Assembly: GCA_002633005.1 (NCBI GenBank)
Contig: NMRA01000438.1
Span: forward strand, 323,624-385,010
Length of the DNA: 61,387 nucleotides
DNA from: Phoronis australis
Lineage: Eukaryota; Animalia; Phoronida
Direction of reading: 5' to 3'
Positions 1-61,387 of the stretch are shown in pieces (positions within the stretch are counted from its first letter, which is position 1; each line of letters starts with the position of its first letter). A program made the position numbers and the translations under genes. The notes beneath the pieces are model-generated. The model searched no databases, was not told the DNA's origin, and saw only the letters and a program-made list of their open reading frames with translations.

Positions 1-257
1 CCATTGTTAATTCAGATTTATTTATTTTCATAATAAGGAATCGATAATGACATGAATTTCTGCACAGTTTGTTGATAATATAACAATATAAACAGCTACC
101 TCACCACAGTTCCGACCGCAAACGCAACTCGCAAAATAACTTTTACTTTCGCGACACCTAGCGACCTAGTAACGTATTACCGGATGTAAGCATGCGCAGA
201 ACCAACTTCCTGGTTAAAATTGCCAGCTGACAGCCAATGAAATCCATCGTTCTAGTA

Positions 258-321
258 TCCTGTACCTGGGCCTTCACAAGCTATCCGTGACGTCATCTTG
301 TGAGGCCCGGGAACCAGGTTA
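258..321. mobile_element. Short hairpin MITE-like element
   Basis: Imperfect inverted repeat cctgtacctgggccttcacaag...cttgtgaggcccgggaaccagg around a tgacgtca core. Confidence 0.45.
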
Positions 322-503
322 ACGGCTAATCATGATCCAGTTTGAAAGTTACATCATGACTTGGCATATGACTGAAGACCGCAAATGCGCAGATAAAGAT
401 TACCTGAGAGTGGAGACTTAATGGTTTCAGTGGAAATACCGAGGTGTTCCGGATGCTCGGAAAAGTGGCACTCATTCCATTCCGACACAATTTACTGAAA
501 GTT

Positions 504-633
504 ATGCAGCTCTTCTTCTTGCTCTGTCAACTCAGCCTGTCCTGTGTTGTTCCAGTGGCTCTTGCGTGATGTACAGTGACATATTGGCCAACCATACTTA
601 GTGACAACACGTTCTGCGATACATGGTTACACG
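504..633 (+). pseudogene. Candidate signal-peptide exon of gene A, interrupted by an in-frame TGA at 567-569
   Basis: ATG504 reads MQLFFLLCQLSLSCVVPVALA*CTVTYWPTILSDNTFCDTWLH and ends at a phase-1 donor CAC G|gtatga, which matches the phase-1 acceptor at 846. Confidence 0.4.
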
Positions 634-845
634 GTATGAATCGCATGTGATCTCGGCTGATCGTTCCATTCTAAGCTTTAACTTCAAAATTCAACAAAAT
701 TTTTGAAAATGCTCACACCATCGTTTAAGTGAGCCTATTTTTCTGACACGCATCGTCCTATTGTCAGCAGCCTAAAGACTTTCTCGATAGCTCGGCTCTT
801 TATGTATTCCTTTTTATATTAAATACAATGTTATTTATGTTGTAG

Positions 846-1001
846 AAACTCCAACTCTAGCAAACACGATAGATTCCTGCAATTTTGAAAGAGGTCTGTG
901 CGGATGGTCGCAAATTTCACTTGGTGACATCGACAGAGCAACAGAAATTGCGAAGAAACGTTTTGGGCCGTCGGTAGATCACACGAGTGGAAATAGTACA
1001 G
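846..1001 (+). CDS. Gene A MAM exon 1
   Basis: tgtag|AA ACT...SCNFERGLCGWSQISLGDIDRATEIAKKRFGPSVDHTSGNST G|gtattg. Confidence 0.8.
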
Positions 1002-4000
1002 GTATTGCATGTGGGCTGCGCTCCGTAAATCGAGAAAAGGGAGTTCACGCAACTTTGCTAGTATTTGCTAGACATAGCGGTGCGTTGCAACTGCATGTAT
1101 CACATTGTCTATTAACCATCTAGTGGCCATATTTGAGAATGGCTGTTGATGACAGCTGAAACGTAATACCTCATTGTGCTTAAAGACATCACTAACTGCG
1201 ATGTTTCAACGTGATCAATCCGGCTCTTTACTGTAATTTTGAGTATTTCGAATACGTGAACTTTTTGTCTCATTTCTGGTTATTTTTAAGGTAAGAACTT
1301 CTTAAGAATGATAATCAAAATATAAATGTTTAAAATGAAGTCTGTCGGCCATATTTGGTAGCATGAACACAAACAAGTGGTAAAACTTTTCAAAAATGTT
1401 TCGTGCGCTAACTCTGAAGCATATACTTTGGCAATTTTCCATTGTATTTTGAACGGATTTCATAAAATCAGTACCTCCAATATGGCGCCCAGTGGCCTTG
1501 TTGGATTTTTGGTTTTGAAAACATGTGGAAGATTTTAATCTTTGCATATGAAGATTAAAATGCAGGGTTATCGCTCTCCCCAAATGCCGGTTACCGGTGA
1601 TTTCGAAAACGTCCCTGTGTCACGTTTTTCCCGTGTGTGGGTGGGCGCAGGTTGTTACAAACCGGTGCTAATAGCCGCGCTTTCGGTGCTACGATAGACT
1701 GAAGACTGGTTCGAGTTAATCCTTTATTAATCTCGACCGTACGTTCACAAGCCTACCTCAAACAAAACATCCGAGGTAATGTCTGTTCTACGCTCCAGGC
1801 AGTGCTGCGAAGCCTTGACTTGTGATAAACTTCTAAGACACGTTCAGTAACTCAACTGTAATTACTCTCGAGTAATTAACTGATGTTCGATGTATCTAAC
1901 TGTCAACTGCTTGACTGATTGATACAAACCCCTGCTTGTGTATTTATAGACTAATACAATGTTTTAGAACTTTTCACCAATTCAAGCACATGCCAGATCT
2001 TTCCGAAATCTACCCAATCATTCTACAAACATATACTAGTCTCTAGAATATTCCAGACTGTATTAGTCACTGTCATGCTAGAGTCTTCTGATAAAGTTCC
2101 ACGCTATACTGTAGTAAACAAATGACATCATCACTGTACTGACCTCAGGGGTCACGCCAATCAATAACACAAACAGAACAATAAAACAAAATAAAACTAA
2201 GAACAGTGTCAGTGGAAGTTCTGACACCCTGTCGTGAGCGATTTTTGAATATTTATGACGAAATGTCATCATATTTTACTTCTTCCGTGTGGCTTCAAAT
2301 TAGAAGTGATATCTGGTACTGGAAAATCTAACAGTTGCGTTTAATTATAGGAATGTTTAGCATGACTTCACTATGAAGTCATTATGAAGTTTTGAACCCA
2401 GTGTAACGGCATGTCTATTCCTATTTCCGGGTCCAAATTGCGTCATCTACAGCCTTGAACGTCATCACTAAACATCCGCATTGCCTCAGACTTGGCTCAT
2501 GGCCACACAGGGTACGTTGAAGTATTACCACGATACATGTCCGATATGTTTTCTTCTAAACTCAGGAACTTCACAACTTTCCTTTCTATATCTAGGGCAT
2601 TTTCTCTACATTGCCGCAAAGACTCTTGTTGTCTCGCAGAATTTTCCCGCCAGGTGGAGTGGGAGCTGCTTCCAGTTCTGGTACAAAATGTACGGCGGCG
2701 ATTCGATCAAGCACGGTGAGTTGTAACGAACATAACGTAACCGCTGTACTTGGTTGTGGGTGATTTAGAAAGGATATTAGCGCAAAAATATGTATAGAAA
2801 ACCGTTTGCAATTAGTTGTAAACGAGCCTTGTCAAATATAATTTTTTATATTAGACCGTGACAAAATGTGTTTCATTGTAGATTCTATGTCGGGTTCGTT
2901 GGAAGTACACGTGGCTAAAGCAAGTGGCAGTTTGTCAGGATTGTCGCCATGTTTCCACGTTCAGGGAAATCAGCCACACTCTTGGCAGTTAGGTCAGATC
3001 GAAGTCCCCACACTTACCACTGATTTCCAGGTGCGGTATACTGTTTGTGTTCAAATTGTACTCCTAATTCAACTTAGAACATTTATTATAAAGTAAGATT
3101 AGTAAATATCATTGCTGACGACTAAGTATCCTTGCGTTTACATTTTCCATAGTGTTCATTAAAGTAACATTTGTTTGCAGAAACGACGACCTGTAATGCT
3201 TAGAATTTCGTGTCCTTCCAGTTCGTGGTTGCATTTGACCTTTTTATGGATAGCGTGAACGTTAGACGTCTTATGCACAGTGAATTGTGGGAAATCCTTA
3301 GCCCAAATTAGCGACTATTGCACCCAGATACACGATCTGTAGAAAATCTTTTTGAATTTTATTTTTCAAGCAGCCAGAAGTTCAGTTTATCATACAAGGA
3401 AGTAAACACGTACAGGGCTGTAACATCTATTCAAAATCGACTCTTAGCTCACCGAGCAGACGAACGATTGTGTTACACTTTCTGGATTCTGGAATGAATA
3501 ACATGCACCCCACAAATCTAGGCATTGAGTTGCTCAGGCATATTTTCGGTTTTCACCAAAATGTCAATGTTGTCAGCAATATCATGCAAATGATACTGAA
3601 GGTGGTGTATCAGTAATAGCTGCTATACGTGCTAAAACTCTGAAACTACTACATGAAGAAAAAGGTGGGGTTACGCTGAGGTAGGCACGGACAGGGCTGC
3701 ACCCAAGGCACTAACGAACAGAGAAGACACAAAACTGATTGACGGCTGGGGGATCGGCGCGATTTCATGAAATTGGTATAGAGACCGAGTAGGGGTTAAT
3801 ATTAGGTTGGTTTCAATACTCATATTAGAAGGGATACCTGTGCTTGCGAATAACTGAACATAATAGGAGACATGCTAAATACAACTGTTAGCGTTGCGAG
3901 AGCGCAAAGGCACCTTTGGATTGACACAACGAAACGCAAATCCTTTCGTGATCAGACATTTTATGACATTGTAAATTATTGTGCGATTCAGTTGAATATC

Positions 4001-5045
4001 CTTCTGCACAACAGTGGAAATTTGATGATATGGTAGGCGTAAAGAATTTGAAAAAATCGGGGAATATCCCACTGCAATAAAGCCATACCCTGAAAAATAC
4101 AGAACGCAGTCCATCTTCTAACCTATCGCCATCTAGCGACAAGGCTTATTACATCATGTCTCCACTAAATGTTTGTTGGTTACTGTTTTACAGCAACGNG
4201 TTGGTGGAGGGGGGGGGGGGCAATTTATGTGCCGAACCTGGTGCCAACCTTTAGTACAGTGTCAGTTCCTTCCAAGCGTATAAACATTTACGCAAGAAAA
4301 ATGAGACCACTTTTGTACCTGAAAATGTAAATTAATTGTAAGTTTGCTTGACGAGACACAAAGCCTGTGACGGTGTCCCTTTATATCAAAGCTTCTAATT
4401 CATAATCCATATTACCGTACGACGAATGTATGTTCACTCCAAGTTTTACACTTGCTCTAGATCGTCATGAATGCATCGCGTGGCACGTCACCAAACGGTG
4501 TTGCAATAGACGACATCACTTTGTTCCGGTGCTCAAAAGGTGGCGCCACGTTCTCTGTGCAAACAACGGAAGCTACAACTACAGAAAAAAGTCCCACGTT
4601 TCAAACGACAACAACACCGCCAACTTGGCAACCAACAGTGCACTTTATGGAAAGTACCAGGACAAGTGATCTTATGGAAACGCACCGCCCCCTAAACGGC
4701 ACAGGTGGAGAACAGAACGGCACGACAAATGTGGCAAAGGGGACCCAGTCTAAAGAGACTAACACAGGATTACATGTACATGTATTTATTATCGTTGTTG
4801 TTCCTTGTGTAATTATCGCTTTAATAGTAGTTGTAATAACATACATTTACTTCAAGTCGAGAAAACGGAAACGTAACAATGAAGAAGCGGTCGTTGACGA
4901 CAACGTTAACGTTGAACTAAATCCATTGTCTCCCTTGAACTCGACTGCAGTGGAAGTCCCCAGTTGTGCAACGCCCTTGTGTGAGTTTACTGCAAACGGA
5001 GAGGACCAAAAGGTTGACTCAAGGGTCAACGACTCAGATCTTTAA
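846..5045 (+). CDS. Gene A: MAM-domain single-pass membrane protein; exons 846-1001, 2596-2715, 2882-3030, 4461-5045 (first/signal exon uncertain)
   Basis: All exons have AG/GT boundaries with compatible phases 1,1,0. Translation shows MAM motifs SCNFERGLCGW, GPSVDHTSGNSTGHFLY, CFQFWYKMYG, GSLEVHV, GNQPHSWQ and VAIDDITLFRC. These are followed by a Thr-rich stalk, TM VFIIVVVPCVIIALIVVVITYIYF and a basic stop-transfer KSRKRKR. Colinear with gene C. Confidence 0.85.
1653..2226 (-). mobile_element. Possible solo LTR in a gene A intron
   Basis: TG...CA termini; minus-strand TATAAATA (~1941-1948) upstream of AATAAA (~1723-1728); no clean TSD found. Confidence 0.3.
2596..2715 (+). CDS. Gene A MAM exon 2
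   Basis: tctag|GG CAT...[40 protein letters not shown]|gtgag. Confidence 0.85.
2882..3030 (+). CDS. Gene A MAM exon 3
   Basis: tgtag|AT TCT...SMSGSLEVHVAKASGSLSGLSPCFHVQGNQPHSWQLGQIEVPTLTTDFQ|gtgcgg; 149 nt, the same length as the gene C exon. Confidence 0.85.
4461..5045 (+). CDS. Gene A terminal exon (MAM end, stalk, TM, tail)
   Basis: ctctag|ATC GTC ATG..., open to TAA at 5043-5045. Confidence 0.88.
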   Translation: MVMNASRGTSPNGVAIDDITLFRCSKGGATFSVQTTEATTTEKSPTFQTTTTPPTWQPTVHFMESTRTSDLMETHRPLNGTGGEQNGTTNVAKGTQSKETNTGLHVHVFIIVVVPCVIIALIVVVITYIYFKSRKRKRNNEEAVVDDNVNVELNPLSPLNSTAVEVPSCATPLCEFTANGEDQKVDSRVNDSDL

Positions 5046-5629
5046 AACATGTGTGTTCATACACCCTGGTGAAATATGCTTAAAACGTTTATTTCATATT
5101 TTGGGCCGTTGTTTTTTATGTAAGGTCATCGTGAACAGTTTGGCCTAAAATAACCCATTTTGGTTCAGAGAGGTTCAGAAAGTAAAGTAATTTGATAACG
5201 GTTTAAAAGAAGGTAAGAGAAAAAAATCTTTATGATATTTGTGTAGATATTGAACCTCTCTTTCAGAAGGTTGTCTTTGCTTTTTCAAAGGTGTTTCCGT
5301 TAACCTTCATTGGAGTGCCAAAATTCTGGAAACCGTTTTGTATTCGATATTTAGTCATTTTTGAGACGCTTGAGTCATGTTGCGGGAAGTTGGTGACATC
5401 AAATAATAATTTCCATCAATTTGCTGTATGACTAAGAAACTAAAAAAGGGCAACAGCAGTTGGAAAGGACTAACCTTCGCGTATTTTATGGTCCTTAACT
5501 ACGGGCATTCTGCAGCTGTATGCTTTATTTTTGTAACTCAAATTTTGCTATGATGATGAAATCAATTGGCGTCAACTTTTAGATGATTCGATTGCTGCTG
5601 CCCTCTCTGGTAACAATTCCTGGGACTAG

Positions 5630-6115
5630 ATTTCCTTTTTGAAATTTCATGAATGTTGGCCAAAATATTCTGTCTATCAAGGACACAATGGCACATTCGT
5701 GTTTTCGAATGATTCTAACCTGTGCTGCCCCAGAAGTGACAATTTTGTCATTTTGGAGACCGTTCGTATGTCACAGAACAAGTACTGCTATCGGAAAGGG
5801 ACAGCCCCAGACAACCCGATAAACGGCGCAGGTGCAAAACCAAGTGGCAGGAAAAATGTCACAACGGGGAGACTATCTAATGAGCTGAAGTCATATGTAC
5901 CTGCTGTCGTTGTTACTGGTATTATTTGTAGGGGTATTTCCATCGCTGTAGTAAAATGCTTCAAACTGAAAATACGTGAAGGTAACGGTGAACGAACGGT
6001 AGTTGACGACAACGTTAACGTGGAACTAAGTCCATCATCTCCCTTCAACACCACCAGTGTGCAAGTCCCCAATTGTGCAATCTCACTTTTACGAATTCTT
6101 TCTGAACCAATTTGA
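5630..6115 (+). pseudogene. Diverged duplicate of the gene A stalk-TM-tail exon (pseudo-exon or alternative last exon)
   Basis: PINGAGAKPSGRKNV...VVDDNVNVELSPSSPFNTTSVQVPNCA aligns to gene A PLNGTGGEQNGTTNV...VVDDNVNVELNPLSPLNSTAVEVPSCA. The frame is open from a weak tag| at 5629. Confidence 0.65.
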
Positions 6116-7734
6116 TTCCCCTTAAGTGTTCGAGGTAAATAATTTGTTCAGAATCTCGAGCAGGCCTAGTGGAGAGAATTCTGGGTAAGAATCGGCAGGT
6201 GTTGGCGCGTTAATAATTAACGTCCATCGACCTAGATATATTGAGTGCTGATGTTTTACCGACTGGTCTTGGCACCGTATCGTTCCCAAAGGCGTAAGAA
6301 GCGAATACGGGGCACTCATGAAGTTGGGGGATAACGCCCCCCCACTCCCCTGAAAAGTGACCATTAAAATGGGAGGCGTTCGGCGAAGGCAAACTCGGTA
6401 GCGATCGCGAAAGGGTCCAGGAAAACAGAGGGGAGGGGTGCTCACATCTGTTCCGCTCTCCACCAATGAAAATATTCTGCACCTATGGTCCACTTGGAAA
6501 TGCTGATGGAGAATACTCAATAAAAGTCACAAACGATCAGTGCGACATGTTTAAGGATCCTTATTTGAACTAGCCCAGTTCCCTTGACTCCGTAATCAAT
6601 TTGTGTTTTGGTCAGACATGAAAATAGTATTGAGTTTTGAATTAAACTAACACTAAATTATGTGGAAACGAGTAAATTAATGAACTAGGCACGTTGCACA
6701 TGGAGGAGGGAGCACGATCAAAAGAAAAGTGATTAAAAAACGCCGTGCATGTTTAGGGCTTACGAGCACATGTTACGTTCGATAAGCGTGAAAGGCCGTC
6801 TTTACACTGTGGTGTACATGCACATGTATCACCGATGTATTTTATTACGATAAGTGACAGAAGTAACACACGATGTACGATAAATGCAGGCAGTCTGGTA
6901 CATGTTGTACCAGACGTACGGAGGCTGCTCAGGTGGGCACATTGCACTGATCACCTGGACTCAGTGGTCTAGCAGTGTTCCCCAGGAAGCTAACGCGTAT
7001 CCCACGTGCCCACAATGCCTCCTCTTTGATCAACATTAAATCGGACAGATTACGTGTGAAGTAATACATGTAGTTCATATTGTCCGATGAGTTTGTTCAA
7101 CACTTCACCCCAACTATTCCGTGTTTCACTTAATTTTAACGAAGTTTTAGATGTTTCTGTAACCGCCTGTTCTCTCGGATTTTGCCGGAAGAGCACTTGG
7201 GTCCCTTACTAAAGTTAAATTCATTTACGGGCGTGTGATACGATACGCTTACTGCAGCAACCTTCATTTTACACCAAACGGTATACTCGAAAGAGAACTT
7301 TATGTTAGATTAGACATTTCCCCTTCTAAACGACCTCTTTAATTGCTCGATTTGGAACCGGCACATTGTCTTGTATGATAGAAGTACGAAGATTTATGAA
7401 TTTAAGAATAGATGAACGCATGATTTATATTCTTTGTGACTCGCATTTTATTTTTAGGTGTCAAGTTTTTAGAACAGAAACAGGTAAATTTATTGAAAAG
7501 TTTACTCTTTTGAACGATATGTTTTACACGTACATGTAAGTCAAGACAAAGCTGCATCTAAATAACGATTAATAATAGTGGACAGAGTAGTTACCTATCA
7601 GCGACCTGTTTGTGTTTGCGGACCTACATGTAGCTTGGAGCCCGCCCTGGGCAGGAATCTTCGTGTCACATGGTTCAGAGTGGGTGGTCCTTGGTGGTTG
7701 TCCATCACCACCTGGTGACTGTTACTTGGGCGGA

Positions 7735-7820
7735 GGCGCTGGTAAATAGCTGACAAGCCATATCCACTGTCTCTCTTCAATTTCAGTTTGTTGCTCATGA
7801 TTTCGACTGATGTTTCGTTG
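7735..7820 (-). mobile_element. Penelope-like retroelement remnant (C-terminus of the GIY-YIG endonuclease)
   Basis: ETSVEIMSNKLKLKRDSGYGLSAIYQRL resembles the EAIEI...LNRDxGYxLxxIY end of Penelope ORFs (recalled motif). Confidence 0.5.
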
Positions 7821-8170
7821 CATATTTTAGATAGGCGTGTTCAAGTACAGTGTGAACTTAGTAGAAATACAAATGCACACTTACGTTTCAAAATGCCGAT
7901 TAAGACGGTTAATAATTAACATCTCTCTTGCAAACTTAATTAAGCATTGTCAGAATTTCTAATTTTTCTGCTTCTCTTAAAAGTGATAAATGCTTTGTAA
8001 GGGCCTCTGCCAAAGTCTAGGGTATTATCAACCATTTAGCGCAAATCCATATCAAATTAAAGTATGCTTTTTAGAAATCCACAAATAGAATCCTTTCAGC
8101 CCCTTAAGATCTAGATTTACAGCCAGTCATAGAGCAGTTAATAATGAAACGTCAGATAACAACAAAGGTA

Positions 8171-9199
8171 CTAGGAGTGGGTTACTTGAGCGTAGCTATT
8201 TCCGGAAACATTAACAATCACATCCGGTTTGTTGTCACAACACTTATTTACAGGCTCTTCTGTTTTCGATATGGAAACCTTTTTGGTATCCACTGGTTTA
8301 ATTGTTTGTGTTTTCTTTCTACGCCTCAGTAAGCACCACACAACGAGGGCTAGAATAAGTAGGAAACTGAATGTTCCGAGAACGATGCCAACAATTAATC
8401 CACTGTTGTCGACTTTCTCTGAATTCTCAGGTGTCGTCAGTTTTCTCGAAGACAGTTCGGTTGTGTCGGCTGAAGTAGCCGTTGTTGCTGCCACATAAGC
8501 TGTTGCATTATAAATGGCGGTATCGTTGGGGCGCACTGTTGATATCTCCGTGGCCTTTTTCGTAACTGATATTCCCATCTCGGTTGTTGTAATTCCCATC
8601 GTGGTTGTGATGCCTTGTGTTTCAATCGTAGTTGGGAATTGATTAACAGTGACACGCTGAATAGGCGGACTTGTTGCATTTTGAGTTGTCAGTTCAGCAG
8701 CTGTTGTAGTTTCTGTATTGCGAATTGTATCTTCAGTAGTTACAAGTGGTACTGTCGTGTCTCTCACTGTAGTGGGCGTGTCTGCTACTGAAGTGGGCGG
8801 CTCTGTTGCTGTGGTGAGTGGTTCCTTTACTGTTGTGGGCGAGTCTGTTACTGTTGTAGGCGGGTCCGTTACTGTTGTGGGCGGGTCAGTTACAGTTGTG
8901 GGCGGGTCTGTTACTGTGCTGGGCGGGTCCGTCACTGTAGTGGGCGGGTTCGTCACTGTAGTGGGCGGGTCCGTTGCCGTAGTGAGTAGGTATGATTTTG
9001 TTGTGGGCGGTTCTGTTACTGTAGTCGGCGGATCAGCAATTGTAGTGGGAGGGTCCGTTACAGTTGTGAGTGCTTTTGTTGTTCCTTGGGTAGTAACTAG
9101 AGATTGTGTTGTTGGTTCATAAGGACAGTCAATCAGCTTAAAATTGTCGAGAGCAATATCCATGTAAAAGGTTACTCCACGAACAGCCTCAATTACAAT
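8171..9199 (-). CDS. Gene B terminal exon (MAM end, mucin stalk, TM, tail)
   Basis: tttttgcag|ATT GTA ATT GAG; 342-codon open frame. Confidence 0.92.
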   Translation of the reverse strand: MVIEAVRGVTFYMDIALDNFKLIDCPYEPTTQSLVTTQGTTKALTTVTDPPTTIADPPTTVTEPPTTKSYLLTTATDPPTTVTNPPTTVTDPPSTVTDPPTTVTDPPTTVTDPPTTVTDSPTTVKEPLTTATEPPTSVADTPTTVRDTTVPLVTTEDTIRNTETTTAAELTTQNATSPPIQRVTVNQFPTTIETQGITTTMGITTTEMGISVTKKATEISTVRPNDTAIYNATAYVAATTATSADTTELSSRKLTTPENSEKVDNSGLIVGIVLGTFSFLLILALVVWCLLRRRKKTQTIKPVDTKKVSISKTEEPVNKCCDNKPDVIVNVSGNSYAQVTHS

Positions 9200-12100
9200 C
9201 TGCAAAAAATGTATTTCATTTATGAATTATTTTTACCTTACCCTATTCAATATCGCTTTTACACGATCGAACTACTCTAAATTAAGGTAAGTTTTGGAAA
9301 TCGTACTTGAGACATGGCTACACGAGGTGTGGTTACTCTAAGAAAGAAGAGCATTTAGATGATATTGAAACACCACTTCAAGATTATGGTTACTCTGTGC
9401 AATTCAGTTTCACCAACTTAACAGACATAGCATGTCGTCGAAAGGATATGAACTGGAATAAACACAAATAATCCAGTTTGCTACCCATTAGAAGCCTATT
9501 TCGCGCCATTGGCAGATAGCAGAAAGTTGTATTCGCGATTGTTTGCACTTGGGCCTGTTTTACGAAGAGTCTATTGGTCTTTGGCTTTTGGTTTTCGGAT
9601 AAATATCAGTCTACACAGACTTACCCCAGAACAAGTTACTTGTGGAATGAGTTGTCGCTAGGTTGAAGGTTTGCACGGAAGCTGTATTTAAACTCGTGCA
9701 ACTTACTCCAATTGCAACAACTTAACCCCTTTACCGGGGTGGGGTAGCTTTTTCTAAGGCAACAAATTTTGGGCAAGGCAGAAGTACATGTAATGATCAG
9801 CTGCGGTTACCTAACAGGCAGGTCTTCTTTTGTTTGCCGTATTTGCATCATCTGTTCTTTGTTATGCACAGTGCGAAAAACTTTCGCCTTACCCCAGATG
9901 CGTGTGGACACTCCACTTAGAAGTGGGTTACATTACACTTGTGCAAGTTGTTCTAGGGTAGGCTGTGTGTGGACGGGACTTAAGACTGGTTGAAGTCAGA
10001 AAATCTGTCTTCAATTTGAAGTCAAATGTCAGAAATCTGCAGTCTGCTCGACTGAAAGAAAGCAAAACGTTTCAAGAAGCGCAAAGGACAAAAATCAAAT
10101 TTCGACTCAATTCGTAGTCAGACTCACGGTTTTTGACTAGTCAAAGGACAGGAGTCAATGATCGCTTCGACCACGGGTTTAATTTTCGAAGAGTAATGCC
10201 TTTTAACTTTTTGTTAAAAATCTGTGTATGGATGGCGTAGGTTGTTTCACGAAGTTGAGCTAACGTTACATGTTAGAAAATCTGTTACAAAAATCTGTTG
10301 CCTGCTCGGGAACAAACTAAAAGCCGAAGCCAAAGGCCAAGAACAGCCCCCTGACTTCTTTGATGCTAACTCATGACCACTCGAGACTCGACTCGAAAAA
10401 TAACTAGTCGTGCCACTTGAAATGTGCAAGTTTATTCTAAGTGCCTCGACCGTTTGGTAAATTTTACAGTCGAATATCGTATAAACTTTGATGATATCCA
10501 AGACAGAAGAAATCTGAAGCCCGCTCGAATAGACTAAGAGCAAAACGTTTGAGAACGCAAAATGCAAAGATTCATGTATCTTTAAAATTCTTTTGGCTCT
10601 TCGTAGTTAGATTTCTGACTTTCTGACTCTTGGAGAAACAAAATCCTGGTATCTAACAAGAAGTTTGAGAAACTTTGGAATAAATCAACGACGCATACAA
10701 CAATTAGATACTATAAAGGATTAGTGTGGATTGCAACCGTTTACGATTTGGTTGTATTGTCCAATTCTGTGACGGGCTTCACATGTAATATTATCTTCTT
10801 GTTCCTGTGCTAACGTAGACCATTGTACAGCGGCCAACCCGCGTCCCGTGCAAGAAGAGAATTTTTGATTTAGACTGTGCGACGCTATGATATTGGGTTC
10901 ACTTTTCTCCTTACTCAGATGCGAAGTAATTTCTAGGTTTGCAAAGAACTGACAATTCGTTCTTTCTAAAACCACGCTTGGCGAATAAAATGACAGGCTG
11001 TGAAAAGTCAACCTGTAAAGTCTGGCCTCAGCCAATAACAAACTGCTCTCTCGAAGCCCTGGTCTCAAATCCTAAGTGACCAGAGAACAGTTCAAGACCA
11101 ATTTTGTAACCACGAATGGTCTAACTAAACTGTTGTTTTTGTGGTGAGGGCTCGGTTTATAGCCACTTTAAATAAAAATTGTGCTGGTTTGGTTCACCGG
11201 CAGTTGGAAGCTGTCGGGAAGGACTCCGATCGCATTTTCCTAAAAACGAGCTTTCGCGGTATCTCTAAACATGTCGTGCTGGCGTCGTTTTTTTTTCGAC
11301 ACTCTGTCATATTTTCCCTATGTGTAGTTTTTCATAGACATGATTTCTTAACCTGTCACGTGATGTATAAAAACATATTTCTGCAAAAGCACTTCGGAAT
11401 TATCCGGTGCAACGCCACCTTAATAATGCTTGCCGATTGAGTATGTACTTTCTCGAAACTCTTAGGAGTTGGTGAAATTTACTGAAAACGGATTTAATTC
11501 ACAAATCTGTGTGGCTTGGTTACAGCTGATATTTATGAAACATCATTTAACAAACGCAAAGCTTCAGTTAATCGATCACAGCTGGCCAATACAGTGTTTT
11601 GGACGGGTTACAATTTACCTGGAAATCGTACGCAGTGGGAAGCCTGATATATTCACGGTGCCACGTTTTATTCTTATTTCCCACTTTTGTGACAAGTGGT
11701 GTGACGTCAGAAATAGCGACTCCTTGTGGCTTTACATACACTTTCAGACGGCCCGCGGTTTCCGGAGGAGCTGGAGGGGAAAACATCAATAATAATCCAT
11801 TAAATAACAAGAATGGGTAGTTCCGACATTTCAATCAAGCTAACAATTCCAGTCTATCTGGCCGCGAGAACATGTCGACACAACGACAGTCTGCCATCTT
11901 AGTCCCACAAAATTTGATGTGAACAAATAGAGCATTTTAAAGGTACGTGTAGCAATATACAGAAAACGTAAGAGGAGAAGCTCTGTCGCTGATAAAATCA
12001 AGGAAAAGACTTCGTGATTTGATGAATACACGCCTTGTTAAACAATGTACTATTATCTAGTATCTATGAATGTACGACTACTTAAACCATATACTATTAT

Positions 12101-15100
12101 CGAGTATCTATGAATATACGCCTAGTTAAACCGTATACTATTTTCGTGAATGTATGAACATGCACCTGGTTACACCATATACTGTTATCGAATTAATCAA
12201 AAAAGACCTGTTCAGAGGCGGTTCTAGGGAACTTAAGTGACTCTAAAAGATGACCTATTGTGACATCTTAGTCTCGTGTCAAGATCATACGTCTCTCTTC
12301 TGTTTGGTAGTAAAGATAAAGTTTGTCAGTAGAAAGGTTGCTTGCAGACATTGGCAGCCAGTAAGCATGTAAAAATGAACCACTGGTCTTAGAAATCTTG
12401 CCCATATGAAAAGAAGCGCACGTGAAGCGTACTACGTCATTATTACTTCAGAATGGGGGTGTGGTCAAGATGTTCAGGCAGTAAATTTAAGGTGACGTCA
12501 ATGTTGTTAAAGAGCTGACAGTCTGTTAATGGTTAAGACCAAGTTCAACAAGATGTCTTGTCACAACGTTTTATTTCTATGCACCGAGCATCGTACATGT
12601 CTCAAGGAAAAATGAGTAAGAAACAAGTTGGGAGCAGCTTTACAGTGGTAAGTGACCTAAATAACAATCGCTTCTCGAGCGAAACGAAGGTTTGTAGCCT
12701 CTTAAATTAAGAGAACAAGAATATCAAAAGTTAACCTTGTTTGCAGAATCCACAGAATTGAGGACAATTGGTTGACGCCCATCCTGCGTATTCCTCGCAA
12801 GACCCTGTTCCGTAGGCTTTACAGTTCTGTATTGTATCGACGCAAGGTTCACCAACTACAACAGAACGCGGTAACCCTGACACAATGAAAAGTACACGTA
12901 CCCGAAATCCATAATTTTTCTTTGAAAAAACGTGACCTTTCCAAGAAAACATGCACCTGTTTTCTGAGCGAAATGAGAAAAATTGGGACCCTGAAGTCCC
13001 ATAGCTCATCCTCGAGTAAAATTGCATTGTCATAAAAGTCAAATTTTAAAAGCTCTAGAGCGTGTCTTTGTTGACGGATGTCATTAAGCTTCTAAGTCCC
13101 GATAGCGCGAGAGCTCACGTACACAAAGGACTGTGGGACATCCGTCGTGCAGGGTAAAGCATAATCACCACCAGTAAACCTTGAGAATACGATTTGCAGA
13201 AATCATTCCATACGATTTCAAGCAGCCAGAAATTCAGTTAATAAAAGGTACAAGTAAATGAAACACCCACACAATGTCCAGCAAATTTTTATTATGAGAT
13301 GGGCACGCATCTGTTTTGCTGTTCATAAACGTATACTAAAGTTCGGAAAAAGCAGATGTACAATAGGTCTTTACTAGCAAATGAGCCGTCGGTCTCAGAT
13401 TCGCCCAAAATTGGTCAAAATGCTAGACCTTTAGTTTAAATTCGATGTACCTTAGAATTAGGGTGTCAAAATGACGTGTTTTGCAATCAGGATGTGTTTA
13501 CCACTCTATAACATATTCCACTGACATTGCAATAATAGAGATATTGTTCGCCAAAATCCGTCCTCTTTTTCATTTCAGGTAGTGTTCAAGGTATGCGTCG
13601 ACTCAAACTTCTCGCCTGAGCAGGAATTTAAAAAAGTACACTTGTCTTCCTGTTCATAATAACCGAAAAGCGATCATGATACTTTCCATGTTATATAGAA
13701 CAACACTGATGACAATCGGTCTATTTTCAATCGGCTAGCCACTTTAATACTGCCGCTCAATACATGAAGAACCGCCTCTGATTAATAGAACCAAGGACGC
13801 GAATTAAAGTCACAATACGTTGCTACATTCAAGACAATTCTTTAAATAAAAGTCTCTAAATTTCCCTAACAGTGAAACTGCATCTACAACAAACAGTAGT
13901 TACTATCAAGGTCACAATAAAATAGTTACTCACTTTTTGACTTTCCGTCAAACATATGATACCAGAACTCGAAACATTTCTTGTGAGTCGTCGTTGGAGA
14001 CATATCCGGGGACAATAGTCTTGCAGTTTCGTTCAACATCCTCGGACTTGAGCTTTCGATGAAAAGGTAATGACCTATATGAGAAAGAGCAGACGAAACC
14101 ATCAGAATTTTCCACCGTCGAGTCATTTGGAAATTCAATAATTGAGCAAGATGAAAAAAAAAATACAAACCAACCTTTTTGGGGGAGTGAGTGAGTTTTT
14201 CTGTTTGGACCGGATGGGAGGCGGAAATCAAAGACCAACCACGAAAGGTGAAATTGATAGGGCACAGGTTTTGGGAATTGGTATCTAGGAAATTGGGATT
14301 TGAAAATAAATCTCTTGTTATGAAATTGCCCAGTTTTCTGATACTTTGCACGGTCAAATTATAGGAATCCCATAAATAAATTATTGTCAAGTGCGGATTA
14401 CCATCAACGAACTGTACCCTTAAAGCTACCAAATCTTTTACCGTCCAAAAATTAGTTTGATTGAGACCACTTTCCGCTATAAATTACTGTCGGTTTGTCC
14501 TATACTGGGGCAGGTACTTACGTTAGGCTTACAAAGAATTAAATATTCTTTAGTGCCGTACGATTAAAATGACACACTGTGACAAACCATCTTGTAGATG
14601 CTGGTCTTCATTCTAAGTCATAATATGGCACCTGTTTTGACCGAAGAGCTATTGGTATTTGAGAAGAATTTTGTTATGGTAAATGAACTACTTGTGTTCA
14701 TCAAAAGTTGGTTTCTTGACAGAGAGATGCAGCCTCAGATTCTTAAAAGGTATCTTCATCTTCCCTTTAAACGCTTGAGACTAAGAGCACGATCTACGCG
14801 TTTTCGTAATACGCATTCAAGTACGCTTCGCGTTATATCCTGAAAGCAGGACCCTGCATTCTTTTTTGTTCGTGAAATAAAATCAGTCACCACAAATGAT
14901 TTACTTGCTTTATTGTAATTACAGAACTTCAGTCGCAAGGTGGAAGCACTGTTGGGAGAGTCTCTGTATTATCCTTTAAGTATTAATCGCCATCTCTTTA
15001 TAAATCAAGGGGTGGTTTAGCGCAATGGCGATTGTTCACGTGAGACCTAGACTCCTAGCTGTACCAAGAAGTACACATTCGTCGCAGCGGCTATAGGAGA

Positions 15101-18100
15101 ATCAAAACCTGATTTCATGAAAAGACCTATTTACAACCTATATGATTACACGTGAGGTGTTTTAAACAATGTGAAATTGCCTGCACACAATTCATTACCT
15201 TGCAGCATAGCACAAAATGAGGCGCAATTTTCAGATGCCCATGAGGGATACTCGTTACAGACATTAGCTCCGTAAGCGCTGCAATCTGTTTTGTCGGGAG
15301 CAACTGAAACCACAAGCGAACATTCATGAGTAACTGAGCAAATGCTTATTCAAAGAAACCCGTAACTTAGAAACCCACATTGTGCTTCTCCAAAGTACTC
15401 TCAATCCACATGTTGCCATTTATTTCACCCCCGCCCCCAGTCGCCAATAAGCTTTGAATACCATTTTGCGAGTTTAGCCAATAGGAATAGGCGTTGAGTT
15501 TTTGAAATAGAGTCATTTATCAAAACAGTATAGACCTGTGGATCTTTCTTCTGATTAAACGAAAGGTGAACATCGCTTAAGTAGAATTACGTGCATATGC
15601 AACCTCGGCTTACCTGCGTGACCTCCACGGGGGCCTGTATCTGTCGTAGGGGTTTTCCCTTTATGACGTGTCCAGTCAAAGTCGTCGGTCTTGTCTTGGG
15701 TCCAACCACACGTGTTTACCTCGAAATCACATGACACTTCCGATTCTAAAAGGTAAATAAAAATATGGAAAGAGAAAGAATGCATTGGCACGCGTACATT
15801 TAAGATTGACTCCATATGAAAACCAATAGGTAGATTCTATACCCAAAATCACATATATTTTGAGACTTAGCACATAAGTTTGGTTTGGCGAGATGTAGAA
15901 AAATTTAGATTTTTAAGGATTTCTATCCATCATTTCCCTTATTATGACATGTACCTCCATTTTGCAACAAAATAGAAGTAGACATGGTCGACTGCATTTT
16001 ACTAGCATGCATGGCTAGCTGGTGACAAATGACTGGTGTAGTTTTAGTGCAATAACTTTCAAAATTCATTTTCAAATTTGTATGTTTTGATTTTGTGTGA
16101 CAAAAACGGCTATTTTGCAGGTTTTCACTGAAGTCATTTTCGGCCAAATTTGGCACACTGTAGCAGCCACATTGCACCTTTTCAAAAACTGGCCTCATAA
16201 TAATTTATTTAGTCGTTCCTTACCTCTTCACAATCTAAAATAGAAAATCTTGCCACTCCCGCAGTTTTTATTCATGAAGCATTATACCAACTGGACTTCG
16301 TACTATTTGCTTGTTCTCAGTTGCCTCAACCACCAATAGGAGGCCTCTTGAAACGTGTAATTAGCTTGCAAAAACGACGTAAAAAGTTTGTATTTTAGAG
16401 AAACATCAGACAACACCAGTAATTACCATTTCTCAAAACCACACTGATGATTATTGCCTGTTACAAAAAAATTATGCGCATAAATTGTGGCTGGCATGCG
16501 TGCTTCGTCTAAATGATAGATGGCGTCGCTGTGTGTTTACATGTAGAATGTGGACACCACTACCATTCAAAACTGCCTTACTCGTGAGTTTGATCTGACG
16601 TAGGAAAGGAGGCACCTACGGGGGTTATGACATTACACAACGGTCTGGGTTTCATAGCAAACATACTAGTGACAGAATCTGTGCCGCAACAAACAGGGTC
16701 AGATGCCAACGGGCGCCTGCCGAAGAGGGGGGAGGGGGACGGTGCTAAACAGGTGTTGTTCAAGAAGGGCAAGGAGGACACCAGTCATCTACATGTAAGC
16801 TACTGGACTGATTACTGTCATTTCTCCTCAACTTGGTTATATCACCATATTCTATTATATTGTTTAACTGCCCCTCTACTTTTTCCCACTCCTGTTCGTC
16901 TCTGAGCACCAGGGTCATGACCCCATGTTGGTTGTGGCGGTGGACAGGATTTTTCATCCATGAACAACCTTGCCCATGATGAGGCACAAACTGAGCCACA
17001 ACACCAAGTTCCTTGCAATATCTCTTTCTATCACTGCGGCTGGTCTGCTTACTCTGCTTGTCCGGGGCCTTCTTTGCCAGGTTGTTATAGCCCAGTTGGC
17101 CGTTTGGTGTACCCACTTGATACTTAATATAATACTTGCCCATTTGGCAGTTTTAGCCCATTTGGTACTTATTATTGACTTTGGCGTTTGACTCGATCCA
17201 CTTGGTAGGCAATCGACTAATATCCGTTTGGTATTATGTATCCAATTGGTGCTATACTAACATGTGTCATTGGGTCTCTTGAACGCTTATGTTTTCTTAG
17301 AAATTAAGGAACCCATCTGGTACCTTCTATAAAACAATTAATTGTTGAGCCGTGACCCTGAAATTCTCAATACGACCTAAATTACATATGTTACTCTTGT
17401 GTTATTTTAGTTGTCCCTAAAATGAGATTGCTGGCACTCTGGCATAAATTATATTATTTAGGCGAATACTATTTTACAGCAGTTCAGGCTTCGTATCCAA
17501 CTCCTATTTAGTTCCGTTTGTTCCTTCTCTCCAGCTTCCGATTGGCCCAGCCTCAAAAACAGTAGCCTACATTCACTCCTAAGTTTTCCCAATTAAGCAG
17601 TTGTGTTGACCAAAATCTGGTCTGTTTAATGTTGCTATTACAATCACTGCTGGTACCTCCTTCAAGCCAACAAGTTGCTGCCGTCAAGAAAAGACTCCAT
17701 TGACTAGCGACCAGAACTGCACTTGGGCGTTCATCACCGTGCTGGATTGCCACTCTCTACCCCGGTCACAGCTCTCAGGACACTGGGCACAAACTGAGCC
17801 AAATACCACGTTCCTTACAACATGTATTTTTATCATTCTGGCGAGACTACTAATTCAGATTGTCCGGAAGCTGCTTTGCCAGAATCATATAGTCCAGTTG
17901 ACTGTTTGGTGTACCCACTTCCTACTAGGCTACATCTGTATGTGACATTTGCACATTTGTCAGTTTGTACACAGTTGGCACTTATTATTGAATTTGCCGT
18001 TTTTCTCGACCCACTTACAAGGCGATCGGCCAATACCCATTTCGTATTATGTACCCATTTGGTACTATACTAAGTTTTGCCACTTAGTATGCGATACTCG

Positions 18101-21100
18101 GTTACACGTTGGGTATCGTAAATGCGTATGTTGTCTTTTGTAATTAAGGTGCCTATCTGGTACCTTCTGTAAAATAATTAATTGTAGAGCCGTGACCCTG
18201 AAATTCCCATACAACCTAAAATATACATGTATGTTATTCTTGAGTTGTTTTACTTGTCACCAATAATTAAAACTCACTCGAAAAAAGTCTCTTAAAAGAC
18301 TCTCAGAATTTATAAATAAGATGGTGAGATAATTCCTTTACCTTATTTTCTAGAACGTGATGCGATCGTAGTTACAAGACTAATCCATTCCCACCAGATA
18401 CGAAATTGAAAAGTAAGACAAACTATAAGTCTTAAATTTTAAATCAACTTTTATTAAACGAACCCAAAAAATGGTGTTGGTCGTGCGAAAAAAGTCACGC
18501 CATACTGTCAGTTGAACAGCAATGTTACCTGTGTGGCGGTGATAATGGCTCAACGTTAGTACATGCACGTGTAACAAGACGTTGAAGTGTGAAGCCATCG
18601 TTGTATTGTTCGGTTCTTGTAGTTGTAGGACCCAATTGAACAAAATTTGTGTAATTATAAATTGTTACACAAACATATACTAATTCAGACGTTATCTCTG
18701 CATTCAATGCTCATATCTTTATGCTTTTGGGAATTTTAACCAAAAATGAAAGAATAGCTCCAAAACTCTATTTACCGTGGCAATCACCCTACAACGTGAC
18801 AAAAAGATTGCCCTGCTCTAAAAGCTTTATGTATGTTTTAGTTGCTTTTTTCGCTTACAGTGCTCTTTTATTTGCTCTTTCGATTTGTTTCTTTTTTTTT
18901 GAAGCAAATGTGTCAATGTCGGCGATACCACCAATATTTTCTTAAAGTCAAAAAACAGTGCATACATATTTATTTGAATTACATGTATGAGTACATTTTA
19001 TTGACACCCTGCATGAATATCCGAATTTCAACAATATTTTTAGAAAAATTCTAGATTGGAAAAAATCGTCTAGGTCACTTTTTAACTTGGGAAGTGGATG
19101 CTTGAGATTTTTCCAATTTCAGCTTGCATTTAAGCTCATTGAATTAAGCATCATCCGTTTTTACAAAACTATTAAAAGATGAGGTTCGGATTATGAAAAA
19201 TAGAATCCATCGATGTTCGTAGAGTAAACGTGCATGCAAATCAGCAACCAACAAATTCGTTGTTTATCAAAACAGAATATTAGAGCAATTTTCAAAGGTG
19301 AGCTTGCAGATTTTTGACGGCCAACCAGGGAAACATGGGGGACACGGCATTCCACGGCGTTTGTGGATTCCGTCCAGAGATTTGTCGAACTTATGCATAT
19401 TTTCGCTCATCTCAGAGCTGATTGTTTGGGTTTATGGGTTAAACTCGAGTTCAAAAATCACTGAAATATCTGTTTATGATTGTCAGTACATTTATTGTAC
19501 AGTACTTTAAATACCTTAAGCCGTTGAACAAGTACACTGTGCATGGTCGTAAAAAATCTGACCTCCGACAATATGCAAAGGTGAATTCTATCATCAAGCG
19601 ACTTTCCAAGAAACGACATTCTTAACAAGAAGGTGTGCTATTTAAAAAATCGGAATAAGAGGTAATCGATTCCTTGTGATCTCTCTCAGTGAGCAGCCGC
19701 TTTTTTCGATAAAAACACAAAAGAGGTGACCGCGTGGATGCCACGTACGGATCCCTCAATGTTAATGAAAGGCCTATTACTTTGATAAGCAGAAAATAAG
19801 CAGCAATTGGTGCTATCTCAATTTTTAACTGATGACTTTTAATATTTCTCGAAAAAAAAACAAAAAGAGACTGGAGAAACATGGTTTTGAATCGAATTTA
19901 AAAAAAGTGAATTGAAGTGGTTAGCAAAAGCTGCGCTTTAAAACTTTCGAAATACCAGCACAAAAGACTAATTGCAAATTTCCAACTGCATTTCCGCTAT
20001 CTGTGCTGCAAAAAATTAAACCCTCTAACAACAATATCCTTGCTAGGGCTCCAAAGGGGAAAATCAAGCAATGGTAGTTGACAAATCTTCGCTTGAATTT
20101 TTTCTTCCGCATCTTACGCTGTCTTTCTTTTCGCCACTACCCCCGGTTCCAAGCCTATGCCGGTTACGACAGACTAATCCTGCCGCCTGAAAAGTTTAGG
20201 GAAGCATATGCCCCACCCCCGCTTCTCATGGTCCATTGCAAATGTTAAGTCAGACGGGAACATCCGCTGAATGACACCTGTTTCATCACAGCCCGTCCGT
20301 CAATACCAACCCACCTATTTCGTCTTCCCGGCTCAGGTCACGTGTTGCTTTCAGATATCACAGGTTGTTGTTCATCAATTGTCAGTGAAACAACTTGGAA
20401 TGGGGTTGACTGCCACGGCACCATGCCAATCTAGTCTACTGCCTGCCACAGTGCATAAGACTCGTTAGTGAATTGTTGCACGAATGAAATCAATTGGCTA
20501 AAAGCAGACTGCTTATAAGCTTCCACTATGGGTTGTCGCCATCCTTTATTTGATGAGAAGCTCGTTTGAATGTCACTATCGTAACTGCCAACAGAGACGT
20601 CGTATTGTTATTCGCTATCGGTGGTCTTTACGCAGAGAACTGAATAGCGACGTAAGTCCGTTATATTTGAAACACACAATCGACTATTAACGTTCTTTGA
20701 GACCAGACGCGCTTTTGCACCCGTCTGTGACCATCCATCAAGGTAAGGTAATTTCACGTGAGATGCTTATCCTATGTTCATTGTCAGAGGTTAGGGCATG
20801 CTGTTGATCATTCATTACGGCGTTTTCCCGTTGCTCCAACTTGTTCGATTCTATATCCCAATAACAAGTTGGGAAGATGACCCTGTAGCCAATATCTTAC
20901 ACGACTGATTAACTCCATTCTGGCATTTTTGGTTCTAGGGTCATCTCTCTTTTGTTCGATAATTGCCCTAATCTCCAATAATATCGTATGTAGCCTAATT
21001 GGGCGGTGCTGTTAAAAATGAAAGTTAAGATATAACATATTTGAACATAAACCAATAGCATTTCTGAAATCCTCGTCAAATGCAGATCATGTTTAATATT

Positions 21101-24100
21101 TGAATCGCCAAAATCGCCCAACTACAACCGAAGTTACGACAATGTATTCTTTCCGAATGTACCAACAGCGGAGTTGCAACCGAATCGATTTAACGATTGC
21201 GCATGTCCGGAAATCAGAGCGCGCAAAGGCTATTGGGATTGATTAACGTATGTGGAATGGTCGATTGGTTTGCACGACGTGTGATTTGTGTGCATCAAAC
21301 TACGCTGCTGTATATAATTCTGCCGCTATTTGCTAATAAGCTCCCATGCCCCTATAAGTGCCCCCACGCGTTTTCAGACTTAGCTAAAGTCACAGGCATC
21401 CTCACTTCTGGCCATCTCCAACACACTATATAAAATACTACAAGGTATGACACTCCGGACTAGAAATTCCACGGGTGCTTCACTTCAGCCGTCCATAGCA
21501 AACACAAAACGCTATAAATTTACACAAAACATGAGTTCAACAAACCACGAGGAATTGTTCTTTCTGCCAATACCATTTGCAGTGTCCTGCTTTACCGTGT
21601 TCGCAACAAATTCGCGGTCAAAGCACAAAAATCTCGCCACGTACTAACAATTTGCTTCACGCGGTCAAGGTCAAGTAGGGCGGAATAATCCGATGAGTTA
21701 CCAATCGACAGCAATTGCCGGTTCATCACGGAAGGTTACAAAATGGTCTGGCTAATGTGGAGTTATTAATTTCGTGACCTTCCGGCAATTTCCATGTAGC
21801 ATAGTGCTGGTACGCAGCGACATTTTTGGAAGATTTTTGTGCTTTGACCGCGAATTTGTTGTGGAGCTGGACACTGTAAATTGTATTGGCAGAAAGAACA
21901 ATTCCTCATGGTTTGTTGATTCTCTTTTTTGAAAATTTATCGAGTTTTGTGTTTGCTATGGGCGGCTGAAGTGAAGCACCAGTGGAATTTCTGGTCCCGA
22001 GTGTCATACCTTGTAGTATATATAGTGTATTGCGGACGATCAGAAGCTGAGGACGCCTGTGGCTAAAGTAAGCGCCCAGCCCATGAACTGCATGTGAAAA
22101 ATGCCTTACCTACAGTTCGTAAATTCTACAGTAACGTCTCCAATTTATCAGTTGAAAGATCTGACATTGCTGAGTTCCTAGACCACGAACCTCACCGTTA
22201 TGCCAGTATACACTGCAAACTTACGCCGCGATTTAAAAAGAACGCACAAGTTTTGCTGCTCTTTGGAGGAATCTACCCCACTGTGGTCTGGACTTTGAAA
22301 ACAGACACAGCGTACTTGTCAGCGAGATTGCATTGTATATTTCCAGTACATATCTTCTCCGGCCTCAACAAGAATCCAAACTTCTTTGTACACGTGAAAA
22401 CCGTGAATCGAAGACTAATAAAAAAACTCGACTAGTGTTAGCACGCGGCCAAGAAGCGCACGCTGCATACTAAACCGGCTGTCATCGAAGACATTTAGTC
22501 GGGAGCTATCTATTCATGAAACGGGTAACATACATGTAGCATCGGCAAGAAATAAATATTGGCACTAATTTCCGAAAGTTTCTAATACCGTAAAACCTTT
22601 TGCATTATTTTTACGAGAAATTATTTAACTAATCATAATTGGTGTTTTAAAAGTCAAAATGACCTAATGATAGTGAACACATTCACACCCTTACACCCCG
22701 AATCTTCAGGAAAATAGCTGTTACACTGCGATCACGTATCCACTCACTCGGCGACTCAATGAGTGACACATCGGTCTTGCCGAAACAATTCTCGAACTTT
22801 TTTTAGCAGATGGGGGCAGCAAGTGCGAAATATTAAAACCCACTCTGCTTTACTGCTTCATTTAATTTCTTAAGTTACAATGCACACCTACAGCATTACA
22901 TCGCATATACTCTGACTGGCAAATGAACTCTGATGACACGCACACGCACGCTTGCTCTCTCACACACACGTATACAAACTTCAAAACAAACGTCACGTGA
23001 CAACAACATGTGTGTTCCACCAGAGATTTTTGTCGTGTTGCGGGCTACAAAAGCGCAGATTTGGACTTAATATGCAGTTAATCCAGACTCTACGAGAACT
23101 TAAAAACCTTAGAGAAGCTATTTGGAAAACTTAAGAAGGATTTCAGGTAATTTGTTGAGTTGAAACTATATTCTTATTCAAGAATTCAAGTTGGCCTATC
23201 GACGATTGCGAGACCGGCAGGTACACATCAGTCGCCTTGGGATTTCAGCACAATTTTCTGAAAAATGATCTTAATTTAACAACGAATTTTGATAGCAATG
23301 CACCACAATTTTGTAGAAAGTAAATGATAATATTATGGACTTTGTCTTAGCACGTTAATGCATGGTGTGCGTTAAGCGAATCGACAGGACAGGTGATTGT
23401 GCAGAGGCATTATCCGCAAAATTGCTCAGGTTGGCTTGGTTCTTGTCAAACGAAAACAAGTTTTGTTTTCACTACCCTCCGCCGTTGAGTATTTGTTGCT
23501 GTTTCTTTCAAGGGAAATATTGTTGGGCAGTTTCCTAGATACGTTTTCTTGCCACCCTAAAATGAGCGCTGCATACTTTATGCCACGAAGTCGGAAAGAA
23601 TTCAATAAATCGGCCTTTGCTACCAGCTCTAACGATGTTTCTGACACATTTTTACGCAGTTCTTGATCCTTGAGAAACAGGTAGTAACTAAATTCTTTAT
23701 CTCGCTAACTGTTATTATAGCAGCCAGGCACACAACAAGTATAACCTCCTGTGGCCGGTTTGCCTACACGCTTACCGACGTACTTGTTGGCTGAATAATA
23801 CCGCATTAACCACAATGCACATTCTGTTCAATTTCCAATATGGCGTCGTTGCAACAACGCTATTCGCTCTGAGTTTGACTGTGTTCACGCGTGGTCTGTA
23901 ATAAGCTTGGCTTGCTTGTTGTCATACAAGACAAAAGACTGTGCTTGGAAGTTAAAGCGCAATAATGTTATTACATGCTCACAACAGAGTGGGAAAACGC
24001 CGTCATGTATTCACACGATTTTATGAATAATCTTTTTTGTTTTAGATTAACGGATGGGTGCAAATGAAATACAAGTGAAGAAGACTGTCACTCGGCAAAA

Positions 24101-27100
24101 CACGTGGGAGCAAGACAGTCACCATGATGGATTTCATCGTGAGGTTGCCCACTATGTCTGACTGTATACTTTGTTATTTATTAAAATTACTCCTACCGCG
24201 TGTGTGTGCATTCATAATTGGTGTCATAATGTTGTAGAAACGACCTCGCATGTTGACTTGTTATCATTTTTATTGTATGTCCTTTTTATTTATTGACCTG
24301 TTTTCAAGTTGATTGAGTGTCGTGCATATTAAATGACTTGTCATCATGTACATTATGTCCTGGCTGTATTAATTTACTTGTTATGATGTTTATTGTTTGA
24401 CGTGTTTATTATTTGACTTATTATCATGTTTATTAGGTCTCGTTTATAGTAATTGTATTGTTATCAGGTTTATTGTTTTCGTGTGTAGTAATTGACTTAT
24501 TATCATCCTTATTGTGTGTTGTGTATGTTAACTGAATCTTTAGCATGTTTAATTTGTGTGTTGTTTATTACTTCATCTGTTTACATGTTGATTGCGTGTC
24601 GTGCATATTAATGGATTTTTATCATGTTCATTTTGTATCCTGTACATTAATTTACATTTTGTCATGTTTACAGTGTGTCGTGTATATTAATTGACTTAAC
24701 GTGTCCATGTATATTGATTAAATTTCTATCATGTTCATTGTGTGTCCTGTATATCAGTTGACTCTTTATCATGTTTATTGCTTGAATTGTTCATTAATGG
24801 ACCTGTTTAATGTTGATTGTGTGTCGTGCATGTTAAATGATTGTTACCATGTTGATTGTGTGTCACGTACATTAATTGAAATATCGTGTTCATTGTTTTT
24901 CGTGTGTATTACATGTAGTTGACTTGTTATCATGTTTATTGTTTTAGTGCGTATTTATTGATTTGTTTATTGTGTGTCGTGTATGTTAATTGAATCTTTA
25001 TAATGTTTATTGTTTGTCTTTTTTATAACTTCACTTATGTGAATTACATGCCTTGCATATTAATGGATTTTTATCACATTCATTGTGTGTCTGTACATTA
25101 GTTGACATTTTATCATGTTTACTGTGTGTCTTGTACATTATTTGACTTGTTATCATGTTTACTGTGTGTCTTGTATATTATTTGACTTGTTATCATGTTT
25201 ACTGTGTGTCTTGTATATTATTTGACTTGTTATCATGTTTACTGTGTGTCTTGTATATTATTTGACTTGTTATCATGTTTACTGTGTGTCTTGTATATTA
25301 TTTGACTTGTTATCATGTTTACTATGTGTCGTGCATATTAATTGACTTGGTATAATGTTCATTGCTTTTTCGTATATATTGATTGAATTTCTATAATGTT
25401 GATTGTGTGTCGTGTAAATTAATTGACTCATCAGGTTTATTGTTTTTCGTGTATATTAATTGATTTGTGAGCATGTTTATTGTTTTCGTGTGTATTACTT
25501 GACTTGTTTATTGTGTTTCGTGTTTGTTGATTGAATCTTTATAATGTTTATTGTGTGTCTTGTTTTTGACTTATTGTCATGTTTATTGTTTTCATGTGTA
25601 TTACTTGATTTTTATGGTGTGTCGTGTATGTTAATTGAATCTTCATAATGTTCATTGTGTGTCTTGTTTTCATGGTGCTTGCATGCCGTGCATATTAATG
25701 GATTTTTATCATGTTCATTATTTAACCTGTACATTTTTGACATTTTGTCATGTTTATTGGTTTGTCTTGTATGGTAATTGAATCTTAGCATGTGTTTGTG
25801 TCTTGTTTATTTCTTCACCTGTTTTTCTATTGGTTGCTTGTCGTGCATATTAATGGATTTTTATCATGTTCCTTTGATATCCTGCATGTATTGATTGATA
25901 TTTTATAATGTTTGTGTGTCGTGTTTATGATTTGACATGTTATCATGTTCATTGTTTTTCCGTGTATATTGAATGAATTTCTATCATGTTCATTGTGTTT
26001 TGTGTATATTAATGGAGTGATCATTTATAATTATTTTCGTGTATATTGATTGAATTCTTATCATGTTCATTGTTTGTCGTGTATATCAATTACTCCTTAT
26101 CATGTTTATTGCTTGTCTTGTTTATTTGTTGACCTGTTTTATGTTGAATGTGTCATGCATGTTAAATTATTGTTAGCACATTGATTGTGTGCCTTGTACA
26201 ATAATCGATTTTTTATGTTTATTGTTTTCATGTGTATTAATTGACCTTTCATCATGTTTCTGGTTTGTCGTATATATTATCTGACATGTTGTCATGTTGA
26301 CTGTGTGTCGTACATATTCACTGACTTGGTTTAATGTTCATTATTTTTTCGTATGTATTGATTGAATTTCTATCATGTTTTATGTGTGTCGATTATTTTA
26401 ATTGATTTGTTATCATGTATATTGAGTGCTGTATATTAAATGACGTGATATCATATATTTTTGTAGTGTGTATTAATTGACTTTGACCTCTTTAAGGTGA
26501 AGAAGATGACAGACGGCGGCCGCCAGGACATCGAATATGTGAAGTTTGCAATTAATTGAATTGTCAGTGTTATCATATATATTATATTTTGTGTCTATTA
26601 ATTGACCTGTACTAACATTTACTGCGTGTCGTGTATCTTAATTGACTTTTTATCATGTTTAGTGCATGTCTTGTTAATTAATTGACCTGTTTTCATGTTA
26701 ATTGATGTGCATATTAAATGCCTTTTCATCATGTATATTGTGTCCCGTGTATACTTATTTACCTGTTATGATGTTGATCGTATGTCGTGTTTATTATTTG
26801 ACTTGCTATCATGTTTATTACGTCACCTGTAAAGTAATTGTCTTCCTATAATGTTTATTGGGTGTCGTGTATAATAATTGATTCTTACGTTATGTGTGCC
26901 GTGTAAAAGAATTGACTTGCTATCGTGTTTATTGTGTGTCAAGTATATTAATTGACTTTTCATCATGTTCATTGTTTTTCGTGTGCATTAATTGACTTAT
27001 CATGTTTATTGTCTGCCGTGCATATTATCTGTCTTGACATGTTTACTGTGTGTCGTATTTATTAATTGACTTATTATCATGTTCATGGTTATTTCGTGTA

Positions 27101-30100
27101 TATTGAATGATTTCTATAATGTTCAATGAGTGTCGTGTATATCAATTGACTCTTGATCATGTTTATTGCTTGTCTTGTTAATTGACCCGTTTTATGTTGA
27201 GTGTGTGTCGTGCATGTTAAATGATTGTTATCATGTTGATTGTGTGTCATGTATATTAATTGACATGTTATCATGTGTATTATGTGTCCTGTATGTTAAC
27301 TGAATCTTCATCATGTTTCTTGTGTGTCTTGTTTATTACTTCGCCTGTTTTTATGTTGATTGCGTGTCGTGCATAATAATAATTTTTATGAAGTTCATTG
27401 TGTGTCATGTACATTAATTGACATTTTATCACGATTAATGCGTGTCGTGTATGTTATTTGACTTGTGTTCATTTTTACTATGTGTCAAGTATATTAAATA
27501 ACTTGTTATAATGTTCATTGTTTTTCGTGCATGCCATATTGATTGTATTTCTATCATGTTCATTGTGTGTCGTGTATATCAATTGACTCTTTATCATGTT
27601 TTTTGCTTGTCTTGTTTATTAATTGACCTGTTTTATGATAATTTCGTCGTGCATGTTAAGTGGTTGTTATCATGTTATTTTGTTTTGTGTATATTAATTG
27701 AGTTGTTATCATGTTTATTGCATGTCTTGTTTATTAACTGGCATGTTTTCTTGTTGATTGTTTGTCGTGCACATGAACAGACTTATCTTGCTTATTTTGT
27801 CCCGTTTAACTTAAATGACTTGTTATCATATTTATTGTGTGTCGTATATATTAATTTATTGCCATCGTGTTTGTGTGTCGTGTATATTAACTGACCAGTT
27901 TTCATGTTAATTTGTGTTGTGTTTTTATTTGACTTGTTACTATTTTTATTGTGTGTCTTTTATATAATTTGATTCGTTATCAAGTTCATTGTGTGTTGTT
28001 TTTATTGACTTTCTATCTTGTTAATTGTGTGCCGTGTATATCAATTAATGTTTCTCTATGAAACCACAGACGACAGCTGCCAGGACATGAAACAGATTAA
28101 ATATTTAATGGCCTAAATTGTCAGTGTTACCATGTATTTCTTTTCGTGAAAATTATTTGTCTTGTTATCATGTATATTGGGCGGTGAATTTAATTGATTT
28201 GCTATCATGTATATTGTGTTCCGCGTATATCAACTGACTGATTCCTTTTAAGGTTAAGAAGACTAGAGACGGCGGCCGCCAGGACATCGAATAGGTCAAG
28301 TATTCAATTAAATGAATTGTGCGTATTATCATGCATATTATGTGGCGTGTCTATTAATTGAATTGTTATCATGTTTACTGTCTTGTCGTGTACATTAATT
28401 GACTTACCATGTTTGATATGTGTCGTGTATATTAAATGACATTGTTATCATATATTTTGTGTGTTGTGTATATTGATTGACTTAGTCCTCTTTAAGTTTA
28501 AGAAGATCACAGAGGGCGGCCGCCAGGACATCAAATAGGTGAGGTATTCAATTAATTAAATTGTCAGTGTTCACATGTATATCATGTGTCGTGTCTATTA
28601 ATTCACTTGTTCTCATCTTTACTGTGTGTCGTGGATATTAATTGACTGGTTCATATGTTTATTGTATGTCCTGTTTATTATTTGACCCGTTTTTTGGTGA
28701 TTCTGTGTGGTGCACTTTAAATGACTTGTTATCATGTTTACTGTGTGTCGTGTATATTAATTGACTTGTTCACATATTTATTGTATGTCTTGTTTATTAA
28801 TTGAGGTGTTTTCTTGTTTAATGTGTGTCGTTCACGTTAAATGACTTGTTATCATGTTTACTTTGTCTGTAAAACTTAATTGACTCGTTATTATGTTTAT
28901 TGAGTGTCGTGTACATTAATTGACTTGTTAACATGTTTAATGTGTGCCGTGTATATCAATTTGCTTGTTATCGTGTTTATTGTGTGTCGTGTATATCATT
29001 TGACTTGTTATAATGTTAATTTTGTGTGGTGTTTATTAATTGACTTATCATGTTAATTTAGTGAATATTAATTGACCTTTCAGTATATTTATTGTGTGTT
29101 NGGCCACTGCGACATAAAATAGTCCAAGATGTAGGGAAAACATTTTCCCGCCGGTGAATGGTGCAAAATCAAAAATAAAGAAAATGTAATTTATTGTAAA
29201 ATTTACGTCGTGCATGGAATAGCGTAAGTAGTGTTTTGTCGACTTTGTAATTCTCCCTGAAGGTTTGAGGGGAGCTTTGTACTCATGTGGTCACATTCCT
29301 AGACAAGATTTCAAGGATAGTATATCTTTTGTATTGCGCACGTGTTTTGTCACCTCAGAAACAGGTATTCTGCGCCTATAAATTCAATATCAGTCAAAAC
29401 GAATAAGTTCTAGGTTTAACCTGTTTAGCTCTCACTTCACTAAACTGAAAAAAACATTGGGTCAGGTTTGACAGTATTTATGCCTGGAAAGCCTTCAAAA
29501 ATCTAACTCTCCCTTTTGAAACATTACGAAATACATTCGAAGATAAAATTGTCTTTATATTTCTGCAAATCTGCTTTGTGTCAGATTCTTACCGTGACCT
29601 TTTTGCAGTACGTGTAGTAATAAATGGAGGTGGGTGATTGTTAAGTTACGTAAAGTTGCTGAATTCGGGTTTCTTTGGAAAAAATGGAAACATTACTAAA
29701 AGGTCGGGTGTAACTCAGTCCTCTAACAATAATAGAGGAAAAACATAACCCGTCTTAAGAAAAGCCGTTGCCAGAGAACGGCTTTTAAATTTTTTCTTAC
29801 ACAAAACTGAAGTGGTAAACAACAAAGGACGCAGCAACTTTAAATCAAAATTTTGATACTCACGTTTGAGCACATTGGCTCTCTTCTAAAACAGTTGAAA
29901 TGCAAACTAACTATTGAACAATCACCCGGGGTCATGATGCAAGGTAGCAGGCAAGTCTTTGACATGAGGTTCTGGGTTCAAGTCCCAGTGACCCCTACAT
30001 TCCGATAGAAAGTTTGCTGTCAACATCCAGAGTTTGTTTTGAATACTAAGCTGAAGACACAAGTCTATTATATGCCACTGGATAATCTGTAATACTATCT

Positions 30101-33100
30101 TTTTCGTATGTTTGTCAAAATTAGACTCTGAATGGAAACTTCCTTGCTTGATACGACTGATTTTCCACATATGCTTTATTTATCTCTTCCAGCAGAATTG
30201 GTTTAGCCAGTAAACGAGACTTGGAACTGACTCCGAATGGCCTTCCCCTGTGCTTAAAGGTGGCTTACGGTGAAAACGCCAAAAACTAATCTCTCAGCCA
30301 AAGAACAAGCAAAGACCCACAATAATTCTCACATTCGTTGATGCGGAATTTGTTAATGTTATTTTGAAATTGTGCCAGTCAACTAGTGTATTTTTGTAAA
30401 TAACTGGACTGTGCTTTCGTGGGCCAGGAAACGAAAAAATACGTTATTTTTCACATTATATAATTTACTAAAATTTTCATATCAAACTTGTGTTGGTTCG
30501 TTTGGTAAACTTATCCACGCCGATGCGTATTGTTTTTTTTCAATAGTTCTGCTATGTGCTTCTGTGTCTATACAGGTTATTTAGTTAATTTTCTATTGTA
30601 TTTTGCCATACTATTAGCTCCTATGATCAGAAACTTTATGTTGGAATGGTTCGACGAACATTTTGACGTGGCTGTCATTCGTTATGCAATTTTTATAACC
30701 CTATTAGAAATCTCTTACGTTTTCATGCCATATCACATTTTTCCTTTTTTGTGCTTATTTTTATTTTCATTTATTATACGGAACAAGATTTGTCTTTCAT
30801 GATCATATTTACGCCCATGCACCTATTTTTGAAAATTTGTTTTCAAAGAAAAGATTTCATTCGAGTGTTAAAGTACTGAGGTGTGCTGCTAAGTGTGTCT
30901 GACAACTCACATATTGTAGGAGGCTATTCCCTGTAAGCGTACATGTATATGGCCTTGTCGTTGTTAAAAGATTATCAGTGATTTCAATTAATTTACTCAT
31001 TTTCTGGCTAGTTTACGTTTTCTACTTCACTTTACTTATTAAGAAATTGATTAATGAATGACGTATTTATAAAAGAATATCACACGAGCAACTATAATGT
31101 TGCCGTGAATAACTTGCTGTAGCCAAAAATCACACCGCGCATCAAGCAATCTGTGCGGGGTTGCGTTCTACAAATACAAGAATCTTGCAAAAACGCAAGA
31201 TCACTCTAGAGTTCACGAGATATCGTCAAAGTTTACTAGATACCCACTTGATCACATTGAATCTTTTCTTGCAAAGGTCTTGGGTCTGTACTGGGAACCG
31301 ACATTAGTTCCTGAGTCTACGATCACAAAACACGTAAATCCGACGCCACCTTAACTCCCATTGAAGACTCGTCGCCAAATCTTGGCACCATCTTATATTC
31401 GAAATCTTGGAAAAACCTGTCTCGATGTGCGATAACTTATAAAACGTGTATTTGTTATGAAAATTGCAATTGTTTATATGAATATTAATAAAATTGCTGT
31501 TGAGTTTGTGATTATTGTTATTTTATCGTTGTTATTGAGCCTAATCGCATAAGCCTCAAGGGAAACGGTGACGAAGTCTACATGCGGGGATAATTTGTAT
31601 TTTCTTGGGTACGTAATGGGTAGCCGTTTATGGTTGAAAGTATGTATAAAAATGGCAGCCCTGCCAAGAGAGCTCTATTCTATGGTTCTCCATGATGTAT
31701 CCTGCATATGAATGTATAAAGTCACAATCATGCCCGCTATGACACCGTTTTAATACTGATTGTGACATTGTTAACAACTGCAATTACATGTTATATATTT
31801 TATTTTAAGACTCTGTTCCCCACTCATTTTAGTAAGTGGCGTCAAAAGATAAAATTTCACCATATGTCGATAATATTCGCTAAGATGGTTGTCTTCTTTC
31901 AAAAGGAACGAATGTTGCCGTACAATTTCATTTTTACACTTTAAGTGTACGAGTAGAATACAAGCACTAGGGGGGTTGCAATTTGCAAATATAATCAGTG
32001 ACTGAAGTTTTTGATTGGCAAAACTGATCCTACGGTTCAAGTCAGACGAGGCTAACAAACCAAAGAGTGAAACGCTCATCGACGTGACAAAATACCTTGT
32101 CAACTCGACACGAAACCCGTCTGTAAATACGTACAGACAAATTCGACAATGTATTTAATCCTTAGAACACAGTTTCGCTCAAATTTTAGAAATTAAGATA
32201 GAACTTGTCGTAGTTGCAAGGCCTAAATGAACCTATGTACAATGCAAGTTCCTAACCAAAACGGAAAAGTCATGGCGAGTGTCTATCACCTATACAACCA
32301 AAGAATGTCCGTGTATTTGGGAGGCGCTACCCCCAACAAACTTACAACCAAGCCATGTAAAGACGCGTATCACTTAAGTCCTCATATCCGTGAAGTAGAC
32401 GAATGCAACACTATTTTAAGCCAAGCAATATCGCTGTTGACGTGGTCATGCAAACAGTTAATGCACTTGGTATTCTCAAAACCAGTCATTTCAAATATCA
32501 ATTCTTACTCGTTCAAACTTCAAAGGCATTTATTTCCATTTAAAAATCCTACAAAGTGTCCAAATTGACCTGATAATGTAAATGAAATGAAAGAAAACAA
32601 GAGGGTTACATGTACATATTTTGTATTTCCTAAAACTTGAACTCAACTGACTCACTCAGTGAGCAATGGTCATCGGGTTCAGTTTCCATAATGACCGCGT
32701 AACACATCCAGAAAACATCTTGTTTTCATTTGAAAGAGATTAGACTTGTTTTCTATAACAATTTAAAGAAGAATTCTTGCTCAAAATTTTGTTCAAATGG
32801 CCTGTAAACTCTGCTCCAAAATAGACCGTTTTTCAAGACTAAAATGTAAAGAAAAGGCAAGATTTTTCTTTGCTCACTCATCAAGATTGACTCTTTAACT
32901 GTATGTTCTAAAAGTTACACAAGGCTGCAAGGTGCAATATGGCGGTAAGAAGGTCACAAAAACGGCCACTAAAAACTAGCCACATAAACAGGTCTGTGCA
33001 TTATCTTCCCCTGTCTAGCACAAAGCTGTCAGACTTTAAAAATGGCACAAAATTAAGCACAGTATACTTTGGTTATTCCTGCTCCAAAGTACAAATTTCA

Positions 33101-33655
33101 ATATATTTTCTAAATTACTTATTTGTATTGGTGAAAATATTCACTAATATGCCCAATTGTACCAATATGAGGTCTCCAGCCGCGAAATTAAGGGTCATTG
33201 AGTGCACAAATTTGGCATTTAGGTTTTTGTTAGGATGCCTAGCCATGTATAAAAATGAAGTTGTTTTGAATTTTGATGTATAGACTGAGTTTCGAAAATA
33301 TACTGGTTTTATATGGACTGCCTCTTACAAATGACTCGGCTATTGCAAAACTGTTAAAAATTGCCGCTCGCTGTTGCTCGAGGCCATCTTCGACGATATA
33401 CATGTGAAATGGTTGATCGGTTCAAATGAACTTCTTCAAGGTGGTCTCAAGCTATATGGTTTAGGAGCACATATCTGTCCAAAGCCCAGGCTCGCTTCCA
33501 CTTGAAGTAAAGTACTCACTGAGATTGTTTTCAAAGAAAGCGTTGAAGATTCCTTACCTGCGTCCTATTTAGTTTTGAAAAGCAAACTCACCTGCGTAGG
33601 ACCCTGGATGATATGAGGTAAATAGTGAAATAATTAATATCACTGTGATTCTCAT
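8171..33655 (-). CDS. Gene B: MAM(+ShKT)-mucin single-pass membrane protein, ~552 aa; exons 33655-33592, 15745-15614, 14074-13934, 12876-12736, 11770-11619, 9199-8171
   Basis: Canonical splice sites with phases 1,1,1,1,0; the 1659 nt total is divisible by 3. Order: signal peptide, MAM motifs ([45 protein letters not shown]), PT-rich stalk, TM LIVGIVLGTFSFLLILALVVWCLL, RRRKK. Linking the first exon across a 17.8-kb intron is inferred. Confidence 0.8.
8770..9065 (-). repeat. Coding 21-bp tandem repeat encoding T(D/E/N)PPTTV heptads (mucin-like)
   Basis: About a dozen degenerate heptads are visible in the translation. Confidence 0.9.
9605..9980. mobile_element. MITE with imperfect terminal inverted repeats
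   Basis: gtctacacagacttaccccagaacaag at the left vs gttgttctagggtaggctgtgtgtggac at the right. Confidence 0.5.
11619..11770 (-). CDS. Gene B MAM exon 3
   Basis: ctccag|CT CCT...PPETAGRLKVYVKPQGVAISDVTPLVTKVGNKNKTWHREYIRLPTAYDFQ|gtaaat. Confidence 0.88.
12024..12195. repeat. ~44-bp minisatellite, ~4 copies
   Basis: Recurring gaat(a/g)tacg..ta.ttaaacc.tatactattatc..gtatctat. Confidence 0.75.
12736..12876 (-). CDS. Gene B ShKT-domain exon (phase 1-1, 141 nt)
   Basis: gtcag|GG TTA...CVDTIQNCKAYGTGSCEEYAGWASTNCPQFCGFCKQ G|gttaac; six Cys ending in CxxxCxxC, typical of ShKT. Confidence 0.8.
13934..14074 (-). CDS. Gene B MAM exon 2
   Basis: atatag|GT CAT...[46 protein letters not shown] A|gtgagt. 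Confidence 0.9.
15614..15745 (-). CDS. Gene B MAM exon 1
   Basis: ttttag|AA TCG...[43 protein letters not shown] G|gtaagc. Confidence 0.92.
16985..18265. repeat. R1 repeat family, tandem copies (period ~803 bp)
   Basis: cacaaactgagcca at 16985 and 17788; shared gtacccatttggtac motifs and gtgaccctgaaattc..aatac ends. Confidence 0.85.
21391..22061. mobile_element. Foldback MITE with ~240-bp TIRs and an 8-bp TSD (P-element-like ends)
   Basis: TSD GCTAAAGT at 21383-21390 and 22062-22069; termini CACAGG...CCTGTG; arms 21391-21634 and 21831-22061 are reverse complements. Confidence 0.9.
23512..23745 (-). pseudogene. Degenerate THAP zinc-finger gene (transposon-derived)
   Basis: [30 protein letters not shown] / RNIVRAGSKGRFIEFFPTSWHKVCSAHF / GKKTYLGNCPTIFP: a C2CH signature plus PTIF box, with one stop and two frameshifts. 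Confidence 0.8.
24250..29100. repeat. 40-bp T/G-rich satellite array (~4.85 kb), ending at a scaffold N
   Basis: Unit tttgacttgttatcatgtttactgtgtgtcttgtatatta; identical copies at 25141-25320, diverged elsewhere. Confidence 0.95.
29922..29996 (+). mobile_element. tRNA-derived SINE head (degenerate)
   Basis: A-box-like tgatgcaagg and B-box ggttcaagtccc at tRNA-like spacing; no intact cloverleaf. Confidence 0.4.
33592..33655 (-). CDS. Signal-peptide exon, most likely gene B exon 1
   Basis: gcaATG MRITVILIISLFTSYHPGSYA G|gtgagt: hydrophobic core, small residues at -3/-1 and a phase-1 strong donor. Confidence 0.65.
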
Positions 33656-33882
33656 TGCTTTCCACTGTTCATCCGCGACAATTCATATGCATTAAACAAG
33701 ACACGGAACACTCGGTGACAGCAATATTACCTTTCGGGAAGCAACGCGGTTATCAACAAACGCTAATGGATGTTAATCTCTCTGTTTCCAAACAATGATA
33801 TTTAAAGACAAGTTGCCCAACTTCGTTTTTCTCTAATCTCTAGTAGCGAGTAATAAACACTTGTTCTGCGGAGGTCGGATTC

Positions 33883-33890
33883 TGACGTCA
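33883..33890. promoter_or_regulatory. CRE palindrome TGACGTCA ~230 bp upstream of the gene B ATG
   Basis: Exact CRE consensus in the putative promoter; motif only, function untested. Confidence 0.25.
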
Positions 33891-34454
33891 TATGTAAAAG
33901 GGCTTCTGATAGAAAGGCGCCTTTGTTGCGTGTCCTTCTTGTGAGATCACGCAAGTCTCCGCTAGATGTTATTACCCAACCAAGCAATCTCGCTACCATT
34001 CACTTGCGAGGATCTTGCGTAAAGCAATGAGCTTCTGGTTTCTTTAAGACAGCCACGTAATATCATGACCTGATAATTACTTTTTAAGATTGCCCCAGTC
34101 CTCAAAACTTGCGACAGTTTGGACACAACTTCGAAGCATAGACTCCTGCAAGTTTGTGTTGACACGAGACAATTTTGGTTAGTGAGTGAACGAACTGCAG
34201 TAACTCTCAAAGTGTGAAAAGGTTTACAAAGCTTCGATGCACAAATCTTCATAAATTTCGTTCCTATAGTTTCTAGTGTTTTAAATAATTAATTAGTCAA
34301 TAAAATTTGGCGTGCGCAAACTTAAGCAATCCGCGTCGGCATCGTTTCCGACACAATGGTGATTGTTTTGCTATTCCTGTGTCATCACAGCAGGAACAGA
34401 CAAACCAACAAACAAACTGACAGGCAGTCAGACATTCAGATTAAAAACAAAATA

Positions 34455-34910
34455 ATCACGTTCCTTACAATATATCCTTTTATCACTCCGGCTGGTCTGC
34501 TCACTCAGCTTGTCTGTAACCTGATTTGCCAGGTAGTTATACATGTAGCCCAGTTGGCTGTTTGGTGTACCCACTTGATACTACATGTATATCTGATATT
34601 TGCCAATTTGGCAGTTTGTACCTACTTGGTACTTATTATTGAATTTGCCGTTTTGCTCGACCCACTTGGTAGGCAATCGACCAATACCCATTTAGTATTA
34701 TGTACCCATACGGTACTTTACTAACCTGTGCAACATAGTAACCGACACTAAATTACACATTGGGTATCGAAATTGCGTGTGTTATCTCTTGCAATTAAGG
34801 TACCCATCTGGTACCTTCTGTGAAATACTTTTTGTAGAGCTGTGACCCTGAAATTCCCAATACAACTTCAAATATATATTATTCTTGTGTTGTTTCATTT
34901 GTCCCCAATA
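34455..34910. repeat. R1 repeat copy
   Basis: Colinear with 16985-17420. Confidence 0.85.
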
Positions 34911-36609
34911 ATGCACTTATACACGGACAGATAGAGAGTAATACAGTTGTGTATAGGCCAGCACTTCAACAGGACACTGCAACAGATGACTGGTCAGATT
35001 AGACAGTTTCTTATAATATGCTCGGTTGATTATACGGTGATTTCAAAGTCGTCGTTTTTCCATTGGAATCTTGTTACCTATTTTCCAGCTCATCATTCAA
35101 ACTCCTGGCGTGATTGAGCAACTAGTAAAACAACATGACAGAATGAAAGCTTACCAACTAGTCCATACGTCAAAGGTATGCGTTTGAGTGTTTTAAATCG
35201 TGTTTTCTTATGTTGTTGACACTTTGCTAAGACAACCCAAAAGCGACCGTTGTGTGACTGATGAACAGAGCTCTCCCAAATTGTAACCCATTTTACGTTT
35301 GTTGATTCGCTACCTCTCCTGGAAGTTCGTCAAGTGATAGCAGATTTACAGATTGATTGACACACGATCGAAAGCCCAAAAGTTCTTCCGTGGATCATGT
35401 GCTTAGCCTGTCCAGTTTTTTTCTTAGTTTAGACGTAATGTAAAAATTGTCAACTTTCACTCTATGCCAATGTGATAGTGGTCGACTGAAGTTGAACAAT
35501 AATATTCTTCACGTATTCGAAACCAGTCTCTGGTCAAACAAGCGGTTTGAATGTGTTTAAGTGATTAAAACACTGGGTGACTATTAAAAGAATTACGGTG
35601 CTTGTTGGTAGCGATTCTTGGCGATAATGTTTCGTATAATTTATAAACAAACTAATACAGTCGAATCTCGTTTCAGCCATCATCCTATGTTGTTTAGAAC
35701 GTTCGTTGTGATAAAACACTCGCTGTAACCACACCGAGGAAGTAAAATTAAAAGCCGTAGATTACCACTGCACTTGGCGAAATAGGACGGTCCCTGGAAT
35801 TACGTAGAGACAGTAACTTGAATCTCGCTGTATTTACCCACAATGCTGCAAAGTCCTTGAAGCAGTTCTCTTGCTTCCTATTCGCGACATTGAACTTTCT
35901 AACGTTCTTTGTTTGTGCCTTACTTTTCCATTTTCCCGACTCCAATAACGGTATTCCATCTTTCAATGCCAGCGAAGTTTTCCTTGTGCTGTGTGCTGCA
36001 ATTCCGACGCTGGCAAGAAAGGTAACGGCAAACTCGAGAAATACCAATGGATGGGAATTGGTGTTCAGTCCGACATTTTTAAAACGAGGCTTTTTCTTAC
36101 CTCTAGGACAAATGAGATTTATATTCGGGGACGTCCTATAACGTACATAAGCTGTACGTATGCATTAACATTCGCTAGTCTGATGCACACGAGTTTATCT
36201 CGGACACAGTAGACACGGTAGTCATACCATAGGCCCTGGGAGCTTTTCGACGATTTATGCTTGACACTGATTAAACCATTAAAGTCATGTTATTATAAGA
36301 ACTTTGTGCGCAAAAGGGACACCTCAGGAGGCCGTTGTTGTCTTAACTCTTCCCACAAATACTCCTACAATCGAACATATTTCAAACTGTTCAAATCGGA
36401 AACTGGCCATCTGTACAATGCTCCCGCCACGGAATATGACTGGGGTCAGTTGAGACGGTGATACAGGTTGTTTAGGACACATTGAGACGTGCGGTTTCGA
36501 TATTCTCATCGTAAACATTCGGGTTAACGTCCAAGCTCATGTAATTGTGTACCCCTACTTCTGAGTTTTTCGGATTAATCTTCTACTGCTCGGCTAAGCA
36601 CCCGCTCTA

Positions 36610-36867
36610 ATTAGTACCCATTTGGTACTTGTTATTGAATTTTCTATTTTGCTCGACCCACTTGATAGGCAATGGGCCAATACCCATTTTGTATAATGTA
36701 CCCATTCGGTACTATGCTAACCTGTGCCACTTAGTATCCGATACTCAGTTACACACATTGGGTATCGTAAAAGTGTGTGTTATCTCAATGTATATAAAGG
36801 AACCCATCATGTTCCTTCTGTGAAATATTCATTTGTAGAGCTGTGACCCTGAAATTCCCAATACAAC

Positions 36868-36920
<53 letters not shown>

Positions 36921-37785
36921 ATTATTATTCTTGTTGTTTTATTTGTCCCCAATAATGAGATTTATGGCACTCTGACATAAATCCTATTATTTGGGCAAAT
37001 ACCATTATACAGCCCTTCATGCTTCATATCTAACTCCTAGTTAGTTCCTACCTAGTCCGATGGTAGCACTGCTTGTTCTTTCTCTCCAGCTTCCCGTTGG
37101 CACAGCCTTACGCAACAGTACATTCACTCGTAAGTTATCCCAATTAGACAATTTGACACCTCTCTCACCCTCCCTACCCTGGGTTGCACAAAATCTCAAT
37201 TCAACCGATTTCTACCTTTCCCATCCTCCCTACATTTTGTCGAACAAAATCTGCTGTTGGTTATTGTTGTTATTGTTGTCACTTCTGGTACCTCCTTAAA
37301 GCCCAGAGCGTGTTACCCTCAAGCAAGGAAATACATCATTGGCTAGCGACCAGACCTGTACTCGAGCGTCCCTCACTGCAGCTTGCCTCTCTCCACCCCG
37401 GTCCCAACTCTCTGCACATATTAAGCGAAAACACCACGTTCCTTACAATGCCTTTTTATCACTACGGCTGGTCTGCTCACTCAGCTTGTCCGGAACAGGC
37501 TTTGAAGGTTATTATACCCAAGTTGGCTGTTTGGTGTACCCACTTGGTACTTTACATGATATTTACCCATTTGGCAGTTTGTACCCATTTGGTACTTGTT
37601 ATTGAACTTGTCGTTAGGCTTGACCCTCTTGGTAGACAATCGGCCAATACCCATTTGGTATAATGTACCCATTTGGTAGTATGCTAACCTTTTGCCACTC
37701 AGTATCCAATACTCAATTACACATTGGGTATCGTAAAAGTGTGTGTTATCTCTTGTAATTAAGGAACCCATCTGGTTCCTTCTTA
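36610..37785. repeat. R1 repeat, tandem copies containing a (TA)n microsatellite at ~36871-36917
   Basis: gtacccatttggtacttgttattgaa at 36614 and 37581; matches 17100-18150. Confidence 0.85.
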
Positions 37786-38399
37786 GTCCGGTCCCTTAGC
37801 AGCCAAAAACCCCAAAACATTTACTCCCCGGATTAAAGCACCAAAGTTTGTACACAGATACTTTGGGACACGCTGAATCTCATGAGGGTCGGTTGCCCGA
37901 AATTTGGGGTCAAGGTCAAGGTCAAATCAAGGTCAAAGGTCACGTAGGTATTTTTTTTGAAATGACTTGACACAAAGTATCTGCTTCATTACTGTTTCAT
38001 GTGATAAGCAGGATACTTTATTTTGATTTCAAATTAATGTTGATAACTTCTAAAAAACAAGTTAAAAGCATAAAAGTAATTTTCCTGACACTTAAGATGG
38101 TAATTATCATAATTAATAGAGCATATATATTTTCAATGGAAATTAAGTCTATTTGTTTTCTCTAGCTGAGAAAAACTGTCAAACTAGTATGAATATATGC
38201 ATTAAGTCAACTCTAGAATGTTAAACCTTTTACAGAAATTCATTTTTAAATGTCTTTGTCAAAATATTTATAATTAATTATGTAACAAATCGTCTCTGTA
38301 ATTAAAGGAAATCGGACATCTTGCTAAAATTTCAAAGAACAATTGCTGGTTACTTTGTTAATTAATGTGTTTATATTTTAGTTTGAACTTGATTNTGTC

Positions 38400-38825
38400 T
38401 TTTTTATCACTACGGCTGGTCTGCTCACTCAGCTTGTCCGGAACAGGCTTTGAAGGTTATTATATCCAAGTTGGATGTTTGGTGTACTCACTTGGTGCTT
38501 TACATGATATTTACCCATTTGGCAGTTTGTACCCATTTGGTACTTGTTATTGAATTTGTCGTTTGGCTTGACCCTCTTAGTAGGCAATCGGCCAATACCC
38601 ATTTGGTATAATGTACCCATTTGGTAGTATGCTAACCTTTTGCCACTCAGTATCCGACACTCAATTACACATTGGGTATCGTAAAAGTGTGTGTTATCTC
38701 TTGTAGTTAAGGAACCCATCTGGTTCCTTCTGTGAAATATTCATTTGTAGAGCTGTGACCCTGAAACTCCCAATACAACTTAAAATATATATTATTCTTG
38801 TTGTTTTATTTGTCCCCAATAATTA
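38400..38825. repeat. R1 repeat copy immediately after the N join
   Basis: Near-identical to 37453-37780; may be a haplotype duplicate. Confidence 0.8.
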
Positions 38826-39884
38826 CACACACAAACAAATCAAATGCAAACAAAGGGAATACTTCATTTTGATTGCTGCACATTTCTATAGGAAAACAGG
38901 AAAATGACAATTCGCAAGCGTAATCGGTAATCATTTCAGCTTTATAAAGAATAAAATGAAGAAATAGTGGTTTCAATAATTAGTGACAAACTTGCCTGAT
39001 GATCATGATGAAAATTTATTCGATCATCAAAGTGTAACATTAACGGGCTTTCTACTGACAATAAGACAATCGATGCAGTCACTGAATGTCATTTCCCCAT
39101 AATGTGTACCAAATTGAAAAGATTCAACCATTAGTATAAACCCTCTCTTCTGAAAGGATAAGTTAATGTCACTCAGTGAGAAAGGACAGGTATTTATACC
39201 AGATGCTTTGGTGTTCAGTTCACTGGGATATGGTTTCAAGGGTCTATGGAAGCGCTTGTTAGAAAGGTCCAGTTTCGGCACATGGCTTTCCTTCATGAAA
39301 CCTCATTCAGCCTCAATAACATCTACAATTAGATTCTTGAAGGTAAACACAACATCATATCACTTGACTCGTTTTGTGTCCAACATCTGACCCTGAACTA
39401 GACCAGATTGTCATTAGTTCTTCTTTAGCTTCAGTCCCTCATGTTTCTTCCAGGAAAGGAAATAAGCTATTGTCCACACATGACTCATTGCCTATGAAAG
39501 GGCATCATCTACAACGAGACTGATTTGTGTAGCAGTCAGATATAGTTCCTCATCATACACAAACAATAAATCCACTGGCACATTGTCTTATGGTAACTTA
39601 GTACTGCGATTCACATTTCTCCAAGGCCACTGACTTGTGCATTGTGCCATGCAGCACTGCTGGTGTGTGGAAATGCTGTGCGAAGAGAAAGGAGTAACAA
39701 AACTTGTCTATGTTGCGGCTTGAAGTGGCCTTAAAATGGCACTGAACATGGAACAAATGTTGAAATATGGATAATTAAGTACTCCAGGTTGGGTCAAAAA
39801 TGCTACCCCTGTTTTTCAAAAATGTGATATGGTGACTGCTCTACAATTTGATACAAAATTAAATAATAACTATTTTCAGAACAG

Positions 39885-42800
39885 GATTTCTTGTCATTAG
39901 AGGTTGGATCCTTGAGGTGAACAAACTTTTCCTGGATATTGTTCATAGGTTCGAAGCAGTTTTGTTACCCCGTGTGACCTGAAGTTGCTCAGAAAAGTTC
40001 TTCATCTAAGGGATGGCGGTAGATTTCTTTGGAAATAATACCTCTGTATGACCTGACCGCGTTCTCGCTTGATTTGTTGTAGGAAATTGCTACCATAAAT
40101 CAGGCGACAACGCGATTTGGACACAGATTGGTTGAGTCCAAACAGCCATCTCCATCCATCCCTGTATCAACTTGAACAGTGATCAGGACCTCCAACTCCC
40201 AGCTTCGACGCAGGTCAACCTATTGCAGCAACATACAATCAATGAACAAATGCCTTAGATTGAGGGTTGAAACGTCTGACCGTTCTTCTAAGTAAACTCT
40301 CCTTGCTCAAGACTGTCGGAAAGCAATGAAAAACCTTTTTTATTGCATGTTATTAATTTATCAGTTTTATTCGGTTTACGTAAAATGAACTAAAGTTCAG
40401 GTAACATTGCGCGTGCTGTGGGATTTGCTTCTGTCGATCGTCAATGTTGAGCGGTGAGACGAAACGATCCAATGACAAGACCTGTACAGGTATCGGAACA
40501 CAACAAGTCCGAGCGATAGCGTTCCAGGTCTTTTCAGTGGGTTTAGAAGTCGAGCCGCACTGTTAGTTGCCATCGATTTCTCTCCGACCACTATAGATAT
40601 GGAGTTCGGGATAGTGATTAACAACAACCGTCTATTGAGAGGTTTCACAACACAAAACAACGAATTGTTCAAATTGAGAATATTTGATGAAGCTTGTTGA
40701 ATAGTTCTCTGTCAGATGTTAAGAGCAATTCCATATAAAAACCAGATGGTGGGCTATATATGCAAAATCACCATTTTTTGAAACTTAGCACGTTAGATGG
40801 TCTTGTCAAAAGAACCCAGAGCCTAATTTTTTGAGAGTTTCTGAGTTTTTTTAACCCTTTTTACGACCATTTTATAATTTTTTTTGAAAAATAGCCAATA
40901 AAAGTACTGGGAAGTAGGTGATTTCCTGTCAGCAACAACACATCATCGATTCACGCTGTTGAAACAATAACTACATAGCAGAAAGAAGAAAGAATAAAAT
41001 AACATAAACTAGTTCGGATGGATTCATTGATTTTTTAGGTCCTCCTAGTTTAGCCTACAAAAATATCATTTTCACTGCTTATTATTAAGGCCATTTTACG
41101 CATTTTTATCGCTCTACCAAATCTATACCGGATTCTTTTGGAGCATGAGTTCACTTTCATCTGTTACTGCTGTCTTTGTTCAGCCCAATGCAAGAATAAA
41201 AAATCTTGTCTTTTTCATAGTTTTTGTGCAGTGAGTATTTTATATAACTCACACACTTTTCTGTCAACCTGTGTCTGTCAGTTATATTAAAAGACTCTAG
41301 GAGGCGCTACTTGATTAGCAATTATCTATCGACGAATATAAAACAAATAGAACAAATATCATTCGTTTTGCTACATCAGTGATGAAGGAGTTCATGGGAA
41401 GCTGTATGAGAGATCTTTTCTTCGCGGATTTTCAGTTTTGCTGGCGCAAAAATAAATAAATCAATTATAGGATTACAGAACTCAAAAAGTCAATTTTAAT
41501 GTACTGACGAGTTAATAATACAACCCCCATCACCATCTCATACTTCAGCTAAACAGATTTTATTCTTATTATGGGTGCCCATTCCCCCATGCTTGGTCAG
41601 TTTTTGAACTTCGTAATGGACTAAGAATCCCACGCACTGCCTACAGTGCATGCTGGTCCATTTTCAGACCTCTTGGACAAATCCTGTATATGCGCTTGAA
41701 AAAGTCCTCTCAAACTATTACAAAAGTTCATGCTAAAACTAATTAAAATCTTCGAGATCACAAGTGAAAAGATGACGGTGGATTCGAGCAGAAGTGTCAC
41801 GTTATTGGACATACAAAGGGTCACGCAATGCTTCTTGTACTACGCAAAAGTGGCCGAGCATGGTGGCAGTGCGCCAATGGAATTTGTAATTTCAGAAAAA
41901 TAAGATGTACGGATATTTACGATTGAAAGCATAACACTTTCAGTGATATCCAAGTTACCGGCTTTCCAAACCAGTATTTAAGCAATTGGGTGTTGTTGCG
42001 ACTTACTAGCTAAAAGTTTCACAATATGAAAATTCCGTTCATGCGGCGGACTCAAAACCACAGTTTCTTGAAGGTATGCTAGGTTTAGTTTATGATGCAT
42101 TTCCACACAACACTCCAAAAAAACTGCATTTTGTTTGAAGAAAACACGAGCTGCTGAAACACAAAGTCTTTCTGTTTTCCTCAGTACGCATGTCTAAGAT
42201 AGACATTTCTCAAAACTGGATAATCACTCCTTTAAAAATCTCAGTAGTTTCAATATCTTTAGAATCAATCATGTAGCCCATCCTAACCCGCTAACCGGAT
42301 AGGCCTATCAGGTTTGTGCACTTGGGCACTCAGTAAGTCGAAAGTTGTCAGCGAGAGCTAATACAATATTCTGAAGTGAAGTCATGACCTGTTGACCCAG
42401 GCCAAATTGTATGAAGTAACTTTTTAGCAATTGCTATTAATATCCTACCTGAACCAACAGGGATAGGCAACACGTAGCCCCTCTATTGGCCATTTAGGGG
42501 CCACAATACTTCTATTCGCTTTTCTGTACGCATTTTGTTACATGTATTTTAAACGGGCGGCCACCAATTTTTGAGTTTTCACCTCGTCAAAATACATGAT
42601 GTACATTCCACACTTAAAATTATCATTTAAAAAAGCGCTTAATTTCATCAATGGTCCTTTCTAGTTCTACACATATCTTCAATGAAGCTTAATTGCGAGA
42701 ACTAAGTTGACTTTGGCGAAGAATTCCAACTCCAATTTTTTGGTTGTCGTTAACTTTTTCACCGCGCGCGATAACCGCAAAGTACATGTATGTCAACTGA

Positions 42801-45140
42801 GTCACTTGAGTTAAGCAAAGGCTACCGCGAGACTGAGCAGAGCGCGTGACACTAGCGCATGACACTTGCAAAATAGAATGAGAAGGTATCAGGTGAAATT
42901 TGTAAGATTTGTGTCCCTTGGACGTTTTTTTCGTCAACACGCGTGATTTCACGTAACTTCCTCCAAATTGCACCCGGTAAGAGGAACTCGAGCAAACCGC
43001 GACAGATTTTCATCGATTTGTTCAAATAATCTTGACTGAATCGTTTTCAGACTTATGGTATGAGTTGCTTATAACGCCATGTGCATATATGCATGTTTCA
43101 TATGATTTTATTTCCTGTATTTTGAAATAAGTAATTTTTTGTGGGAATGTACTATCGCCCCTGTACTGTATGCCTGCGGCATCCATGACGATGTAATTGC
43201 CTACAACAGGGACTGCCAAATCAAACTGGCTAGCGAAAAATCCATTGCGACATGCGAAAGTCAACGCACCGTTCAATCTGTCACATCGTTCTAGCTGTGT
43301 GTTCTGGATAACAGCACGTCAATTTCTGTCTAGAGCCAAGTCCAAACTCATGTCGATGTGTGAAACATATAACGGCGAATTTCCATTGGTTTGCCAGTCC
43401 AGCCCCCTCTCTAAAAGCATCGAACTCTCCACCTCCAGCAAGAATCAACTGTAATTCCGATATACTTGCAAACTTCTGTGGCACTTTGCACGACCTCAGA
43501 TGACTTCTGACGTCTTTAACACAGCTAATAAAGGCCACATTTCCTCTGCAATCACACTTTTGTAACGAAAATTGACCAAATGTACAAGAAAACAACTCTT
43601 CCATATTCTTTTCAGTGACAGGAAGTGCATGTAATCTCGAACCCTAAAGTGCTATTGGTAAAATTAAACAAAGCATGGAGTGTTTCAGAAAATTGGGGAC
43701 TCAAAAGTGAAACTTAAAGTTTTGTGATATTGCATTGTAGATACTAGATCATATATTATAGGTGATGTCTCTGAACTAAAAGAGTAGCCTTAATTCTGTT
43801 GTCAGTCAGAGTAAGGCCATATCACAAAAATGCCCAAATTCGAGGGCCACTTTCAGCACTAAATACATAAGAGACAAGTTTTTTTAAAACAATTATCAAA
43901 GTTCAATCTTAGAAGTGTCTACACAAAGAATTTCCGATATAGCAGGCAGGTTAAGCAACATGTTGCCACTTGTGACTGGCCTGAAAAGTGGTCTCAGAGT
44001 TTTCTCCCCTGCTGGAAATTTAATTGCACCTATGAGTTGAAAATTTCATTTTCTAACTAACCTTACATGAGGCTTTATGACCATCATTGTCAATTTTTGT
44101 CACCAGTATTCCAAGTCTGATTTTTGCCGTTCAAAAACTGCAGTTTTACTGACATGGAAAAATGCAAAATATGCCTTTTTAGCCAAAAAGGTCATATTTC
44201 GGTAACAAAAGGTCATTGAGTGCAAATATTGCAGTGTACTTTGGGCCTGCATCCCAACACATGCACAAAATATTAGCTCTTCATGAGTTTTTGAGTATAC
44301 AGTGATTTTTCATTTTCATATGCTTTTTATCTGGAATCATTCTTTTAAAGTTCAAGGCATGGATTACTTGATAACCTTTGCATACGTTTGAAGAAATTTT
44401 AGCCAGGTTTTGAGACTATTTTCGTGTATAACACATTGTGTTGGTTTTACTTGAATAAAAGTTGCCTGCAACAGTTATTCAATTCTGTTAGTTTTTAGCT
44501 TAGATTCGGTATCGATGTAACTTGAACGACACAGGTAAGAGAATAATTCAAAGCGAGGATTGAGTATACTGCGGACTAGAAGTCCACCTTGAATACTGGA
44601 AAATATAACTATGTCAAAATGGATATACATGTACATGTAGCGATGATGGCAAATTATTCCAATTTCATGTTTTCATATAAAGAGAAAGCGATCAAATCTG
44701 TCCTCTTAATTAGGTTAGATTATAATTTACTAACATTGCATCCAGGTTTTGTGACACCACAGTCTCACCGTCAAATAACGGTGACGAAAATTCAATCTCA
44801 ATATATATATACATGAACACAACCTATAATCACAATAATAAAGTAAAATCGTGTAATTATCAATCTTACTTCTTGGTTCGCTGGAAACAAAGCGCACAAA
44901 AACAGTTTTCATGACAAGCTTACGAAGGCAAGCTTCCGAGGAATGAGCATTTCATATGAAACAGTTTAAAAGGTAGACAATCATCCTCCCTGACGAACCG
45001 CACGCACCGCATCACTACCAGCAATCGTTTCAGGAGAACAAAATTATTTTCTCACAAATGGTATCTCTTATGTTACTCACCAAGTTTTACGTCAGAAAAT
45101 GTTTTCTTCGCGAGGAAGAAAGGTTGGTTTTTTGAATACA
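39885..45140. repeat. Segmental duplication copy 1 (39885-40720 + 44350-45140), homologous to 59720-61387
   Basis: Long colinear identity, from caggatttcttgtcattagaggttggatcc to gcgaggaagaaaggt.ggttttt.gaataca. Confidence 0.92.
40721..44345 (-). mobile_element. ~3.6-kb DNA transposon with a degenerate transposase (Sola-like), absent from the duplicate block
   Basis: Imperfect TIRs (GAGCAATTCCATATAAAAACCAGATG vs GAATGATTCCAGATAAAAAGCATATG) next to TTAA; empty site at ~60590. ORF 43604-43281 contains CVKDVRSHL..SELQLIL..ICFTHRHEFGLG..CCYPEH and continues across frameshifts. The superfamily assignment is tentative. Confidence 0.7.
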
Positions 45141-45218
45141 ATAATTTTAATTTAGTTAATTCTCAGGAGGCTTCATAAAAAGTATAATGGCTCAAAATGT
45201 CATCATGAACATCACATG

Positions 45219-45806
45219 TCAGGGTATACTCATATAAGTAACGTTACAAACTTCTAAAGTACCCGACCGCGGACTTGAGTCAAAAGAAGATGGTGGATTT
45301 GGTTTGACGTAAATGTGATCGTCTGCTACCGTTACTACACCATTGTGTTTGCGTTTGTTCATTCTCGAGATAACTATGACGATAACAGCGACTATGACGA
45401 CAAATCCAACGCCACTGGAGACACCAATGATTATGGGCAAAAGCGACTCATTTTTTTCGTCCTCCTGTGTTTTCCCAATAACAGCAGGCGAAGAGGTTTT
45501 ACTATCATCTTTGCCTGGTTTCCCACCACGGTCGTTTGCATTGTGATCTTTTGAGGGTATAGTACTATGTAATGTTGCCTTGGTGAGTTCTACCAATTCC
45601 AAAGTTGTTTGAGGAGTTGCGCTTGTGGTTGTCACGGCTTGTGTCGTCTTCACTGAGAGTGTCGCTGTTGTAACTTGATAAGTTGGATAAGTGACCACTG
45701 TTGACACTTGGGTTGTGGCGCTATCTTTTGAGCATCGGAACAAAGTGACGTCATCAATTGCAATATCACTATAATAGGACGCACCACGCGTTGCATTCAC
45801 GACGAT
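45219..45806 (-). CDS. Gene C terminal exon
   Basis: gttccag|ATC GTC GTG...[25 protein letters not shown]...; open to TGA. Confidence 0.92.
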   Translation of the reverse strand: MVVNATRGASYYSDIAIDDVTLFRCSKDSATTQVSTVVTYPTYQVTTATLSVKTTQAVTTTSATPQTTLELVELTKATLHSTIPSKDHNANDRGGKPGKDDSKTSSPAVIGKTQEDEKNESLLPIIIGVSSGVGFVVIVAVIVIVISRMNKRKHNGVVTVADDHIYVKPNPPSSFDSSPRSGTLEVCNVTYMSIP

Positions 45807-48800
45807 CTGGAACAACAACAAACTTGAAATAAAACAATTTCAAGTTCGGAGAACCTTAAATGATTTCAAATTTCTGATGTGCAGAAAAAATGTTTCAGTC
45901 TTTGATATGACTATTAGTCGTGATTAATATCTTTACCGGACGACTTGCATCATTATAGTCATGAAACCATTAACATTTTTTATTTTCTATTTACTTATTT
46001 CACACAGGTGCCAACAAATACAGAATACAAATAAAACAAAAGTTCAAGTGCAATGAAATGATGATAGCAAGTCTAATGACATTTGGCATTACGCCACCCT
46101 TAAATATTGTCACAGTAGTTATGATCACGTCCGAATCATTTCTAACGTTATACAATTAACATCAAGAGCGATAACGTAATAATACGTGCCTCAAGTTGAC
46201 GAACAGTTTTAATTACAGAAAATTAAGCTTCTTTTAGAAACTTATTAACAAAGTTTCCAGTGACAGGGGAAGTTCGGAAGGCAAAGTTAGCAGCTGCAGT
46301 GCAAATAATCCATCAGACTAGTGTCACTAGACTGAAAACTTGGAAACCGAAACTCAAGTTTGATTTCATATCGGGGCTTGTTTCAAAGATCAATGAGTAT
46401 GCGGTACATCTACCTGAAAACGTGTAGTCAGTCTGGGGACTTGTATCTGACCTAAATGCCAAACGTCTTGTTGGTTTCCCTGTACGTGGAAAGATGTCGA
46501 CAACCTAGACAAATTGTCACCAGGTTTGGATACAAATACTTCCAACGAACCCACCATGGAATCTACAATAAAGAATGTGTAAGTGAAGTTAATTCTGGAA
46601 GCCACAAAAGCAAACTTATTTTAATTATAACTTGCTGTTTCAAAAATTCTAAAATTCAGTATTAAATTACGAAACTGAAATTTTGATTTATTTTTTCAGG
46701 AAGTTAAAGGGAATGTAAATTATGTTGTACTTGTATAATCCATGTTCTGGAAGTCAATAAACAACTTTCTTGACAAACGAATAGTATTTGCCCTTTCACA
46801 GGATTGGCATCACGTTTCCACCCTTTGGTTGAATTACAAAGGCCGGTTTGAAGCAAGAACGAATCTAATGTGAACAGAACTGTAGATGACACCGAATTCA
46901 TTACGGTAAGTGAACAAATCAAGTCTGGACAGAAGCCACTGGATTATTGCGCTTTAAGAACCATCCCATTGATTTTGAAGCAAGTGATCAATTTTGTTCA
47001 CACATAATTGCAGGTTTTACCTAGAATTATAGAAATCTTTCAAAGGATTAATTTCGCAATTAAAGTTTACCTAGTTTTCTATTAAGTGCTCAGGAAGTTT
47101 GACCTCGAGTGCTGAGTTCTGTTAAGATATTCACATACATCAGCGCAATAAGAGTACATGGAATTATTCATACATGTATTACTACGCGCAGTTGCGTCCG
47201 TGGTATCAAGCGACAACGGATCAAACAATAAAGTTAATGAGCGTTTCATTTTGTTTCTTTTCAACTGCGCAATGTGACAGAATGTAAAAAGTCAACTCAT
47301 TAGCACCGGGCAGGAAATACGCACTCGAAGTAATGGGGCACACTCTGCACACTTGAAAGCGGGCGTAAGTGCGGCAAATCCTAGCTATCGTGAAGTGTTC
47401 GTGGGTTTCAGAAATTCCAAGTGCATTCCTTTCCTTATAGACCTTTTCCAAGATAGGATTTTTGTCCAGGTTCCCTTGAATTCATGGTGCTAACCTGTTA
47501 GGTCAGGACGGGAGACCGCCAAAGGTTTAAAAGACCTTGTGTTCAGTGTTTTCAACGTCAGCGGTTATACGCCTTGTTCAACGAGATGGCGATGTTGTGC
47601 CACATTCGGCCCTGCTCAAGCAGTTGGGAAACTCTCAATTGGTTTAGTCAGAGTTACCATAGACAGAGGCAGATCTACGTTTTCAGGAAGAGTGGGCGGG
47701 GTGTTTAGGATTCGAGCAAATGTGAGGCGCGTAGCGCCGAGCGCAAGGAAGATTTTTTGTGGTTATTAGTAACTGATTTCGTTTTTCTGATCCTGTCCCA
47801 AGGGGGGTTGTACTCCGTGAACCCCCCCCCCTGTAGATCCGCCTCTGATAGAATCATACGCGCGAGCATTGCATCTTACGCACGAACCACCTACAAACCT
47901 ATGAATCACGCATACGAACAAAAATCATGCGCCCAAACCACAAAAATCATACATACGAACACAAAACCATACATATGAACAAAAAACCATACACACGAGC
48001 ATCGAATCACACGCACGAACACTTTATTGTTTGGTGATTCGTGCGTATGATTCAGATGCTCGTCAATATGATTTGTGTTACTATGTGTGATATTTTTGTG
48101 GTTCGTGCGCATGATTTTTGTTCCTATGCGTGATATTTGGGTTCGTATGCATGATTCATTGACTCGTATGCAAGAGTCATAGGTTTGCAGGTGGCTCGTG
48201 CGTATGATTCGGATGCTCGTGCGTATGGTACCCCTGTTAGTGTGCCTTATACTTACAGCCATTTAACCAACATACGCTCTCAAATTGATTAGCTATGACT
48301 AGGTTTTATCAAGTTTTCGTACCGTATAACTACACGTTCTGCAAGTAAACTTCGAAGTTTTTGTTTTACTTGAAATGTGCTCCATACAACTTACCGCTCA
48401 TGCCTATAGCGCCGCTATATATGTGGTACCAGAACTGGAAACAGCTACCACTCCACTTAGCGGAGAAATTCTGCGAAATTAGAACGGCCGATTCTCCTTC
48501 CTTCCGCGGGGCAGACGACTCGGTGAAGAGAAAATGACCTAAATGCAAACGAAATGATTTGAAAGGCTATCAAAAAGTCGAGTGTAAGTCCTATTAAAAG
48601 TGCTTATCTTCTTCAAAGACCATTGGCCAAAATTGTTCGCAACCGAGGGTGAAATGAATAGCAAACTAAGGGCACTTTTGCAACGGTTTAGATCATAAAA
48701 CTGGTCTCAACAGGTTGGTTACTCATTGATCTCTGGGCTTAAACACAGAGCATAGAAAACTTGCAGTTCCTTACAGCTTAAGAGCAACTTAAGTTGGTTT

Positions 48801-51800
48801 TCAAGGCAAGTTAATTTACGCGCTGTTGATTCTTTTCTAGTCCAGAACTCATTTCTAATCTGGGAAGAATATTCTGAGACCACAGAGGCGGATCCAGGAT
48901 TTTTAAAGGGGGTGTTGGATCAACGATTTTTAAACAGGGGGTCCAGGTCAACAATTTGAAAATTCTAGATTTGATACATAGGCGGATTTAGGGGGGGGGG
49001 CCCAGGGGGCCCGACCCCCCCTTGGCTGCCGCAAAAAATAAAACAGCAAGAGCGTAGGGAAATGTTGAGTTTATTAATTAACCCCAGTACTTAAAATTAT
49101 ACGGATGAAAAAAAAAATTAAATGTGTGCAGTTTTATTGTTGAGGGGGGGGGCTCAAATCCAATTTCAAGTGTCAAATTCGGAACACGGCGCATTCGTAA
49201 CGGAACTAGGGCTAAGTATAGGCTCTCCCGCGATATCCCAGGCGACCGGCAGTGGCGCTGCGCACTACGACTCCGTTTCCGTCGTCTGCTCCACTGTGCA
49301 ATGAAGAAAATTTACTTCATTTTTTAAAGAAAATGGAACCTGAGTGACGTTGAAAAAACAGAAGCTGCTGGTAAGATGTGAATTTTAATCGAAGCCTTAG
49401 TGAATCACTCAGAAACTCGCAATACTCTCTTTGTCAAACCTTATCTTAAGACGATTTCCAAAGCAATCCCGTCATTATTGCCAACAAGAAAAAACGGATT
49501 TGGTCTTTTGGGCATTTGAAGACTATTTTAAATACGACAAATTTGTTAAGAATCGATGGCACAAAACGTGTAATAAGCATTACAAAAGGAAGTAGGTTTC
49601 GCGCGCAAACGCTGTGGACCATAAACAAGTAGGTCTCTTAATAAAACATTAGTAGTAAAAGCGTGGTGGTGTAGTGCTAATCCACGCGCTCGCTAAGCAC
49701 CAGGTTGTGAGTACGAGTCTGTATGACACGTGTTCAGTGTTTTTTTTTCTTTTTTTTTCTTGGATAATACTTCAGGAATCAAGGAAAATGCTTGATTTTT
49801 AAAGGTAAAAACAGAAAATTTTCCTGGGGTTTGCCCCCCCTCCCGACCTCCCCCCATTCGGTGCTATGCCCATCTACAATCGTGGTTCAGTTTGCGCAAA
49901 TGCTTACAGCCGGACAAAATGTTGGAGCCCCCTTGTGATATCCTTGATCCGCCACTGTGATATTACTAAATCAAGGGAAAAAGGGAATGTACGAACCCCT
50001 TTGACCCCCTGGATCCGCGTATGAATCAGGGTTCGTTCTGTAACTCATAAATATAAGCGAATGCTTGTATTGATCACGTGCTTTGCTCGTAATTTTAGAA
50101 ATTAAATATCACGAACACTCTCGTGATCAAATCTAACCCAGCCTACGGCGACTGCCAAGGGGGTCTTATCAAAAGTTAATTGTCTTTGACATAAGGTGGG
50201 TATGAAGTCGTTTTGATGTACATTGTAACGTGCATAACAAATTCAGCAACGCAAAACATTCATCCCACGACACTGTCAGTCACCATTTGGCAATAAGCTA
50301 ATGGCACCGATAAGCCAAACATTAGACAACTTCGACAAAGCACGATACCTTAAAATTTTGCAGCTGTCCTAATGTACGATTCAGAAATTTAATCAGAGCC
50401 ACGGAACCAGCGCGCATCCCACCATGTTAATTGGAAGGTATGAAATGGCGGCTTACGGCAATTCAGCATACACATGTAAGTGAATCGGCATACAATACCT
50501 TTATTGCTACCAAGGGTGTGATCCACTGACGGGCCAGTCGACCGTGTTGGCGTTGTACTGGCGCGGGTCCAGTCAAAGTCATCACTTGAACTTTGTGACC
50601 ATCCACACAAATTCCTTTCAAAGTTACAGGAATGTAGCGTAACTGCAGGATATCAATTCATTAATTAACAATTAGTGCGACTATGAACATATGTGGACTA
50701 TCGCCTGATACGTTAGGGTGAAACCACTACTGTTAGAATTTGCTATTTTATATCTCTGGTGAAAGCGTCCAACAATAACCCACATAGTAGCTCTTCCGGT
50801 TTTAAAGTCAGTGATGTCTCGTTAAGTACTCACTTGGCCTGATCATTTAAAATTCACAAATACATTCTCTGGCATCTTTCGATAAAGTAGAAAACTGATC
50901 GTTCGTGATCTATAATAGAAATGCCACTCGCACAGAGCGACAATTTTATTTTTTGTATAACACAAGTACACAGCTAGGCTTGAACTATGATCAAAATAAG
51001 TCGGAAGAGTTCGAGCCAGAGATTAAAATTTTGATTTTTGCTTGAAATCTCAAATTTTTACTCGAGTTTGTAGCTCGAATTTCGGAATGACGAAGTGCGA
51101 ACTTCAACGTGAAACACATATGTCTAAACTGTTATGTACTCGACTATAGAATTCGAACGGAAAATGTCGAGTGTTGCAATGTTTGAGCTTGGAACAGATC
51201 TTTGATCTGGAAATGTACTAGCAAACACGTCGTACACTTTTATACTTTCTTACCCGGTAGAGATACAATTGTGAAAAGTATCTGAAACTAATCGAAAATG
51301 TTTCTATGAATCACCAGCCTAAAACTCCAGCAAGCTGGCAAAAAGAGACACAACGTGGTTATCTATATTGTTTTGTTAATTACGAGATAACCATCTAAGT
51401 CGTTACAGAACAACAGAATAAGTAAACATTTGTCATTTCTTTTTAATGCCAGGTAGGGTAGAGTGGGACAAGACGTCCAGTAGGGTGGTGGAACGCCCAC
51501 GTCAAACTAGGAAGCACGTGCACCACGCGTGCAAGCGCCTACTTGACTCTTTTACTAGCTCAACAGGAAATCGTTTTATTTTTAAAACCTTTCTTCTCAG
51601 TAGAACACTTATTACTGTGTGAGTAATATTTATACCATGCGCTCTTGAAAATTTTTGTCCTCATGAATTTCCCGAGATGAATGGATATTTTATTACGCTT
51701 TCATGGAATAAAAAAATCTCAAAAATGAACGTTTCAGCTAGTCAGGAAATCGCAACAAGTAACCAGTACAAGCGCCGCTATTGCCAGTAAAGACATTAAA

Positions 51801-53317
51801 ATCACATGTGGCCTGAGAAAAATAGTTGAGCACCTTCCTTAATATGAATGACAGGATTTTTCAAACAAATACTTGACTCAAAACAGCATCTAAGGACAAA
51901 TTCTGTTTAAGCCGCCTGAAAAGGCTACAATTGTCAAAAGAAGCCTTGTTGTGAACCCAACTGTTGATTCAATCACAAAAAGAGTCCAGGACTGTGGAAG
52001 GGGCAACCGCTGGTGACGGTGAAACTAATATGCTCATAGATTCAGCATTGCAACTGAGTAGAATGGAGTCCGGTCTTGTAGAAAATCTCGGGCCGCCAGG
52101 TTGAGCTAGCCTGGAATTATTTGACAAAAGTATCGAGTAAACGTAGATTTCGTGTTTTAAATCTGAGGAATGACTTAAATCCAACGCCTTCTGAGTGGCC
52201 GTGTTAGTTTTGCTTTGAAGTGTAAAGATTTTACGAATGGAACCTGCTTACCTGCTTGTGTTTTATTCACTACATTTTTTTTTGTTTTCATGAACGCCAA
52301 GACCGAAGTCCGCCCCTGTCCAATAATTTTCACACAGCTATAACTGACTATAGCTTATCTTAATTTAAAAATATCGCCTGTTTCCGATTCGCGTGTTTTG
52401 CGACAGTGAGTTTCTTGTACATCAGTGAGAACTGCATTCCCGAGGGGGTTTGAGTCAAATGTTAAGCTGTTCGCCTATACATGTAGATGTAAAAAGCTGA
52501 CGAATAATTATGTTTGTGTAAATCACAAACATTACTTTGACTGTGGTCAGCATGTGTATGTCTTTGTGGCCAATTTGCCCGCAAGGAGCCATAAGAGGGG
52601 AGGGGGCCCAAAATGTTGCCTAGAAGAATTGGTCAAAGCGCGATTGTATGCACAGGCTGCCCGAAAGTTCCGGGGCCTAGCGATGTGAACCTGGTGTTCC
52701 CAATTTCTATCCGAGGACTTAAAAAACCACGACCGGGATTCCGCCGCAGTCTGGCCCCCCGGCTGCCGTTCCAAGTTGGTGCACTCGATACTTCTTCACG
52801 TTGTTGCTGTTTAATTTTGCTTACACCAGCCAAGGGGGGGGGCTTGGGCTCCCCCCTAAATCCGCCTATGGTACAAATCTCTCTGGATGGAGCATAAAAA
52901 CGAATTCTGAAAACTCAACAACAATATTGTTCAGTAAGCTTAACTGTGCACCACATCTGGGCGCGAAATAACGTCTTTCATTGATAAAGGCGACGGTCTT
53001 TGTGGCGATCTAGTAAACCCAGAGACATTTGTATTTCGACAATGGAGAAATATACAAAATATATGACTTTGGCAAAACCTTACAACTGTGGTGGTTTAGT
53101 TCTTCCAGTTCCTCCAGTACCTACCGTGTGTTTACAACGCCATGTGATTAACAAATTGAACGTTTCCTGTCACCAAATACAATTACCATCAGTGTCATCA
53201 AACGGGCAATTCTGTTAACGATACGAGAAACCACCTACCTGTCAACTTTTCACAGGAGACAACCATAAGGAAAAGAGCAACAAGTAAAAACACACAAAGC
53301 AGATGTTCCATGGCCAT
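45219..53317 (-). CDS. Gene C: MAM-domain single-pass membrane protein with ITIM, ~367 aa; exons 53317-53239, 50642-50499, 48538-48395, 46562-46414, 45806-45219
   Basis: Canonical splice sites with phases 1,1,1,0; 1104 nt with no stop. Order: signal [22 protein letters not shown], complete MAM, Thr stalk, [27 protein letters not shown], tail ending VTYMSIP. Confidence 0.88.
46414..46562 (-). CDS. Gene C MAM exon 3
   Basis: tgtag|AT TCC...[49 protein letters not shown]|gtagat. Confidence 0.9.
47664..47847. mobile_element. MITE CAGAGGC(A/G)GATCTAC with direct flanks ATAGA
   Basis: TIR cagaggcagatctac / gtagatccgcctctg; ATAGA on both sides. Confidence 0.7.
47853..48228. mobile_element. Foldback element with ~20-bp subrepeats
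   Basis: Left arm tacgcacgaaccacctacaaacctatga is the reverse complement of right arm tcataggtttgcaggtggctcgtgcgta. Confidence 0.75.
48395..48538 (-). CDS. Gene C MAM exon 2
   Basis: tttag|GT CAT...[48 protein letters not shown]|gtaagt. Confidence 0.9.
48884..50022. mobile_element. Nested GGCGGAT-type (hAT-like) MITEs in a gene C intron
   Basis: Left ends cagaggcggatccagg (48884) and taggcggatttagggggg (48979); right ends gatccgccactg (~49957) and cccctggatccgcgtatg (~50022). Confidence 0.6.
50499..50642 (-). CDS. Gene C MAM exon 1
   Basis: ctgcag|TT ACG...[45 protein letters not shown]|gtattg. Confidence 0.92.
53239..53317 (-). CDS. Gene C signal-peptide exon
   Basis: [27 protein letters not shown]|gtaggt, phase 1. 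Confidence 0.8.
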
Positions 53318-54339
53318 TTTTCTTGAAATACCGTTTGACGGCCGAAGAATCAGCTACTAACAAGTGGTTATAACCGTGCCAACATATGAAATGTTCGAAC
53401 GAGAATGAGGACTTTTCTAGTGACCCTTGGTTAGAATTGGTGACCTGCCATGTTCCCTTTCCCGTCGTGTGTCAGCGGTCGGTCCAGGAAGGCATGTGAG
53501 GAACATTGTCTGCATCGACATTTCCGGTTTATCAACACATGCTATACTGAATCTATATCACTTAACACAAATTGTTCCTACGTATAGGACCATAAGTTCA
53601 ACAAATCTGAAAATTCAAACTCAGCTAATATTTTATAAAATCTTAGGGAGTTAGCGTTATTTGAATTCTCGTGGAAAACTGGGACACTTTCTCGCCCTAT
53701 TTTAGAATTCACTGCGTTATTAGGTGGCTCATTCTCCACAGATGCATATTATTGTATTCCAGACTAAAAGATATTTTTCGGGTGCTTCACGAGAACTTTA
53801 AGGCGAGTATTTCGCGACTATACTTGCATGCAGCTAGCAAAATGGTGGTCTAAAGTAAATGGGTCGGGGAGAATGATTGAAGTAGGGCATAAACTTATTT
53901 GTTTTCGGTCCATAAGAAATGATTTCTCGCTGCAGGTATGCACGAACCGCTCCCTTGTGTGTTTGCAATGGTGTGGACCTAATATTGAAGTGGTTTAAAG
54001 CGAACACGTGGAGCTTCAATGCCACAGCCAACGAAACAGGAGACTCCTCGCTCCATCCCATGTCAATCTCCTGGACCGCTTACGTCTGATGACTCAACAG
54101 GACGAATTCATGCGTCGTTCCAAGTCCACTTGACTGCAGTGATTTGGCACTCAAGTTGGCCGTCACAACCCCTCGCACTCGCAAGTGATTTCTTTACGGC
54201 AGGTCGATGTTGATCGTAAACAAAGGTCACGCAAAGTTAATTAAAAGTTTTAGCATCTGTTCCTATTGCAAACAATTTTGTTTGTGGGCGGGCTACTACA
54301 CCAGGCTCTCACTGAACAGAATGAAGAACAGGCGAAATT

Positions 54340-54535
54340 ACCGTCTTCATCATCGTCGTCTTCATTACTATTAATAAAATCTTGATGGGCCCCATTGTCA
54401 TCGTCCTTATTACATTAATCGTCATCGTCACCACCAACACCACTGCCAACACCACCGTCAACTTCGTCATAAACACCATCATCGATCGTCGTCATCGCCA
54501 TATTACCACCACCACCATCATCATCACTATCAACC
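54340..54535. repeat. Degenerate trinucleotide microsatellite (CAT/CAC/CGT)n
   Basis: catcatcgtcgtc, caccaccaacaccac and caccaccatcatcatcac runs. Confidence 0.8.
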
Positions 54536-54539
54536 TTTC

Positions 54540-54970
54540 AAACCAGCTGAAAACCTGTAAGGCTCTTACCATCGAGACCAAGAACTGCATTACCTTTCCG
54601 TGTACATGTCTTTACCACGTAACAAGAATTATTGCAGTGCTGCAATTAAGGAGCAATGTATCCCCCAAACAAAATTTATGAAGTTCTTTTAAGATGAGTG
54701 GAAGGTCCAAGGTGTCTTCGTTGTTTGATGCAAGACAACGTGCCTTGCCACTGTCAGGGTGTAGCAATAAACCGTGCCATGTTTCTCTTTTACTCGCACA
54801 GTCCCAACGCAAAAAACAGGAGCATCTTCGCGTACAATTTGACACTCAGGCGGAACTGAGAGGTCAACAGGCTTCCCGTGAATCAGACACCTGACTAGGA
54901 TGTCCACTTTGTGCTGGGACGGTTTTTTAAAATCACTTGCCATCTGTGGTCGTACATGCACTTGTGTCAG
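54540..54970 (-). pseudogene. Frameshifted duplicate of the 55220-55646 ORF
   Basis: Colinear ~430 bp; the reading frame switches near 54760. Confidence 0.6.
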
Positions 54971-55210
54971 TTTTTTTTTTTTTTCACTGTGATATATATT
55001 TATTGAAGGATACACAGAACATACAAAGAAATAATAACAAACCCAGAAACCGCGAAGCATTATATCTGGGTTGTAAACAATTCATAAATGAAACTTATAT
55101 ACATAGAGATATATACAATTAAGTAGTATCTAAAATAAGTATTCCAATACTTAGACATGCTATTACAGATATATAAAAACAAAAATATTTACAGATTCAT
55201 GTAGGGAAAN

Positions 55211-55619
55211 ATCCGCGCCAAACCAGCTGCAAACCTGTAAGGCTCTTATCATCGAGACCAAGAACTGCATTACCTTTCCGTGTAAATGTCTTTACCACGT
55301 AACAAGAATTATTGCATGCTGCAAGGAACAATGTATCCCCCAAACAAAATTTATAAAGTCCTTTTAAGATGAGTGGAAAGTCCAAGATGTCTTCGTTGTT
55401 TGATGCAAGACAACGTGCATTGCCACTGTCAGTGGTGTACCAATAAATCGTGCCATAATTCCTTTTTAATCGCACAGTCCCAACGCAAAAAACAGGAGCA
55501 CATTGGCGTACAATTTGACACTCAGGCGGAACTGAGAGGTCAACAGGCTTCCCGTGAATCAGACACCTGACTAGGATGTCCACTTTGTGCTGGAATGGTT
55601 TTTTAAAATCACTTGCCAT
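55211..55619 (-). CDS. Uncharacterised ORF (CABIT-like motif), open until the N at 55210
   Basis: MASDFKKPFQHKVDILVRCLIHGKPVDLSVP...ARCLASNNEDILDFPLILKGLYKFCLGDTLFL...; >130 codons of protein-like composition. Confidence 0.4.
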
Positions 55620-56629
55620 GTGTGGTCGTACATGTACTTGTGTCAGTGTGCGACAGAAATCACGTACGTGGAGCAGGGATACTAAAAGCGTGTTTTTAAT
55701 AACATCCTTGAGAGGGAGCTGTATGAACGCATTCGTTTTAATTAATTGCAATTTTGTCCATACTCTGTGTGCGTAATTGCCAACGTAAATTGATTATTAC
55801 GCAAGTCAATTAGAGCTTTTTCCGAACATTGTTTGCGTACGGAAATTACAAACGCAGGAAACCCGCCACGGAGTATGCAAACGTCCGTCCGATGATCATT
55901 TACCGATCGAGAGATGTTGTGAGTGTACTTTTATCAAACGCTACACATGCAACAACTATAGGCATACGACAATGTATGTAATCATCTAATGGAATTTTTC
56001 AGTGCGTTTTACTTAAGGTGGTCTCAAGCTATATGTTTTAGGAGCGCATATCTGTCCAATGGCCAGGCTCGCTTCCTCTTGAAGTAAAGTACTCGTGGAG
56101 ATCGTTTTGATGGTCGTTTTGATTTTTGTCCGAGATCGGATTCATTCCATTTCAGAATTGAAAAAATCTGCCGTGGTATAGATCAGTTACAAAAACAACT
56201 GTGTCCAAAGAAATATCGTAGGCAAAATACCTTTTGATTTGGTCGTTTTGATGGTAGTTGATATTTTTAAGGTTTGCCAGCGATTGTTTTTAACAGTATT
56301 CATTTATTCAACTTTCATTGTCGGTAGCAGCCTTCTCGTTAGTTAAACAAGTTCATTGCCCACTACCACCGATGACTGAACAATCGCCAGAATTTTGAGT
56401 GGCGGCTTAAGTGACCAATCAGAACGCAGCCTTCTTGACACACCTTCGTTTCCAAGTAGCCATTTTACCCGACGGACAACACGTCGTCGGGTAAAACTTA
56501 TTGTTTTTTTTTTGTCAACTTTTTGTAAGGCGGCGGAGCTTGCGATAGGTCAATTAAACACCAACGGGCATATTGTTGAATAGCTTCTAGTTATAGCTAC
56601 GTGGGACTAATGTAGGAAACGTGACTGTT

Positions 56630-56843
56630 TTTGACTTGGACATTTGCTGACACTGCTGATTTATGGAAACTCTGCAAACCATCGGAAATTACAATTGTGT
56701 TTCTAAGACTATACTTTATGAGAAATAAGTCGATCTATTACTTGACGAAAGATTGTTTTGTACTCTCTTCAAAGTCTTTGCTGGCGTCAATCGTGTTTTT
56801 GCTTATTGACTCCAATATTCGTTTTGTTGCTTGTTGTGCCCTA
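56630..56843. repeat. ~215-bp duplicated segment (second copy 59305-59520)
   Basis: gacttggac/gacttggg...caaaccatcggaaattacaatt...tgcttgttgtgcccta in both copies. Confidence 0.85.
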
Positions 56844-57304
56844 AAAACTGACCTTGGGCGGATACAACGAATCTGGAACAGTTCCATTATCTCAGACTAG
56901 CGATCAAGCGCAGGGTACCACTGCATTCCTAGTTCACAAAGGGTGTGCTTTTGCTGTGACTTAAATGTTGTTAAAGACAAAATTCGTTTTTATTGATGGT
57001 AAAGATTTTCGTTCAAAGCACTTACCTCATCAGAAATGTAGTCAAGGTACTTTTGCAAATATAATGACAACAAACAGCATAAGATAACTAAGAGGCAAAT
57101 TTTAATCAAAATCTGAAGATAGACCCGAATCTATTGCCAAAGTGTAAAATGTGTACACACATATACACAATTGCTTAATACAATAACACAGTGTGTATGT
57201 TTTATAATATGGGCCAGTGGCATTGTTACCTGAAATAAGTTGATTGGTTATAATCTAAATCATTCTATATATTAAGCGACATCATCGGAAAAAGATGATT
57301 TTCT

Positions 57305-57380
57305 GGGAAGAGCCCAGCAAGAATTCAATTCCAGGAACGTTCCAGGCTGCATCCAAACGCGCTCTGCTGGCTGAGCTAAA
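57305..57380 (-). mobile_element. tRNA-derived SINE head (degenerate)
   Basis: Minus strand reads tagctcagccagcagagcg...ggaattgaattc (A- and B-box-like). Confidence 0.35.
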
Positions 57381-59719
57381 GTCTCACTAGACAAAGGACA
57401 GATTAATTTAAAGGAATGCAACTGGTAGGGTCACGGGCCTTGATTTCGGCGAATATCTGGCAGACAAAGACGATAACTGGGGATTTGTAATAATATCACA
57501 AAAACGCAGCTTATTCTTTTATAGCTCTGATTAAAGTTAACATTATAAAGAAGTATATCGCATTCAAGAGTAAACCCAAGTATGCGTGCTTCGGCCGCAC
57601 ACACCATGACGTCCCTATCACTTTATTGAAAATAATTATTACTTTTGTATAAAATAAATTCTGAAACGACAGCTTACCAAATATTTGCAATTCGTCGAAA
57701 TCTTATTTATCTTGATATAATATCACTCGTTTGATGATACAGCTGTATGAAAATTATTTTAATGGTTGTTTACAAATAAAAATATAGTCCTTGATATAAC
57801 TGTAAATTTATTTGTAAATATCGGCCTCTGAAAATTGACTGTCACGTGGTAAGAAGTTCGGAGATAAATATAGATAATTAGATGGCGAAGTCGTTATCCC
57901 CCGTTATGGTGACTGCTCTACAATTTCACACAAAATTAAATAATTACTATTTTCAGAAGGCAAGGGTGTATACAATAAGTATAGTATAAAACTAAAACTG
58001 CATTTTTATTTTTCATTCGTAGCCATAACAATTCTTTAAACGCATCACTTGTCTGCAAAACATGCAAGTTAGCTGAGACAACTTCAAACCTTTGTTATCC
58101 ATTTTCAAGCCTTTTTGTTTTTGATACTTTCAGCAATTTTAAACTCCGATTACAGATTCATGGGTCTGTCAAGCATACTTCTAGTCTAAAGCTGAGGGAA
58201 CTTTTTTTCTAATAGAAGATATGAAGACATGGGTCATTTAAAAATGATGGATAATGTTTTTGTTATTTAAGTATCAGTCCACGGATCCACCGACCACCGT
58301 ACAGCCAACAAGCGGCAAGGTGGGGGGTCAACGATTCAGATTCACGTTTAGTCTGATAAATCACATTAGGGATGAGAGAAAATGGGTGAAGTATGACACC
58401 ACAAAGTTTGGTGGTTTAGGAGATACAAGGGAAGTGTTCTGGGGGGCAAAATGAGGCAATTTCTTGGTTAGGAATGAGTCATTTTTGACCAAATTTTCTA
58501 CTCCAGTTTCTGCTTCAAACAGAATCGTTTCTGAACAATTTTGATATCNACTGTTTTCGTTCCATAAGCGAAGGTTTTTCGCCCCGAGTGCAAGCTAATG
58601 TGTTACGGTCTATGGAACTCACCCGTGATTTCATGGTGTTAGCACGCGCAACGCCATTCCGGTCACATAGGGGCGCTGTTGATAAACGAACGAACGTAAC
58701 CGTGTGAACATTGTATTTAAAGGCACGAGATTGTAGCTTACATTGAAAAAAATGGGACCTGTCAAGAGGAGTATTGTAAATGAGCTAACGTTATAAACCA
58801 AAGTCGTAGTCCGGTCTTAGCTACGGCGGTTGTAAGCCTAACATCCATTCCATTTTGGAAATATTCCATTAACGGTGGGCCATGAAGATTGCGGAAACAT
58901 ATCAATATAAAGGTATTTAATTAACTGTTAACAACGCAAGATGGTGTTCTCAATATGTGCTTGCGACCGTCTTACATGTTGTAAGAAAGGGCAGGGGTCG
59001 TGTTTATTTCACGGATGACTTGGTTCTGACTCAATAAATAAAAACGTAAATAAAAAAATGCTTTTTATATTCATGCAAACATAGTGTACATACATGTAAT
59101 GACTGTCAGTGTACACGATTCACTTCTTAATACATATAAAACGTGTCATCAATCCGCTGAAAACACGTTTCTTATTGGGCAAGTATGGTTTACTTACAAG
59201 AAAGCATGGAGTTGGCAACGGTCAGACGCTTCTACTCTTTACTCTAATAGGTAGGGTCTTTTTCGCTGACAGTAGGGAGTTTGAGGCCTTGATCACTGTA
59301 GAAGTTGAGACTTGGGACAATCGCTGACACTGTTGATTTCTGGAAGCTCTTCAAACCATCGGAAATTACAATTATGTCTCTAAGACTATACTTTATGAGA
59401 AATAAGTCGATTTATTTCTTGACGAAAGATTATTTTGTAATCTCTTCAAAGTACTTGCTGGAGCCAATCGTGTTTTTTCTTATTGACTTCAGTATTCGTT
59501 TTGATGCTTGTTGTGCCCTAATGTAGACAACTTCTTTGACATTTCTTGAGTACATGTGTTCCTCTCTGACAAGGAGTTAGGCTTTGGTAGTATGTTCACT
59601 CCATAATGTATTTTCATAGACACTATCGAGTCTCTCTAATTTAGTGTTCCTCGATCCTCATAGCTAGGGTACGGTTTTTGGAGTGTTCTTTTCATGTTAA
59701 CTAGTATACAGTGTATAAA

Positions 59720-61387
59720 ACAGGATTTCTTGTCATTAGAGGTTGGATCCTTGAGGTGAACAAACTTTTCCTGGATATTGTTCATAGGTTTGAAGCAGTT
59801 TGACCTGAAGTTGGTCAGAAAGGTTCTTCATGTAAAGGATGGCGGTAGATAACTTTGGAACTAATACCTCTGTGTGTCCTGACCGCGTTCTCGCTTGATT
59901 TGTCGAAGGAATTTGCTCCCACAAATCAGGCGACAACGTGATTTGGACTAAGACTGGTGGAGTCCAAACAGCCATCTCCATCCATCCCTGTATCAACTTG
60001 AACAGAGATCAGGACCTCCAACTCCCAGCTTCGACGCAGGTCAACCTATCGCAGCAACATACAATCAATGAACAAATGCCTTAGATTGAGGGTTGAAACG
60101 TCTGACCGTTCTTGTAAGTAAACTTACCTTGCTCAAGACTGTCGGAAAGCAATGAAAAACATGTTTTATTGCATATTATTACTTTATCAGTTTTATCTGG
60201 TTTACCTAAAATGAACTAAAGTTCAGGTAACATTGCGCGTGCCGTGGGATTTGCTTCTGTCGATCGTCAATGTTGAGTGGTGAGATGAAACGATCCAATG
60301 ACAAGACCTGTACAGGTATCGGAACACAAGAAGTCCGAGCGATAGCGTTCCAGGTCATTTCAGTAGGTTTAGAAGTCGATCCGCACTGTTAGNAGGTCAT
60401 TTCAGTAGGTTTAGAAGTCGATCCGCACTGTTAGTGGATATCGATTTCTCTCCGGCCACTATACATGTAGATATGAACTTTGGGGCAGTGATTGTCAAGC
60501 CCGTCCATTGAGAGGTTTCACCACACAGAACAACGAATTGTTGAAATTTAGATTATTTGATGAAGCATGTTTACGAGTCCTCTTTCAGATGCTACGTTCC
60601 ATGTTTGGATTACTTGATAACCTTTCCATACGTTGCAGTTGCATGCAAGTTGCAGAAATTCTAGCCTGGTTTTGAGACTATTTTCGTGTATAACACATTG
60701 TGCTGGTTTTACTTGAATAAAAGTTGCCTGCAACAGTTATTCAAGGTTGGTACTTTTAGCTTAGATTCGGTATCGATATAACTTGAATTACACAGGTAAG
60801 AGATTAATTCAAAGCGGGGTTTGAGTATACTACGGACTAGAAGTCCACCTTGAATACTGGGAAATATAACTATGGCAAAATGGATATACATGTACATGTA
60901 GCGCTGATGACTAATTATTCCAACTTCATGTTTTCATATAAAGAGAAAGCGAACAAATCTGTCCTCTTAATTAGGTTACATTACAAACAATTAACATTGC
61001 ATCCAGGTTTTGCGACACCACAGTCTCACCCGTCAAATAACGGTGACGAAAATTCAATCTCAATATATACATGAACACAACCTATAGTCGCAATAATAAC
61101 ATAAAATCGTGAAGTAATCAAACTCACTTCTTGGTTCGCTGGAAACAAAGCGCACAAAAACAGTTTTCATGACAAGCTTACGAAGGCAAACTTCAGAGGA
61201 ATGAGCATTTCATATGAAACAGTTTAAAAGGTAGACAATCATCCTCCCTGACGAACCGCACACAACGCATCACTACTAGCAATCGTTTCATTGGAACAAA
61301 GTGATCTTCTCACACATGGTATCTCTTATCTTACTCACCGAGAAATGTTTGTGTCGCGAGGAAGAAAGGTAGGTTTTTCGAATACAG
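59720..61387. repeat. Segmental duplication copy 2 (gene C 3' flank homolog), running off the window end
   Basis: Matches 39885-40720 joined to 44350-45140. Confidence 0.92.

Follow-up and report, generated by a model that had tools for sequence, protein, structure and literature searches.

The stretch of DNA analysed here, referred to below as the window (61,387 nucleotides of a Phoronis australis contig), contains three related genes, A, B and C, predicted to encode surface receptors with a MAM domain, a Thr-rich stalk and a transmembrane (TM) segment. The three paralogs and one fragment lie within 53 kb; the locus is rich in repeats. In each gene, the last exon encodes the end of the MAM domain, the Thr-rich stalk, the TM segment and the tail, and the boundaries and phases (1,1,0) of the MAM exons are common to all three. 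Every protein has a single MAM domain and a single, uncharged TM segment. The original prediction, which proposed a family of paired receptors, was borne out in that clustered paralogs with differing tails are present, and all four tail motifs that it quoted were located in the window. It had further assumed one architecture of signal peptide, MAM, Thr-rich stalk and TM. The MAM domain, stalk, TM segment and exon phases are indeed shared, but the architectures are not identical, since the MAM domain of B is interrupted by two ShK-like exons, the most unusual feature here and one that the original prediction had not noted, and a signal peptide is clear for C only. To follow expression, we used four raw-read RNA runs with the same species label (X1, X2, X3 and X4), the samples of which are possibly pooled. 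A was detected in all four runs and B in one, so that the two were not co-detected in three of the four. The models of A and B could be confirmed as spliced in RNA.

Gene C is located on the minus strand and consists of a signal-peptide exon (53239-53317), MAM exons 1 (50499-50642), 2 (48395-48538) and 3 (46414-46562) and a last exon (45219-45806), for which the model predicts the MAM end, a 95-aa stalk, the TM segment and a 48-aa tail. As anticipated, this tail has two tyrosines 25 residues apart, in DDHIYVKP (45323-45300, minus strand) and VTYMSI (45242-45225, minus strand). Because DNA directly 3' of C recurs as far as the last base of the window, a further paralog may lie beyond the window end.

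Gene A is encoded on the plus strand by MAM exons 1 (846-1001), 2 (2596-2715) and 3 (2882-3030) and a last exon (4461-5045) that comprises the MAM end, an 80-aa Ser/Thr stalk, the TM segment and a 63-aa tail. The 5' end of A is outside the window, and no signal-peptide exon of this gene was found within it. RNA reads crossed the three introns in X1, X2 and X3 (6-28 reads per main joint), as did one X4 contig, and the open frame and correct splicing were kept in all four runs. The MAM domain is degenerate: exon 1, which has lost a conserved Trp, exists in two divergent types among the RNA samples, and exon 2 has a deletion of eight residues and a variable 3' loop. The tail contains no tyrosine, as had been claimed. 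The proposed alignment of DDNVNVEL (4896-4919, plus strand) with DDHIYVKP, with Asn for Tyr, falls on a position that is itself variable, as 6 nt are missing at this site in most A reads (15/15 in X1 and 20/21 in X2).

A partial duplicate of the TM and tail of A (open frame 5630-6115, plus strand) is situated beyond the A 3' UTR and includes a second copy of DDNVNVEL (6005-6028, plus strand). It had been described as an extra TM exon with an intramembrane Arg. The Arg is present in the hydrophobic stretch, but a working exon was not found: the copy is headless, having no MAM exons of its own, and has essentially no reads (mean depth of the tail bin 0, 0, 0.83 and 0 across the four runs). A joint in X3 (4907-6058, 17 reads) was rejected as use of the duplicate exon because the depth past the joint was merely 0.83. 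The Arg-bearing copy is therefore apparently silent. Since the duplicate keeps the C stop codon in the C frame, and A and the duplicate have a common frameshift just before the motif, the sequences support the derivation of A from a C-like gene, with both tail tyrosines lost by substitution and frameshift.

Gene B (minus strand) differs from its paralogs in the ectodomain. Its MAM exons 1 (15614-15745), 2 (13934-14074) and 3 (11619-11770) are separated by two additional exons of phase 1-1: ShK-like exon a (15199-15303) between MAM exons 1 and 2, and ShK exon b (12736-12855) between MAM exons 2 and 3. Exon b shows the six-Cys pattern and scored 23.3 bits against Pfam ShK (PF01549; cut-off 20.9 bits). 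Exon a, with four Cys and a score of 17.9 bits, falls below the cut-off and is referred to as ShK-like only. The residues absent from exon a are exactly the first and last Cys, which pair with each other in the ShK pattern; this looks like a concerted loss. Both exons are open and in frame, and RNA reads join MAM1-ShKa-MAM2-ShKb-MAM3 (8, 10, 5 and 12 reads for the successive joints in X1), with no exon-skipping joint among those listed. These direct splice joints to MAM exons led us to reject a separate nested gene for the ShK exons. The reads also show a loose end leading into the last exon (8171-9199), which encodes the MAM end, a Thr-rich stalk of 240 aa whose coding sequence contains a 21-bp repeat about 15 times, the TM segment and a 51-aa tail ending, as predicted, in NSYAQV (8200-8183, minus strand). 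A candidate first exon encoding a signal peptide was recognised from sequence only at 33592-33655 (minus strand; phase-1 GTGAGT donor), and was preferred to an earlier candidate at 18529-18597. Both insertion sites map to coil or turn, outside strands, in the structure modelled for a homologous MAM protein, and the two inserts are accordingly predicted to sit in surface loops. The host domain is, judged by its sequence, intact: with the inserts removed it reached 146.5 bits against a profile built from 119 homologous domains, compared with 164.5 for C and 98.6 for A. Among solved structures, MAM exon 2 was best matched by the MAM domain 8yt7, which is like that of class C scavenger receptors (SR-C; E 2.4e-05). 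No solved structure matched exon b by sequence, and its structure model had a mean pLDDT of 56.8. The matching introns of A and C contained no ShK remnants.

In a quick tree with 60 other MAM domains, A, B and C were on one side of a branch (SH-aLRT 82), A grouped with C (SH-aLRT 99), and the A branch was more than twice as long as the C branch. Identity within the MAM domain was 61% for A and C (94/155), 44% for B and C (69/158) and 35% for A and B (52/147). The three proteins have in common a loop of 12 residues. Of 119 homologous domains examined, 50 matched the pattern, and in 48 of these the loop comprises five residues.

The original prediction had proposed to look for allelic diversity and dN/dS on the MAM loops. 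Marked variation between samples was indeed found, but diversifying selection was not: among the A variants listed (40 of 904), MAM differences comprised 14 replacement and 4 silent changes, a ratio (pN/pS 1.08) that matches neutrality and was not significant in a test for positive selection (p 1.0). The second type of A exon 1 differs at eight sites, seven of them residue-changing, and the A loop corresponding to the one that holds ShK exon b in B has two forms, one of which is C-like. Between A and C, dN/dS was about 0.37 over 79 codons. With this ratio, the neutral pN/pS, the missing Trp and eight residues, and the long branch, A may simply be decaying. In the covered exons of B, all seven two-allele sites among the variants listed (40 of 59) fell into the ShK exons, where each of the six codons touched is changed and every Cys is spared; no such site is listed for the 284 nt of MAM exons with comparable coverage, as against seven in the 225 nt of the ShK exons (Fisher p 0.003), bearing in mind that for both genes reads from paralogs can mimic alleles.

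Paired receptors have been defined as membrane proteins that are related and well conserved in their ectodomains, encoded in a small cluster and expressed in overlapping immune cells, with an ITIM-bearing inhibitory member and a short-tailed activating member that has an Arg or Lys in its TM segment (as outlined in PMC3533184). The small gene cluster is present here. VTYMSI of C fits the ITIM consensus, whereas NSYAQV and HIYVKP do not; an ITIM of this type also arose in 10% of 20,000 shuffles of the C tail. An activating member was not found among the genes of the window, with A, B and C having uncharged TM segments and the Arg copy lacking a head, and no tail of these genes contains an ITAM or hemITAM. 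The proposed opposition of signalling tails is thus unsupported, as A has neither a charged TM residue nor an ITAM. Of the paired-receptor proposal as a whole, the clustered paralogs, the differing tails and the tyrosine loss of A stand; the activating member does not, and B, with 35-44% MAM identity, has a different ectodomain. Since an ITIM is present in C only, the A tyrosines are lost and the Arg copy is headless with essentially no reads, an arrangement of an inhibitory C and a decoy A is possible on the sequence data.

We consider it about an even chance (roughly 0.5) that A, B and C belong to a family of recognition receptors on the cell surface that is lineage-specific and changes fast, each presenting a MAM domain, with ShK modules in B, on a Thr-rich stalk. 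The stalk is predicted to hold the MAM domain away from the membrane in each receptor, and the MAM loops, including the two with ShK in B, would provide a variable ligand-binding surface for a surface molecule, whether foreign or self. Ligand binding would be relayed inward via the C-terminal tyrosine motifs of C and B, by phosphatase docking in C or by clathrin-adaptor uptake in either, while A would bind its ligand but send no signal, serving as a decoy or competitor.

The way in which such receptors work would best be compared to that of class C scavenger receptors or of the polymorphic transmembrane clusters of snails. The shrimp class C receptor MjSRC uses its MAM domain to bind a viral protein and is taken up by endocytosis (reported in PMC5222524), and numerous diversifying sites are described for the Drosophila Sr-C genes, a small set of paralogs (according to PMC12962805). 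Like A, B and C, these receptors (Drosophila Sr-CI to CIV and MjSRC) are type I proteins with a single MAM domain. They also have two CCP domains, which were not found here: neither CCP nor somatomedin-B gave a Pfam match in 77 of the 136 stop-free intronic and upstream stretches of 40 aa or more (77 of the 78 with at least two Cys), the 5' end of A lying outside the window. The excerpts cited mention neither ShK inserts nor an ITIM-type tail for these receptors. In snails, resistance has been mapped to clustered, polymorphic genes for single-pass proteins. The Biomphalaria GRC/PTC1 and PTC2 genes resemble those studied here in their clustering, their single TM segment and the strong divergence of their alleles; unlike the MAM genes, the PTC2 genes contain no known domain apart from the TM segment (all as given in PMC7494358).

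The most serious alternative, to which we nevertheless give a rather low probability, is that the encoded proteins serve adhesion or form part of the glycocalyx in an epithelium, gamete or mineralising tissue; MAM would then act in homophilic or matrix binding and the tyrosines would be ordinary YxxPhi sorting signals, as in endosomal MAM proteins such as endotubin/MAMDC4. Both YMSI of C and YAQV of B fit endocytic YxxPhi, MAM has been described as adhesive and dimerising (in PMC9848320), and the MAM membrane protein endotubin belongs to apical endosomes (as stated in PMC5756061). Besides, all seven proteins matched by MAM exon 1 of C have Pfam MAM, six of them being named MAM/LDL-receptor proteins. 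This explanation accounts neither for the concentration of replacement changes in the ShK exons nor for the mosaic loop types of A. Also unlikely, in our estimation, is an undescribed invertebrate recognition system in which a MAM scaffold would present interchangeable variable loops. In one member, entire ShK mini-domains gained by exon shuffling would form these loops and concentrate the allelic changes, the ITIM-bearing C would be set against a decoy A without tyrosines, and further, perhaps activating, members would lie beyond the window.

We regard as doubtful a true paired-receptor system, in which C would be inhibitory and the activating members would lie outside the window or in unsampled tissues. 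The canonical ITIM of C has relics in A and the duplicate, like the relic ITIM of KIR2DS2, and ITIM decay is the thought origin of non-inhibitory members in paired families (both from PMC3533184); the TM Arg of the duplicate and the suggested further paralog point in the same direction, as does the ITIM/hemITAM switching of Botryllus FcoR, an invertebrate precedent (noted in PMC12582321). The apparent silence of the headless copy, the lack of an ITAM or hemITAM and the separate detection of A and B argue against it. Vertebrate paired receptors (KIR, LILR, PILR and Siglec-5/14) likewise form small clusters with related ectodomains, one ITIM member and a sister with a decayed ITIM; their ectodomains are Ig or lectin rather than MAM, and the present genes have one ITIM only and no intact activating member with a charged TM segment. 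FcoR (as presented in PMC12582321) and Hydractinia Alr are also clustered, variable type I invertebrate proteins with differing tyrosine motifs, but belong to the Ig superfamily and are genetically tied to allorecognition, as opposed to MAM without hemITAM here. Least probable is birth-and-death duplication under relaxed selection, with C as the working ancestral type, A and the duplicate decaying and the ShK exons a tolerated shuffling accident without a binding role: the neutral-looking variation and degenerate MAM of A, the headless duplicate and the repeat-rich locus would fit, but not the intact frame and splicing of A in all runs, the open, in-frame ShK exons with no skipping joint listed, the sparing of every Cys by the listed variants or the seemingly concerted Cys loss in exon a.

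Protein searches returned no close relative, a negative of little weight given that the queries were single exons. MAM exon 1 of C matched only the seven MAM proteins (six long, one a 91-aa fragment), the 11 matches of its last exon were confined to the MAM end and stalk start, and none of 240 candidates aligned with the stalk end, TM segment and tail of B. A search with the ShK alignment retained none of seven candidates, and the ShK-in-MAM architecture was absent among the matches obtained. The best Atlas scores were 0.76 for the C last exon and 0.93 for ShK exon b, to unnamed 35-aa clusters. The Hydra astacins HMP1, HMP2 and HAS7 combine ShKT and MAM in one protein, as does B (see PMC9848320); there, both are additional domains of proteases, according to the excerpt cited, whereas in B ShK is nested in MAM and no protease domain is present. 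Searching mainly openly readable main texts, we came across neither ShK placed within MAM nor a MAM-based ITIM receptor family. For a predicted membrane protein whose MAM domain encloses two ShK modules, as seen here at the RNA level, we could not find an earlier description.

Standard annotation would break B into fragments. With the A/C pair, the loss of an ITIM can be traced in receptors that are of neither Ig nor lectin type. Even if the genes merely encode adhesion proteins, the nested ShK would still be a clean example of domain insertion. If the inserts are a variable binding surface, symmetric phase-1 exons dropped into loop-sited introns would be a simple route to new recognition specificities in invertebrates.

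The window is intron-rich animal DNA, and splice signals are the basis of all three gene models: gene A (846-5045, + strand), gene B (8171-15745, - strand, with a first exon probably further upstream) and gene C (45219-53317, - strand). Each contains three MAM exons with identical boundaries and phases, and the last exon encodes the end of MAM, then a stalk rich in Ser and Thr (80 aa in A, 240 in B, 95 in C; Ser+Thr 33-38%), a single hydrophobic segment and a tail of 48-63 aa. A protein search with gene C MAM exon 1 gave named matches from echinoderms, molluscs and one ant. In a quick tree with 60 homologous domains, drawn at random from 119, the MAM domains of A, B and C clustered together (SH-aLRT 82), and A and C, which are 61% identical in MAM, were grouped with SH-aLRT 99. 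All three share a 12-residue loop that has 5 residues in 48 of 50 pattern-matched homologous domains. The joint grouping and the common loop make A, B and C a single local family, in which A and C are closer to each other than to B.

The DNA just 3' of gene C (39828-40721 and 44360-45140) is repeated in the same orientation at 57905-61386 (86-94% identity). This copy reaches the last bases of the window, ~79 nt short of the expected position of the C stop codon, and a fourth, C-like gene may start just beyond. Upstream of gene C lies a local tandem duplication (54539-54971 and 55219-55647; 93% over 434 nt). Elsewhere we found an AT-rich 40-bp minisatellite of ~121 copies (24253-29046), a long inverted repeat with ~250-nt arms (21388-22064; 84%; hairpin or MITE-like) and a dispersed repeat family (16983-18269, 34457-34913, 36577-37783, 38401-38825), whose copy at 16.7-18.3 kb attracted many stranded RNA reads.

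Transcription was followed in three raw-read runs (X1, X2, X3) and one contig set (X4) with the same species label. All three gene A introns were spliced out in each of the raw-read runs and in one contig of X4. Since the 97 extra 5' bases of this contig are absent from positions 1-20000, the first exon of gene A is probably upstream of the window. Gene B was covered, on the correct strand, by X1 only. The predicted gene C keeps its reading frame intact and uses canonical splice sites; it also has a good candidate signal-peptide exon, and its MAM scores higher than those of A and B. Only three signal-peptide exon candidates exist in the window, including that of gene C and 33592-33655 (- strand), which is likely the gene B exon and would make its first intron ~17.8 kb long. 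Reads at 15658-15710 cross-map from another MAM-coding transcript outside the window (13 loose ends in X1, 3 in X2).

The motifs quoted in the original prediction were all found where expected, and the MAM, stalk and TM exons are indeed common to the paralogs, but gene B has two additional symmetric phase-1 exons between its MAM exons, which had been overlooked. ShKb (12736-12855, - strand) encodes a complete ShK domain, which at 23.3 bits exceeds the cut-off of 20.9, and ShKa (15199-15303, - strand) is ShK-like, lacking the first and last Cys. X1 reads spanned the joints MAM1-ShKa (8), ShKa-MAM2 (10), MAM2-ShKb (5) and ShKb-MAM3 (12), all with GT-AG ends; 6 loose ends ran into the last exon, and no joint skipping the ShK exons reached the threshold of 3 reads in X1. 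With the inserts removed in silico, the gene B MAM scored 146.5 bits as a single domain, whereas with them it broke into three consecutive profile pieces. On the structure predicted by AlphaFold for a homologous MAM protein (mean pLDDT 75.6), one intron position falls in a coil before a strand and the other in a hairpin turn; the prediction is thus that each insert projects from a MAM loop. No ShK remnants were found in the matching introns of A and C. Insertion into MAM is the simplest history; an older MAM-ShK repeat that lost exons is a less simple possibility. Astacins also combine ShKT and MAM in one protein (PMC9848320), whereas the nesting is a feature of gene B. Among the papers listed by literature searches, none reported ShK nested in MAM, and this member is apparently undescribed.

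ITIM-type tails had been proposed, and VTYMSI of gene C fits the consensus, which 10% of the shuffled versions of this tail match too; the other motifs (DDHIYVKP in C, NSYAQV in B, DDNVNVEL in A) do not. The endocytic YxxPhi pattern fits both VTYMSI and YAQV of gene B. That the proteins serve adhesion or trafficking and carry plain sorting signals is the strongest alternative, though an unlikely one; it leaves unexplained the replacement changes in the ShK exons and the loop forms of A described below. The tails of A, B and C lack ITAM and hemITAM. The gene A tail is homologous to that of C: a single base separates the two at the first Tyr codon, and the second motif has been shifted out of place by a frameshift common to A and a downstream partial copy of its 3' end (5630-6115, + strand; 78% identity), beyond the A 3' UTR. 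Since this copy, read in the frame of C, also retains a stop at the C stop position, the C-type tail is likely ancestral, both tyrosines having been lost in A. The same copy, noted originally as an extra TM exon with an intramembrane Arg, has no MAM or other ectodomain exons and essentially no RNA reads; its best reading is as a remnant rather than an activating receptor. Paired receptors, as defined in PMC3533184, resemble A, B and C in forming a cluster, but the window holds no activating member. The definition also includes similar ectodomains and an inhibitory member with an ITIM; MAM identity is 61% for A-C, 44% for B-C and 35% for A-B, and the one ITIM-type motif is VTYMSI in the predicted gene C. 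That inhibitory and activating receptors form a true pair, some of whose members lie elsewhere, is improbable. The original prediction thus holds in part, both as an observation and as an interpretation. The cluster of expressed, variable MAM receptors is real; the paired system was not demonstrated.

In X1, the ShK exons of gene B contained at least 7 two-allele sites (7 or 8 of 10-12 reads); those listed changed the codon in 6 of 6 cases, never one for Cys, and none of the listed sites fell in 284 nt of MAM exons with similar coverage (p 0.003), counts that rest on 40 of 59 rows in a sample that may be pooled. X3 carried a gene A exon-1 type with 8 differing sites, 7 of them replacements, which was the minority type in X1 and X2. 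In X3, the loop at the end of gene A exon 2, at the position of ShKb in gene B, had two forms (20 versus 13 reads), one nearly identical to that of C. The differences listed for the gene A MAM region (40 of 904 rows, in which alleles and paralogs are indistinguishable) comprised 14 replacement and 4 silent changes, the neutral expectation. The gene A MAM is degenerate (98.6 bits) and dN/dS between A and C is near 0.37. These figures call for caution over the variation; that the genes are duplicates in decay, which they would suit, ranks as the least likely explanation.

Everything beyond exon structure, splicing and variation we infer, and our preferred reading, with a probability of about one half, is that A, B and C are variable recognition receptors. 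Closest in way of working are the class C scavenger receptors, in which MAM mediates binding and uptake (PMC5222524) and whose paralogs are diversifying (PMC12962805); these have CCP domains, which were not found in A, B and C in a Pfam search that covered 77 of 136 stop-free intronic or upstream stretches of at least 40 aa, and the three are not members of that class. As recognition receptors, they would bind ligand through the MAM loops or, in B, the ShK inserts, and stalk length would set how far out this occurs. The terminal tyrosines of C and B would link the receptor to phosphatase or uptake machinery, and A would bind ligand without signalling.
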